Origin: a virus
Direction: 5' to 3' (one strand)
DNA length: 39,772 bases
Virus record (IMG/VR): IMGVR_UViG_3300045988_162015
In this document: positions 1 through 39,772 of the stretch, piece after piece
How positions within the stretch are numbered: position 1 is the stretch's first letter
Layout: every line of letters starts with the position of its first letter
Program-made: the position numbers and the translations under genes
Notes under the pieces: model-generated
Told to the model about the DNA's origin: nothing
What the model saw: the letters and a program-made list of their open reading frames with translations, nothing else
The model's database searches: none

Positions 1-54
1 AAAGAGGATTGCCGCAATCAAATTATGTTAGACAACAATATGCAACAATAGCCT

Positions 55-468
55 ATGAATACTTCGTTCAATGAAGATGAATTTAATAAACTTATAAATA
101 AAATGGCTGCTTCTTGGGGTAGCTTTGGTATTTCAGCTGAAGAAGCTGGAAAAGCTATTAATGATTTAACAGCTAAACTTGATGAATTTACTAAAATAGC
201 TCCTTGTGATACCTATGAAATTAGGGGCGGTAGGGGCAACAAAAAAATGGCTATGCTCCGGCCAAGAGCAGGCGTAGAAACCGAAAGCTCAAATCGAAAA
301 TATGATTTAGAAATTTTTGATGAAAATGGTGATAGTAAATTAAAAATGCCATTTGATGAAGATTATGTTTATATTATTCCAACAGTTCAAGAAAAACCAA
401 TGAAGGTAGTCTTTGAAAATGATGAATTTATATGGAAAGGAGAAGTAAATCCCATTGATACTAACTGA
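55..468 (+). CDS. hypothetical protein. The frame stays open upstream to position 1 if the TAG at 49-51 is read as Gln, so the gene may be 5'-truncated by the window edge.
   Basis: ORF-track frame 1 ends at TGA 466-468. The in-frame upstream stretch 1-54 contains only a TAG. No SD motif precedes any of the candidate ATGs at 25, 40 or 55. Confidence 0.5.
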   Translation: MNTSFNEDEFNKLINKMAASWGSFGISAEEAGKAINDLTAKLDEFTKIAPCDTYEIRGGRGNKKMAMLRPRAGVETESSNRKYDLEIFDENGDSKLKMPFDEDYVYIIPTVQEKPMKVVFENDEFIWKGEVNPIDTN

Positions 469-528
469 TAAATAGAATGCTGGATTGAAAATTGCCGTAG
501 CCAGATACAAGAGCCGTGAATCTTATAC

Positions 529-1647
529 TTGTATTGCTGGCTACGCTTAACTGGAACGGGCAAATCTACATTAGTAAAATTTATAGTTCAATCATTGAAT
601 TTAAATCCTGAAACTGATGTAGCATATGTAGCTTATACTGGTAAAGCAGCCACTGTTCTTCAAACAAAAGGATGTCCTAATGCAACAACAGCACACAAGT
701 TATTATATGAAGCTAAGCCAAGACCCAATGGTACATTTTATTTAAAAAAAAGATGGCCTATTCCATATAAAGTAATTATTGTAGATGAAATATCAATGTT
801 GCCTAAAACAATGTGGGATTTGCTTCTTTCACATCATAAATATGTAATTGCTTGTGGTGATCCATTTTAGCTTCCACCAGTAGACCCAAATGAAAATAAT
901 CATGTTTTGGATAAGCCGCATATCTTTTTAGATGAAATTATGCGACAGGCCCAAGATAGTGAAATTATTAGATTATCTATGTGGGTACGAGAAGGTAAGC
1001 CCCTTGGGCAATTCCCAGTAGCTAAAGAATAGGTCTAGATTTTAAGGCCATATGAATTAATTCCAGAAATGTATGATTGGGCAGATCAAACTTTATGTGC
1101 TTCTAATAAAAGACGTATTGAAATTAATAATAAAGTTCGAGAGCGACAAGGGCGAGGAGCTACTCCAGAAATAGGAGATAAAATTATAGGATTAACTAAC
1201 CATTGGGATTTTACATCTACTGATGGTTTATGGCCTTTAACTAATGGATGTATTGGAACGATTACTAATTATCAAATTATTCCATATAATTATCCAAGCT
1301 TTATTTATAATAAACAACTCCAATATATGTTTACGGGGATGGATATACCCAATGGAAGATTTGAATCTATACCTATTGATTATGACGCTTTAATTACAGG
1401 TACTCCAGCCTTTGATAATAAGCAAGCATTTAGAATGAATAGTTTTGCTAGAAATACTGATGCATTAGAAGCTCCTTATTATTTTGCTTATGCTTATGCA
1501 ATAACTGTTTGGAAAGCTCAAGGTAGTGAATGGGATAAAGTGTTATTAATTGAAGAAGCCCATCCTTTTGATACATTAGAACATTAGAAATATTTATATA
1601 CTGGCATTACAAGAGCCAGTGAAAAATTAGTAGTTATAAGGAAATAA
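529..1647 (+). CDS. SF1B helicase, Pif1/RecD-like, read through 4 in-frame TAG codons (868, 1030, 1036, 1585). The N-terminus is uncertain.
   Basis: A Walker-A-like LTGTGKST follows the start. The motif GDPF[TAG]LPPV places TAG at the conserved Gln. The segment YTGITRASEKLVVI after the TAG at 1585 resembles helicase motif VI. The gene ends at TAA 1645-1647. An in-frame TGA lies at 517-519, and the only start-like codon is TTG at 529, which has no RBS. Confidence 0.7.
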
Positions 1648-1650
1648 TAT

Positions 1651-2250
1651 ATGAATGTATTAAGCATAGATTTTGATATTATTATGGCACCAAGTATTAA
1701 TTTATATAATAATATGGTTCCTGGGACTAATTGGGATGATTTATTAAAAAGTTTACCCAATCTTACAACAACTCCTGCTGATTTAAACATTTATTCTAAT
1801 ATACTTAGATATTTATTACGGACTATAGATAAAACAACTTCTATTTATATTTCTTATGGTCATAATAAAATAAAAGAATATTTACAATATGATTATGATT
1901 TAAATATAACTAATATAGATCATCATCATGATATTTTTTATAATCCTAAAGACGCAGAAAATAAATTGTGTGATTGTAGTTGTGCTGATTGGGTTAAATA
2001 TTTTCATGATTAGGGTAAATTAAAAGATTATACTTGGGTTCATAATGATAATTCTTGTGATCCAACTTTTGAAGTAAATTTTAAATATAATAAAATTCCT
2101 TTTAAAGAATTTAAATTCGCTGAATCTTATGATAAGTATTTTATTTGTTTATCTCCTGAATGGGTTCCACCTTATTATCATAGTTTATTTTATACTATTT
2201 TGGATTGTTTAAATGAAAAAAATAATTATCATTTGGAGATTGTAGGATAA
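1651..2250 (+). CDS. hypothetical protein (199 aa), read through the TAG at 2011-2013; contains an HHHD cluster.
   Basis: ORF 1651..2013 continues in the same frame through TAG to TAA at 2248-2250. The codon count was checked by hand. Confidence 0.6.
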
Positions 2251-2441
2251 TGGAAATACAAAATTTACTTAATTAGTTAGGTTGTGAGTTAGAACAACAA
2301 CAACAACATAATCAAAACCAAATTGATTATTTACGCAATGAAAATCAAAAATTAAAAAATAATTTATCAACATATAAATAGAATTTAATTGAATTAGCCG
2401 GTATCATAAATAGAATAGCTAATTAGATAGATGATTTTTAA
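2250..2441 (+). CDS. small Gln-rich coiled-coil protein (63 aa) with 3 in-frame TAG codons.
   Basis: The ATG overlaps the previous stop (TAATG). The frame is open to TAA 2439-2441 apart from TAG. The sequence is QQQQHNQNQ-rich. Confidence 0.4.
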
Positions 2442-2443
2442 AA

Positions 2444-2472
2444 TTGCTTTTGATGAAATTATATGATATAAT
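2444..2472 (+). promoter_or_regulatory. candidate sigma70-like promoter for the polymerase gene (-35 TTGCTT, 17-nt spacer, -10 TATAAT).
   Basis: TTGCTT at 2444-2449 and TATAAT at 2467-2472, sitting in the 67-nt gap between the stop at 2441 and the RBS at 2495. Confidence 0.35.
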
Positions 2473-2508
2473 ATTTATAGAAAATAATAGAATTAAGGAG
2501 GTAGGGAA

Positions 2509-5500
2509 TTGGATACTTATTTTGGTTGTCATAATCATACTGATTATTCGAACCTCCGTTTACTTGATTGTATAAATAAACCAGAAACTTTAATTGATAA
2601 AGCTATTGAATTAGGACTTTCGGGAATTGCCATTACAGATCACGAAAGTCTTTCTGCACATATGACAGTAAATCAATATGCTAAAAAAATTAAAGAGAAA
2701 TACCCAGATTTTAAAATAGCATTAGGTAATGAGATTTATTTAACCGATGATAGAAGTACAGGACAAAAATATTATCACTTTATTCTAATTGCTAAAGATG
2801 CTATAGGTTATCGAGCATTAAAAGAATTAAGTTCAATTGCTTGGCAAAATTTATATGTTGATAGAAAAATGGAACGAGTTCCACTTTTAAAGAGTGAATT
2901 AAAGCCAATAGTAGAAAAGTATAAAGGGCATTTAATTGCTACTACTGCTTGTATCGGCGGAGAGTTAGGAACTTGTTTATTAAAAGCAACAGAATACCAA
3001 GAGCAAGAAAATAAATATGAATTATACCAAACATTAAAACAAATAGATACTTTTCTTACTTTTTGCCAAGATTTATTTGGTGAAGATTTTTATTTAGAGA
3101 TTGCACCATCAACTGCGGCAGATCAAAAACTTGTAAATCATATGATTTATAAAATTGGTCGTAAATATGGAATTAAAGTAGAAGTTGCTACAGATAGCCA
3201 TTATTTAACTAAAGAAGATAGACCAATTCATAAGGCTTATCTTAATTCAAAAGACGGCGAACGAGAAGTTGACAAATTTTATGAATTTGCTCATTTAATG
3301 ACTTATGATGAAGTCTTTAAATTAATTGAACCTTGTTTTATTTACTTAGATATTGAAGAACAACCAGAAGAAATCGCAAAAGAAATTTTAAATAATACTC
3401 TTGAAATCCAAAATAAAATTGAAGATTTTTCGCTTGAAAGAAAACAAATAATTCCAAAAGTAGAGGTAACTGATTACCCTCAATCATTAACTGGTTGGTA
3501 TGGTGAGCGTGAAGAGAAATATCCTGTTTTATGTAGCTTATTAATGAGCAACAATCCTCAAGAACGTTATTGGGTTAATGAATGTTATATGTCTTTATTG
3601 GAAAAGATGTATAATAAAAGTATTTCAGATGATAAGTTAGAAATTTATTTAAGTCGTCTTGAAACTGAAGCTGATATTATAAAAGATATTGGTGAAAAAT
3701 TGGATGACTGCCTTTTTGCTTATTTTAATACCTTTAAACATTATATTGATTTGTTTTGGGATTGTGGTTCTATTGTAGGTCCAGGACGTGGCTCGGCCAC
3801 AGGTTTCTTATCTAATTATTTGTTAGGTATTACTCAGCTTGACCCTATAAGATGGGGTCTTCCTTATTGGCGTTTCCTAAACAAAGAACGTGCTGAGTTG
3901 CCTGATATTGATATTGACTTAGCTCCTTCAAAACGTCCAGCGATTTTTGAAGCTATTCGTAAAGAGCGTGGAGAGTTAGGCTTAATTCAGGTTGCTACAT
4001 TTGGTACTGAAACTACTAAATCTGCTATTCTTACGGCTTGTAGAGGTTATAGGTCTGATGATTATCCAAATGGTATTGATGTAGATGAAGCCCAATATAT
4101 GTCTTCTCTTATCCCACAAGAACGTGGATTTTTATGGGAAATTAATGATGTCATTTATGGTAATGAAGAAAAAGATAGAAAGCCTGTAAAAACATTTATT
4201 AATAAAGTAAATGAATATCCGGGCCTTCTTGATATAATTATTTATATTGGTGGCATTGTTAATAAACGTTCTTCTCATGCTTCTGGTGTTATTCTTTATG
4301 GTGATGACCCATATGATACAGCAGCATTTATGAGAACTCCCAGCGGTAGTTTAATTACTTGTTGGGACTTACATCAGGCGGAAGCTGCTGGAGATACTAA
4401 ATATGATTTCCTTGTAACTGAAGCTTCTGATAAAATTATTACTTGTTATGAATTATTATTAAAAGCTAAAGAAATTCCTGATTTATCTTTAAGAGATTTT
4501 TATAATCAATATATTCATCCAGAAGTAATAGATACAACAGATCAAAAAATTTGGGATCATCTTGCCGCAGGCGATGTATTAGACTGTTTCCAGTTTTCTA
4601 CTGGCGTAGGATTAGCTATTGCTAAAAAATTAAAACCACAAGATCCTATGGAAATGACTGCGGCTAATGCCATGATGCGTCTTATGTCTGAAAAAGGTAA
4701 GGAATCACAACAAGATAGATTTTATCGTATTCAGCATCAAGGCATCCAAGCATTTGATAAAGAAATGAAACAACATCATTTGCCGCAAGAGCTTATTGAT
4801 AAATTCCATAAGCATTGTGATAAATATTATGGTTGTTGCCCTTTACAAGAGCAAATGATGGAAATTCTTATGGATATAGCACATTTTACATTGGGAGAAG
4901 CAAATTCCGCCCGTAAAGTTGTTGCTAAAAAACAAATGGCTAAAATTCCTCAATTAAAAGAATAGGTATTTAACCGTTTTGATAATAAAAATGATGCAGA
5001 ATATTTTTGGGAAACAGCAGTTGCACCGCAATTAGGATATGCTTTTAGCTTAAATCACTCGCTTCCTTATTCTTTTGTGGCTATTCAAATGATTTATTTT
5101 GTTATTCATTATAATCCTATCTATTGGAATTGTGCTTGTCTGATTGTTAATAGTGGATCTTTGGAAGACAATAGTGAAGAAGAAATTGTAGATATTTATG
5201 ATCCAGAAGCAGATGATTTAGCCAATGGTGTTACTTTTGAAGATTTGCCAGATAAAAAATCAAAAGTAAGAAAAACTAATTCTACTGATTATGGAAAGAT
5301 TGCTAAGGCTATTGGCGATATTCGTAAGGCTGGTATCCAAGTAAGTCTTGCTGATATTAACAAATCAGAATTTAGTTTTATTCCTGATGTGGAAAATAAT
5401 CAAATTCTATTTGGTTTAAAAGGTATGCTAAATGTTGGAGACGATGTAGTTAAAGCTATTATTGAAAATAGACCTTATAAATCTCCAAGAGATTTTTTAA

Positions 5501-6510
5501 ATAAAGTTAATCCTAATAAGCAAGCAATGATTTCACTTATTAAAGGTGGAGCATTTGATCATATGATGGATAGAAAACTTTGTATGGTCTGGTATATTTG
5601 GGAAACTTGTGATAAAAAGAAAAATCTTAATCTTCAAAATTTAGCTACTTTAATGAAATTCAATCTTCTTCCTGCAGATACTCTTGAACGGCAGCAAGCT
5701 TTACACATTTATGAATTTACTCGTTATTTAAAACAAATTTGTAAATATGATAAAGTTTATTACAAATTGGATGATAGAGCTATTGATTTTTTACAAAAAA
5801 TTGATAAAGATGATTTAATTCAGAGTAAAGATTCTAACTTTTATTTAAATATTAAAGATTGGAATGATAAAGTTTATCAAGGCTGGATGGATGTTTATCG
5901 TAAACAGATTGCTGATAATAAAGAAGAAATTTTAAATAAATTAAATGAAATTGTATTTAAAGAGGATTGGAAAAAATATTGTCCTAAAGTAAATTATTCA
6001 GCTTGGGAAATGGAAGTATTATGCTTCTATTATCATGAACATGAATTGGCTCAAGTTAATCAAAGCAAATATGGCTTCGCTGATTTTTATAGCTTACCTG
6101 AAGATCCAGTAGTAGAGAGAAGTTTTGTTAAAGCTGGAAAAACAATTAATATTTATTATTTATCTAAATTATGCGGTACTTGTATTGCTAAGAATAAAAA
6201 TAAAAGTATCGTAACAATTCTTACTCCAACAGGAGTAGTAAATGTAAAATTTAGAAAAGAATATTTTACATTATTCGATAAACAAATTTCTCAAAAACAA
6301 CCTGATGGAACTAAAAAAATTATTGAAAAATCTTGGTTTAATCGCGGTAATATGATTGTGGTTCAGGGCATTCGCTCCGGTGATGATTTCATCGCTAAAA
6401 AGTACGCCTCAACCGCTGGTCATCAACTTTATCATATTGATGAAATTCAATCTAATGGAAATTTAATTTTACGGAATAATCGTTTTTAGGGAGAAGCTGA
6501 AGATGAATAA
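2509..6510 (+). CDS. dnaE: DnaE-like DNA polymerase III alpha subunit (about 1333 aa) with a TTG start and one internal TAG (4963-4965) read as Gln.
   Basis: N-terminal PHP domain (FGCHNHTDYS...ITDHESL). The core contains GPGRGSA, DIDIDL and the block GYAFSLNHS...IQM just after the TAG. AAGGAGG lies 7 nt upstream of TTG 2509, and the upstream in-frame TAA at 2494 excludes an ATG start. The frame is continuous through the TAG at 6487 to TAA 6508-6510. Confidence 0.85.
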
Positions 6511-7072
6511 TAAAAAATATCAATTAGTAGCACTCATAGGTAAAGCCGGTTCAGGCAAAGATACTATTTTAAAAGATGTAGTAAAAGCTTATGAATTACC
6601 TATGAATATTGTTGTTTCTTATACAACTCGTCCAATGCGTGAAGGAGAGACAGAAGGAAAAGAATATCATTTTATATCTGAAGAAGATTTTAAGCAAATG
6701 ATAAATAATAATCAAATGCTTGAATATGTTCAATTTAACAATTGGTGGTATGGGACTGGCATTAAATGTTTAGCTGATGATAAAATTAATATAGGTATTT
6801 TTAATCCTTCTGGCATTAGATCATTAATCAATTTTCCAGAAATTGATTTACGGATATATTATATTCATGCTTCTGACAAACAACGTTTCCTTCGTCAATT
6901 AAATAGAGAGGAATACCCTGATATTAAAGAAATTATTAGGCGTTATTCTGCTGATGAAGAAGATTTTAAAAATATAAATTTTGATAATATGCAAATTTTA
7001 TTTAATGAAACTGAAAGAGATAGATTAAAATGCTGTGATATAATTACAGATTATGATTGGTTTTGGTACTAA
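6503..7072 (+). CDS. gmk: guanylate kinase-like / dNMP kinase.
   Basis: P-loop GKAGSGKDT and TTRPMREGE, the guanylate kinase signature. The ATG overlaps the polymerase tail. No TAG codons. Confidence 0.7.
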   Translation: MNNKKYQLVALIGKAGSGKDTILKDVVKAYELPMNIVVSYTTRPMREGETEGKEYHFISEEDFKQMINNNQMLEYVQFNNWWYGTGIKCLADDKINIGIFNPSGIRSLINFPEIDLRIYYIHASDKQRFLRQLNREEYPDIKEIIRRYSADEEDFKNINFDNMQILFNETERDRLKCCDIITDYDWFWY

Positions 7073-7108
7073 ATTTTAAGCCAAAATAGATAATTAACTA
7101 ATAACAAA

Positions 7109-7152
7109 CACTAAATATAGTATAAGTTTAAAAATTCATACTATATTTAGTG
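7109..7152 (+). promoter_or_regulatory. perfect 15-bp stem-loop immediately upstream of the nrdD RBS. It is not T-tailed, so it is a possible RNase III or attenuator site rather than a terminator.
   Basis: CACTAAATATAGTAT, a 14-nt loop, then ATACTATATTTAGTG, followed by GGAGG and ATG at 7164. Confidence 0.4.
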
Positions 7153-7163
7153 CGGAGGTTAAA

Positions 7164-8450
7164 ATGTATATAATTAAACGTGATGGTACAGTTGTATTAT
7201 TTGATAAAAATAAAATAATTAATGCTATTAACAAAGCATTTATAGAAGTCGATGGATAGTTATATGAAAATGATACAGCTACTGATATTGCCAATGATAT
7301 TGAATCTTGGATAAATAAATGTCCAGATGGTAGTATTGAAGTAGAAGATATCCAAGATATAATTGAAGATTATTTAATGTAGTCAGAACGACGTGATGTT
7401 GCTCGTGCTTATATTAGATATAGATATAAAAAAGAAGTAGCTCGATAGAAAAAAGATGATTTTATTCAAGCTATTAGAAAAAAATTAGATGGTAAAGATA
7501 TTAAAAATCAAAATGCTAATGTAGATGAAGCATCATTCGGTGGCCGCATTGGTGAAGCCAGTAGTGTTGTAACGAAACAATTAGCTTTAGATTATATTGT
7601 ATCTCCTATGACACGCAAAAATCATTTAGAAAATATAATTTATACTCATGATTTAGATGCTTATTATGTTGGTTCTCATAATTGTTTAAGTGTACCTTTT
7701 GATGATTTACTTGCTAAAGGATTTAATACACGTCAAACTGATGTGCGTCCGGCAGGTTCAGTAAATACAGCTTTCCAATTAGTAGCTGTTATTTTCCAAA
7801 TTCAAAGTCTTTCTCAATTTGGTGGCGTTAGTGCTACTCATCTTGATTGGACTATGGTTCCTTATGTTCGTAAATCTTTTTATAAGCATTATCGTGATGG
7901 TATGAAATATTTATGCAATTGTAATTGGAATTTAAATAATTATTTAGAAGATAGCGACAGCTATAAAAGAATTATAGATATTCCAATCAATGATTATTCT
8001 GCATATTCAAATGAAATAGATGATGTTGGAGATTTTGATAAAGTATATCAATATGCTATGGATATGACTTTAAAAGAAGTTCATCAAGCAGTTGAAGGTA
8101 TGTATCATAATCTTAACACATTACAATCACGTTCTGGTAATCAATTACCTTTCACATCTATTAATTATGGTACTTGTACTCTTCCAGAAGGAAGAATGAT
8201 TACTAAAGCTCTTTTGGATGTATCTATTGAAGGTATTGGTAAATTACATAAAACATCTATTTTCCCTTGTGGTATTTTCCAATGCATGAAAGGAGTTAAC
8301 CGTGAACCAGGTGACCCAAATTACGATTTGTTTAAACTCGCACTATAGTCCACCGCCCAAAGATTATATCCCAACTATGCAAATGTTGATTGGTCAGGGA
8401 ACGCTGGATATGACATTAATGACCCCCGCACCTATTTTTCTACAATGGGT
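7164..8450 (+). CDS. nrdD: anaerobic ribonucleoside-triphosphate reductase NrdD, exon 1 (ATP-cone plus the N-terminal part of the core), with 4 in-frame TAG codons.
   Basis: ATP-cone MYIIKRDGTVVLFDKNKI. Conserved DPNYDLFKLAL[TAG]...RLYPN...STMG ends at a U at 8450, and exon 2 continues with CRTANGYD. Confidence 0.85.
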
Positions 8451-9300
8451 AAGCGAAAACTCAGCCCATTTAAAATCTTTTGAACCGCGCCAGCGGGTGT
8501 CTCTATAAAGAGGCTAACGGTTAGGTCTTAATATAATTGGCTGTAATATTAAGATGAGACCGTGCTAAGATTCATCATAATATTCATATAAAGGAGGTAT
8601 CCTTAATGTGGATATATAAAATAACAAATATTCAAAATAATAAAGTATATATTGGTTAGTCTATTAGACCAATTAATCAAAGATTCCAAAGACATATAAA
8701 TGATGCTCTTAATAATATTCTTGATACTCATTTTGCCAGAGCAATAAGAAAATATGGTAAAGAAAATTTTATTATAGAAGAAATTGATACAGCAAACACG
8801 CAACAAGAGTTAAATGAAAAAGAGCAATATTGGATTAAATATTATAATTCAGTAATAGATGGTTATAATGAAACAGACGCTATTTCTAAATGCGGTGGAA
8901 ATACTTATCAATCTAAAACTGATGAAGAAATAGAAGTTATTAAAAATAAAATTCGACAAACTAAAGTAGGAAGTAAAAATCCTATGGCTAAAAAAATAAA
9001 AAGAATAAATATTTTTACTAATGAAATAGATATTTTTGATACTATTATTAGTTGTGCTAAAGCTTGTGGAATTTAGAATGGTAAAACTTCTATTACAAAT
9101 AGATTAAATGGAAAAATTAAAAGTCCATTTAGAAATACTTGGAAATTTGAATATTATGATGAATAAAGTGTATCGACTATCCCTGATGAATGTAAGGGAG
9201 TAGGCTTGGAGATAGGCACCGAGCCGAAGCGGAAGACAACTCTATTTTATAGATAGAATGATAATATAGTCAGTGCCAATGGTGACATTGGGTAATCATG
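8451..9300 (+). mobile_element. group I self-splicing intron (850 nt) in nrdD carrying a homing endonuclease ORF.
   Basis: The 5' exon ends in U. The P1 pairing is exon AATGGGU with intron GCCCATT about 13 nt in, with a U-G wobble at the splice site. The intron ends in G at 9300. The exons rejoin in frame (…STMG|CRTANGY…), matching the NrdD family. Confidence 0.75.
8606..9166 (+). CDS. GIY-YIG homing endonuclease encoded inside the intron (186 aa), with 2 in-frame TAG codons at 8657 and 9074.
   Basis: WIYKITN...KVYIG[TAG]S GIY-YIG motif, a conserved Arg (RFQRH), and a Glu in EQYWIKYY. AAGGAGG lies 8 nt upstream. The 187-codon count was verified by hand. Confidence 0.8.
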
Positions 9301-10278
9301 TGCAGAACAGCCAATGGATACGATATTAACGGTTTCGGTTAGCTAAAAGATGGCCGTGGTAATATTTGTCCAGTAACTATTATTCTTCCTACTTTAGCTA
9401 TGATTGCTAAAAAAGAATGTGAAGAAGAAGGGCAAGAAGAAGATATTATTCCAGTATTTATGGCTTTATTAAATAGAAAAATTAATGAAGCTCGCATTCA
9501 ATTAATGGAGCGTTTTGATTGGATTTGCTCTCAAGATCCTAAGTCTGCTAAATTTATGTATGAAAATAATTTAATGGCTGGCTATATTCCAGAAGAAGGA
9601 ATTAGAAGTGCCCTTAAGCATGGCACATTAGCCATTGGACAAATTGGTTTAGCAGAAACTCTTTAGATTCTTATTGGTAAAGACCATACAACTAAAGAAG
9701 GTATGGAATTAGCGAAACGAATTGAACAAATGTTTAAAGATTACTGTGCAAAAGCAAAAGAACAATTTAAACTTAATTTTGGAGTTTATTACACTCCTGC
9801 TGAAAATTTATGCTATACAGCAATGAATAAGTTTAAAGAAAAGTACGGCATTATTCCTAATGTGTCTGACAAAGAATTCTTCACTAACAGTATTCATGTT
9901 CCTGTATGGAAGAAAATGTCTCCATTTGATAAAATTGATATTGAAAGTCAATTAACTGGTTATTCTTCTGCTGGATGCATTACATATGTAGAGTTAGATT
10001 CTACAGTAAAACACAATATTGATGCCCTTGAACAAATTGTCAATTATGCTATGGATAAGGATATTCCTTATTTTGCAGTAAATGTGCCTAATGATACTTG
10101 TTTAAGTTGTGGATACTGTGATGAATTTAATGATAAGTGCCCTGAATGTGGTAGCCCTAATATTCAATAGTTACGTCGTGTTACTGGTTATCTTACTGGT
10201 AATTATAAGACTGCTTTTAATTATGGCAAACAAAAAGAAGTAGAAGCACGAGTAAAGCATACGGGGTAGATGGAATGA
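9301..10278 (+). CDS. nrdD: NrdD exon 2 (glycyl-radical and Zn-ribbon C-terminal half), read through 4 TAG codons. It ends at TGA 10276-10278.
   Basis: CRTANGYDINGFG...RGN, the Zn site CLSCGYCDEFNDKCPECG, and the glycyl radical motif RRVTGYLTG. The frame matches ORFs 9400..9666 and 9703..10170. Confidence 0.85.
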
Positions 10279-10622
10279 TACATTCAATTTATGATTTAGC
10301 GAATTATTTTAATTAGAAAGAGGGAAGGAAATATCCTTGTTCTAATTAGATAGTAATATGTGCTTATATAACAAATAATTCACAAGAAGTCTATGATTAT
10401 TTGAATAAAAATAATATTATACCAATCAGAGTATCAAAAACTCGTATAGAATGGCAAGAAAATAATGAGCGATGGATATGGTTACCTATAACCTAGAATA
10501 CTAGAGGCTATAGATTTAATAAAGTAAAAATATCTAAAAATTATAATAATGAAGAAATATTAAAAACAATAATTATTCCTTATTGTAGTTTATATTGTTG
10601 CTCTTGGGAGGTTATGGAATGA
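10275..10622 (+). CDS. possible small hypothetical protein (115 aa) with 3 in-frame TAG codons, sitting between nrdD and nrdG.
   Basis: The frame is open from ATG 10275 to TGA 10620-10622 apart from TAG. ATGA-type overlaps occur at both ends. No recognisable motifs, so it may be spurious. Confidence 0.3.
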
Positions 10623-11104
10623 AATATGCAGGAATTATAAAAAATGATATTGCCGCAGCTCCGGGAGTATGTGTCTCCTTTTTCACCCAAGGTTGCCCCC
10701 ATCATTGTTTTGGATGTCATAATCCTGAAACTTGGGATTTTGAAAAAGGTAAAGAATTTACCAATGAGACTTTTGGAGAAATATTTCAAGCCCTTCAAGC
10801 AAATGGCATTCATAGAGATTTTTGTATAATGGGTGGTGAACCATTATGTGAACAAAATCAATTACTCACTCTACTTCTTATTAATACAATTAAAGAAAAA
10901 CTTCCTGATACTAAAATTTATATTTGGACTGGGTATTACTATGAAGATTTAATTAAGCAAATTACTAATGGTAAACTTCAAGAAATTCTTAAAAAAGCTG
11001 ATGTATTAATTGACGGTCCATATATTCAGTCTCAAAGAGATATTACATTATCAATGAGAGGTAGTAAAAATCAAAATATTATAAACTTAAAGGAGATGAA
11101 TTAA
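10619..11104 (+). CDS. nrdG: anaerobic RNR activating protein NrdG (radical SAM).
   Basis: MKYAGIIKNDIAAAPGVCVSFFTQGCPHHCFGCHNPETWDF, the CxxxCxxC-type NrdG cluster. GGGAGG lies 7 nt upstream of ATG 10619. The ORF-track start at 10595 is a TTG. Confidence 0.8.
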   Translation: MKYAGIIKNDIAAAPGVCVSFFTQGCPHHCFGCHNPETWDFEKGKEFTNETFGEIFQALQANGIHRDFCIMGGEPLCEQNQLLTLLLINTIKEKLPDTKIYIWTGYYYEDLIKQITNGKLQEILKKADVLIDGPYIQSQRDITLSMRGSKNQNIINLKEMN

Positions 11105-11619
11105 TGAGATACAGAGGAAAGATTGCCAATTTAGAAGAAGCAATATAGAAAGAACCAAAAGCAGGAGATGTATTCTATAATACTACTGATACCCATAATT
11201 ATGTTTGGTCTGGCACTGAATGGAATGTTCTAACTGATGGTGTTGATTTTAAAATGAACAATTATGAATTAAATAAATGCGTAATTGGCCAAATGAAAGA
11301 ACTAACTCCAGAAGAAATAGATAAAAAATTAGAAGTTATTGATACCTATGTTCAAGAAAGTTCTGATAAGTATTTTATGCTTTTGTGTAATGAACTAAAT
11401 TATTATACAGTATTTGAAACTAATAGTTTAAGTAACGATAATCCCTATCTTAATATGACTTCTGCCGTTTATGATATTATTAAAGATTTAGGACAGATTA
11501 AAGATATTAATGATAGTGGCTCTGGGGCAGTTGAAATTTGGATTACAAATAACGATGAAACTCATTGTTATCATTTATTCGATTATGATGCTGGCATTGT
11601 TCCAGTAATAGGGAGATAA
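11104..11619 (+). CDS. hypothetical protein (171 aa) with one TAG at 11149-11151.
   Basis: ATG at 11104 (TAATG overlap with nrdG), in the same frame as ORF 11254..11619. Confidence 0.55.
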
Positions 11620-11621
11620 TT

Positions 11622-11882
11622 ATGTTATTTACTTATTTTGATTTATTTAATACAACACAAATTGTTTATTACCAAGGACCAAATGATAAGAAACCCATTA
11701 TGGTTTGTACTTGCCGTCTTGACAATCTTAGTGATACTTTAACTAAACTATCAGAACAATATAAAGATAGTGATATTCATCTTTATGGCAATCAAACTTA
11801 TGGTGAAGGTCTTAAAGAAACTATTGAAAATTCTTTAATTACTAAGTATAGTAATAATAATATTAAAGTTTATGTAAATTAA
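11622..11882 (+). CDS. hypothetical protein (86 aa).
   Basis: ORF track. Tightly packed; no TAG. Confidence 0.5.
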   Translation: MLFTYFDLFNTTQIVYYQGPNDKKPIMVCTCRLDNLSDTLTKLSEQYKDSDIHLYGNQTYGEGLKETIENSLITKYSNNNIKVYVN

Positions 11883-11893
11883 TAGGAGAAAAT

Positions 11894-12169
11894 ATGTTTG
11901 AATATTTGATTAATACTACTGAAGTATATAGAGTAGATACAGAAAAAGAAGCAGCTGAGCTTATTAATAATGCTAAGCAAAATAGAGAATATGATTTAGC
12001 TAAATATTCTTCTACTAAAAAAGAACGCAAATAGAAGGGCGAAATTATTGATGAATGGTATCAAGTAACTCTTGTGAAAAAATTCAATGATGAAAAAGAA
12101 CCTACTGATCATATTTCACTTTGCTATACAACTAAAGCTAACTTTGATGGGGAGACTGTAATTAATTAA
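11894..12169 (+). CDS. hypothetical protein (91 aa) with one TAG.
   Basis: ATG 11894 is preceded by AGGAGAA. The frame is open through TAG to TAA at 12167-12169, which overlaps the dut ATG. Confidence 0.5.
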
Positions 12170-12717
12170 TGAGTATTTATTTTGAAAAGGTAAGTAAATA
12201 TAATGATTGGGATTTGTCGATGCCAGAACGTAAGACTAAATATAGTGCTGGTTATGATTTCGCATCTGCTGAAGATGTTGTAATTCCTTCATATACCCAT
12301 ATTGTAGAAGCTTTTAAAAATGGGGCAGCTACTAACGATATTATTTCTTTGAATGATATGGCTAAAATTACTAAGGGACTTAATTTAAAACCTACTCTTA
12401 TCCCTACTGGAATGAAGTGCCATATGGAAGATGGACAATTCCTTGAACTATCTGTTCGTTCTTCTTTACCTTTAAAACATTGGATTATTCTTGCTAATGG
12501 AGTTGGCATTATTGATGCTGATTATTATAACAATCCTGATAATGAAGGACATATTTATTTTCAATTAATTAATCTTTCTCCTTTTGATATTGAAATTGCC
12601 AAAGGAAATATTATCGGTCAGGGCGTTATTCGAAACTACCTTATTACAGATGATGATAAGGCTGAAGGCACAAGAATTGGTGGATTTGGTTCAACCAGTA
12701 AGGACGTTAATAATTAA
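12169..12717 (+). CDS. dut: dUTP diphosphatase (dUTPase).
   Basis: RKTKYSAGYDF (motif 3-like) and the C-terminal RIGGFGSTSK (motif 5). No TAG. Confidence 0.8.
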   Translation: MSIYFEKVSKYNDWDLSMPERKTKYSAGYDFASAEDVVIPSYTHIVEAFKNGAATNDIISLNDMAKITKGLNLKPTLIPTGMKCHMEDGQFLELSVRSSLPLKHWIILANGVGIIDADYYNNPDNEGHIYFQLINLSPFDIEIAKGNIIGQGVIRNYLITDDDKAEGTRIGGFGSTSKDVNN

Positions 12718-12759
12718 TCAATAAATAATAATCTCCTTCTATAATAGGAGGAGATTTAT

Positions 12760-13266
12760 ATGAATTTTTTATTTTTAGACTTATCCACTAAATCTACTGG
12801 ATACGCTATATCAGATGACAAAGGTAAATTAATTACTTATGGATTAATTACTGCATCTTCTTCTAATAATGTAAGCCGTATCCAAAAGATACAAAGTGGA
12901 ATTATTGAATTAGTAAAATAGTATAATATAGAAAAATTAATTGCTGAAGATGTTCATCCAGAAGCCTATGGTTATTCAGATACTGCTCGATTACTTATGT
13001 GGCTTCAAGGGTCTATAGTTCTTGGTGCTCATAGTGTAAATGATAATATAAATTCCAAAAGCATAGAATTTATGCAAGCTAGTGAATGGCGAAAAAATTT
13101 AGGAATTAAAACAGGTCGCGGTATTAAACGTGAAAACCTCAAGCCTCTTGATATAAAATATGTAAAAGATACATACGGTATTGAGGCCAATGATGATGTC
13201 TGCGATGCTATATGTTTATATACTGCATATTTTAAATCATAGTAGGATGAATTAAATTGGGAATGA
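12760..13266 (+). CDS. RuvC-like Holliday junction resolvase with 3 TAG codons, two of them tandem at 13240-13245.
   Basis: N-terminal FLDLSTKSTGYAIS (RuvC catalytic Asp region) and DVCDAICLY (the C-terminal acidic motif). AGGAGG lies 8 nt upstream. The protein continues 6 aa past the tandem TAG to TGA 13264-13266. Confidence 0.7.
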
Positions 13267-13352
13267 CGGGCAATTTTATACAATTATATAATTCTTTCTT
13301 TCATTTATAATATGAGAAAGAGCGACAAATCCATGTCGGGAGGATTATATAA

Positions 13353-13784
13353 ATGTTAGAATTTATCACAACACATCTGCTTGAAATTATTTTTGGATTA
13401 ATTTCCGCGGGCGCCCTAGCTTTCTGCAAACATCTTCATAGCAAAATGAAAACTTATAAAAAACTAACTGAAGAAAAAGAGAATAGTACTTTAGATAATA
13501 CAATTGAAACTCATATTGAGCCAATTCGTCAAGAAATTGAAGAATTACGAAAGTATGTACTAGAAAGCAATAAAATTGCAAATAATCATATGGATGTAAT
13601 TTTAGCTTCTTATCGTTTTAGATTGACTCAATTATGTAAAGCATATATCCAACAAGGATTTATGACAAATGGTGAGTACGAACAATTAGTAGAATTTTAT
13701 AAAGTTTATACTAGCTTGGGCGGAAATGGTCAAGCAAAGACCTATTATGAACGGGCAATCCAATTACCTGTTCATGACGTATAA
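13353..13784 (+). CDS. membrane protein with one N-terminal TM helix; function unknown.
   Basis: GGGAGG RBS. The hydrophobic N-terminus is LLEIIFGLISAGALAF. It is the last + strand gene before the convergent terminator. Confidence 0.55.
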   Translation: MLEFITTHLLEIIFGLISAGALAFCKHLHSKMKTYKKLTEEKENSTLDNTIETHIEPIRQEIEELRKYVLESNKIANNHMDVILASYRFRLTQLCKAYIQQGFMTNGEYEQLVEFYKVYTSLGGNGQAKTYYERAIQLPVHDV

Positions 13785-13785
13785 G

Positions 13786-13830
13786 AATAAAAAAAAATAA
13801 GGGAAGCAATTGCTTCCCTTATTTTTATTC
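13786..13830. terminator. bidirectional intrinsic terminator between the convergent + and - gene blocks.
   Basis: An A-run, the palindrome ATAAGGGAAGCAATTGCTTCCCTTAT, then a T-run. It is flanked by the stop at 13784 on the + strand and the stop at about 13831 on the - strand. Confidence 0.6.
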
Positions 13831-14382
13831 TTATACAATTTTTGTAGCTAATGTGGCTATCTTTCTTTGTAATAATTGTTTTTCTTCAGGAGTAGCATCC
13901 TGAATCATTTCTAAAAGATCAGAAGTTAGAACTTGGGCATAATCTTCTAACTCTCTCATCTATTGGGCCTGGTCCATATGGCGTTCCTTACTTTCAATGT
14001 AAGATTTACGTTTCATTGGGCTATGGCCCATTTTTTTATTATCATTATTCATTCCGCCTGTGCCTGTATAACTATAGCCGTTATATCCACCATCATAATC
14101 TTTAGTATAATATTTATCTTCATGATAATCATTATCTATATAATAAGGATATGGATTTTTACGTTTACGAGGATCTTTCATCATGCCAATGCCATAAACT
14201 TCTTCCTCTTTACTTTCTATCATAGCATCTACGATTGATCCATAATAACAAGCCTCAGCCAGGTCTTTAATCATATCAATGACTTCTCCCATTTCATGAG
14301 TATCTGCTTGCTGAGGATTAGCCATTTGCTATTCGACTAAATTTATTAAGGTATTTTTAATCTAACATAATTTTTCCATCAT
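13831..14382 (-). CDS. hypothetical acidic Tyr/Asp/Gly-rich protein read through TAG codons. The start is either ATG 14382 or ATG 14325.
   Basis: ORF 13960..14325 continues through the TAG at 13960 to TAA near 13831. An in-frame upstream ATG at about 14382, reached through 2 TAG codons, has a weak SD. Confidence 0.5.
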
Positions 14383-14384
14383 AA

Positions 14385-14804
14385 TTAAGCCACCCTTTCT
14401 ATAATAAGACTGGCATTTTCAACACTGACGGCAGAAGCACTGGTATTCTCAACACTTATCTATTGGCAACATCCACGTGGAACATTTAAAAATAAAGCAC
14501 GAGAAATACTATTAAACTATTCTACTGCGGTTGGAGTTGAAATCATTGTAGTTTCTGCAACAGGCTCCCCATTAATAGCTATTGCCAAAGAAATAGGAGC
14601 TACAGTTGCACCAGTTGGAAGAGCTACATTAGCTCCAAAAGTAACCTTAAATCTGGCTCTACATTGATTAGTTATGCCTCGTAAAGTTACTAATCCGCTA
14701 CCTTCACGATGTACCATGGCGCAACTGCCTGGAACAGCGGTATTAGTAAACACTACATTACTATTGGCATTTACCGTTTGTAAAGCATTAGCTGTTATTT
14801 CCAT
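14385..14804 (-). CDS. small beta-rich hypothetical protein read through 2 TAG codons.
   Basis: ORF 14517..14804 has an AAGAGG RBS. It continues in frame to TAA near 14385. Confidence 0.5.
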
Positions 14805-14824
14805 TTTTTAACCTCTTTTCTTTA

Positions 14825-15676
14825 TTAAGCAGTATATTGGCATCCGCATCCAGTATAATTAGTTCCTGCATAAGGATTTTGAACAACATAAGCTGGGATA
14901 GGAGCTTTGCTGCTTAATTGGTCTATTAAATAAGCATTCTGTAAATTTTGAGAAATCTGACCTTTAAGAGTAGCATTTTCAGCAGTAAGAGTTTCAATCT
15001 TATCTTGAACAAGGAAGTCAAGAATAGAACGCATACTGGCATTAGTATTATCAATAATATCTCTTACTCCTTCATTAACTACTTGACGGTTTTGACAAGC
15101 TTGACTTACTAAATTATAGTTTAGATCAGCAAAGCTTGATGTAATAAGATTCTTATTCTCGCAGCAGCAATGAGCATTTGTTGCTGCCATATTATTTAAT
15201 TGCTGAGAAAGAGCGTTTGTGTTCTACATATTAGCAATAGTATCAGCATTAATAGCTTGAGTAATACCAAAAGTATTCTACATAGCATTCATACCTAAAT
15301 TGCTAATATCAGATTGTAAAGTACGAGCATTTCCGTTTAAAGTTTCAGTAACACCTGCAAAGCCAGTTAATAAATTATTATTAACGCCAGCAAAACCATT
15401 ACATAAACCTGTCTGTAAAGAATTAATACCAGACTTAATGTCACTTACATCAAAGCCATAAGTTAATTCTTCTCTTGTTGTAGTTCCCTGATATCCAGAA
15501 CCATTGGCGCCATTACCCCAGCCATTTCCGCCCCAGCCATTGAAGCAGAAAAGGAAGAGAATAATTATCCACCATGCACCATTACCCCACATACCATCAT
15601 CACCATTACGGTATCCATTACCGCCTGTGGCCGCGGCAATATCAGCTAAACTATAACCATTACTTGTGTTGAACAT
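14825..15676 (-). CDS. hypothetical protein (283 aa): Gly/Trp/Asn-rich with one TM segment, Cys clusters (HCCCENK, GCGCQYTA) and a C-terminal coiled coil.
   Basis: ORFs 15278..15676 and 14825..15190 share a frame and are joined by 2 TAG codons. AGGAGG RBS. TAA at 14825-14827. Confidence 0.6.
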
Positions 15677-15702
15677 ATAAATGTCCTCCTTTAATAAAAA
15701 TA

Positions 15703-15939
15703 TTATTTAATCCCAAGCTATTGCTTAAAGGAATTAAATTCTTTATCAAAGTCTAACCCTTTCTATGCACACATGTTACGTGCTATTTGCTCTATTCCAC
15801 TAATATTTCCATTCTATGCCATCTATAACAAATTATTCGCCATTGGATTATTCTATTGCTATAAAAATGACATCATTAGCTATTGAGGATTAGACCCACT
15901 TCTTATCATTTGAATAATCTACATAGGATTCATTTGCAT
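15703..15939 (-). CDS. small Gln-rich protein (78 aa) with 9 in-frame TAG codons. It is invisible under the standard code.
   Basis: AAGGAG RBS then ATG. The frame is open to TAA except for 9 TAG, giving MQMNPMQIIQMIRSGSNPQQLMMSFLQQQNNPMANNLLQMAQNG… It fills an otherwise 280-nt non-coding gap. Confidence 0.45.
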
Positions 15940-15952
15940 AACTCATTACTCC

Positions 15953-16384
15953 TTAAAAATTAATCTGTGGCTTAGACTGTTCTTCTGCTTTTGGCTATTG
16001 CTTTTGCTACTAAGTCTACTAAGCTATCATATTTAATGCACCTTTAATATCATTTAATGTTTCATCAAATTCCTAACGAGTAACAAAATTAGATGAATTA
16101 AAAGCTTCAGTAGGAACTTCTTTATACTCATACATATTCATAGATGCTGTTCCATCTAAATTAATTTGCTTAGTATAAATCCTTTTATTAGCCAAATCAG
16201 GAAAGAAAAATACAGAACCATCAAAATCAATAGCAGCAGCTCTTGCTTCCTCTAATGAAGAAACTGGCCGACCTTTTAACCCAATAAAAGCTGGCTATTG
16301 CTACTAACTTGAAGGTATTATTGTATTTGCTCTTTGTGGTTGATAATAACTTTGATTATTTCCAAAACCTTGATATAAATTCAT
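15953..16384 (-). CDS. hypothetical Gln-rich protein (143 aa) with tandem TAG runs (TAG TAG CAA TAG, and TAG TAG ACT TAG TAG).
   Basis: ATG about 16384 with an AGGAT-like SD. The frame is open to TAA near 15953. The revcomp of 16261-16320 and of 15981-16040 shows the tandem TAG codons in frame. Confidence 0.5.
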
Positions 16385-16419
16385 AACTAAAATCCTTTCT
16401 TATTTATTCTTTCTATACT

Positions 16420-16470
16420 TATATAAAAATTATTGTCAAATAATTTTCCAATTTTGTCAAAATTTTTGGA
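16420..16470 (-). promoter_or_regulatory. possible promoter region with two TTGACA hexamers on the - strand, lying between the terminator and the downstream operon.
   Basis: The - strand reads ...TTGACAAAATTGGAAAATTATTTGACAATAATTTTTATATAAGTATAG... No clean 17-nt TTGACA/TATAAT pair. Confidence 0.25.
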
Positions 16471-16510
16471 AAAAATTTAGGGCATTTTAATATAATAAAT
16501 AAGCATAAAA

Positions 16511-16543
16511 AAAATGGGAGAACCGCATTGGTTCTCCCATTTT
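16511..16543. terminator. intrinsic terminator at the end of the late structural operon on the - strand. It is T-tailed on both strands.
   Basis: TGGGAGAACC-GCATT-GGTTCTCCCA, flanked by an A8 run upstream and a T-rich tract downstream. Confidence 0.65.
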
Positions 16544-16544
16544 A

Positions 16545-16952
16545 TTATTTTGTTTCTGTTGGAGTAATTTTATTTGAACTGACTTCTTTTTCAATCTTAG
16601 AAGAAATATATTCATTTAAATCTCCAACAGCAGAATTCAAATATTCGATAGCATCTTGACCTAAAATAGCAATTACTTTATTATAAACATCAGTAAATGC
16701 TTTTTTCTATGCTTCGCCATCAAATTTTCCTTGCTGTTTTAATGAATTAACATAAGTCTAATTCATTGCAATAACACAATCGGTAATTGTATTATCAAGC
16801 ATATCTAAATATTTTTTAGCTAATTCACTATCTGTCTGTTGCTTTAAAGCGTCCTTTTTAGATTTAATCCAAGCAACTAAGAATGTCGTTAAAATTCCGA
16901 GTAAAGGAATAATACAAATTTGAAATATTTGCGCAACTAATTGAGCATCCAT
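16545..16952 (-). CDS. small membrane protein (about 135 aa; N-terminal TM then a charged domain), a possible holin. It is read through 2 TAG codons.
   Basis: ORF 16758..16952 has a GGAGGA RBS. It continues in frame to TAA near 16545. TM segment IFQICIIPLLGILTTFLVAWI. Confidence 0.5.
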
Positions 16953-16965
16953 TTAAAATTCCTCC

Positions 16966-19900
16966 TTAATCTAAATAATCTGTAATATAAACATTTTGCC
17001 CAAAAACATAAGGAGAAGAATCTGGATATTTTTCACTTATGACTTCAATAGATATATCATTCTTTAAGTTAAATTCATAAGTTACTTCAGCATATCCCCA
17101 TAATCCTTCTGACGGAGCAACCTAACATTTAGCAGATTCTTTCATCAACGTATTATTATAAAAAATTTTACTAGTTATTTCTCCTATTTCCGTTGTAGAT
17201 TTATTTCTACTAAGTGTATGAATTGTTATTTTATCTCCTTCTTTAGCTGTAAATTTTGGAATATTTGTTTTTGAGATTCCATCAATAGATATTGAAGTAT
17301 CTACAAGATTTTTTGTAGTAATCCCAATCCATTTATTCCAAACTAAATTATTGTTTAAATATTGAGTATCTAAATACCAACTAGAATAAGCAGTTTTTTT
17401 ACTAATTTCTTGCTAAGGATTCTATTGTATTGAAATAATGGAATTCTGGCTGTTACCTGAAACAGATATTAAATCCCAATTATTTTGAATATAAAGTCCC
17501 CAATAACTGCTAGTTAATGTAGGATTATAAAAATTAATAAGAATTACTTCTCCACTGTCAGAATTAATTGTTAAATCAGGCAAATTAGCCCCAGCATTAT
17601 CTCCAAAATTAATTATTAACTATGGAGTGCTACTACCTGCATTTTTTATTGCTTCTTGATTTAATTTAGTTCCATTTAATATTTGTTTGATAATAAATTC
17701 TAATCCATCATTAACATGATCTACATAATATGTTTTTAAAATATTGTAATTAAAAATATAATCATTATTACCATTACCCTCAGAACCTTCATAAACAATA
17801 TTATTTGATAAATGTTCTACAGCAGTTATATTAATAATTTTTTTAGCTAATGGGATTCCAGGCAAACCAGTTAAAGTACCAATTTTTTCCCAATTATCAA
17901 ATAAAAACTCCTAATCTTCTAATGATTGAACTGGATCTTTTTTATACTAAAAAATATGTCCACGTGTAGAATCACTTAAATTATCTGTAATATTAATAAA
18001 TAAATCATTTTTAGAAAGAATAGGACCAATATAACTCTCTTTATTACCTATTACTTTTTCAATATTATTATTAATTGTATCTATAGAAACAGTTAATCCA
18101 GAATTTTTAGGAGTAAGAATATGAATAGGCAAAGGAGTTTCTAAATCAATTTGTTCCATATTTTTACTTATAGGTCTTATATTAGATACTTTGTAAGTCT
18201 ATTCATTTTTAACATTTATAGTTTTTATTGATATATCAGGATATTTAGGAATGGAAAAATTAAAAATTTCCTAATAAGTACCAATATTATCCTCTTCTAA
18301 AATACTACTTTCAACTACAATCTAATTTTTAATATAGCTGTTATCTTTATCTTTGATAAAAGAATCAACTAATTCTGTTTTAGCTAATGGAGCCGGTGCT
18401 GTAATAGCTCCTAAATAAATACCAGTAATCTAAGAAGAAGTTATCTCATATAAACTATAAATTTTCCCTGTTGGCTCATTTATATAGAAATCAGCTTTAT
18501 AGCCATTATTAGTTATATCATAAAAATGGTCCCCTAATGTAGCATATTCAGCCAATATTGATAAACAATAATTAGCTATACTACTATTTTCAAAATAATA
18601 CACAGAACCAATATCATCTTTTTTATTATTATTTATTAACTTTAATAAAATATTAAATAAAGAATATATTATTTGATCAACCTAAACTAAAGATCTAGGA
18701 TACATATCATTAAATAAATAAAATAAATTCTATTGACTACTTGAATTATATTCTGAATCTACCCAATACCATTCATATTCTAATTTATTTTTAATTTGCT
18801 ATAATTTAAAATTATCAGCTAAATAAGTATATAATTGCTAAGATAATTTAGTTATTTCTAAATTATTTTGAGGATTAAATAAAACTCTTTCATCAGGCTA
18901 AGCATATATTGCATTTAAATTATTATTGAAAAAATGTTTATTATCAATAATATTCCCATTTTCATCATATATTACTTTATCTTCTTTTAGGATATGTAAT
19001 AAATAATACGAAATTCGTGACAGTATAGAAACCTAATTTTTCCGGATTGTATATTTATAATCATAATTCTGATATCCATAAGTTTTATAATTACCCATAT
19101 TATGAAAATAAGATAATGGTCCTAATCCAAATAAAGAACCAGAAAAAAATGTTGGAGCTTTAGGCAAATCAAAAGTTAATTGAGGCCTAGTTAATGTTGC
19201 TGTCTTAATATTTCCATTTTTATCAAAATAAGTTCCTTCAGTTTTAAAATAAACATTTGGATCTTCCTAAGAGCCAACTATATTTTTATATACTTCTTCA
19301 ATACGCTATCCACGTTGTAAATAAAATTTAATTTTAGGAGTATCAGGATTGGTTAAATCTAAAGTAACATAAGGATCTCCATCTTCAATATCTATAGTCT
19401 AATGAAATACTTGAATACGAGGAGTAACGCCAGTTACGCAAGCAATTAAACGATATCCAAAACCAAAACATTCTTCACTTTCTAAATCAGATACTTCATG
19501 AAGAGATTCTCCATATTCTTCTTTATTATCTTCTTCTAAATTTAAGAAAATATAAATATTATTATCATTCTAAGGAAAATCTGGAGAAACTGTTAAATTT
19601 CTATCTACATAGATTTTCTACCACAATGAATTAGTATATGATTTTCCGCTATCTTTTAAATCTATCTGAAGATTAATATTATAGTTGGAGGTTTCTTCAT
19701 TCATATAAGATGGATCACCATAATTAATAAAAACATAATCTCCAACATTTACAGGAGAAGTCCATCTTGCTTTTAAATCTCCAACCATGTCAATAGCACG
19801 ATTGGCAAATATTCGTGTTATTTTAAAGTCTTGCCCTTTTTGTCCACCATAAAAGCTATACATTTATTAGTCTCCCCCTTCATATGTTTCATAAGTAAAG

Positions 19901-20568
19901 TCTATAATTATATTATATAAATCTACAATAGTTGGATCAGGTACATATACTCCTGCTTTACCTTTTAAATAAATTCCTAAACCACTTTTATACTAAGTTA
20001 TATAATTTTGATGAGCATTATTATATTCAGTCCAATATTCTGAACCAGCTTCAGTGCGATCAGGAGCCTAACCCAATGTTTTTTCTAATTCATTAATTTT
20101 CTATAAAAATGTATCTCTTGCCACTTTCATTATTCCAGTTCCAGTAGCCTATAACTATTGACTCAATTCTTTATTTATAATATAATTCTAAGGACGTTGA
20201 AATCTTAAATAATTAATTACAATATCATCATTAAGTTCATAAATACCAGTACGTCCAACCATAATCCATTCCCCAGTGTCTTGCGTAGTTGCTTTATTAA
20301 AAGTGAATTTAGTACCAGGGGGTGCCTAAATGCCTATTTTTTTTACATTATTGAAGCCTTTTAAAATATTAGCCCCAAAAATATCTATTTTTTTATTTTC
20401 ATAATCTGTTTCATCATTTGTAGTAGTTTCAGTAGAATCATTTAAATTATTCTAATATACAGCACTATATACTAACTCAGATAAATCTCCCTATTTAGTA
20501 GAAACTAATCCACCAGAACCACCATAGTCCTCTAAATTATAAACAATTTGTTTAAATTGAATTCCCAT
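16966..20568 (-). CDS. large virion structural protein (about 1200 aa), probably a tail fiber or baseplate protein. Single frame with many TAG codons.
   Basis: ORFs 19618..19863, 17947..18159 and 17620..17865 all sit in the same frame. GGAGG then ATG at about 20568. TAA at about 16966, followed 13 nt later by the next gene's RBS. Confidence 0.7.
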
Positions 20569-20579
20569 TATTTACCTCC

Positions 20580-23500
20580 TTATACTCTTGTTAAAGCTTC
20601 ATTTGTTGTAATCGACATATTTCCATTATAAGTTAAAGGAAGAGTATATTGAGTTATAACAAATTCCCCTTGTATATTACTTTTTCTATCATTTATATAA
20701 ATTAAATTATTAGGTTCTAAATAATATCTTGGCGCACAATTAATAGTAATAGTTAAATTATAAATTAAATACTAATATAACATTTCTCTTATATAATCAA
20801 ATGCCGTACTTCCTGTTCCGCTAGAACTAAATAATTTCATTTGCCCCGGTTTTAAAGCACAATAAGCCTAACCTTTTAATGTATAATCTTCTATCTTTTG
20901 AATTAAATCTGCTTCCCCAGTATTTTCAAAAAATATGATATCAGGCACTTCTAATTTATATAAAAGACTCATATTAGTTTTAGTCAATGCTTTAGTACGC
21001 CGGCCTATTTTATTAACTGAATATCTAGATACTAACTAATCTACATCAATAAAATCTAACCAATATGTTATTAAGCTAGGGTCAAGATAAATAGCAGGAT
21101 TCCATCCAATCCAAGTATCAGGTATGATTTCTTCATTTTGATTTTCTTCAGAAAAATTTTTTGATTCAATCTAATCAATTTGATTCCGCCATTCTTCATG
21201 CCAAGTTTCATTCTAAGGATTAAATATTTGTTTACGCCACAGATATTCACCATCTATTTTAGCTAATAATTCATCATCATAGTCTCCTTTCTGAGTGCCA
21301 TTTTCATTATTTAATAAAGCTTGTCTAAATAATTCTTCACGCCATTCATTACAAGGAGTACCAATTAAAGTAAAATAAAAATTATCTTCATAATCAAAAG
21401 GAGGTTCTTCAGGAGTATATGTAATAATTTTAATTTTATTATTATCATTAATAGTAGAAAAATCAAGAATATTAGAATTATAAGCTTTAGTAATTTCTTC
21501 AATAATTTCATTTAATGAATAATTACCATCATCACGTAAAATAAAAATTTTTTTTATTATATCTTCCTAATCACCTAAGATTTTTAACTAATCTTTTTTA
21601 CCATCTACTGGATCTAAGAATGGTAACAATAAATTACTTCCTCCCGATGTATTTCCATTTGATGTATTATCTTTATTATTATTCTCTTCATTGGGTTTTA
21701 ATGTAAAACCTGGATCTAAAATATCTAAAGGCATAATTCCATAATTTGGATCTCTAGGAGTAGGACCAGGTATATTATTATCTTCTGAATTGCCAGGTTT
21801 ATTTGACTCAGATGGATCATCTTTAGGAATTTCTTCCATATCTTTATAACTATAAATTAGTTCAATATCTGAAGTTAAATCATCTTTATTTGTTTTATAA
21901 TATTCTAATAATTTTTTAACTAAATCGTTATGTTCTTCTTCAGTAATAACAGTTTCATTATTTTTATTTTTTATTACTGGATAATTATTAGGAAATACAT
22001 AACTATATTCTATCTTCTTTTTAGATTCATTGTAACTAATTAATTTATAACTAGCAACAATAGTATTATTTATGGAAATTAAATTATTAGAATCAATAAA
22101 ACTAAAATCATAATCCTTATTTTTTTCATCAAAATTTATATCTTTAATAATTTTAATATAATAATTAATTTTAACAGTATTTAAAAAATTTTCTATATTT
22201 CTTAATGAAAGTTCTTCAGTTAATTCGTAAACCTAAATCCACTAACCTTCACTATCATAATAACCTAAAATATTTTTATTATCTATATTTTTTATTATAG
22301 TTAAATAATATTCTTTAGATTCATTAATCGTTGTATTATTATTATTATTATTATTATCATCAGACTTATCATTAGAAGAATTATTATTTTTATTTGCATT
22401 ATTTTCTTGATCTGCTGGTAACATAAAATCTGGATCTAACACTGTAGAACCTGGCTCTGGTACCATAAAACCTGGATCTAATTCTTTTGTATTAGATATT
22501 AACATAATGCCGTAATTTTCTAAATCTCCAGTCCCTTGGCCTTTACGCCACCAAGAGGCAGGAATACCAAAACCCGGATCTAATGTATCATCATCTTTAT
22601 AATTGTTATTTTTATTATTATTATTTTCATTAGAAGAATTATTATTACTTGGCCAACTATCAGTAGCATCTTTTTTAGGATAAACACCAAGAGCTAAATG
22701 AGTAAAGTCAATAATATCAGTTAAATCTTCAAGATATTGAAATCCTATAATTTCTTCATCTAATAAAGTAATTTTATAATATCTTATCTAATTTAAAAAT
22801 ATTATTTTATAATATAAAATAAACTAATCGCCAGTGTAAAAAGAATAATTCTTTAAAATATTTTCAATTATATCTTCTTTAATGTTAGATTCAATTACTT
22901 CATCCGCCATTTCTTCATGATTAACAGAATAAATAATTTCTAAAGCTTTTTTATCAGGTGTCTAATTATAATTACTTTTTTTATACTCAAATAAATAAAA
23001 AGCATGGTCACCATTACCTCGAACTACATCCCACATATATTGATTAGCTAAATCAATTTGAGGTTTTTCATCTATAGCTAAATGATACTATATAGTTTTA
23101 GTAACTCCATTACTATTAGTTTTATCGCCCCATACAATAAAATCATTTTTTATATTTTCATATTTAGGACTATTATAATAAGATAATGCATCTTTAGCAT
23201 TTGCAAAAGTATAATAATATTTACTATCTGAAAAAGCTTTTATATAATAAGTATCATTTATTTCTGTAATAGGAGTATAATAATAATTTAAATAATTCTT
23301 TTTCTACTAAAATACAAAATGACCATCTAAATCATAAAAATATTCATAATTTCCTAAAGATTCAATAATTTTATCAAGGACAGAAGTTACTGTGTCTCCC
23401 GCAGAAAATACTAATTCTCCTGGATAAGTAAAATCTGTTTCTTGATATCCTACGTCTTGTCCATAAATAAATTTATGCTATAAAAAATTTTCATCTTCAG

Positions 23501-24188
23501 GAGCGTTTTCACTAATTATAAAACTTTTATAATCTTTAGAAAACCATATAGGATTTTGGCCCATATATTTTGTACTAAGTTTAGCTGTCATATCTACATC
23601 ATTAATTATAACATTCTATTCTGGCTCTTTGCCAAAATGTGTTACACATTCTTTAATAATAGTAAATATAGGCACTTGCTCAATTGTAATATCTCCATTT
23701 TCATCTTCATATTGTGTCTCATGAAAGGTAACTGCTGAAGGTAATGTACCTCCACAAGTACCATCAAGCATACACATTTTATCCTTACCTGAAATAGAAA
23801 TATTTGCAGCAGAAGCTGTAGTAGAAGAAGTAGCTTGATTAATTACAAATGTTCCAAGAGGAAACCAAATAATATCTCCATAGTTTTTATAATCTTCAAA
23901 TGGATTTTCAAGTCCTACCTCTACTTTTACTTTTTTATTAATTGAAATTATATTTTCAATATTATTAATGTCATTTTCATTTTCTACACCGCTAATTGTT
24001 AGACTAATTGTGCGGCGCAAGGCGGCAGACCCATTAACTGTAATAGAGCCTGCCGTTGCTATACCCTATACTTCTCGTATGGGTTTTTCATCAACAAAAG
24101 ATAAAATGGTAAGTTTGATATAATGTTTTTTTATACGCATTTCATCTAATGCAGTTAAAAACTCACTATCTTTTAGATATTCTCTCAT
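20580..24188 (-). CDS. large virion structural protein (about 1200 aa) with Asn-rich linkers and at least 5 copies of an LDPGF motif.
   Basis: ORFs 23616..24020, 22242..22505 and 21588..21839 share a frame. A manual codon scan from 22242 to 20580 found only TAG interruptions. The ATG overlaps the upstream TGA (ATGA). TAA at 20580-20582. Confidence 0.7.
21690..22600 (-). repeat. interspersed protein-level repeats (T/E/V/I)LDPGF(G/M/T)(I/V/L)P, visible in the DNA as AAAACCTGGATCTAA-like units.
   Basis: Copies near 22571-22590, 22463-22480, 22427-22444 and 21706-21723. A related PLDPGFS lies in the neighbouring gene near 28150. Confidence 0.4.
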
Positions 24189-27100
24189 TCCGTTTTCTCC
24201 TATGATTCATCTTTTTCTTTCTACTTACCTTTTTTAACTTCCAAAGATGAAACAGATTTATAATTAACTATTGCATAAGTAGGTCTAACAAATTCTACTT
24301 TAACAATCTCATCTTTCAAAGGATTTAAAATTAATTTATTAGTAGGTCCAATACGTACATGAGTGCCAGGAGAACTAATATGATAATTACCAGTAGTTGC
24401 ATCAAGATCATACTCTCTATAAAAAACTAAATCTGTATTAGCATCTGCTTCAATTTCGATACTATCAATACCAGTAAAATTATATATAATTAATTGATCT
24501 GAACCATTCATCCAAGCATCAGTCTATTTATTTAAAGTTAATCCAGACAAAGGTCTATAATTTTCTAATAACTATGTACCAGTTATTAATAATTCTTCAA
24601 TAGACTCTGTATCATCTTTAACTCTATTTAAAAATTCATTTATATCATTATACAATAAATCAAAAGTAGATTCAAGTTTTTCATCACTATAATTATTTAA
24701 AATAGAAGTATGTACTTTTTCTTTTATTATATCCATTAAATTTAATGTAGAATATAATCCATAATTATATTTTTCATTAATTATCTAAGTATCATCATTT
24801 CTAAAGAACTAATGATTATCAAGAATATCTTGAGTATCAGTAAATACTCCACCAAGCTATCCCAATTGTGCAAATTCACGCTTAGCAACAGTCACCATTT
24901 CTAAGAAATCTTCTTCCTCTAAATCAACTATATAATTAATTAAAATAGGGCGAGTAAATTTTAAATACATACTATCAATAATGGCATCATCCAAATGATA
25001 AATACGACTGGGCATCATAGAAATTTCTTTACCATTTATTATCATAGTAATAATATTAGTCTAATTTTTTTCATATTCCTATAAAAGCTATTCACATCTT
25101 AATAATTCAACTGCATTAGTTAACTGACCTATCATAGTTGAACTAGTTTTATTTTTTAAATATTCTATTTTATTTTTAAGATTTAGTTTAGGATACTATT
25201 CTACCCAAATCGCTTTTATTCTTCTTACTCGATATTTTCTATCTTCACTTATTTCTTGCTCTTCTTGAAGTTTTATTGCGTTACAAATGTTATCATAAGT
25301 AAGATTAAATTTATTATTATCAACTATAGATAATTTATTATTAGTAATTTCCTGTGCACATTTTCCATTAAATGTTCGAGCTACTTGCCCAATAACTGTT
25401 TTAGTTTTTGTACTAGCATTCTAAATTGCTAATTTAGAATTATTAGACAAAGTAGTTAATGGATTTATCTAATATAAGATAATATTTTCTGGGGTACAAT
25501 CAGCTACTTCATAAGCTGTTGAATTAAAATCATAAATCATACGATATAAAGAAGCTTGAGGAGTCCAAGTAACATTAGTTAAAGTAACTATATGATTTCC
25601 TTCAGTTGGCGACTTAAATAGTTTATAACCACCATCATTTAAAAATTCTTCTACCCAATGTCTATATATACGTTCCATATATATATTATCATTAGTTGGA
25701 TTAGTATTAAATGTAGAAGCATTTTGAATATTATATTGTCTTATATTATAATCATTGTTATATGGATTCTATAAATCACGCTCAAAAGTTTTAATATATT
25801 TATCTTTTGAAATAACTATATCTCCATACCAACTATGATAATAACCACCTTTAGCATCATTACGCATTAAAAAAGAAGAATCAATATCACTTAATAAAGA
25901 AATTTTTGCACCCAACTAAAATTCTGCATAATGTGCCAATCCATTACGCAAAATAATCGGATATTTAGAATTCAAGCTATCTTGCTTTTGGAATAAAGTA
26001 GTATGCTTATAACTATTCATTTTGCAATCAAAATCTAAACGAACTTGAATACCATTATTATAAATATAACTATACTAAAAATTAGACCAATGTGCTGGTG
26101 ATGAATCAATATCATCACTTTCATATTTAGGGGCACTTCTTAATCCTACAGCATTCTATTTCTATAAAGCATATTTATATTTAACTCCGCTTTCAACTGT
26201 AAAATCTTCATATAATAAAGTTAATTTATCATCATAATTAGTTTCATTATACCAATCAAATTGAGCTATATCTTTCCATTGAGTATAATTATCAGTTTCA
26301 CAAGCTCTTGATAAAATAAAAGTACCATCAAGAGATTGATATTTTTCTACATCTATTTCACGTTCTACTTTTTCACCGGTAATAGTAGTAATGGTTATTT
26401 TTTCTTTTACTTCATAAGGATTATTTTTAATATAAATTTCTAAGCTGCCATTTTCATCAGCTCGCAAATTATGACTAAAATCTTCAATTGCTTTTATTCT
26501 AGTAATTTTACTTAATACATGAGTTTCTATATTATCTTCATTAATATTACCAGTTTGATAAATTATATCTCCCGCATTATACCCATCTGCGTCATCATAA
26601 TAACCTTTAATAAATTTAGGAGCCTATCCTTTTAATCCAAAATATTCCTTATACATCTAAAAAGCAACTTGATTTGCTCCGGCTATTTTATTTAATAATA
26701 TGGTAGATTCAGTATTATCTTTTACTGTAAATACTAAAGTCTATAACTATTTTAAATAATTTTCAGTAATAGTAAAATTATAATATTCAGAAGATTTTTG
26801 ATAATTATTCATTGTAATAACATCAAAAATCAATGAATACATTTTTGTTCCAGTCTAATCTAATTGTCTATTAAAACTATAAGAGACTAAAGCACTATAT
26901 TTATCTTTCCCTCCACCATTATACTATAGCCAATCACTCTATAAATATGGCTCAGAACTTGGAGGATTCTTTGAATTAAAACTGCCTTCATATAATCTAA
27001 AACGATATTTATCCAATGGTTCAGTATCGCTTTGATATCCTCCCTCAAATTTAGGGAAACGGCTAACTTCTATATTATTACTTGATATTAAAATAAATCC

Positions 27101-27613
27101 TACATCTAATGAAGAAGTATCTTTATTATTTAATATTTCTACAATTGGATCATCAATTGCTTTAGTAATTATAATATTAGACCATTCTGAAAAAGCTTCA
27201 GTTACAGTCTAAGATTTTTTCCATTTAAAAAATGAAATTTTATCTGTATAATCTATTTTCCCATAGCCAAAACGTATCTAAATTTTATAATAAGTATTAG
27301 AAACCCAACCTATTGTATCTCCTAATTTAATATCTGAACTATTTACAGTAACTGCATATATTCCATTATCAGTAGAGGTAGTTGGCTTTTCCATATAAAT
27401 AATACCATCCCAATATTTATCAGTATTAATTATACTTTTATTATTGGATTGCTATACAAATTTAATTGAAATATTCTTTACATCCTCATAATTTAATGAT
27501 TTAGGTAAAGAAAAATTTATATCAATAGAGGCCGCAGTTGCTAAAAATGCTGGTATTGAACTATCTACAATAGGCGGATATACTCTATTTATATTTATTG
27601 TGGACGCTGCCAT
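24185..27613 (-). CDS. large virion structural protein (about 1140 aa), possibly a Tal-like tail-associated protein.
   Basis: ORFs 26162..26467, 25469..25678, 24857..25045 and 24221..24511 share a frame. AGGAGG lies 7 nt upstream of ATG 27613. It ends at TGA 24185-24187 after 2 more TAG codons. Confidence 0.7.
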
Positions 27614-27689
27614 TTATTGACCTCCTTTAACTCTTATTTCTATTTATTTTTAAAAATTATATATTGTAAACATACTATTTTGGTCCAAA

Positions 27690-27720
27690 TAAAAAAAAAG
27701 AATGATGGATAAAAATCCAT
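27690..27720 (-). terminator. intrinsic terminator or attenuator within the late operon.
   Basis: On the - strand, TGATGGAT-TTTT-ATCCATCA followed by a T9 run. It sits directly after TGA 27720-27722. Confidence 0.5.
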
Positions 27721-30700
27721 CATTCTTCAATATACCAATCACGTAATTTTATATTTTTAGGAGCAATATAATCAGATAACTATTGTTTTAAATCAGCATT
27801 TGTAGCTATCTCATTTAGCAATTTAGCTACTGTTAAAATATTAGTCACACTTTCTTCTTTTAACTAAATAGAACCATCAACATTAAAACATAAAGCATCT
27901 CCTGCTAATTTTACAACTCCATCAGAACGCAAAATATTGGTAGGAATACCATCTATATCATATTGATATAATCCTGAAACAAACCCTGAACTATCTAATT
28001 CTTCCGCTGGTTCTTCTTCAGCTTCTAAACTTAATGTCTAAATTTCTAAATCTTTTCCTGGATCTTCGATAGGCAAGGTATATTTTCTACGTTTATTTTC
28101 CCACAAAGAACCTACATAAGTTTTACCTTCATCTCGTGCCCAAGGTCTACCATGAGAAAATCCTGGGTCAAGAGGTTTTTCAGATTCTACAGTATCTTCA
28201 TCAAGCACAGGTATATTAGTACCATCATTATCTTCATCTGTTATAATAGTAATATCTTTATTATTAAGCATTACTATTGGATAAAATAAACTGCCCTTAT
28301 TATCTGGTAAAAAAATCTATAACGCACCCATAGGAACAGTCTTTACTTGGTCAGTAGATTTAGCAAAATAAGCACCTGGATAATTTTCTTGCGGTCTAAG
28401 ATATTGCTATTTCACATTATCAGAATTAGTAGAATTAACTATAATTATATAATCAGTAAGAGACACTGGATTAGTAACCTATAATAAATCAATAAATTTT
28501 TTACCATCATATTTATACATAAAAGAAATCTATTTATTTATTAAAGAAGGAGTTCCCTTCTCATTATAAGTAATTTTAGAAGGTATATTAATATTACCAA
28601 TGCTATTAACTACAAAATCAGTACTAACCATTATAGGCTTGTAATAATATAAAGTCTAATTTGTAATAGCTTTATTTTCTAACCCTATAGTTACTTTAAA
28701 TTTTATAAAATACTAACCCTTACAATCTTCAACTGGATTTGAAATTTTAAATACATTTTTTTCTTTATTTACTTTTTCACAATTTAAATTGATAGGATCT
28801 GCTTCAACAGTTATTTTATATTTATCTGTGGCATTACCAACAGCATCCTAATAAGCAGAACCATTTATTATTTTATTACCATTATATCTTACTTCTGGCA
28901 TAAGATAAATTGGTTCATAATCAGACCCACTTTTTTTATTAATAGGTTTAGTGTCAAGTTCACTACCATCAGCATTGCAATCTTTAATAATTAATTGATA
29001 ATCTAAACCACTAACTGTTGAATCACCTGGCTTAATAAAAACAATACTTTTATTAAACTTAAATTCTTTATCAGCTAATGTTATTACTTTTAATGATAAG
29101 GTATTATTAGTATAAGTATCTACATATTTAGGTTTAATATAATAATGTAAAGCATTATTAGTTTTATCTATCCAAAGCTTTGAAAGCATTGAATTAGTAA
29201 TTTTAGTAGTAGGGTATTCTAAAAGTTCTCCTCCATCGGGTGAATACCAAGTAACACTTTTAACTCCTATATTTTCTTTATCTACGCTAATAGTTGGAGT
29301 AATAATTATTTCTTTATTAGCCTAATCTAAAGAAATACTACCATTGTCATCATACTAAAAAGTATCTGTCCCACTAAATACTACTCGCACAGGCGATTCT
29401 TGTTTATAAGTAATTAATTTGTATTCGCAAGGTACATAATTACCAGTATCTAATTTACTAACACTATAAAATATTACATTACCATATTCTAAAAACTAAC
29501 TTACATCAATCTAACTAACTCCAGTAGATAAAGGTAAATAAGATCCATCCATTAAATCAACATACCAATCTGCTTCATTAATAGTTTCTAATGAATCTAC
29601 AATAGATAATTTAACTTCATTTTCACTAATAAATTGTGGAATTATAGTAAATCGTTCATTATAATATTTAACTACTCTAACATCTTTATATAAAGTAACA
29701 TTAGAATTATATACTACTACTAATTTATATCGCATCTATTGATATACATCTTTACCTGAAATAGTTAATTCATTAAATCTTACATTAGGATTATCATTAA
29801 TACATTCCCACCCAGGGCCGCCTATCTAATCATATTTTTCACTACCAGATAGAACTGCCGGATTCTATTTATACCAATAACATTTGCAAGTTTTTTCTTC
29901 TAATATATTTTTATTGGCATAATAAAAAACACCTATTAATTTTATTTTATCAGTATCTTGAATTAATGATAAACCCTATGGCGCACTAATACCTACATAA
30001 TATAAATCTTTAGTAGAATCTTGGACATCAACAAAACTAAGTTTTACATTTTTGACAAAAAGATTAGGTTCTTTATCATAAACCGCAGTTATCTCACCTT
30101 TACCGTTAAAAACAGTATCATATCTTAAAAATCTTTCTTGAAAGAATGTAATTTTTTTTATGCCAATTAAATTAATTCCAGTTAAATCATAAATTACATA
30201 CTGCGGTGAAAATACCTCATAATCGTAAATACTACCAGAGAAATTTATAATATCTAATCTACGACTAAAAACAATACCTGTATCTTTTTCTACAAAATCA
30301 ACTTTTAATCCATAATTACCGGCCATCATTGTTCCATAAAACTATGTTCTAAAATCGGCCTAAATCATAATACGAGGATAAGTAGTTAATAAACTGGTAA
30401 AAATTACATCGTCAGTGAGATTATTATTTTCATAAATTACCTATTCATAATATTTACTTTTATCTTCTTCCTCTTCTATTGGTTCTTTATTATCTTTAAC
30501 CTAAGTATCAGTTGAAGTATCTTCTCCAATATCATCTGATGAATTATCTTCATTATCTTTTGGAGTTTCTTCTTCTTCCTTTTTAGGTTCTGGGGCATAA
30601 GCTAAGATACCATATTCGTTACCGTTACTATATATTTCACTTATTTCAACTACTTGCTAAGATAAATCACTATATTCTTCTTCGGTATAAGAAGTAGCAG

Positions 30701-31016
30701 ATGCTTTGCCTTCAATAGTTTTTTTCTAAGTAAAATCACCGCCTGGTACTTTTACATATACATTAGTTCCTTTAGAATATACATAAGTTAATGTAGCTGG
30801 GGCATAAGCACGAAATTTCCCTTTTTGATATTCAACAAAATACTCTCCAGTACTGGCATCGTTTAGACTTATAACTTCAGCAATTATAGTTTTATCAAAT
30901 GATAATTCAGCATCACGTGCCCGTGCTATATAATCTATAGTCTCTAATAAGGCATCTGTTATTTCTTTTGGCTTTTTTATAGTAGCTAAATATTCTTCTT
31001 TTCTATTATAAGCCAT
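27720..31016 (-). CDS. large virion structural protein (about 1098 aa), possibly an extended Dit-like distal tail protein. About 25 TAG codons.
   Basis: ORFs 30726..31016, 29976..30329, 29511..29735, 28848..29189 and 28038..28271 all share a frame, and only TAG codons separate them. RBS AAAGGAG. Confidence 0.7.
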
Positions 31017-31030
31017 ATTAACTCCTTTCT

Positions 31031-31065
31031 CTCCTCAAAAATGAGGAGGAAATTAATCCTCCTCA
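31031..31065 (-). promoter_or_regulatory. two overlapping alternative hairpins (CTCCTCA/TGAGGAG and GAGGAGG/CCTCCTC) between the tape measure stop and the next RBS. They could act as a partial terminator or a translational-coupling element.
   Basis: The stems involve SD-like GAGGAGG sequence, and an ATTTTT run follows on the - strand. Confidence 0.4.
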
Positions 31066-34000
31066 TTTAGATTTATTTGCACTTATATATTGAGCCGCAT
31101 TATTACTAAGATTAGACAATGCTTCTTCAATTTCATAATGATCAGTAACTCCTGGGAAGTCTGCTTGAATAGTAACTTCTTGCTTAATTGGCTAAGTTTC
31201 ATAAACAGGTGGAGTAGTTTTATCAATCAAATTACCTAATTTTATCTATCCAAAATTAATCATTGATTGTACTTGTTTATCAACCCAATCATTCATATTA
31301 CGAACAATATCAACTGCACGAAGTATATTAGAAGTATCTTTTTGGTTAAGAATTAATTCTTTAGGATGGACTTTAATAATTTTACCATTATCAAGTCCAA
31401 AGCCTTGTCCTTTAGCCCAATTACCAGTATAGGCACCAGAAGCAGCCCCATTTCCATTTAAAATATCATCTAACCATTTTTCATCTTTTTCGCTAGTAAT
31501 CTATTTCATTTCGTCTTTAGTCCAATAATCAGTGCTAGAATCATTCTTTAATTCTTGACCTTCATTACGCATATTATCTAATTTTTCATTACGGGCTGTA
31601 ACTACATCATCAATACTCGTCCAAACGTTACCATTTTTATCAACAACAGTACTTTCCCCATTCTTCATACGAATAGCAATAGCACTTAAATCAACACCAA
31701 CTAAATTTCTAGCACCACTTCCACCGCCACTACTGCCAAAATTACCATCAATATACTATTCATTCTTAGCTAACTCTTCATCAGTCCGCTTAGAATATTT
31801 CTATTCCCAATCAAGAACCATTCCAATAGACTAAGAAATATAGCCCATTAATACATTAACAAGCTCTTCAATTTCATCACATAATTTTTGAATATGTTCT
31901 TCAAGACTATCAAGAGTACCGCCCATATCAGAACCAAAGTTTTCCCAAGATGTACCAGCAACGTTCATTGCTGCTTCAACAACTTTTTGCCAATCTTTAT
32001 AATTGGTTTGTAATTCACTAATTGTAGTATTAGAATTATTAACAAATAACATATAAGCATCATTATAATCATACAAATCAGTCATTTGGCCGTAGAGAGT
32101 ATCATGGAATGTTAATCCACTATTTACAACACCTTTATTTAATTCATCAAGTAAATATCTTTGTCTTTCAACATAATATTCTTGCAATGATAATAGCTAA
32201 TTTGAATAATCCGCAGAGTTTTTATCAAGATCTTGTAAGGCTTCTTTAAAATCAATTTGATTCTAAATTAACTATTCACTTACATCATTAATATAATCCT
32301 TACTTAACTTACCTAATTCATGAACCGCATCTTCATATTTCTATGTAGCGTCTTCAATTTTTTCTTCATCTGCATCATAAGCATAAGTCCAATTACCTGC
32401 GGCATCACGTACTAAACGCATTGAAGTTTTTGAATTTTGTTGCTCCATAAGAGCTATTTCAGCAAGTTGTAAGTCATATTTCTTCTATAAATACTCAAGG
32501 TCATATTGGCTCATCTAGACGCCATCGGCCTGAAGATCGTGAATCTCTTGCTAAATGTCTCTAAGTTTTTGTTTAGCTAAAAGGTCATTAGTATCAGCTA
32601 GCTATAAATTTAGCTAACGATTTAATTTATTTAATTCATATAAGCGTTCGGCATCATCAAGATATTCTTCATTAATAGTTTTTGCTTTTTCGTATTTATC
32701 TTGGAAATCTTCAAGAGTCTCAAATGGTGATAATGCATTACTTAATACATTAACGGCCATTTCAACACGCATTTCAAATAAATCTTGAGCAGCTTCAAGT
32801 GTTTCTTCCCAAGAAGCTAAAAATTCATCAGAAGCTTTTTCAGTTTCTTGTTTTAATACTTCAACTTGATTCTCCCAGAATTTAACAGAAGATGTATCAC
32901 CATCAGCCTGACGATCAGCGAGAGCGGCCTAAGCCTCTTTAGTTGCTTTAGCTAAACCATCCATTTGTGCTTTTAAAGATTTCATTTTACCTAACATTGT
33001 TTCTACTTTAGTAGCACCAATCTAAGTTTTTAATCCCATATCAAGCATTGAGCGACCAGACAAATCAATAATATTATTGAGATGATCAAGCATTGATGTA
33101 TAAGTATCAAGACGTTCTATCTACTTATCAATTTCATCAAGGGCTAAGTCTAGAACATTCTAAACTAAATCTTCAATATCATTACGCAAGTCTAGAATAG
33201 CTTCATTAACATCTATCAAATCACTTTGATATTCAAGTATCTATTCATCGAACATTTGTTCATAACCTGGATACTTAGCTTTCGCGGCGTTCAACTAATC
33301 AATACCCTAACGTAATGTAGCACCTTTATCAAAGAGCTATAACATTTCTTGCTCTTGGTAAGCAAATCCTTCAAGCATTGCTTCAATAGTTTGTTTATTA
33401 CCATGAGCCTATTTAAGAAGTTTTTCTTGATAATAATTAAGACGTTTAATCTAATAATCAATCTATTTAACTTTCCAATCAATAGCTTTTGTAATGGCTT
33501 CGAGTTCAAGTTCAGCAGCTTCTTTTTCTTTCTGAGCGATAAGAGCAACATTTTCATCAATATTCTATTGAATACCCATAGGACCATCAAGGCTATCTTT
33601 AATTTTAGTAAACCATTCATTTAAGTCTTCTTCGCTCATACCATCTTCAAGATTTTTTTGATACTAAGCCCAAACTTTACCCCATAGCTCAGAAGCATTA
33701 GCAATTTCACCATCATCAGTAAGCTTTATTTCAAATTCTGGATTTTCTTTGTTAAATTCTTCTACTTTAAGTTTTAATAACTTTTTCCAAGATTTAATCT
33801 AATCTTCAAGAATATCTTGCTCTTCTTTTAATAATTTTATTTCCTCTTGGATATATTTAGCAGAGTCTTCAGGATTAGCTCCATCACGTAAAGCTTCAAG
33901 ACGATCACGTTTCTTTTCTTTAGTTTTCAATAATTCATCTTGAATTTCTTTACCAATATCATTGGCAGATTTAGATTCAGAGCCGCCGCCTCCGCCTCCA

Positions 34001-37000
34001 CCTTTATTACCATTTTCAGTAGTTAAATATTTCCCGCCGTCTCCTTTAGTAACCAATGAGCCTTCAGAAGCTACACTTATAGTATCTCCAATAGTTCTCT
34101 TAAGTTCCGCTATTCGTGCTGGGTCTGCATTCGTTGGGTCTTTCATAATCTCTGCAATTTCCTAGAAAGCATTAAATAAAATTTGCAACTAAGAAGTATT
34201 AAAATGAATACCGACTTGTCCCATAGCATTAATATAACCACACATTTCTTCTATAGATCCGCCAAGAGGAGCAAGTGCAGCTAATGCTTGTGAAGCATCT
34301 GCCGTAATTCTACCATTAACTACAAATCCATCATTCTAAGATAAAAGATTGGTTATTTCATTTAGTTTAGTCTAAGCCGCAGTATATAAAGCTGAAAAAT
34401 CTAATTTTCCAGCAGATTCATTTATTTTTTCGATTAAAGCACTATCTACCTAAGAAAACATATCTAAGACTTTACCAGCTAAAGCTGCTTCATCATCATT
34501 ACCCCATAAAAATTTTTCTATTAATGGTTGATTCATCTAATAATCTGATTCAGAAAAATTAAATAAATCTTTTACTTTTTGTTTTAAGTCAGCTTCCACT
34601 TCAGCAGTATCTTCGCCTTCATCATGCAATTCTTTATATTTTGTTTTTAATTCACTAATTTCTTTGGTAGCTTCTTTTATTTCATTATTACGTAAAGCAT
34701 TATATAAATTATTAATAGCTTTTTGGGCGGCATTAGCATTATCTCCAGCCTACTCCATCTCATAATTATACTAATTTAAAGCTTCAGTATTACCTTCAAT
34801 ATCTTGATTTTTAGCAGCCCAACTTACTAAACCTTGCTAGCTAGCCTCATCCCCTAAATTAAAGCCTGTCATTTGATTCATTTCTTTTACTGAATTAGCA
34901 TCAGTATAAGCATTAGTTCTTAATAAATCAGCATTATATGATCCATCAATATTAGCCATATAAGCATCTATTATTCCTTGAATAATATCAGCCTAAGTAG
35001 CTGAATCCTAACGTTTATAATAATCTAAATCATAGTTACCTACTTCATCAGTACCAACTAATTTTGCTATTTCTTCAGAACTACCAAAAATATCTAGCAT
35101 TTGCTACATATAACGGCCTCGAATATCTGTAAAATTCCCAGCTGCCATAGCTGCTAAATTATTATCATAATCCTATCCATTAATGCGTATTCTAGTGCCT
35201 AAATTAAACTAATCATTCCAATTATCCTAAGCAGTTTCGGCAACATTATGCTATTCTTCAGCTTTATCTATTCCAGCCTAAGTTAAAGCATTTTTATCTT
35301 TAGTATCAAAATCCTTAACTTTTATATATTCGTCTGGACCAGTCTAAACATAATAATCTTCAGGATTTAACCCAGCAGCTTTAAAACCTTTAGTAATCTC
35401 ATCATATTTTTCTTGAGTGATAGAACTACCGACTTCTTGACCCATCAAGTTAAAAATTTCAATTAACAAATCTCTAAAAGTAGTAAAATCTTCTATAGGC
35501 AATTTATTAGCAGTTTCTTGCATCATATCATAGAAGCCTTTCCAAGCTCCTTCATCATCTGATACAACAATGCCTAAATCTTCTAGGGTATCAATAAATT
35601 CTTCCCAAGTTCCAGAAGACCAATCAAAATCAGCTATTTTATTTAACTAATCAAAAGTTAAATCTTTTCCTACTGTATTAATTGCTTCGGTAAACGCAAC
35701 AACCCCATTTTTACCTGCCACTTTAAATATATCTTCTGCAATCTAAGAAATACGAGATTTTAATGAAACACTATATCCTTCAAATTCATCAATTGCTTTT
35801 GATATATCATCTTCATCTTCAAGCCCTAATATATATTTAAATGCTTTATTATTACTTATATCTTCAATATTAGCAATCTAATGCGATGCTTCTTCTACTA
35901 TAGCTTCACCTAATTCTTTACCGCTAGTTACGCCTAATTCTTTCATCATATTAGACATATATGATTTTACAGTTTCTTGCTATTCAGGCTCTAATATATT
36001 AAAATCTTTACCAAATAAGCTCTATCCAATTAAATTCTATAAATCTTCATCTTCAAAGCCTTTTTCTATATCTGTTTTTAACTATTCAAGCTAATCTTGA
36101 GTAAAATTACCTAAATCACCATCATTGCCAAAAAATTCTAAAATACCTTGACCCACAATTCCCTAATTACTCATACCAGTCTAAAATTTTTGAGCCATAG
36201 CATAAGTAGTCTAAAGTTCTTCTCCCATAGCCTACATAGTAGCTATTGCAGTAGCAACTTCTGAGAATAATATAGTTTTTCCATTCTCTAATTGGAATGA
36301 CCTATTCTAACCTTCACCAATTACAGAATTTTTCTAGTTTAATTTATATTCACTATCATTTTTATCAATTTTAGCCGCTGCTAAATAAGCATCCCATAAA
36401 TTACGTAAAGCTTGATCTCCTTTACCAGCTCCACCAGCATTTTCATCGTGAGTTCCTATTTCTCGGTCCTTACCAGTTCCGTCATCCCAACTAATAGTTC
36501 CATTGTCATTATAAAAGCTATCTTTAATAGCTTCAATATTAGCATCTACCAAAGCGGTGGTTATTTTAGCATCTTCAGTAGACATAGTATTTAATCCAAG
36601 AGCCTATTGGACTGAAGCTTCTTTCGTAACCTATAATGTAGCGTCAGTATTTGCTTGTATTACTTTTGAGACATTAGATATAGCAGCTTGAACATCATCA
36701 GTATTAAATTTATCTGCAATTTTCTAGGCATAATCATTTAAAGTCGTATTGTCATTGAGAGTTTCAAATCCGTTATTCTTTAATGCCTATTCGATAATAC
36801 TAACTTGTTCTTCCTAACTTTTATTCTATAAATTTTCCTAATTATTCAAAATTAAATCTGCTATACCTGGCATTACTGAAGTATATTGTCCATTTTTTGT
36901 TAATCCTCCAGTTGTAGTACCACTCTAAATATTAAGAACATCCTAAAGATTACTTGTTAAGTTCTATTTAGCTTTTTCAATATTTAAGTCTTCTAAATTG

Positions 37001-39772
37001 CTTTGTTCATTAGCTAAAGCATATTGCTATTGAAGAATCTATTTATCATAAATAGACTATAATTTATCAACAGCATTTTGATCTATCCAAATTTCACCAG
37101 TATCTTTCTTGCCCCAAGCACCTTCCATATTCTTTAACTCAGGATAAGTATTTAAAATATTAAGAGCTTCTTCATTAGTTTTAGCTAACTATTCACGCCA
37201 TTCTTTAGTACCAACAGTGCATTCATCTAAGGCCGATTTAACAGAACTATAATTATTAAATACTGATTTTAGCTATTCAGCTTTATTTTTTGTTTCTTCT
37301 AACTATGATTTAAAACTTTCAATAGCTTTCTCTGACCGTTCAATTTGAGCATCTAATGAATAACTTTCAGCAGCTTTATAAGCTTTAACCAAAAGCCAAA
37401 CAACAGCTACTACTGCCGCGATTGCCGCCGCATATTTTGCAAATATAAGGACTGATTTGCCTAACATAGCACTTAACGCGGCACCGCTACCCTAAGCGTC
37501 TATCTAAGCTTTAGCCTATTGCTATAATTGTCTACTTACTTCACCAGTTATTACATTAGTTTTATTATCTTTGAAATAAGCCTTTTTTAATTGATTAAAT
37601 TTTTTATTAATAAGGTCATTATATTCTTTCTCAAAATTTTGAGTATCTTTAATTCCTAACTTAGCAGAAAAAGCATTAAATCCACTCTAAAGAATTTTTC
37701 CCTTCTTTGTATTACTAAAACCTGAACCACCAGATTTTATTTTTTCCTAAAATGCTTCTCCTAACTAAGTACCATCCATACCAGTCGCAATAGAAATAAT
37801 ATTAGTTCCTAAACTACCAGCATTTTTGACTATAGCCTAAATTCCAGAATTTAAAGATTTAAAACCATTAACTAAAGAAGGCAAAGCTATGCTTGCGGAC
37901 ATTATTCCTGAACTTAATTTTTCACCAAAATTTAAATCATCATCAGATAATGTTTCAAGTAATCCTTTAAAACTGGTTACTCCTATACTAAATTGGCTTA
38001 TGCCCTAAACTGTAGTAACTAACCCATTAGAAAAATTACTAATAGCTCCTTGGCTTTTTGCCAAAGTTTTCTAAAAATCATTTATTGAATCTGTATATTT
38101 TTTATTAGCATTATTACTTTGTATTAAAGTTTCTTTTTCTTTTACATAGCCATTTAAACATTGACGTAATGCTTCAACCTATTTTTTAGTAGCTCCATCT
38201 GCACTGACCTTATTATTTACATATTTATCTAAAACTATATTAACATCTTTTAAATTATTTATTTCTTCTATGATCTAATTTCTATATCGAGACTAAATAT
38301 TACTTGGTTTATCAGAAGCGTCTTTAGCTGATTGTATTAATGAATTTAACTTGTTAAATCTCTAATCATTATCTAATCCTTTAATATTATTAAATTTAGC
38401 CAAAAAATTCTAATAAGAATCACTATTATCAAATTTCTAAGAATTTAACTATTTTAAAACCTTATTATTATAAAAACTATCAATTAATTTTTGTCCAGCT
38501 TTATAATTCTTATCAAAATATTTTACACCAGTTTCTCCGCCAAAATTTTCATTAGTGGTAAGAAAAATCTAGTTTCTTGCATCTCGTAAACTATCCTAAG
38601 TCTATTGCTGCTAATTCTCTATGCTTCTTTTAGCTTGTATGGCAATATCTCCATAAGCCTAAGAAATTTTTAATAAAGTCTAAAGTCTTAATTTATCTGT
38701 CTCATTTAATTGGCTATTAGCTATCTGTAAATCATAAGATGCCTAAGCCGCATTAATCATTGTAGTAGTTTCTAAAGTAACAGAACCCTAATCCGATAAT
38801 GCCATTTTAGATTCAGGCGAAAAAGATTGCAAGGTCTAAATCATCGCTTTTTTCATAATTGCAGCCTAATTTTCAGCAGCTCCACTATCAATAAATAAAT
38901 TGGAAGCCATACGCTACATATTATTTACAATATCAGGACCAAAACTCTTTAACATTAAGGTAGAAATAACACTTAATACCCCGGGTAATCCACCTAATGA
39001 ATCAATCAATTTACTTGTAATATTTAATGTGTCACTTAATGTATTATTTAATCCAATAAAAAATTTATCATTAACTAATTGTTTATAAATTTCTTCAAGA
39101 GAAGCCTGCACTCGCTTTTTAGAAGCTTCCCAGCTCTCAGCAAAAATATCAGCTTGCTCTTGTAAAGTACCCTTAGAATTTTTAGCCACTCCAACTAGCT
39201 CTTTAAAATAATCTTTATTCTCCATAAGATTAACTAATTGAGTGTATTGACGAACACCACCAACAGTCTATGCAAGAGCTACTTGTTCAGCACGACTTAA
39301 ACTATCCCACTTATTCATCATTTCATCAAGGATAGTATTCATATCTTTTAACTCACCCTATTGGTCTTTAATACTAATACCAACTTTTTCAAGGGCTTTA
39401 GAATATTTATTTAAATCAGTACCATCTTCAAGAGTTTCTCCGAGAGTCAAACCCTAAATACGAGCGAATAAAGTTTTAAGGCTATTACCTACTGTGTTTG
39501 CACTTTCACGTGTTTTAGCAGTTAATGTAGCTAATGCAGATGTAGCATATTCATAACTAAGACCAATAGTATTGGCGACAGACGCGAATTTCTATATACC
39601 TTCTGAAATTTCATCAGTACTAGAAGCAGTATATGCACCAAGCTTAGTCATTACATCTGCATAATATTCAAGAGATTTGCTACCATCATAGAAGTTATTC
39701 CAAACAGCAGTTAACTAATCAGATACTTTAGAAGCACTTTCACCTGCTGCATTAGCCATTTTAATAGTAACG
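31063..39772 (-). CDS. tail tape measure protein, at least 2900 aa, TP901-type N-terminal core. Roughly 110 in-frame TAG codons. The 5' end is at ATG 39759 or beyond the window.
   Basis: A row-by-row codon scan of 31066-39772 in one frame found only TAG interruptions. The N-terminal region MANAAGESASKVSDQLTAVWNNF...TIGLSYEYATSALATLTAKTRESANTVGNSLKTLFARI matches the tape measure core. There is a central hydrophobic segment, extensive coiled coil and a Gly7 run. TGA at 31063-31065. Confidence 0.85.

What the first reader, a model, noticed from the sequence alone, without database searches (positions are those of the whole stretch)
1..39772. Genome-wide TAG to Gln reassignment (genetic code 15-like)
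- Read with TAG as a stop, this window breaks into many short ORFs and very little of it appears to encode protein.
- Read with TAG as a sense codon, it resolves into tightly packed genes with SD sequences and start/stop overlaps, some thousands of codons long, in single frames.
- TAG lands on functionally conserved Gln positions: helicase GDPF[Q]LPPV at 868-870 and NrdD KLAL[Q] at 8346-8348.
- TAG also lies inside the conserved DnaE core, just before the GYAFSLNHS block (4963).
- TAG is interchangeable with CAA/CAG in poly-Gln runs.
- TAA and TGA still terminate genes at sensible places.
Basis: partly seen in the sequence, partly recalled or inferred. Interest (0 to 1): 0.9.

Follow-up and report, generated by a model that had tools for sequence, protein, structure and literature searches.

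The report
Gut phage reads TAG as glutamine

Summary
With TAG as a stop, ORFs of 100 aa or more cover 45% of the window. With TAG as sense, about 29 tightly packed genes tile it. They hold 254 in-frame TAG and no in-frame TAA or TGA in 12,752 codons, although TAA plus TGA make up about 10% of off-frame triplets.

TAG means Gln. In relatives from 98% down to about 40% protein identity, the non-TAG codons opposite the window's TAGs are mainly CAA/CAG (88 of 234 in mid-distance relatives, against a 2.7% background, p = 3e-75). A likelihood ranking picks Gln in every informative relative. TAG occupies the invariant Gln of helicase motif III and of the helicase N-terminal LTxxQ motif.

The likely decoder was found outside the window. 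Close relatives carry a tRNA(CUA) in a tRNA island about 44 kb upstream, including a contig 94-97% identical to the window. One allele is non-canonical and escapes standard detectors.

Two details fail. The NrdD site is not a conserved Gln, and the DnaE TAG lies 28 codons before the named block.

The phenomenon is already known (code 15 phages). The window is identical over 17 kb to a public Peruvian gut contig, from the sample source Borges et al. surveyed. Interest is low. One by-product is odd: a 5-nt, stop-containing interruption in the helicase P-loop.

The parts
1..468 (+). g01, unknown protein, 5' end cut by the window; 1 in-frame TAG (49)
   Evidence: no Pfam hit; TAG kept in 5 relatives
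455..547 (+). SF1B (Dda/RecD-like) helicase, N-terminal segment in a different frame; TTG start at 455; LTDKxNA motif with TAG at 473-475
   Evidence: TAG 473 aligns with Q30 of Dda (3upu) and with Q in about 60 family members
548..552 (+). 5-nt interruption TAACT (a TAA stop plus CT) inside the Walker A coding sequence GYA|GTGKST
   Evidence: most relatives are uninterrupted
553..1647 (+). helicase main body; TAG at 868 (motif III Gln), 1030, 1036, 1585
1651..2250 (+). g03, unknown, 1 TAG
2250..2441 (+). 63-aa ORF, 3 TAG
2509..6510 (+). DNA polymerase III alpha (DnaE) with PHP domain; TTG start after AAGGAGG; TAG at 4963 and 6487
   Evidence: (both TAGs are CAA/CAG in 5 relatives)
6503..7072 (+). 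guanylate kinase-like protein, 0 TAG
7164..8450 (+). nrdD 5' part (ATP-cone plus NRDD profile positions 2-265); TAG at 7257, 7380, 7446, 8346
8451..9300 (+). about 850-bp insert splitting nrdD at MG|CR; contains a GIY-YIG endonuclease gene at 8606-9166 (2 TAG, one in YIGxS)
   Evidence: no Rfam intron hit
9301..10278 (+). nrdD 3' part (profile positions 264-562, glycyl radical); 4 TAG
10275..13784 (+). g09-g16: unknown proteins, NrdG activase (10619-11104, 0 TAG), dUTPase (12169-12717, 0 TAG), RuvC-like protein (12760-13266, 3 TAG)
13795..13828 (.). hairpin plus T-run terminator between the convergent gene blocks
   Evidence: terminator part of a weak Rfam match
13831..16384 (-). g17-g20 and a 78-aa ORF (15703-15939, 9 TAG): small late proteins of unknown function; g20 has 9 TAG in 143 codons
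16545..16952 (-). holin, 2 TAG
   Evidence: phrog_13712, E = 1e-26
16966..20568 (-). g22 (965 aa, 21 TAG) and g23 (233 aa, 9 TAG), presumed tail or baseplate proteins
20580..24188 (-). g24 tail protein, 1202 aa, 18 TAG
   Evidence: (phrog_32343, phrog_1887)
24185..31016 (-). g25 (1142 aa, 28 TAG) and g26 (1098 aa, 24 TAG), large tail proteins
31063..39771 (-). tape measure protein: 2902 codons in the window, 110 TAG; start lies beyond the window (3107 aa in relative L129)
   Evidence: PF10145, E = 7e-23

Best explanation
The window is part of a roughly 185-190 kb tailed phage genome from the human gut. In it, UAG is decoded as glutamine (genetic code 15), and UAA and UGA still terminate.

Shown:
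- TAG is an in-frame sense codon in about 24 of 29 genes.
- Its evolutionary partner codons are CAA and CAG.
- It sits on invariant Gln positions of the helicase.
- The lineage encodes a tRNA with a CUA anticodon. It lies in a tRNA island co-oriented with the replication genes, about 44 kb upstream of window position 1.

Inferred:
- After infection of a standard-code host, the phage expresses this suppressor tRNA, and the host's glutamine-charging system loads it with Gln. This fits the tRNA's features: an unpaired 1:72 position, G73, an encoded CCA end and the anticodon loop C/U-U-CUA-AA.
- Loaded tRNA then lets the TAG-rich tail, lysis and tape-measure genes be translated in full.
- TAG is 4.5 times denser in the late block than in the replication block. 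This fits the published idea that recoding delays or gates late gene expression.
- That gating cannot be a clean early/late split here. Helicase, NrdD and RecJ also need TAG decoding.
For: - ORF structure and codon counts.
- Window TAG sites against relatives: in near relatives 168 stay TAG, 20 are Gln and 12 are other residues. In mid-distance relatives 100 are TAG, 88 Gln, 31 Glu, 21 Ser and 20 Lys.
- Gln ranks first in the likelihood test in every relative with at least 50 sites. Binomial p values run from 2e-23 to 3e-75.
- Both DnaE TAGs are CAA or CAG in five relatives.
- The helicase motif III Gln and the N-terminal motif Gln are encoded by TAG.
- tRNA(CUA) is present in L281, L282 and L285, with Rfam tRNA scores of 46-49 bits, and in L288-L294 and L297.
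- L289 is the same ENA contig (k119_68296) as L004, which is 94-97% identical to window 1-17245.
- A cloverleaf non-canonical CUA allele sits at the same locus.
- Literature: Borges et al. preprint 10.1101/2021.08.26.457843, PMC9523058, PMC10607447.
Against: - No tRNA lies in the window or within about 90 kb around it in relatives.
- The tRNA locus of the window's own contig (HCO70 scaffold_1) could not be fetched.
- The amino acid loaded on the tRNA is inferred, not measured.
- No release-factor or tRNA-synthetase gene was seen in the roughly 110 kb inspected. How RF1 competition is overcome at 110 TAGs in one gene is therefore unexplained.
- The host is unknown. MAG bin labels give only weak Firmicutes hints.
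Confidence: 0.93

Rival explanations
1. The TAGs are real stops and the genes are decayed or fragmented pseudogenes.
For: Under the standard code the late block breaks into ORFs of at most 214 codons.
Against: - There are no in-frame TAA or TGA in 12,752 codons, although they are 4 times more common than TAG off-frame.
- Frames are continuous for up to 2902 codons.
- 168 of 200 TAG sites are conserved as TAG in near relatives, and the rest are mostly Gln codons.
- The same architecture occurs in hundreds of independent contigs.
Confidence: 0.01
2. TAG is a sense codon for an amino acid other than Gln (Glu, Lys, Tyr, Trp, Leu, Ser or pyrrolysine).
For: - ARAGORN labels the CUA tRNA 'Pyl' by default.
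- Glu, Lys and Ser are the next most frequent partners of TAG.
- In NrdD the TAG sites align with K, E or variable residues.
Against: - Gln beats the next candidate by 54-192 log-likelihood units in each relative.
- The Glu/Lys/Ser partners match the ordinary substitution spectrum of Gln.
- Two invariant Gln positions of SF1 helicases are TAG.
- TAG to CAA needs two base changes and is still the commonest replacement.
- No pyl genes were seen.
Confidence: 0.03
3. TAG is not fully reassigned. It still terminates early in infection, when only host RF1 is present, and becomes Gln once the suppressor tRNA accumulates. The code would then switch in time and act as a late-gene gate.
For: - TAG density is 0.6% in replication genes and 2.7% in late genes.
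- Several early-type genes have no TAG: guanylate kinase, NrdG, dUTPase, and outside the window primase, ligase, topoisomerase II and RNase H.
- This is the model proposed by Borges et al..
Against: - Helicase (5 TAG, two in catalytic motifs), NrdD (8), RecJ-like (16) and DnaE (2) need TAG decoding.
- The major capsid protein, a late gene, has no TAG. The split is therefore not cleanly early versus late.
- Timing cannot be tested from sequence.
Confidence: 0.4
4. The host itself uses TAG as Gln, and the phage simply matches its host.
For: The host is unidentified. Relatives' contigs are binned with low-GC 'Mollicutes' and Clostridia MAGs.
Against: - The phage carries its own tRNA(CUA) next to its own tRNA-Gln(UUG).
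- Many genes avoid TAG entirely, unlike phages adapted to recoded hosts, where about 90% of genes are recoded.
- From my own knowledge, no bacterium with TAG as Gln has been described.
- The 'Mollicutes' bin looks like mis-binned phage contigs.
Confidence: 0.03

Closest known systems
TAG-recoded (code 15) gut phages of Borges et al. (preprint 10.1101/2021.08.26.457843), with Ivanova et al. 2014 as the earlier report (own knowledge)
   Same: - In-frame TAG read as Gln, concentrated in structural and lysis genes and variable in replication genes.
- A suppressor tRNA(CUA).
- Firmicutes-type phages of about 150-210 kb from non-westernised human guts, including the same Peruvian cohort.
   Different: - I could not place this genome in a named clade (Jade, Sapphire or Agate), because no terminase tree or reference sequences were available.
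- Replication enzymes here also carry TAG in catalytic motifs.
phAss-1 / proposed Phassvirus group (PMC10607447; GenBank OQ749652, NCBI 'Caudoviricetes code 15 clade')
   Same: - Closest annotated relative by tblastn (38% on the tail protein g24; DnaE 38%, NrdD 37-45%).
- Code 15, a tape measure protein of about 3,100 aa, nrdD-nrdG and DnaE genes, and a tRNA island with Sup-CTA.
- One phAss-1 suppressor shares the anticodon arm CCGGTCTCTAAAACCGG with the non-canonical allele found here.
   Different: - phAss-1 is 136 kb with 44.5% GC; this lineage is about 188 kb with 29% GC.
- No nucleotide-level similarity and rearranged gene order.
- phAss-1 has 36 tRNAs, against about 7 here.
crAss-like phages with code 15, validated by metaproteomics (PMC9523058)
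   Same: The same reassignment, with peptide-level proof that TAG is translated as Gln.
   Different: - An unrelated lineage with Bacteroidota hosts.
- This window has strong Shine-Dalgarno sites, a DnaE-type polymerase and no crAss-like hits.
E. coli supE-type amber suppressor tRNA-Gln(CUA) (own knowledge)
   Same: A tRNA with a CUA anticodon carrying Gln competes with RF1 at UAG. The weak 1:72 pair and G73 are GlnRS identity features, and the phage alleles share them.
   Different: supE suppression is partial and tolerated only at rare sites. Here 110 TAGs in one gene imply near-complete decoding.
MT835469 (176-kb gut phage) and Enterococcus phages EF1 and VRE9
   Same: Distant homologues of the tail protein, DnaE, NrdD and NrdG.
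   Different: These use the standard code. Treating TAG as sense adds almost no coding density in MT835469, and it has no CUA tRNA.

Membership tests
Code 15 (TAG to Gln) recoded phages | In-frame TAG in intact conserved genes, with TAA and TGA still used as the only terminators | tested here: met
   254 TAG, 0 TAA and 0 TGA in frame in 12,752 codons. All genes end in TAA or TGA.
Code 15 (TAG to Gln) recoded phages | TAG positions align with Gln in homologues | tested here: met
   (Gln first in every relative, p down to 3e-75). Helicase motif III and LTxxQ motif Gln.
Code 15 (TAG to Gln) recoded phages | Phage-encoded suppressor tRNA with a CUA anticodon | tested here: met
   Found in close relatives only, not in the window: L281, L282, L285, L288-L294 and L297. 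L289 and L004 are the same contig, 94-97% identical to the window. The window's own contig could not be read at that locus.
Code 15 (TAG to Gln) recoded phages | Recoding enriched in structural and lysis genes | tested here: met
   2.71% of codons in the - strand tail/lysis block against 0.60% in the + strand replication block. Exceptions: RecJ-like has 16 TAG, the major capsid protein has none.
Code 15 (TAG to Gln) recoded phages | Peptides showing Gln at TAG positions | not testable with these tools
   Needs metaproteomics of samples that carry the phage.
Code 15 (TAG to Gln) recoded phages | Host uses the standard code | not testable with these tools
   Host unknown. Only MAG bin labels are available.
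Proposed genus Phassvirus (phAss-1) | Genus-level nucleotide identity and conserved synteny with phAss-1 | tested here: not met
   No megablast match, 24-45% protein identity and rearranged gene order.
Borges gemstone clades (Jade / Sapphire / Agate) | Placement in a large-terminase clade with at least 95% bootstrap support | not testable with these tools
   No reference terminase sequences are held.
Crassvirales | crAss-type conserved gene set and similarity to crAss-like records | not tested
   Indirect only: tblastn of the tail protein finds phAss-1, MT835469 and Enterococcus phages, and no crAss-like record.
Group I intron with homing endonuclease (T4 nrdD type), for the nrdD insert | Insert at a conserved catalytic site, absent from some relatives, carrying an endonuclease ORF | tested here: met
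   Insert at 8451-9300, at MG|CR. L003 and L004 lack it. L005 and L006 carry LAGLIDADG and HNH inserts instead.
Group I intron with homing endonuclease (T4 nrdD type), for the nrdD insert | Recognisable group I ribozyme core | tested here: inconclusive
   No Rfam match even at E <= 1.
Programmed translational bypass (T4 gene 60 type), for the helicase interruption | Stop codon directly after the take-off codon | tested here: met
   All six alleles read GCY followed by TAA or TGA.
Programmed translational bypass (T4 gene 60 type), for the helicase interruption | Matching take-off and landing codons | tested here: inconclusive
   The landing triplet is an Ala codon in L030, L066 and L072. It is ACT in the window and L069, and GTA in L036.
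Programmed translational bypass (T4 gene 60 type), for the helicase interruption | Stimulatory RNA structure at the gap | tested here: not met
   Fold z-scores from -0.2 to +1.5.

The most novel reading that the evidence does not exclude
The helicase gene of this lineage is expressed by a short translational hop. The ribosome would leave the Ala codon, skip a 5-8 nt insert that always begins with a TAA or TGA stop, and resume at the Gly codon of the Walker A motif. These would be natural short-range bypass sites in a phage that has already rewired stop-codon decoding. A related reading is that interchangeable suppressor-tRNA cassettes, including a non-canonical tRNA that standard detectors miss, help explain why most code-15 phages appear to lack a suppressor.
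Probability: 0.25. Interest if true: 0.7.

Novelty: already known. Interest (0 to 1): 0.25.

Why it matters
For the finding itself, the consequences are practical.
- Annotating this phage with the standard code destroys about half of its proteome, including the tape measure, tail, portal and terminase proteins. Table 15 must be used.
- The window adds a well-resolved example from a large, common family of roughly 190-kb gut phages: more than 100 IMG/VR contigs and more than 330 metagenome contigs.
- It shows that TAG can sit in catalytic Gln positions of replication enzymes, not only in late genes. This constrains the 'recoding as a late-gene switch' model.

The by-products may matter more. 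A suppressor tRNA locus swaps alleles, and one allele is invisible to ARAGORN and Rfam. A conserved stop-containing interruption in a helicase P-loop still needs an expression mechanism.

Tried and rejected
- Megablast of window 1-25000 against GenBank phages gave no match.
- ARAGORN and Rfam on the window, at gathering score and at E <= 1, found no tRNA, no intron and no ribozyme, only terminator-like hits.
- An exact-match search for the window's first bases in IMG/VR found nothing.
- I walked outwards from the window in relatives and found no tRNA in about 90 kb. The island appeared only at the last steps.
- MT835469 turned out to use the standard code and to lack a CUA tRNA, so it did not help with the mechanism.
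- Synteny with phAss-1 was too rearranged to predict where the tRNA island would be.
- The theta-ribozyme paper's supplements do not list these contigs, and no supplements are held for the Borges preprint.
- GC-rich, ORF-poor stretches in relatives (L196 350-600, L275 9700-14300) are not tRNA arrays and match no Rfam family.
- I tried to reach the tRNA locus of the window's own contig through protein look-ups. These returned sister contigs, not HCO70 scaffold_1.
- A simple -1 or +1 frameshift at the helicase interruption is rejected as a general explanation. The insert lengths are 5, 6, 7 and 8 nt.
- No local RNA structure was found there.
Full report

The window is 29% GC. Under the standard code, ORFs of 100 aa or more add up to 5,918 codons, which is 45% of the window. 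The longest has 822 codons. On the - strand none exceeds 214.

When TAG is treated as sense, the picture changes. The + strand from 1 to 13784 and the - strand from 13831 to 39771 are tiled by single-frame ORFs of up to 2902 codons. Treating TGA as sense gives no such gain.

In the 27 main genes there are 254 in-frame TAG and no in-frame TAA or TGA among 12,752 codons. In the two other frames of the same genes, TAA makes up 5.7-6.6% of triplets, TGA about 4% and TAG 2.1-2.6%. At roughly 10% TAA plus TGA per triplet, an open frame of 2902 codons cannot arise by chance.

Every gene ends in TAA or TGA. Of the 23 ATG starts, 22 are preceded by a GGAGG-like motif, and several genes overlap by 1-8 nt.

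**2. What the genes are**

The + strand encodes a replication and nucleotide-metabolism block:
- a Dda/RecD-like SF1B helicase;
- DNA polymerase III alpha with a PHP domain;
- a guanylate kinase-like protein;
- anaerobic ribonucleotide reductase NrdD, split by an insert;
- its activase NrdG;
- dUTPase;
- a RuvC-like protein.

The - strand encodes a holin, several large tail proteins, and a tape measure protein whose start lies beyond the window. The two blocks converge on a hairpin terminator at 13795-13828.

**3. Where the sequence comes from**

Window positions 1-17072 are 100% identical to ENA contig ERZ5839929 'aot2015-HCO70_SRR1761673_Peru_scaffold_1' (187,676 bp). Five other contigs of 153-189 kb are 92-98% identical.

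The gene calls stored with those contigs already contain products of 965, 1182 and 439 aa that read through TAG. Public pipelines have therefore already treated TAG as sense.

The family is large. More than 100 IMG/VR contigs and more than 330 metagenome contigs carry relatives, typically 185-200 kb long.

**4. Which amino acid is TAG?**

I aligned the window proteins, with TAG masked as X, to TAG-open ORFs of 18 related loci spanning 98% to about 30% identity. I then read the codons opposite each window TAG.

| Relatives | Stay TAG | CAA/CAG (Gln) | Other |
|---|---|---|---|
| Near | 168 | 20 | 12 |
| Mid-distance | 100 | 88 | Glu 31, Ser 21, Lys 20, Asn 13, Ala 13, plus 48 spread over other residues |

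The mid-distance pattern is the ordinary substitution spectrum of Gln. The reverse comparison (relatives' TAG against window codons) gives the same picture in the near and mid-distance sets. In the six most distant loci it does not (5 Gln of 73).

I estimated substitution profiles for all 20 amino acids from the same alignments. Gln explains the TAG column best in every relative with enough sites, with a margin of 54-192 log units. Against a background Gln frequency of 2.7-2.9%, binomial p values are 2e-23, 3e-75 and 3e-22. TAG to CAA needs two base changes and is still the commonest replacement.

Independent standard-code evidence agrees:
- TAG 868 is the Q of GDxxQLPPV in RecD2, 9kwf and Dda.
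- TAG 473 is the Q of the N-terminal LTxxQ motif. It aligns with Q30 of Dda, and about 60 family members have Q there.
- Both DnaE TAGs are CAA or CAG in all five near relatives.

Codon usage fits as well. CAG is rare (38 codons), and TAG (254) is nearly as frequent as CAA (336). Counting TAG as Gln raises the late block's Gln content from 2.7% to 5.4% of codons.

**5.

- The NrdD site at 8346 is not a conserved Gln. Solved NrdDs have K, E and E there, and two close relatives have Arg.
- The other NrdD TAGs also fall on variable polar positions.
- The DnaE TAG at 4963 is 28 codons upstream of GYAFSLNHS.

Neither point affects the conclusion.

**6. Mechanism**

The window has no tRNA. I walked outwards through relatives. 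About 90 kb around the window contains no tRNA in any of 8-80 family members per step.

The next steps reached a tRNA island with this order:
- Thr(UGU), Pro(UGG), Gln(UUG), Tyr(GUA);
- a ROOL RNA;
- a tRNA with anticodon CUA;
- in some genomes Leu(UAA);
- RAGATH-33;
- Gly(UCC).

The CUA tRNA scores 46-49 bits with the Rfam tRNA model. It is present in IMG/VR, ENA and Logan contigs. One of these is ENA contig k119_68296, the same contig as L004, which is 94-97% identical to the window. There the tRNA lies about 44 kb upstream of window position 1, on the same strand as the replication genes.

Three alleles occupy the locus:
- The common allele.
- A second, canonical allele (L282).
- A third allele (L284, L287) that follows a GIY-YIG endonuclease gene. 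It lacks the D-loop GG and has the T loop GGCAGCA, so ARAGORN and Rfam miss it. It still folds as a clean cloverleaf with anticodon loop CUCUAAA.

All three alleles have an unpaired 1:72 position, G73 and an encoded CCA. From textbook knowledge of GlnRS identity and of supE, these features fit Gln loading, but that step is an inference.

No release-factor or synthetase gene was seen in the roughly 110 kb inspected. With 110 TAGs in the tape measure gene, decoding must be above 99% efficient per codon to give a useful yield. How RF1 is outcompeted is open.

**7. Distribution of TAG**

TAG makes up 0.6% of codons in the replication block and 2.7% in the late block, reaching 3.8% in the tape measure protein. 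This agrees with the published late-gene enrichment.

The split is not clean:
- Helicase, NrdD and the RecJ-like protein (16 TAG) need suppression.
- The major capsid protein has no TAG.

**8. Comparison with what is known**

TAG to Gln recoding in gut phages is established:
- Borges et al. surveyed it in gut metagenomes that include the same Peruvian cohort. They named roughly 150-210 kb clades and detected suppressor tRNAs in only 40% of TAG-recoded genomes.
- Peters et al. gave peptide proof in crAss-like phages.
- Babkin et al. described phAss-1, the closest annotated relative here at 38% identity on the tail protein. NCBI files it under a 'Caudoviricetes code 15 clade'.

This lineage is not a Phassvirus. 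It shares no nucleotide similarity, has a different GC content and size, and its gene order is rearranged. A distant 176-kb relative, MT835469, uses the standard code.

The finding is therefore correct but already known.

**9. By-products**

(a) *nrdD insert.* nrdD is split at the catalytic MG|CR by an insert of about 850 bp carrying a GIY-YIG gene. Relatives have no insert, or have LAGLIDADG or HNH inserts at other positions.

(b) *Helicase P-loop interruption.* The helicase reading frame is broken inside the Walker A codons by TAACT at 548-552.
- Most relatives read ...CIAGYAGTGKST... without a break.
- Other lineages carry 6-, 7- or 8-nt inserts at exactly the same nucleotide. Each begins with TAA or TGA directly after the Ala codon, and never with TAG.
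- Skipping the insert restores the motif and improves all profile scores.
- The downstream ORF is under strong purifying selection among genomes that share the interruption, for example 47 synonymous against 2 non-synonymous codon differences.
- A short translational hop would explain all alleles. Endonuclease repair scars combined with some rescue mechanism is the main alternative. This is unresolved.

(c) *Neighbours of the tRNA island.* The island carries a ROOL RNA and RAGATH-33. It is followed by genes with a major-vault-protein shoulder domain and DUF2828.

Noticed in passing
window 455-555: The helicase gene is broken inside the Walker A codons by a 5-nt insert TAACT (548-552) that starts with a TAA stop. 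Most relatives are uninterrupted. Other lineages have 6-, 7- or 8-nt inserts at the same nucleotide, all starting with TAA or TGA. The ORF downstream is under purifying selection. Possible causes are a short translational hop or an endonuclease repair scar.
   Followed up: partly
window 8451-9300: nrdD is split at the catalytic MG|CR by an insert of about 850 bp with a GIY-YIG endonuclease gene (8606-9166). L003 and L004 have an intact 754-aa NrdD. L005 has a LAGLIDADG insert elsewhere in nrdD and L006 an HNH insert. No Rfam group I intron match.
   Followed up: partly
window 2494-2511: DnaE starts at TTG 2509, after AAGGAGG. The public gene call starts 51 codons too late and loses the PHP motif HNHTDYS. 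A 63-aa ORF with 3 TAG lies at 2250-2441.
   Followed up: yes
L284 7385-7459; L287 3632-3706: A non-canonical tRNA-like gene with a CUA anticodon replaces the canonical suppressor and follows a GIY-YIG endonuclease gene. It has no GG in the D loop and the T loop GGCAGCA. It folds as a cloverleaf but is missed by ARAGORN and Rfam. Its anticodon arm is identical to that of a phAss-1 suppressor.
   Followed up: partly
L281 7724-8311 and 9543-9655; L285 5749-6342 and 8248-8360: The tRNA island of relatives contains a ROOL RNA (RF03087, about 320 bits) and a RAGATH-33 RNA (RF03102, about 139 bits), which flank the suppressor tRNA.
   Followed up: no
L287-L297, e.g. L289 11911-16508: Downstream of the tRNA/ROOL island lie a DUF2828/DUF7788 protein (512 aa) and an 826-829-aa protein with a major-vault-protein shoulder domain (PF11978), plus NADAR and Eco57I-like genes.
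   Followed up: no
L196 350-600 (about 20 kb beyond the window's right end in relatives): A GC-rich (52-56%) conserved non-coding element in a 29% GC genome. It has a 10-bp helix TGCACCGCAC/GTGCGGTGCA that keeps pairing through two compensatory changes in L195. It has no Rfam match and is flanked by short direct repeats.
   Followed up: partly
L275 9700-14300: A stretch of about 4.5 kb with 38-52% GC and only short, implausible ORFs under any stop-codon reading. It has no tRNA and no Rfam hit.
   Followed up: partly
L046 15859-17130; L047 16333-17604: An intein-like insert of about 1 kb in the same helicase P-loop (GTGK|AQPV...VTHN|TTLV).
   Followed up: no
L003 6039-7139; L004 5181-5750: DnaE of relative L003 is split by a NUMOD3 endonuclease gene. 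L004 and L005 carry a GIY-YIG gene directly upstream of DnaE. Homing endonucleases are frequent in this family.
   Followed up: no
L129 779-1912; L110 6493-10711; L002 1084-2826: TAG use is uneven outside the window. The major capsid protein, topoisomerase II subunits, ligase and primase have no TAG. The RecJ-like protein has 16, the terminase-like protein 11 and the portal-like protein 10.
   Followed up: partly
L276, L279 (GTDB contigs CAMELE010000010 and CAMELE010000001): A MAG labelled 'uncultured Mollicutes bacterium' holds two contigs (60.6 and 164 kb) that match this phage family. It is probably a mis-binned low-GC phage rather than a host.
   Followed up: no
window 16515-16540 and 13795-13828: Strong hairpin plus T-run terminators lie after the holin gene and between the convergent blocks. 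They were picked up only as weak false matches to sRNA families.
   Followed up: no

What the first reader, a model, noticed from the sequence alone, without database searches (positions are those of the whole stretch)
8451..9300. Group I intron with a TAG-recoded GIY-YIG homing endonuclease splitting nrdD
- NrdD is interrupted between the codons for ...STMG and CRTANGY..., a highly conserved segment.
- The 5' exon ends in U, paired to an internal guide sequence (exon AATGGGU with intron GCCCATT) with a U-G wobble at the splice site.
- The intron ends in G, and precise excision restores the frame.
- A GIY-YIG endonuclease (8606-9166) with its own strong RBS sits in a peripheral region.
- The HEG itself contains two TAG codons, one of them inside the YIG[Q]S motif. 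The mobile element is therefore adapted to, or dependent on, the host phage's recoded translation. I have not seen this described for intron HEGs.
- Phage T4 also carries a group I intron in nrdD, so this position appears to be a recurrent target.
Basis: partly seen in the sequence, partly recalled or inferred. Interest (0 to 1): 0.7.

Follow-up and report, generated by a model that had tools for sequence, protein, structure and literature searches.

The report
Recoded homing intron in phage nrdD
A self-splicing group I intron carrying its own DNA-cutting "homing" enzyme interrupts the anaerobic ribonucleotide reductase gene of a phage that reads the TAG stop codon as glutamine, and the enzyme gene itself uses TAG codons; each ingredient is already known, so this is a well-supported but fairly ordinary new example.

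Summary
nrdD is split exactly at 8450|9301 (…STMG|CRT…) by an 850-nt insert. A 96.8%-identical relative lacks the insert at precisely that point.

The insert is a group I intron of the IA type. P1 to P9 plus P7.1 and P7.2 are supported by covariation across 17 family members (92% of cells paired against about 40% in slid controls). Its 3' core is homologous to the proven T4 nrdD intron. Rfam's general model misses it, because a 561-nt ORF sits in the P6a loop and two extra hairpins follow P3.

The ORF (8606-9166) is an I-TevI-like GIY-YIG endonuclease with two in-frame TAGs. The window is clearly TAG-recoded: ORF coverage rises from 13 kb to 38.5 kb when TAG is read as sense. TAG aligns with Gln in relatives, and the ORF stays under purifying selection.

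- The T4 intron lies about 115 codons upstream, not at this site.
- A recoded intron endonuclease has already been described, for TGA in Agate phages (Borges et al. 2021).

Lactococcus phage 949 carries an ORF-less member of this intron family at the same site, already noted in the literature. Verdict: a new member of a known kind, of moderate-to-low interest.

The parts
7164..8450 (+). nrdD exon 1 (ATP-cone plus the N-terminal part of the NrdD barrel); 4 in-frame TAG codons; ends ...STMG with U at position -1
   Evidence: Translation; Pfam NRDD and ATP-cone on the spliced product; alignment to PDB 8P23
8451..9300 (+). Group I intron (IA type), 850 nt, with omega-G at 9300
   Evidence: Exact presence/absence against intron-less allele L035; covariation-supported P1-P9; homology to the T4 nrdD and phage 949 nrdD introns
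8444..8470 (+). P1: exon AAUGGGU (8444-8450) paired with the internal guide GCCCAUU (8464-8470); U.G wobble at the 5' splice site
   Evidence: in the family the outer pair is A-U in 12, G-C in 2, G-U in 2 and C-G in 1; 98% of cells paired
8476..8481 (+). P3 5' strand UCUUUU (pairs with GGAAGA, 9231-9236)
   Evidence: 3 of 6 pairs show compensatory changes; 100% of cells paired; position homologous to T4 UCUGCC/GGCAGA
8485..8514 (+). Two extra hairpins between P3 and J3/4 (my labels P3.1, 8485-8496, CCGC-GCCA-GCGG; and P3.2, 8499-8514, GUCUCU-AUAA-AGAGGC). T4 lacks them.
   Evidence: 3 of 4 and 4 of 6 pairs show compensatory changes
8517..8563 (+). P4 (ACGGUU 8517-8522 / GACCGU 8558-8563), with J4/5 AGG, P5 (UCUUAAUAU 8526-8534 / AUAUUAAGA 8546-8554) and J5/4 UGA
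   Evidence: P4 100% paired with one compensatory pair; P5 93%; the Rfam alignment of the 949 homologue assigns the same helices
8564..8585 (+). P6 5' strand (GC, 8564-8565) and P6a 5' strand AUUCAUCAUAAUAUUC (8570-8585)
   Evidence: 16-bp complement to 9149-9164. Seven pairs covary, including a completely different P6a sequence in L028 and in the ORF-less members
8590..8597 (+). Shine-Dalgarno AAAGGAGG, 8 nt before the endonuclease AUG. It can be sequestered together with the AUG in a local hairpin (about 8580-8615) that competes with P6a.
   Evidence: fold -14.8 kcal/mol, z=-3.6; pairing potential conserved in 10 relatives but without compensatory changes
8606..9166 (+). GIY-YIG homing endonuclease gene (186 codons plus TAA) in the P6a loop. 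TAG codons at 8657-8659 and 9074-9076. Its last five codons and the first base of the stop form the P6a 3' strand (9149-9164).
   Evidence: Pfam GIY-YIG; PHROG 314 homing endonuclease E=3.9e-24; I-TevI catalytic domain 1MK0 E=5e-9; homologues at the same place in at least 19 loci; dN/dS 0.11-0.24
9168..9180 (+). P6 3' strand (GU, 9168-9169), J6/7, and P7 5' strand GACUAU (9175-9180); this is the classical R element
   Evidence: 31 nt from 9174 are identical to the T4 nrdD intron; P7 is invariant in the family
9181..9225 (+). P7.1 (9181-9198) and P7.2 (9203-9225), the subgroup-IA hallmark helices
   Evidence: Compensatory changes in 3 of 4 and 5 of 6 pairs; homologous to T4
9231..9273 (+). P3 3' strand GGAAGA (9231-9236), P8 (9242-9256) and P7 3' strand AUAGUC (9266-9271, the S element)
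   Evidence: all five P8 pairs covary
9276..9300 (+). P9 CCAAUG-GUGA-CAUUGG (9276-9291), then a 9-nt tail ending in omega-G at 9300. P10 is weak here (2 bp, CA/UG) and stronger in relatives.
   Evidence: P9 100% paired with 4 compensatory pairs; P10 54% paired
9301..10278 (+). nrdD exon 2 (starts at the catalytic Cys, CRTANGY...; glycyl-radical motif RRVTGY; 4 TAG codons; stop TGA)

Best explanation
Bases 8451-9300 are a mobile group I intron of the IA type, a relative of the T4 nrdD (sunY) intron. It is inserted in the codons for the catalytic-cysteine loop of anaerobic ribonucleotide reductase NrdD.

**Splicing (inferred from structure).**
- The transcript folds into P1 to P9, with P7.1 and P7.2 and two extra hairpins after P3.
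- Exogenous G attacks after the U.G pair at 8450.
- The freed exon then attacks after omega-G at 9300, which restores ...TMG-CRT... in frame.

**The endonuclease.**
- The P6a loop holds an I-TevI-like GIY-YIG homing endonuclease gene.
- The 3' end of that gene doubles as the P6a 3' strand.
- Its product would cut intron-less nrdD alleles in a co-infecting phage, and the intron would be copied in by recombinational repair (inferred).

**Recoding.**
- The host phage reads TAG as glutamine (shown by sequence statistics).
- The endonuclease gene has drifted to the host's codon usage: TAG is 2 of its 10 Gln codons, against 8 of 33 in nrdD.
- The enzyme can therefore be made only where TAG is suppressed.
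- This most likely reflects long residence in recoded phages, not a special regulatory design.
For: - **Boundaries.** Intron-less allele L035 is 96.8% identical over 2265 nt, shares all 8 TAGs, and lacks exactly these 850 nt. The spliced product is a complete NrdD.
- **Ribozyme.** On 17 family members, 92.4% of cells pair against 36-46% when partners are slid. 39 pairs show double-sided changes, and 0 of 500 shuffles reach the observed values. P1, P3, P4, P5, P6a, P7.1, P7.2, P8 and P9 all covary.
- **Homology to known introns.** The R/P7-P7.1 segment is identical to the experimentally self-splicing T4 nrdD intron over 31 nt. RF00028 hits the ORF-less homologue at the same site (41.6 bits, E=2.9e-9).
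- **Endonuclease.** It hits GIY-YIG, PHROG 314 and the I-TevI catalytic domain, with the Arg, Glu and Asn positions aligned.
- **Mobility.** At least 31 viral contigs carry the family at this site, and 80 relatives lack it.
- **Recoding.** ORFs of 100 aa or more cover 13.0 kb under code 11 and 38.5 kb with TAG as sense. TAG columns are Gln in 78 of 80 and 69 of 80 relatives. Codon 18 is Gln (CAA) in all 16 HEG-bearing loci whose HEG lacks TAG at that codon.
- **Selection on the ORF.** dN/dS is 0.24 against L030 and 0.11 against L019, within the lineage that carries these two TAGs.
- **Code matching.** All 11 loci with a TAG-free endonuclease gene have no TAG in their nrdD exons, whereas most loci with a TAG-bearing one do.
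Against: - Rfam RF00028 finds nothing in the window, even at E<=10. The best score for an ORF-less family member is below the gathering cut-off (41.6 against 50).
- No suppressor tRNA lies in the 39.8-kb window or in 26 related loci.
- P10 is only 2 bp here.
- L030 has both TAGs in its endonuclease gene but none in 503 nrdD codons, so its host's code is unverified.
- Splicing, endonuclease activity and the amino acid inserted at TAG are all inferred, not measured.
Confidence: 0.9

Rival explanations
1. The TAG codons are a selected timing gate. Early in infection TAG still terminates, so endonuclease synthesis stops at codon 18. Once the phage's suppressor system is active, the enzyme is made. 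This is the hypothesis Borges et al. proposed for the TGA-recoded Agate intron endonuclease.
For: - A published precedent exists.
- The first TAG is very early in the ORF (codon 18).
- TAG density in the window is strongly biased: 2-4% of codons in the large minus-strand genes against 0-1% in the replication genes.
- T4 intron endonucleases are likewise kept off early, by RBS sequestration (PMC2988022). A comparable hairpin is predicted here.
Against: - The host gene nrdD carries 8 TAGs itself, at the same density (1.06% against 1.08%) and a similar Gln-codon share (24% against 20%). TAG must therefore already be read whenever NrdD is made, and the endonuclease gene is not preferentially recoded.
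- TAG positions differ between lineages and several fall at variable residues, as expected from drift.
Confidence: 0.25
2. The endonuclease ORF is a dead pseudogene truncated at codon 18. The intron is a fixed, immobile passenger, like the T4 nrdB intron with its defective I-TevIII.
For: - Two in-frame standard stop codons.
- No suppressor tRNA found in the window.
- L030 carries the same TAGs next to TAG-free nrdD exons.
Against: - The whole window needs TAG as sense.
- There is no TAA, TGA or frameshift in 186 codons in any of three TAG-bearing lineages.
- dN/dS is 0.11-0.24 within the TAG-bearing lineage.
- TAG at codon 18 replaces a conserved Gln.
- Intron-plus and intron-minus alleles coexist in near-identical recoded phages.
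Confidence: 0.06
3. The insert is not spliced. nrdD is a genes-in-pieces enzyme made as two polypeptides around a free-standing endonuclease, as in the Aeromonas phage Aeh1 nrdA/mobE case.
For: - Rfam gives no hit in the window.
- GenBank annotators list the homologous halves in phages 949 and TR-TP1 as separate CDSs.
Against: - A complete, covariation-supported group I fold is present.
- The junction is exactly in frame, and exon 2 has no start codon or RBS of its own.
- The break falls inside the catalytic finger loop, one residue before the thiyl-radical Cys.
- The insert is homologous to the self-splicing T4 intron.
Confidence: 0.03

Closest known systems
Lactococcus phage 949 nrdD intron (HM029250; audreyjarvisviruses 949, AM4 and AM5)
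   Same: - Same intron family at the same insertion site (PMG|CRS).
- 73.5% nucleotide identity over the 5' 127 nt.
- Same P1, P3, the two extra hairpins, P4 to P9.
- RF00028 scores it at 41.6 bits.
- Already described as a 'non-coding intron' in nrdD (PMC3653736).
   Different: - ORF-less (320 nt): P6a is a short hairpin, not an ORF-bearing loop.
- It has an extra P9 extension.
- The host phage uses the standard code.
Phage T4 nrdD (sunY) group IA2 intron with I-TevII
   Same: - Same host gene.
- Homologous P7, P7.1, P7.2, P3', P8 and P9 core (31 nt identical; 77.5% over 71 nt).
- Encodes a GIY-YIG-class endonuclease.
- RBS-sequestering hairpin theme (PMC2988022).
   Different: - Inserted about 115 codons upstream.
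- Its ORF lies 3' of P9, not in P6a.
- I-TevII shows no detectable similarity to this endonuclease.
- It lacks the two post-P3 hairpins.
- Standard code.
Phage T4 td intron with I-TevI
   Same: - The endonuclease catalytic domain is I-TevI-like (PDB 1MK0, E=5e-9).
- The ORF is looped out of the P6 region of an IA intron (from my own knowledge of td, not tested here).
   Different: - Different host gene (thymidylate synthase).
- The C-terminal half matches no I-TevI DNA-binding module in Pfam or the PDB.
- This protein is 186 aa against 245 aa for I-TevI (the I-TevI length is from my own knowledge).
- It contains TAG codons.
Recoded group I intron endonuclease of Agate phages (Borges et al. 2021/2022)
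   Same: An intron-encoded homing endonuclease, sitting in an early gene of a stop-codon-recoded gut phage, that itself contains the reassigned stop codon.
   Different: - There the codon is TGA read as Trp, and the family is statistically enriched for it.
- Here the codon is TAG read as Gln, at the same density as the host gene.
- The host gene and endonuclease family in Agate phages are not stated in the passage I read.
Thomasclavelia phage TR-TP1/TP2 nrdD intron (PQ571309)
   Same: - Closest cultured-phage nrdD (71% nucleotide identity).
- Also split in the TMGC codons by a group I intron with an endonuclease ORF (RF00028 27.9 bits).
   Different: - Unrelated intron sequence.
- HNH endonuclease.
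- By my reading of the exon sequences, the insertion point is 4 nt upstream, after the AU of the Met codon.
- Its nrdD exons are annotated as uninterrupted CDSs under the standard code.

Membership tests
Group I intron (subgroup IA, T4 nrdD-like) | P1 formed by the 5' exon and an internal guide sequence, with a U.G wobble at the 5' splice site | tested here: met
   AAUGGGU (8444-8450) pairs with GCCCAUU (8464-8470). U.G is present in 17 of 17 members, and the outer pair covaries A-U, G-C and C-G.
Group I intron (subgroup IA, T4 nrdD-like) | Terminal omega-G, and exact in-frame exon ligation | tested here: met
   G at 9300. Intron-less allele L035 equals exon 1 plus exon 2 with no base gained or lost.
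Group I intron (subgroup IA, T4 nrdD-like) | Conserved core: P3-P8 and P4-P6 domains, with the P3/P7 pseudoknot | tested here: met
   90 pairs, 92.4% of cells paired against 36-46% when slid, 39 pairs with compensatory changes, 0 of 500 shuffles reaching the observed values. P7 is invariant, so it is uninformative by covariation, but it is identical to T4.
Group I intron (subgroup IA, T4 nrdD-like) | R and S consensus elements forming P7 (the G-binding helix) | tested here: met
   CGACUAU (9174-9180) and AUAUAGUC (9264-9271), identical to T4.
Group I intron (subgroup IA, T4 nrdD-like) | P7.1 and P7.2 between P7 and P3' (the IA hallmark) | tested here: met
   9181-9198 and 9203-9225, both with compensatory changes.
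Group I intron (subgroup IA, T4 nrdD-like) | Rfam RF00028 covariance model at or above the gathering score (50 bits) | tested here: not met
   No hit in the window at gathering or at E<=10. The ORF-less homologue 949 scores 41.6 bits, L010 21.2 bits and T4 105 bits. The failure is explained by the 561-nt ORF in P6a and the two hairpins after P3, which the model lacks.
Group I intron (subgroup IA, T4 nrdD-like) | Self-splicing with a guanosine cofactor | not testable with these tools
   Needs in-vitro transcription and splicing, or RNA reads.
GIY-YIG homing endonuclease (I-TevI-like) | N-terminal GIY-YIG catalytic domain with the conserved Tyr, Arg, Glu and Asn | tested here: met
   Pfam PF01541 at 38.2 bits, above the 22.6 cut-off. 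The alignment to 1MK0 covers residues 3-92, with the IY, YIG/YVG, R(W/F)xRH, E...W and GYN motifs aligned.
GIY-YIG homing endonuclease (I-TevI-like) | Separate C-terminal DNA-binding domain | tested here: inconclusive
   No Pfam or PDB hit for residues 95-186. PHROG 314 'homing endonuclease' aligns over residues 3-184.
GIY-YIG homing endonuclease (I-TevI-like) | Element present or absent at a fixed site among close relatives (the footprint of homing) | tested here: met
   Window and L035; 31 intron-bearing against 80 intron-less loci.
GIY-YIG homing endonuclease (I-TevI-like) | Site-specific cleavage of the intron-less allele | not testable with these tools
   Biochemical assay needed.
TAG-to-Gln recoded phage (code-15-like) | Genes are intact only if TAG is read as sense | tested here: met
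   13.0 kb against 38.5 kb in ORFs of 100 aa or more; stop-free coverage 0.45 against 0.96.
TAG-to-Gln recoded phage (code-15-like) | TAG aligns with Gln in standard-code homologues | tested here: met
   NrdD columns are Gln in 78 of 80 and 69 of 80 relatives, and the third column is variable. The HEG YIGQ column is Gln.
TAG-to-Gln recoded phage (code-15-like) | Phage-encoded suppressor tRNA(CUA) or a release-factor change | tested here: inconclusive
   No tRNA in the window or in 26 related loci. The rest of the genome was not available.
Same insertion site as the T4 nrdD intron | Identical position in the NrdD alignment | tested here: not met
   T4 exon 1 ends ...AFQAYE and exon 2 resumes ...HIDEVNTLFSSNGQTPF, which matches our residues about 309-330. 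Our site is at residues 429/430.

The most novel reading that the evidence does not exclude
One endonuclease-bearing intron family occupies the same nrdD site in both standard-code and TAG-recoded gut phages. TAG codons have entered the endonuclease gene independently in at least three lineages. The genetic code would then act as a one-way barrier for a selfish element. The RNA can splice anywhere, but a TAG-bearing endonuclease can drive homing only in cells where a recoded phage supplies suppression. That would confine those intron copies to the recoded gene pool. Alternatively, the TAGs gate endonuclease synthesis to the time when suppression is active.
Probability: 0.3. Interest if true: 0.6.

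Novelty: new member of a known kind. Interest (0 to 1): 0.35.

Why it matters
- **Annotation.** General covariance models (RF00028) and standard-code gene callers both miss this element. nrdD would be reported as several fragments and the endonuclease as a 17-residue stub. The two post-P3 hairpins and the ORF in P6a explain the miss.
- **Biology.** The family offers a natural comparison set: ORF-less, TAG-free and TAG-bearing copies, plus a near-identical intron-less allele. It could be used to ask how selfish elements track a change of genetic code in their host. It could also test whether recoding limits horizontal spread or delays endonuclease expression.
- **Limits.** The individual ingredients are already documented. 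These are an intron in a phage RNR gene, a GIY-YIG homing endonuclease, TAG recoding, and a recoded intron endonuclease.

Tried and rejected
- **Rfam on the window.** The gathering search returned nothing, and the E<=10 search of 8300-9450 returned only noise: HOLDH 13 bits, EBv-sisRNA 15 bits, SSRC34 19 bits.
- **P3 assignment.** I first read the hairpins at 8485-8496 and 8499-8514 as P2 and P2.1, with P3 after them. I rejected this because UCUUUU (8476-8481) pairs with GGAAGA (9231-9236), covaries in four sequence variants, and is positionally homologous to T4 P3. The Rfam alignment of the 949 intron also mis-assigns P3, which explains its low score.
- **I-TevII.** No similarity to this endonuclease (BLASTP E=0.84).
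- **Suppressor tRNA.** None found in the window or in 26 related loci.
- **Host-code test on short loci.** The stop-free coverage test is not decisive for loci of 5-13 kb around nrdD, because early regions carry few TAGs. An exon-level TAG count worked better.
- **Large minus-strand genes.** PHROGs annotation returned no functions, so calling them 'late' or 'structural' is inference only.
- **Internal promoter.** The scan found 11 weak sites against 5.5 expected and nothing convincing.
- **RBS hairpin.** It is predicted and its pairing potential is conserved, but no compensatory changes support it, so I keep it as a hypothesis.
Full report
**1. Observation**

- An ORF starting at 7164 runs in frame, if TAG is read through, to ...TCT ACA ATG GGT at 8450.
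- The frame resumes at 9301 with TGC AGA ACA GCC AAT GGA TAC.
- The 850 nt in between end in G.
- Joining the two parts gives a 754-residue protein with ATP-cone, NRDD and glycyl-radical domains (Pfam NRDD E=1.8e-143).
- That protein aligns without a gap across ...FSTMG|CRTANG... to the solved NrdD 8P23 (...IATMGCRT...). The break falls one residue before the Cys of the conserved MGCR segment, which from my own knowledge of NrdD is the thiyl-radical cysteine.
- ORF 8606-9166 follows AAAGGAGG (8590-8597). It contains TAG at 8657-8659 and 9074-9076 and ends in TAA.

**2. The boundaries are proven by a natural intron-less allele**

A scan of viral contigs with the spliced junction peptide returned 80 uninterrupted relatives.
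- The best, L035 (IMGVR_UViG_3300045988_152007), is 96.8% identical to the window's spliced nrdD over 2265 nt.
- L035 shares all eight in-frame TAG codons and lacks exactly the 850 nt.
- Within about 200 nt on either side of the junction (-210 to +318) there are only four differences. One is the last exon base: GGA in L035 against GGT in the window.
- All intron-bearing alleles have GGT, as the U.G wobble requires. Among the 80 intron-less alleles the third base is A in 50, T in 14, G in 8 and C in 7.

**3. It is a group I intron, although Rfam does not see it**

Rfam at gathering thresholds found nothing in the window. An E<=10 scan of 8300-9450 found no Intron_gpI hit.

BLASTN against phage genomes was more informative.
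- Window 9174-9244 matches the T4 nrdD intron at 77.5%.
- Window 8443-8569 matches Lactococcus phage 949 at 73.5%.
- Phage 949 has a 320-nt ORF-less insert at the same codon boundary (PMG|CRS). RF00028 scores it at 41.6 bits (E=2.9e-9).
- The T4 intron scores 105 bits.

A pattern taken from the P5 hairpin retrieved 31 viral contigs carrying the same element at the same site. From the 17 distinct complete copies, with the ORF loop trimmed, I built alignment A1. I then tested a hand-drawn structure on it.
- 92.4% of cells pair, against 36-46% when the partners are slid.
- 39 of 90 pairs show changes on both sides.
- No shuffle out of 500 reaches the observed values.

| Helix | Window coordinates |
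|---|---|
| P1 | 8444-8450 / 8464-8470 |
| P3 | 8476-8481 / 9231-9236 |
| Extra hairpin (my label P3.1) | 8485-8496 |
| Extra hairpin (my label P3.2) | 8499-8514 |
| P4 | 8517-8522 / 8558-8563 |
| P5 | 8526-8534 / 8546-8554 |
| P6 | 8564-8565 / 9168-9169 |
| P6a | 8570-8585 / 9149-9164 |
| P7 | 9175-9180 / 9266-9271 |
| P7.1 | 9181-9198 |
| P7.2 | 9203-9225 |
| P8 | 9242-9256 |
| P9 | 9276-9291 |

- The outermost P1 pair switches between A-U, G-C and C-G together with the wobble base of the Thr codon preceding ATG (ACA, ACG or ACC).
- P7 with its R and S elements is invariant. From 9174 the sequence is identical to T4 over 31 nt.
- P7.1 and P7.2 place the intron in subgroup IA.
- P10 is only 2 bp here and up to 5 bp in relatives.
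- RF00028 most plausibly fails because a 561-nt ORF splits the core and because of the two post-P3 hairpins. The model misaligns these even in ORF-less members.

**4. The ORF is an I-TevI-like GIY-YIG homing endonuclease in the P6a loop**

- It hits Pfam GIY-YIG, PHROG 314 'homing endonuclease' (E=3.9e-24) and the I-TevI catalytic domain 1MK0 (E=5e-9, with catalytic positions aligned).
- It shows no similarity to T4 I-TevII.
- The C-terminal half has no recognised DNA-binding module.
- The last five codons (EYYDE) plus the T of the stop codon are the 3' strand of a 16-bp P6a helix. The 5' strand of that helix lies just upstream of the RBS.
- D-to-N changes at the C-terminus are matched by C-to-U changes in the 5' strand. 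L028 has an entirely different but still complementary P6a.
- A local hairpin (about 8580-8615; -14.8 kcal/mol, z=-3.6) could sequester the SD and the AUG, and it competes with P6a.
- The same pairing potential exists in 10 relatives, but without compensatory changes. I therefore treat this as a hypothesis. It echoes the RBS sequestration known for T4 endonucleases (PMC2988022).

**5. TAG is sense here, and the endonuclease gene depends on it**

- Under code 11, ORFs of 100 aa or more cover 13.0 kb of the window. With TAG as sense they cover 38.5 kb. Making TGA sense does not help.
- Stop-free coverage rises from 0.45 to 0.96.
- The three TAG positions of the junction segment of NrdD behave as follows in the 80 relatives: one column is Gln in 78, one is Gln in 69, and one is variable.
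- In the endonuclease, codon 18 is Gln (CAA) in all 16 HEG-bearing loci whose HEG lacks TAG at that codon. Codon 157 is Lys or Asn in those loci.
- Both TAGs therefore needed at least two substitutions, presumably through CAG or AAG.
- CAG is almost absent from this genome.

| Gene | CAA | CAG | TAG |
|---|---|---|---|
| Endonuclease | 8 | 0 | 2 |
| nrdD | 25 | 0 | 8 |
| Large minus-strand genes | about half of Gln codons are TAG | | |

(All counts.)

- The endonuclease gene thus has the codon profile of its host gene.
- dN/dS within the TAG-bearing lineage is 0.11-0.24, and no TAA, TGA or frameshift has accumulated. The ORF is therefore maintained.
- Other lineages carry TAGs at other positions: one in the L011 group and four in L025, two of which fall at conserved Gln.
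- All 11 loci with a TAG-free endonuclease gene have TAG-free nrdD exons. Most TAG-bearing ones have TAGs in nrdD.
- L030 is the exception, with none in 503 codons.
- No suppressor tRNA lies in the window or in 26 related loci.

**6. Mechanism**

- *Shown:* the architecture, the boundaries, homology to a proven ribozyme, the presence/absence polymorphism, genome-wide TAG recoding, and purifying selection on the ORF.
- *Inferred:* the G-dependent two-step splicing, cleavage of intron-less nrdD and repair-mediated homing, Gln insertion at TAG, and any translational control.
- *Why the ORF contains TAG:* the simplest reading is mutational drift toward host usage during long residence in recoded phages. 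Its density equals that of nrdD.
- *The alternative:* the timing-gate idea of Borges et al. is weakened because NrdD itself needs TAG read-through.

**7. Comparison with what is known, and novelty**

- The ORF-less form at this site is on record for phage 949 (PMC3653736).
- Group I introns with GIY-YIG endonucleases in phage RNR genes are classical (PMC2988022).
- Frequent nrdD fragmentation by group I introns in gut phages is documented (PMC12880540).
- A recoded (TGA) group I intron endonuclease in an early gene of Agate phages has been described and interpreted.
The TMGC codons are nevertheless a hot spot. TR-TP1 has an unrelated HNH-bearing group I intron 4 nt upstream.

Three things seem not to have been described in the library searched:
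- the TAG-recoded GIY-YIG version of this intron;
- the spread of the family across both genetic codes;
- the two post-P3 hairpins.

I rate it a new member of a known kind, with interest 0.35.

Noticed in passing
L001 (Thomasclavelia phage TR-TP1, PQ571309) about 2524-3398: The closest cultured-phage nrdD is split by a different group I intron carrying an HNH endonuclease. By my reading of the exon sequences it is inserted 4 nt upstream of our site, after the AU of the Met codon. RF00028 gives 27.9 bits on its 3' part. GenBank annotates the halves as separate CDSs.
   Followed up: partly
L021, L023, L027, L029 (exon 2 breaks after 103 codons; extra CGACTAT elements about 290 and 650 nt further on); L004, L014 (exon 1 only 199 codons): Some relatives appear to carry further interruptions of nrdD besides this intron, probably more introns. 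This agrees with reports of nrdD split into up to four pieces in gut phages.
   Followed up: no
window 16966-39759 (minus strand) against 25-13784 (plus strand): TAG density is sharply bimodal. It is 2-4% of codons in five very large minus-strand ORFs (about half of all Gln codons; 110 TAGs in one 2898-codon ORF that runs to the window edge). It is 0-1% in the plus-strand genes for helicase, DNA polymerase III alpha, a guanylate kinase-like protein, NrdD, NrdG, dUTPase and a RuvC-like protein. CAG is nearly absent throughout. The large ORFs have no PHROG function.
   Followed up: partly
window 1-39772 and 26 related loci: ARAGORN finds no tRNA gene of any kind, so the suppressor needed for TAG decoding must lie elsewhere in the genome.
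   Followed up: partly
window 10279-10618: About 340 nt lie between the nrdD stop and the likely nrdG start (MKYAGIIKND...). With TAG as sense this stretch holds a 115-codon ORF (10275-10622, 3 TAGs) with no Pfam hit. That is unusually long spacing for this compact region.
   Followed up: partly
position 8450 against L035-L114, locus position about 2622: Every intron-bearing allele has GGT for the Gly codon at the splice site. Intron-less alleles mostly have GGA (50 of 80; T in 14). This could reflect the splicing requirement for U at -1, co-conversion, or target-site variants that resist cleavage.
   Followed up: partly
window 8580-8615: A predicted hairpin pairs AUAUUCAUAU with AUGUGGAUAU and encloses the Shine-Dalgarno sequence. 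It is mutually exclusive with P6a, so ribozyme folding and endonuclease translation may be coupled.
   Followed up: partly
L004, L009, L016, L021, L026, L033 (alignment A1 columns about 287-316): In several family members the P7.2 region is expanded by about 30 nt (an extra hairpin, GAUG/GUUG...CAUC/CAAC). The ribozyme periphery therefore varies within the family.
   Followed up: no
L030 (IMGVR_UViG_3300045988_145683): This locus carries the same two TAGs in its endonuclease gene, but has no TAG in 503 flanking nrdD codons. Either nrdD is TAG-poor in a recoded phage, or the intron was recently transferred into a genome where the endonuclease cannot be made.
   Followed up: no

What the first reader, a model, noticed from the sequence alone, without database searches (positions are those of the whole stretch)
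15703..16384. Two small Gln-rich late proteins with extreme TAG usage, one in an apparent non-coding gap
- The 280-nt gap between two called genes contains ATG 15939 with an SD. Its reading frame is open for 78 codons except for 9 TAG, giving a Gln-rich product.
- The neighbouring 143-aa gene carries in-frame tandems TAG-TAG-CAA-TAG and TAG-TAG-ACT-TAG-TAG.
- At about 11% of codons, these genes would be completely untranslatable without efficient suppression. They are candidate strictly suppressor-dependent late proteins, or fast-evolving fillers.
Basis: seen in the sequence. Interest (0 to 1): 0.6.

Follow-up and report, generated by a model that had tools for sequence, protein, structure and literature searches.

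The report
Two ordinary genes in amber-recoded phage
The "empty gap" holds a real, strongly conserved 78-residue gene. It and its 143-residue neighbour are normal late genes of a gut phage that reads TAG as glutamine, and they look TAG-dense only because the proteins are rich in glutamine.

Summary
Both reading frames exist, on the minus strand.
- ORF-B (16384..15953) is 143 codons with 9 TAG, or 6.3%. Both TAG tandems are as described.

The whole window is TAG-recoded; one 2,898-codon tail gene carries 110 TAG.

ORF-A is not a chance frame.
- About 4,100 database proteins match its profile.
- It lies directly after an ORF-B homologue in 51 of 52 related loci. These include standard-code phages (Clostridium perfringens phage CPD1, Dulem virus 36) that have CAA/CAG where the window has TAG.
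- dN/dS against close relatives is 0.05-0.14, so the "fast-evolving filler" reading is refuted.

The TAG usage is not special.
- TAG makes up 57% (A) and 47% (B) of Gln codons, against 50% in the other late-strand genes (p = 0.40 and 0.68).
- The density comes from Gln content: 17.9% and 13.3%, against 5.5%.

The pair opens a conserved five-gene cassette (B-A-C-D-E) just downstream of a holin gene, flanked by terminators. None of the five proteins matches a characterised family, so the function is unknown. No suppressor tRNA lies in the window. Verdict: a known phenomenon and a correct gene call, of low interest.

The parts
15703..15939 (-). ORF-A: 78 codons plus TAA, with 8 in-frame TAG read as Gln. 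Predicted to be a small five-helix bundle rich in Gln, Met and Asn.
15949..15954 (-). AAGGAG ribosome-binding site of ORF-A, 9 nt before the ATG and overlapping ORF-B's TAA stop (15955-15953). This suggests the two genes are translationally coupled.
   Evidence: Sequence. In standard-code relatives the B and A genes overlap by 1-8 nt.
15953..16384 (-). ORF-B: 143 codons plus TAA, with 9 in-frame TAG. It has a disordered Gln/Asn/Tyr-rich N-terminal tail, a conserved core (GLKGRPVSS...IDFDGS...IYTKQI..DG) and a long C-terminal helix.
16393..16398 (-). AAAGGA ribosome-binding site of ORF-B.
   Evidence: Sequence upstream of ATG 16384.
16432..16460 (-). Sigma-70-like promoter match (TTGACA, 17 nt, GACAAT) lying within two conserved TTGACAA repeats upstream of ORF-B. 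This is a candidate cassette promoter or regulator site.
   Evidence: Promoter scan, 10 of 12 positions, although the total number of matches in the region is no higher than chance. The intergenic region is 90% identical in relatives whose synonymous divergence from the window in ORF-A and ORF-B reaches 0.8.
16511..16543 (.). Strong bidirectional intrinsic terminator between the holin gene and ORF-B.
   Evidence: Stem of 14-15 bp followed by a T run. Conserved in relatives.
16545..16952 (-). Holin gene (135 aa) immediately upstream of the cassette.
   Evidence: phrog_13712 'holin', E 4e-29. A holin homologue lies upstream of B in 30 of 52 loci.
14825..15676 (-). Gene C (283 aa). It has a Gly/Trp-flanked hydrophobic segment near the N-terminus, coiled segments, and CCC and GCGC cysteine motifs. 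It follows A in nearly all loci and is TAG-poor.
   Evidence: phrog_16490, a family of unknown function, E 2.7e-35. Homologues in phage CPD1 and Dulem virus 36. Synteny. TAG share 0.10 across recoded loci.
14385..14804 (-). Gene D (139 aa), of unknown function.
   Evidence: phrog_20016, a family of unknown function, E 5e-52. Synteny.
13831..14382 (-). Gene E (183 aa), with conserved N- and C-terminal segments around a variable Tyr-rich middle. Last gene of the cassette.
   Evidence: Synteny. No family match.
13793..13826 (.). Bidirectional terminator that closes the cassette where it meets the plus-strand replication genes.
   Evidence: 15-bp stem followed by a T run.

Best explanation
The window comes from a gut phage that reads TAG as glutamine (genetic code 15). 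Contigs carrying near-identical copies of both genes reach about 185-192 kb. ORF-B and ORF-A are two genuine genes under purifying selection and are probably translationally coupled. They open a separately terminated five-gene cassette (B-A-C-D-E) just downstream of the holin gene.

Shown:
- Both genes are real and conserved.
- TAG stands where standard-code relatives have CAA or CAG.
- Their TAG density is what Gln-rich proteins (18% and 13% Gln) would carry when about half of all late-gene Gln codons in this phage are TAG.

Inferred:
- A phage-encoded amber-suppressor tRNA outside this window decodes TAG.
- Translation of these genes, like that of every structural gene here, therefore waits for the code switch.
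- TAG built up by C-to-T change at CAG in an AT-rich genome once TAG had become synonymous with Gln.

Guess on function (low confidence, about 0.2): B and A form a small cytoplasmic complex that works with the membrane-anchored, cysteine-rich protein C in a late step at the cell envelope. That step would be an accessory to lysis, not the lysis system itself.
For: Recoding:
- All 28 long ORFs read through 263 in-frame TAG and close on TAA or TGA. One 2,898-codon tail gene has 110 TAG.
- The standard-code relative L003 ends its B gene on TAG, has no TAG in A, and has Gln at 5 of the window's 8 TAG positions in A.
- Across 16 orthologues, the non-TAG codons aligned to the window's TAG positions in A are mostly CAA (19) and CAG (11); the next most common is GAA (6).

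Reality of the genes:
- 318 and 4,097 hits for A, and 4,719 hits for B.
- B and A are adjacent in 51 of 52 loci, from 30-kb to 190-kb phages.
- dN/dS is 0.05-0.14 for A and 0.06-0.23 for B, with dS up to 0.8.
- The codon model prefers the proposed frames.
- A random gap gives an ORF this long in 0.3% of trials.

TAG usage:
- TAG share of Gln codons is 0.57 and 0.47, against 0.50 in late genes and 0.16 in early genes.
- Gln excess is significant: p = 5e-5 and 2e-4.

Cassette:
- Terminators lie on both sides and the holin is upstream.
- Every cassette gene has a Shine-Dalgarno sequence.
- The upstream region is conserved.
Against: - No tRNA gene is in the window or in 39 related loci, so the decoding agent has not been shown.
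- 'Late' expression is inferred only from position.
- That no gene ends in TAG is partly built into how I called the ORFs. The independent support is that the C-termini of A and B match those of standard-code orthologues.
- Phage CPD1 and Dulem virus 36 carry the cassette away from their own holin and lysin genes.
Confidence: 0.85

Rival explanations
1. A and B are preferentially recoded 'gate' genes. Their TAG density would have been selected to block translation of a lysis-linked cassette until the suppressor is present, in the sense of Borges et al.
For: - The cassette follows the holin gene.
- It has its own terminator-bounded unit and a sigma-70-like promoter, which might allow early transcription.
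- Across 28 distinct recoded loci the TAG share of Gln codons is 0.41 (B) and 0.38 (A), against 0.10 (C), 0.22 (D), 0.28 (E) and 0.22 (holin).
- A+B exceeds C in 13 of 15 lineages that I grouped by eye from the per-locus table, p = 0.007.
- The first TAG comes early in each gene: codon 7 in A and codon 27 in B.
- Borges et al. report this kind of bias for lysis genes (bioRxiv 10.1101/2021.08.26.457843).
Against: - Measured against the phage's other late genes, A and B are not enriched: 0.57 and 0.47 against 0.50 (p = 0.40 and 0.68). The tail-fibre family stands at 0.50.
- The anomaly is that C is depleted and keeps its CAG codons, not that A and B are enriched.
- A and B have no transmembrane segment or lysis domain.
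- The cassette is not next to the lysis genes in phage CPD1 or Dulem virus 36.
- The promoter scan finds no more matches than chance.
Confidence: 0.12
2. ORF-A is a chance open frame in an AT-rich spacer. It appears open only because TAG is not counted as a stop.
For: - With TAG allowed, the window holds roughly 25 spurious ORFs of at least 70 codons.
- ORF-A's codon score (+0.15) is below that of the long genes.
Against: - Thousands of homologues of the same length.
- Conserved position in 51 of 52 loci.
- Intact, TAG-free orthologues in standard-code phages that GenBank annotates as CDS.
- dN/dS 0.05-0.14.
- A confident predicted fold.
- A Shine-Dalgarno sequence at the right spacing.
Confidence: 0.01
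3. A and B are fast-evolving, low-complexity filler proteins with no constrained function.
For: B's N-terminal tail and C-terminal end vary in length and sequence between lineages, and 8 of its 9 TAG lie there. The N-terminal tail is also predicted with low confidence.
Against: - The core of B has invariant or nearly invariant residues across 106 sequences that are 33-57% identical to it.
- A has 12 invariant and 18 nearly invariant columns in 52 sequences.
- One TAG in A (codon 20) sits at an invariant Gln.
- dN/dS is low.
Confidence: 0.03
4. TAG in these genes is read as something other than Gln, or acts as a programmed stop that yields short peptides.
For: No suppressor tRNA was found whose anticodon and identity could be read.
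Against: - CAA and CAG are by far the commonest alternatives at the aligned positions.
- Sequence downstream of the TAG codons is conserved under purifying selection in the same frame.
- Public catalogues already hold full-length 78-aa and 143-aa products.
- Metaproteomics has confirmed TAG read as Gln in other gut phages (PMC9523058, abstract as listed).
Confidence: 0.02

Closest known systems
TAG-to-Gln (genetic code 15) recoded gut phages (Borges et al., bioRxiv 10.1101/2021.08.26.457843; Peters et al., PMC9523058; Yutin et al., PMC7886860)
   Same: - In-frame TAG at Gln positions.
- Low GC content (about 28%).
- TAG concentrated in structural and lysis genes (share 0.50) and sparse in replication genes (0.16).
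- Close relatives that use the standard code.
   Different: - The suppressor tRNA, release factor and tRNA synthetase genes are not in this window.
- A and B are not among the families reported there as preferentially recoded (in crAss-like phages an amidase, a spanin and a tail-tube family are named; the Agate set is different).
- A and B are not enriched over this phage's own late genes.
- I did not assign the clade.
CPD1_036 / CPD1_037 of Clostridium perfringens phage CPD1 (MH999280) and the equivalent pair in Dulem virus 36 (PP511521); all are annotated 'hypothetical protein'
   Same: - The same gene pair in the same order, followed by a C homologue.
- 33-45% (B) and 35-38% (A) identity to the window proteins.
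- The two genes overlap or nearly abut.
   Different: - These phages use the standard code and have no TAG in either gene.
- They are small (39-54 kb) siphophages.
- The cassette is not next to their own holin and lysin genes, and it carries a different, cysteine-rich protein in the D position.
PHROG families phrog_21718 (B), phrog_16490 (C) and phrog_20016 (D), all of unknown function
   Same: Sequence matches with E 1.3e-5, 2.7e-35 and 5.3e-52.
   Different: These families carry no functional information. A has no PHROG match at all.
Pfam DUF6240
   Same: 5 of 12 diverse members of the A family give a weak match to positions 181-241 of the model.
   Different: The best score, 19.1 bits, is below the curated cut-off of 26.6. 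The match covers a fragment of a 276-position model that itself has no known function. This is not membership.

Membership tests
Genetic code 15 (TAG read as Gln) phage | Long conserved ORFs contain many in-frame TAG codons and fragment under the standard code | tested here: met
   263 TAG in 28 ORFs. Under table 11, B is cut to 26 aa and A to 6 aa.
Genetic code 15 (TAG read as Gln) phage | TAG aligns with Gln codons in homologues that use the standard code | tested here: met
   CAA and CAG dominate the non-TAG codons at the window's TAG positions. L003, which ends its B gene on TAG, has Gln at 5 of 8 sites in A.
Genetic code 15 (TAG read as Gln) phage | TAG is not used as a terminator | tested here: inconclusive
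   All ORFs close on TAA or TGA, but I defined the ORFs that way. The independent support is that the C-termini of A and B match those of standard-code orthologues.
Genetic code 15 (TAG read as Gln) phage | A phage-encoded amber-suppressor tRNA (CUA anticodon), with or without a release factor or tRNA synthetase | tested here: not met
   No tRNA gene in the 39.8-kb window or in 39 related loci of 3-20 kb. Contigs that carry these genes reach about 185-192 kb, and the rest of the genome was not available to me.
Genetic code 15 (TAG read as Gln) phage | TAG use is biased towards late (structural and lysis) genes | tested here: met
   TAG share of Gln codons is 0.50 on the structural strand and 0.16 on the replication strand.
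Preferentially recoded gene family (in the sense of Borges et al.) | TAG share among Gln codons is significantly above that of the phage's other genes | tested here: not met
   Against late genes, p = 0.40 (A) and 0.68 (B). The share is higher only relative to cassette neighbours C, D, E and the holin.
phrog_21718 (ORF-B) | Significant match to the family profile over most of its length | tested here: met
   E 1.3e-5, residues 14-135 against profile positions 22-154 of 159. The match is weak and the family has no known function.
Pfam DUF6240 (ORF-A) | Score at or above the Pfam gathering threshold | tested here: not met
   19.1 bits against a cut-off of 26.6, covering only part of the model.
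Canonical phage lysis cassette (holin plus endolysin, or an accessory protein) | A transmembrane holin-like or cell-wall hydrolase domain in A or B, and constant linkage to the lysis genes | tested here: not met
   No such domain was found. Phage CPD1 and Dulem virus 36 keep their holin and lysin genes elsewhere. Linkage to a holin holds in only 30 of 52 loci.

The most novel reading that the evidence does not exclude
B-A-C-D-E could be an uncharacterised late-gene module of a new kind. It is shared by thousands of gut phages of Bacillota, both recoded and standard-code. It might be a new accessory system for egress or cell-envelope remodelling, built around the membrane-anchored, cysteine-rich protein C. 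In recoded lineages the graded TAG load (high in B and A, low in C, which keeps CAG) might set the order or ratio in which the components are made.
Probability: 0.12. Interest if true: 0.55.

Novelty: already known. Interest (0 to 1): 0.2.

Why it matters
- The finding is a practical reminder about annotation. Genes of recoded phages disappear, or leave apparent non-coding gaps, when the wrong translation table is used. Here the correct call was already present in public protein catalogues.
- It also shows that raw TAG density is a poor sign of special regulation. TAG must be normalised to Gln content and compared with the phage's other late genes.
- The one lead with wider value is the conserved five-gene cassette of unknown function. 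It could be studied experimentally in the cultured, standard-code C. perfringens phage CPD1.

Tried and rejected
Function searches that found nothing useful:
- Pfam, PHROGs, NCBIfam and PADLOC scans of A and B and of cassette genes C, D and E gave no characterised family.
- PDB sequence searches with single sequences and with profiles gave nothing below E 0.1.
- A Foldseek search of B against BFVD gave no informative match. The afdb50 library was not available.

Ideas I considered and dropped:
- From memory, D resembles BclA/ExsFA-type or endospore-appendage jelly-roll domains.
- I considered whether the cassette is the phage's lysis module. Dulem virus 36 and phage CPD1 carry their own holin and lysin genes elsewhere, so I rejected this.

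Other searches without result:
- A megablast search of 13800-20600 against GenBank phages found no match.
- tRNA scans of the window and of 39 related loci found none.
- Rfam gave nothing at gathering thresholds, and only sub-threshold hits driven by the terminator hairpins near the cassette.
- Literature searches found no virion proteomics or functional study of these families.
- I did not assign the phage to a named clade. The Phassvirus paper (PMC10607447) was read in outline only.

Full report
**1. What is in the sequence**

GC skew changes sign near 13,800. Plus-strand replication genes run into minus-strand structural genes there, so the finding lies on the minus strand.

- ORF-A runs from ATG 15939 to TAA 15705-15703. 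It has 78 codons and 8 in-frame TAG, at codons 7, 20, 27, 29, 39, 42, 59 and 74.
- ORF-B runs from ATG 16384 to TAA 15955-15953. It has 143 codons and 9 TAG. The tandems TAG-TAG-CAA-TAG and TAG-TAG-ACT-TAG-TAG are both there.
- TAG therefore makes up 10.3% of codons in A and 6.3% in B, not about 11% in both.
- An AAGGAG site at 15954-15949 overlaps B's stop codon and sits 9 nt before A's ATG.
- Under the standard code B stops after 26 residues and A after 6.

**2. The whole window is recoded**

With only TAA and TGA as stops, the window resolves into 28 long, tightly packed ORFs that carry 263 in-frame TAG. These include a 2,898-codon tail gene with 110 TAG and four other tail or baseplate-sized genes with 18-28 each.

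TAG is 16% of Gln codons on the replication strand and 50% on the structural strand. This is the pattern described for code-15 phages (Borges et al., bioRxiv 10.1101/2021.08.26.457843, read).

No tRNA gene is in the window or in 39 related loci. No Rfam family reaches threshold. The suppressor is therefore inferred, not shown.

**3. ORF-A is a real gene**

- A random 276-nt gap of this composition gives a closed ATG ORF of at least 78 codons in 0.3% of trials.
- The proposed frame is preferred by a codon model trained on the late genes (+0.15, against about -0.7 for the other frames). ORF-B scores +0.61.
- A single-sequence search found 318 proteins, nearly all 76-80 residues long, on contigs up to about 191 kb.
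- A profile of 12 diverse members found 4,097 proteins.
- In 52 related loci from IMG/VR, ENA, GenBank phages and MAG contigs, an A homologue lies immediately after the B homologue in 51.
- GenBank already annotates the pair as CDS in standard-code phages: CPD1_036/037 of Clostridium perfringens phage CPD1, and the equivalent genes of Dulem virus 36.
- Against close relatives, dN/dS is 0.05-0.14 for A and 0.06-0.23 for B, with dS up to 0.8.

The chance-ORF and filler readings are refuted. The one exception is B's Gln-rich N-terminal tail and C-terminal end. These hold 8 of its 9 TAG and vary in length and sequence between lineages.

**4. TAG means Gln**

Relative L003 (a 134-kb contig) ends its B gene on TAG and has no TAG in A. 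It has Gln at 5 of the window's 8 TAG positions in A. Across 16 orthologues, the non-TAG codons aligned with A's TAG sites are CAA (19) and CAG (11), followed by GAA (6). B shows the same pattern. One of A's TAG codons, codon 20 in the NPQQ motif, sits at a Gln that is invariant in 52 family members.

**5. Is the TAG usage extreme?**

No. TAG is 8 of 14 Gln codons in A (0.57) and 9 of 19 in B (0.47). In the other minus-strand genes it is 0.50; the binomial p-values are 0.40 and 0.68. What is unusual is the Gln content: 17.9% and 13.3%, against 5.5% (p = 5e-5 and 2e-4).

The need for near-complete suppression is also not specific to these genes. A product with 110 TAG demands far more than one with 8 or 9.

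One real heterogeneity does exist. Across 28 distinct recoded loci the TAG share is:

| Gene family | TAG share of Gln codons |
|---|---|
| B | 0.41 |
| A | 0.38 |
| Tail fibre | 0.50 |
| C | 0.10 |
| D | 0.22 |
| E | 0.28 |
| Holin | 0.22 |

C keeps 228 CAG against 234 CAA. A+B exceeds C in 13 of 15 lineages that I grouped by eye from the per-locus table (sign test p = 0.007). The outlier is C's depletion, not any enrichment in A or B.

**6. Context**

- The gene upstream (16545-16952) is a holin (phrog_13712, E 4e-29).
- A strong terminator (16511-16543) separates it from B.
- A second terminator (13793-13826) closes the unit after three more genes: C (283 aa, with a hydrophobic N-terminal segment and CCC/GCGC cysteine motifs), D (139 aa) and E (183 aa).
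- The order B-A-C-D-E, usually preceded by a holin, recurs across the related loci.
- The 160-nt region upstream of B is 90% identical among relatives whose synonymous divergence from the window in ORF-A and ORF-B reaches 0.8. It contains two TTGACAA repeats, and both carry the same A-to-G change in two relatives.
- Phage CPD1 and Dulem virus 36 have their own holin and lysin genes elsewhere, so the cassette is not the canonical lysis pair.

**7. Function**

Nothing characterised matches.

- The sequence libraries (Pfam, PHROGs, NCBIfam, PADLOC) gave no characterised family for any of the five proteins. PDB sequence searches were run for A and B only and also found nothing.
- AlphaFold2 gives a confident five-helix bundle for A (pLDDT 87.6).
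- For B it gives a disordered N-terminal tail, a small helix plus three-strand domain, and a long helix (pLDDT 82).

My working guess is an A-B complex that acts with membrane protein C in a late step at the cell envelope. It rests only on the coupling of the two genes, their co-inheritance and their position, and I hold it at about 0.2.

**8. Comparison and verdict**

This is a correct gene call inside a known phenomenon. Proteins up to 97% (A) and 99% (B) identical are already in public catalogues at full length; one 96%-identical B sequence is recorded on 682 contigs. The interpretation 'suppressor-dependent late proteins' is true only in the sense that it applies to all late genes of this phage. 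'Extreme or special TAG usage' and 'filler' are not supported. Interest is low. The residual value lies in the widespread cassette of unknown function and in the TAG-poor, CAG-retaining gene C.

Noticed in passing
window 13831-16952 (-); loci L001-L052: A five-gene cassette B-A-C-D-E, usually just downstream of a holin gene, is conserved in phage contigs from about 30 kb to 190 kb, in both recoded and standard-code genomes. None of the five proteins matches a characterised family.
   Followed up: partly
window 14825-15676 (-), gene C, and its homologues in L001-L051: Gene C avoids TAG (share 0.10 of Gln codons across 28 recoded loci, against about 0.4 in the adjacent genes A and B). It also keeps CAG at about the level of CAA, unlike every other family examined. 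In the window, cassette genes have GC3 of 0.17-0.35, against 0.11-0.12 in the tail genes. I have no explanation.
   Followed up: partly
window 16385-16544 (-): The region between the holin gene and B is 90% identical among relatives whose synonymous divergence from the window in ORF-A and ORF-B reaches 0.8. It holds two TTGACAA repeats, and both show the same A-to-G change in L012 and L013. This may be a binding site for a regulator or a phage-specific promoter.
   Followed up: partly
window 7164-10278 (+): The anaerobic ribonucleotide reductase (NrdD-like) gene is split at ...STMG | CRT... by an insert of about 0.8 kb that carries what looks, by eye, like a GIY-YIG homing-endonuclease ORF (8606-9166). 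The layout suggests a group I intron, but Rfam gave no intron match. In relative L001 the gene is in one piece; in L003 it is also split.
   Followed up: partly
window 1-13800 (+) versus 13800-39772 (-): TAG makes up 16% of Gln codons in the replication genes and 50% in the structural genes. The DNA polymerase III alpha gene has 2 TAG among its 57 Gln codons.
   Followed up: yes
L030 2409-2720 and 4895-5200: In small standard-code relatives the cassette is preceded by a small sigma-70 region 4 / DUF1492-like regulator. It is followed by a different, cysteine-rich protein in the D position and by a rubrerythrin-like protein.
   Followed up: partly
L035-L052 (genome-contig hits): Several contigs of 120-176 kb that carry the cassette are filed in MAGs named Acutalibacteraceae, Bacilli, Mollicutes, Methanobrevibacter or Bacteroides. 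They are probably phage genomes that were binned into bacterial MAGs, so these names are not reliable host assignments.
   Followed up: no

What the first reader, a model, noticed from the sequence alone, without database searches (positions are those of the whole stretch)
16966..31016. Four consecutive 1100-1200-aa genes after the TMP, with an LDPGF repeat motif
Immediately downstream of the TMP there are four back-to-back giant genes, each about 3.3-3.6 kb and each a single frame with TAG read through. They are joined by RBSs, ATGA overlaps, and one internal hairpin plus T-run at 27690-27720. Together this is an unusually large distal-tail / adsorption apparatus, about 14 kb. The gene at 20580-24188 carries Asn-rich linkers and at least 5 copies of a conserved xLDPGFxxP motif (21690-22600). 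The gene at 27720-31016 has one more copy. No function for this motif is known to me.
Basis: partly seen in the sequence, partly recalled or inferred. Interest (0 to 1): 0.5.

Follow-up and report, generated by a model that had tools for sequence, protein, structure and literature searches.

The report
Recoded gut phage tail-tip genes
This stretch holds the tail-tip genes of a large human-gut phage that reads the stop codon TAG as an amino acid; the genes are ordinary in kind, but the tail hub protein carries flexible inserted arms with a short conserved peptide (LDPGF) of unknown role.

Summary
The genes lie on the minus strand and are open only if TAG is read through (9-28 in-frame TAGs per gene). 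There are five genes after the tape measure, not four: 1098, 1142, 1202, 233 and 965 aa. Public human-gut contigs of 182-214 kb carry the same gene calls.

The N-terminus of gC (1202 aa) has the gp27-like tail-hub fold (Mu gp44, Listeria gp18, 80alpha, T4 gp27, T5 pb3). gA is a chain of Ig-like domains, and a relative with the same N-terminus ends in a tail-fibre chaperone domain. gD2 has a conserved N-terminus and a divergent distal part, as receptor-binding proteins do. gB is a large family of unknown fold that always sits directly upstream of the hub gene.

The LDPGF motif is not chance (4 copies; none of 5000 shuffles gave 2). It lies in two poorly modelled, probably disordered linkers of a ~550-aa insertion in the hub. 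It is conserved in orthologues despite synonymous codon changes, and copy number varies by indels. I found it only in this phage clade. The gA copy is not conserved.

Function is unproven; I favour a docking or avidity peptide. This is a modest new variant of a known kind.

The parts
31063..39771 (-). Tape measure protein (TMP). The C-terminal 2902 aa lie in the window and the N-terminus runs off its end. It is 3039 aa in related public contigs. It has 110 in-frame TAGs.
   Evidence: PF10145 PhageMin_Tail, E=4.5e-23; ORF open only with TAG read-through; full length.
27720..31016 (-). gA, 1098 aa. It has an N-terminal helix and a small 5-stranded barrel (aa 42-104), an acidic disordered stretch (146-186), then about ten beta-sandwich/Ig-like domains. 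It looks like a fibre or adhesin-type tail protein. The distal third is variable.
   Evidence: AF2 mean pLDDT 71. Foldseek matches tandem Ig/FN3 arrays and phage minor-tail, J-fibre and Ig proteins. The N-terminal 400 aa are shared with P0272, which ends in Peptidase_S74. Only 33 homologues were found. Identity to orthologues is 60-86% over aa 1-650 (except the acidic stretch, 16%) and 30-48% over aa 650-1000.
28158..28172 (-). LDPGF in gA (aa 949-953), in a variable C-terminal linker. It is not conserved in orthologues.
27697..27728 (-). Intrinsic-terminator-like hairpin (14-bp stem) with a T-run, overlapping the gA stop codon. A 106-nt spacer with an RBS follows, before gB.
24185..27613 (-). 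gB, 1142 aa. It belongs to a large conserved family of unknown fold (core aa ~420-990) that is always encoded directly upstream of the hub gene. It overlaps gC by ATGA.
   Evidence: phrog_30026, E=1e-10. 2513 representative clusters at E<=0.001. No Pfam hit in 42 members and no PDB sequence hit. Synteny with the hub gene in Enterococcus phage VRE9_2 (CDS0030/0032) and in phAss-1 (ORF21/22).
20580..24188 (-). gC, 1202 aa: tail hub (Tal-like, gp27-like) protein with a ~550-aa central insertion.
   Evidence: AF2 and Foldseek against PDB: Mu gp44 6.9e-9, Listeria gp18 9.2e-8, 80alpha baseplate 1.2e-6, T4 gp27 2.1e-4, T5 pb3 3.4e-6. phrog_32343 1.2e-44 and phrog_1887 'tail protein' 1.5e-11. Sub-threshold DUF5047 at the N-terminus, and sub-threshold DUF5048 at the C-terminus of relatives.
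23064..24188 (-). gC aa 1-375: the gp27-like hub domains, and the best-modelled part of the protein (pLDDT about 65-88).
   Evidence: Identity to orthologues is 80-98%.
21354..23006 (-). gC aa ~395-945: a clade-specific insertion made of small domains X1, X2 and X3 joined by two low-complexity linkers. The 741-aa phAss-1 orthologue lacks it. The 921-aa Enterococcus phage orthologue aligned only to gC aa 8-378 by tblastn and was not checked for the motif.
   Evidence: pLDDT below 50 across aa 487-961.
22314..22676 (-). Linker 1 (aa ~505-625): Asn-rich, and carries the motif module LDPGFGIPxSW ... LDPGF ... LDPDF.
22569..22583 (-). Motif copy 1, LDPGF (aa 536-540), followed by GIPASWWR. This is the most conserved copy: LDPGFGIPxSWxR is at least 90% conserved across about 120 orthologues.
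22467..22481 (-). Motif copy 2, LDPGF (aa 570-574). It is specific to this subclade.
22425..22439 (-). Motif copy 3, LDPDF (aa 584-588). It is conserved in all orthologues examined.
21624..21821 (-). Linker 2 (aa ~790-855). It is highly variable by insertions and deletions. Depending on the orthologue, it carries one motif copy, a full duplicate of the two-motif module, or nothing.
21705..21719 (-). Motif copy 4, LDPGF (aa 824-828), preceded by NYGIM as copy 2 is.
21603..21617 (-). LDPVD (aa 858-862), within the invariant stretch LLLPFLDPV(D/E)GKKDQLK. This is probably the start of the next folded segment, not a true motif copy.
19867..20568 (-). gD1, 233 aa, no detectable relatives outside the clade. 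It ends in TAA TAA.
16966..19863 (-). gD2, 965 aa: candidate receptor-binding protein. The N-terminal ~250 aa are 86-92% conserved, the remainder is 18-46% identical apart from one 60% window, and the C-terminus cannot be aligned. Orthologues are 880-965 aa or split into 216 + 640 aa.
   Evidence: No family, PDB or GenBank-phage hit.

Best explanation
This is the tail-tip (adsorption) gene block of a ~185-215-kb siphovirus-like human-gut phage that reads TAG as an amino acid, most likely Gln. It is a distant relative of the phAss-1 group and of the ~140-kb Enterococcus phages EF1 and VRE9.

Gene order on the minus strand:
- TMP, 3039 aa.
- gA, a fibre-like chain of Ig-type domains with a small N-terminal barrel.
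- A terminator-like hairpin.
- gB, a conserved partner of the hub, fold unknown.
- gC, the gp27-like tail hub (Tal-like), coupled to gB by an ATGA overlap.
- gD1.
- gD2, with the conserved-N, variable-C pattern of a receptor-binding protein.

Shown here: the recoding, the gene boundaries, the TMP identity, the hub fold of gC, the Ig-array fold of gA, the conservation patterns, and the conservation and clade restriction of the motif.

Inferred by analogy with solved hubs: a gC trimer closes the distal end of the tail tube. Its ~550-aa insertion would project three flexible arms, each made of small domains joined by low-complexity linkers.

Inferred, about 35% likely: the LDPGF-type peptides in those linkers are short linear docking motifs. 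The module is LDPGFG[IV]PxSWxR followed by LDP[DG]F, with 2-4 copies per chain and so 6-12 per hub. They would tether another tail-tip component or fold back onto the hub, with copy number tuning avidity or reach.
For: Recoding and gene calls:
- ORFs are open only with TAG read-through.
- Public assemblies from human-gut samples carry identical gene calls.
- Gln is enriched at TAG-aligned columns of homologues, 16% against a 3.3% background.
- The phAss-1 paper documents TAG->Gln in this group (PMC10607447).

TMP: PF10145.

No sheath-sized gene lies in the 8 kb upstream of the TMP, and that region is syntenic with the Enterococcus phage VRE9_2 structural module.

gC is the hub:
- 42 Foldseek PDB hits at E<=0.001, nearly all gp27-like hubs, Tal proteins or VgrG.
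- phrog_1887 'tail protein'.

gA is fibre-like.

gD2 is RBP-like.

The gB-hub gene pair is conserved in three phage lineages.

Motif:
- Not chance.
- It lies in regions of pLDDT ~25.
- It is at least 90% conserved while the flanking linker residues vary.
- Its codons vary synonymously (GAT/GAC; CCA/CCT/CCG/CCC; GGT/GGC/GGG/GGA), which indicates selection on the peptide.
- The module is duplicated or absent in linker 2 among close orthologues without matching changes in neighbouring genes, as expected for a multivalent, dosage-type element.
Against: - The order TMP-gA-gB-hub is not the textbook TMP-Dit-Tal. No Dit fold was identified, and gA's model does not look like a Dit.
- gB, gD1 and gD2 have no fold assignment.
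- The gC model is poor overall (mean pLDDT 52). The insertion is unmodelled because its alignment is shallow, so 'disordered' may partly mean 'not predictable'.
- No partner for the motif was identified and no complex prediction was possible.
- In Enterococcus phage VRE9_2 the gB/gC-like pair lies about 20 kb from the TMP, after the lysis genes. Other tail proteins follow the TMP there, so gC-like proteins might not be the only hub-like component.
- The siphovirus call rests on the absence of a sheath gene in 8 kb, not on a whole genome.
Confidence: 0.7

Rival explanations
1. The LDPGF/LDPDF segments are structural elements, not docking peptides. They would be Asx-Pro turn or hairpin caps, or a ~27-60-aa mini-domain at the linker-domain junctions, conserved because they set the geometry of the inserted arms. 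No external partner would be involved.
For: - The two half-sites always occur as an ordered pair about 17 aa apart (LDPGFGIPDSWHR...QLDPDF), and the pair duplicates as a unit.
- Asp-Pro-Gly is a classic turn former (general knowledge).
- Low pLDDT could simply reflect the shallow alignment in this region: 15 close gC orthologues at >=76% identity, since the other rows of A3 lack the insertion.
Against: - The whole second module is dispensable in the many natural 1105-aa orthologues, which is unusual for a structural element.
- The flanks are compositionally extreme and diverge freely.
- No Pfam or PDB match was found.
Confidence: 0.3
2. The motifs are processing sites. The Asp-Pro bonds, exposed in flexible linkers, would be cleaved by acid or by a protease, releasing or unlatching the inserted domains during virion maturation or gut passage.
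For: - Every copy has an invariant Asp-Pro in a region modelled with very low confidence.
- Asp-Pro is the most acid-labile peptide bond, and self-cleavage of siphophage Tal proteins is known in lactococcal phages (general knowledge, not tested here).
Against: - There is no evidence of cleavage.
- Conservation extends well beyond D-P (L, F, GIP, SW, R), which a simple labile bond would not need.
- No protease domain was detected nearby.
Confidence: 0.1
3. The motif is a by-product of recent DNA duplication or of low-complexity sequence in an AT-rich genome, with no function.
For: - The genome has 25-31% G+C with Asn-rich runs.
- Linker 2 shows duplication and deletion polymorphism.
- The single gA copy is indeed not conserved.
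Against: - The peptide is kept across subclades at ~73-79% protein identity while neighbouring linker residues change.
- Its codons differ synonymously between orthologues.
- The copies within one gene have unrelated flanks.
- Shuffles never reach 2 copies.
Confidence: 0.05

Closest known systems
phAss-1 / proposed Phassvirus group (TAG->Gln gut phages; Babkin et al. 2023, PMC10607447)
   Same: - TAG recoding concentrated in structural genes.
- TMP longer than 3000 aa.
- Homologues of gA (ORF14, directly after the TMP), gB (ORF21) and gC (ORF22, 35% identity over the N- and C-terminal parts).
- Human-gut origin.
   Different: - Genome of about 136 kb against about 185-215 kb here.
- The TMP-gA block is separated from the gB-gC block by other genes, whereas here the two blocks are contiguous.
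- The gC orthologue is 741 aa, with no insertion and no LDPGF motif.
- No detectable gD1 or gD2 homologues.
- The paper labels the gC orthologue 'putative flagellin-like protein'. The fold search here indicates a gp27-like hub instead.
gp27-like tail hub / Tal proteins (Mu gp44, Listeria prophage gp18, 80alpha Tal, T4 gp27, T5 pb3)
   Same: The N-terminal ~375 aa of gC have the same fold (Foldseek E down to 6.9e-9). The gene lies in the tail-tip block downstream of the TMP. T5 pb3 also carries extra domains in addition to its hub domains (general knowledge).
   Different: - No sequence-level match to any solved hub.
- No lysin domain.
- Two large genes lie between the TMP and the hub.
- The insertion here is a string of small domains and low-complexity linkers that carry a conserved short peptide. 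I know of no described hub with this feature.
'Evolved' Dit and Tal proteins of lactococcal and Lactobacillus siphophages, which carry inserted carbohydrate-binding modules
   Same: The concept is the same: a conserved tail-tip scaffold protein decorated by clade-specific inserted modules on flexible connections, thought to aid host binding (general knowledge).
   Different: No carbohydrate-binding fold or family was detected in the gC insertion. The conserved element here is a 5-13-residue peptide in the linkers rather than a folded module.
Enterococcus phages EF1/EF5/VRE9 (~140 kb, standard genetic code)
   Same: Homologous TMP, gB-like (phrog_30026) and gC-like (phrog_32343) genes, adjacent in the same order. 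The structural genes upstream of the TMP are syntenic.
   Different: - Standard code.
- The gB/gC-like pair lies after the lysis genes, about 20 kb from the TMP.
- No detectable gA, gD1 or gD2 homologues.
- The 921-aa gC-like protein matched gC only over aa 8-378 by tblastn. It was not checked for the motif.

Membership tests
Tape measure protein (TMP) | PhageMin_Tail / TP901-type N-terminal domain in a very long, largely helical protein encoded upstream of the tail-tip genes | tested here: met
   PF10145, E=4.5e-23, 82.6 bits against a cut-off of 33.2. 2902+ aa in the window and 3039 aa in public contigs.
gp27-like tail hub / Tal (for gC) | gp27-like multi-domain hub fold | tested here: met
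   Foldseek against PDB gave 42 hits at E<=0.001, nearly all hubs, Tal proteins or VgrG. The best was Mu gp44 (9ki1_G) at 6.9e-9. The query region has pLDDT of about 65-88.
gp27-like tail hub / Tal (for gC) | Encoded immediately after TMP and Dit (canonical siphophage order) | tested here: not met
   Two genes of about 1100 aa (gA, gB) lie between the TMP and gC, and neither was shown to be a Dit.
gp27-like tail hub / Tal (for gC) | Trimer that closes the distal end of the tail tube in the virion | not testable with these tools
   Needs cryo-EM or multimer modelling.
Tal in the strict sense (tail-associated lysin) | Peptidoglycan-hydrolase domain in the C-terminal extension | tested here: not met
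   No Pfam lysin or peptidase domain in gC or its relatives.
Distal tail protein (Dit), considered for gA and gB | Sipho_tail-type N-terminal domain, or the Dit fold | tested here: inconclusive
   - No Pfam Sipho_tail hit.
- The gA model starts with a helix and a 5-stranded barrel followed by Ig-like domains, which is not Dit-like.
- gB could not be modelled.
- hhalign of the gB profile against the TP901-1 Dit found nothing. The same method also missed the gC-Tal relation, so it was not sensitive enough.
Tail fibre / receptor-binding protein (for gD2 and gA) | Conserved N-terminal attachment region with a divergent or exchangeable distal region | tested here: met
   - gD2: 86-92% identity over the first 200 aa (70% for aa 200-250), then 18-46% apart from one 60% window, with an unalignable C-terminus.
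- gA: 60-86% over aa 1-650 (except the acidic stretch, 16%), then 30-48%.
- The gA N-terminus is shared with a protein that ends in Peptidase_S74.
Tail fibre / receptor-binding protein (for gD2) | Recognised RBP, fibre or depolymerase fold | not tested
There was no Pfam, PHROG, PDB or GenBank-phage match.
Any described protein repeat or motif family (for LDPGF) | Match to a curated repeat or domain model, or to a published motif | tested here: not met
   - No Pfam hit over gC aa 500-860.
- No PDB sequence hit.
- No literature on LDPGF as a motif.
- Back-translated patterns hit only this phage clade in IMG/VR.
- Among the species-representative genomes the only real match was a contig of this phage clade binned into a Mollicutes MAG. 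The other hits are consistent with chance.
- tblastn hits in GenBank phages all had E>=4.
Code-15 (TAG->Gln) phages | Many in-frame TAGs in otherwise intact conserved genes, with Gln at the homologous positions | tested here: met
   - 9-110 in-frame TAGs per gene.
- Gln is enriched about 5-fold at TAG-aligned columns.
- No suppressor tRNA lies in this window, so the decoding agent was not seen here.

The most novel reading that the evidence does not exclude
The LDPGFG[IV]PxSWxR / LDP[DG]F module is a previously undescribed short linear motif of phage tails. It would be a multivalent docking or latch peptide displayed on probably disordered arms inserted into the tail hub. It would recruit or release another tail-tip component or a host-surface ligand, and the invariant Asp-Pro might act as an acid- or protease-sensitive release point in the gut. 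Short-motif biology is well known in eukaryotes and their viruses, but I know of little described for phage virions.
Probability: 0.2. Interest if true: 0.55.

Novelty: new variant of a known kind. Interest (0 to 1): 0.3.

Why it matters
The block shows how the tail tip of an abundant, uncultured, stop-codon-recoded gut phage lineage is laid out, and it suggests a correction to one published label. The orthologue called 'flagellin-like' in phAss-1 appears to be the tail hub.

The hub's insertion is a concrete case of a conserved short peptide under purifying selection inside otherwise free-drifting linkers of a virion protein. If it is a docking or release motif, it would be a compact handle for studying how accessory modules attach to phage tail tips.

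In kind, the genes are ordinary tail-tip genes. The motif is confined to one clade and has no demonstrated function.

Tried and rejected
No result:
- Standard-code ORF calling gives only fragments on the minus strand.
- Pfam on all five proteins gave only sub-threshold hits: DUF5047 on gC, Tli4_N on gA.
- blastn of gC against GenBank phages found nothing.
- Profile or sequence searches of gC, gA, gB and gD2 against PDB sequences found nothing significant.
- Pfam scans of 42 gB-family members found nothing.
- In 24 gA-family members the only E<1e-5 hit was Peptidase_S74, in one distant member; three weak single hits were ignored.
- tblastn of gD1 and gD2 against GenBank phages found nothing.
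- hhalign of the gB profile against VRE9_2 CDS0019 and against the TP901-1 Dit, and of the gA profile against VRE9_2 CDS0020, found nothing. hhalign of the gC profile against TP901-1 Tal also failed although the folds match, so these tests lacked sensitivity.

Procedural dead ends:
I obtained an exact public sequence through a cluster look-up and used that.

Motif searches outside the clade:
- The genome-collection hits are out-of-frame matches in GC-rich DNA or unrelated folded proteins. The count of 17 compares with about 9 expected by my own estimate.
- The one real hit is this phage clade binned into a 'Mollicutes' MAG.
- The second, looser two-site pattern found only the same clade.

Other:
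- I compared the three small inserted domains X1, X2 and X3 for repeat similarity. None was found; only the two linkers resemble each other.
- I considered a crAss-like RNA polymerase/cargo block at the outset and rejected it because of the TMP domain and the hub fold.
- A resemblance of QLDPDF to the bacterial sliding-clamp-binding motif was dismissed as coincidental in a virion protein.


Full report
**What is in the sequence**

The window has 25-31% G+C, and its GC skew flips at about 14 kb. Genes run on the plus strand up to ~13.8 kb and on the minus strand from there to the end of the window. Under the standard code the region 16-39 kb has no ORF longer than 215 aa. With TAG read through, the minus strand resolves into long ORFs:

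| ORF | Coordinates | Length | In-frame TAGs |
|---|---|---|---|
| TMP | 31063-39771 | 2902+ aa, runs off the window | 110 |
| gA | 27720-31016 | 1098 aa | 24 |
| gB | 24185-27613 | 1142 aa | 28 |
| gC | 20580-24188 | 1202 aa | 18 |
| gD1 | 19867-20568 | 233 aa | 9 |
| gD2 | 16966-19863 | 965 aa | 21 |

TGA or TAA read-through does not open these frames.

gD1 ends in TAA TAA and the ATG of gD2 follows directly in the same frame. Independent public gene calls on closely related human-gut contigs of 182-214 kb give the same series: TMP 3039, then 1098, 1142, 1203, 233 and 965 aa.

- gB and gC overlap by ATGA.
- A 14-bp hairpin with a T-run lies over the gA stop codon at 27728-27697.
- A 106-nt spacer with AAAGGAGG precedes gB.

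**Which phage this is**

- The upstream giant ORF is a tape measure protein (PF10145, E=4.5e-23).
- tblastn of gC finds the phage phAss-1 (OQ749652, NCBI lineage 'Caudoviricetes code 15 clade') at 35% identity over the N- and C-terminal parts. It also finds the ~140-kb Enterococcus phages EF1, EF5, VRE9 and H1 over the N-terminal 370 aa.
- The phAss-1 paper describes TAG->Gln recoding of structural genes and TMPs of about 3150 aa, and infers siphovirus morphology (PMC10607447).
- In homologues, Gln is about five times enriched at the columns aligned with this window's TAG codons.
- In a 97%-identical IMG/VR contig, the 8 kb upstream of the TMP hold no sheath-sized gene. That region is syntenic with the VRE9_2 structural module: phrog_4088, 31155, 4051, 2729 and 30570, then the TMP. 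The phage is therefore siphovirus-like.

**The five proteins**

*gC.* I modelled a 1196-aa orthologue at 96% identity with AlphaFold2, using a 62-sequence alignment.
- Confidence is usable for aa 1-375 and for the C-terminal ~150 aa, and below 50 for aa 487-961.
- Foldseek against the PDB gave 42 hits at E<=0.001, nearly all gp27-like hubs. They include Mu gp44 (6.9e-9), monocin, Listeria prophage gp18 (9.2e-8), the 80alpha baseplate (1.2e-6), NF5 Tal, T5 pb3, T4 gp27 and VgrG proteins.
- gC is therefore the tail hub (Tal-like). No lysin domain was detected.
- The published label for its phAss-1 orthologue, 'putative flagellin-like protein', is probably wrong.

*gA.* The model has mean pLDDT 71.
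- It shows an N-terminal helix, a 5-stranded barrel, an acidic disordered stretch and about ten beta-sandwich domains.
- Its structural matches are tandem Ig/FN3 arrays, and among viral models they are minor-tail, J-central-fibre and Ig proteins.
- Its first 400 aa recur in a 1586-aa protein that ends in Peptidase_S74, the tail-fibre chaperone domain.
- Its distal third is the most divergent part.
- I read gA as a fibre or adhesin-type tail protein. That its N-terminal barrel plugs into the hub, like a gp5 or gpV spike, is only my guess from the sequence pattern.

*gB.* It belongs to a very large family: 2513 representative clusters, with a conserved core at aa ~420-990.
- It has no Pfam, PDB or informative PHROG match.
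- Its one firm property is synteny. It sits directly upstream of the hub gene here, in VRE9_2 (CDS0030/0032) and in phAss-1 (ORF21/22).
- Whether it is a Dit-type ring could not be tested.

*gD1.* It has no relatives outside the clade.

*gD2.* It is an orphan by sequence. It has a conserved N-terminal ~250 aa and a strongly divergent, length-variable distal part that is occasionally split into two genes. This is the usual signature of a receptor-binding protein.

**The LDPGF motif**

A degenerate search of all six reading frames of the window finds the motif only in gC and gA:
- gC: LDPGF three times, LDPDF once, and a degenerate LDPVD.
- gA: LDPGF once.

Four [LIV]DP[GD]F matches were observed in gC. 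Among 5000 shuffles, 22 gave one match and none gave two.

The gC copies lie in two low-complexity linkers, at aa ~505-625 and ~790-855. These linkers belong to a ~550-aa insertion (aa ~395-945). The 741-aa phAss-1 orthologue lacks the insertion. The 921-aa Enterococcus orthologue aligned to gC only over its N-terminal 370 aa, and I did not scan it for the motif.

Across about 120 orthologues, the module LDPGFG[IV]PxSWxR followed after ~17 aa by LDPDF is at least 90% conserved, while the flanking linker residues and even their composition change (Asn-rich here, acidic and Pro-rich in the sister subclade). In linker 2 the whole module is duplicated in some orthologues and absent in the common 1105-aa form.

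Between orthologues the motif codons differ synonymously: GAT/GAC, four Pro codons and four Gly codons. Selection is therefore acting on the peptide, not on the DNA.

The 'fifth' copy (LDPVD) lies in an invariant stretch that begins the next conserved segment and lacks the aromatic residue. The gA copy is replaced by KPIKPSF, KPLKPKL or similar in orthologues at ~60% identity. I regard it as coincidental.

Searches for the motif outside the clade:
- Back-translated patterns hit only gC orthologues of this clade in IMG/VR.
- In 185,579 species-representative genomes, the only real hit is a contig of this phage clade binned into a 'Mollicutes' MAG. The remaining hits are out of frame or lie in unrelated proteins, and their number is consistent with chance.
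- GenBank phages gave only hits with E>=4.
- The literature search found no mention of LDPGF as a motif.

**How it most likely works**

*Shown:* the recoding, the gene structure, the TMP, the hub fold, the Ig-array fold, and the conservation patterns.

*Inferred from what is known of solved hubs:* a gC trimer closes the tube at the end of the tape measure. gA and gD2 provide fibre and receptor-binding functions. The gC insertion forms three flexible arms.

*For the motif:* I favour a short linear docking or avidity peptide, at about 35%. The reasons are that it sits in very low-confidence, probably disordered regions, is conserved as a peptide, is multivalent, and tolerates changes in copy number. 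The alternatives are:
- a structural turn or mini-domain, about 30%;
- an Asp-Pro processing site, about 10%;
- a neutral by-product, about 5%;
- something not considered here.

None of these could be tested directly.

**Comparison with what is known, and verdict**

The block is a new member of the known class of siphophage tail-tip modules within the recently described code-15 gut phage group. The hub with inserted arms of small domains and linkers, carrying a clade-specific conserved peptide, is a new variant of the 'decorated hub / evolved Tal' theme.

The order TMP-gA-gB-hub departs from the textbook TMP-Dit-Tal order, and no Dit was identified. In phAss-1 the TMP-gA and gB-gC blocks are separated, and in VRE9_2 the gB/gC-like pair lies ~20 kb from the TMP. 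Gene order in this lineage is therefore fluid.

Interest is modest. However, the gene count and the motif count need correcting, the gA copy is not meaningful, and the motif's function remains unknown.

Noticed in passing
window 7164-10278 (+): The anaerobic ribonucleotide reductase gene nrdD is split. 7164-8483 encodes the ATP-cone plus NRDD profile positions 2-265. 9298-10278 encodes NRDD positions 264-562 plus the glycyl-radical domain. A GIY-YIG endonuclease ORF (8606-9166) lies between them. It looks like an intron or homing-endonuclease insertion, but no Rfam intron family matched, even at E<=1.
   Followed up: partly
window 2662-6510 (+): The DNA polymerase III alpha-like gene on the plus-strand replication block also needs two TAG read-throughs to be intact. 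Under the standard code it splits into 818 + 470 aa. Recoding is therefore not confined to the late genes, only much rarer there: about 0.16% of codons against 1.5-3.9% in the tail genes.
   Followed up: partly
window 19861-19869 (-): gD1 ends in two consecutive stop codons, TAA TAA, followed at once by the ATG of gD2 in the same frame. A tandem stop in a genome that has reassigned one stop codon may be worth a census.
   Followed up: no
L021 (CAMELE010000019.1, 37.8 kb, 'uncultured Mollicutes bacterium' MAG): This MAG contig encodes gB and gC orthologues at ~70% identity and has 26% G+C. It is either a binning artefact or a hint at the host. The phAss-1 paper suggested Clostridia instead.
   Followed up: partly
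L001 (phAss-1, OQ749652) 20001-22226: The GenBank record fragments the gC orthologue into five short 'hypothetical' CDSs because it was annotated with the standard code. The paper's re-annotation calls it 'putative flagellin-like protein'. By fold, its relatives are gp27-like tail hubs.
   Followed up: yes
window 16511-16543 (both strands): A strong 14-15-bp GC-rich palindromic hairpin with T-runs on both strands lies just downstream of the 135-aa gene at 16545-16952 (-). It looks like a bidirectional terminator inside the minus-strand late block.
   Followed up: no
window 14825-15676 (-): This 283-aa ORF has a Gly/Asn/Trp-rich N-terminus, a hydrophobic segment (WWIIILFLFCF) and a Cys-rich C-terminus (CCC..., CGCQYTA). 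It has no family match and is conserved in all related contigs. It might be a lysis or membrane protein.
   Followed up: no
L013 (ena:ERZ27286927 k141_2481), gene at 1-3208: In one sister-clade contig the tape measure (3233 aa) carries a precomputed NLPC_P60 peptidoglycan-hydrolase hit in addition to PhageMin_Tail. No such domain was detected in the part of the TMP within this window.
   Followed up: no
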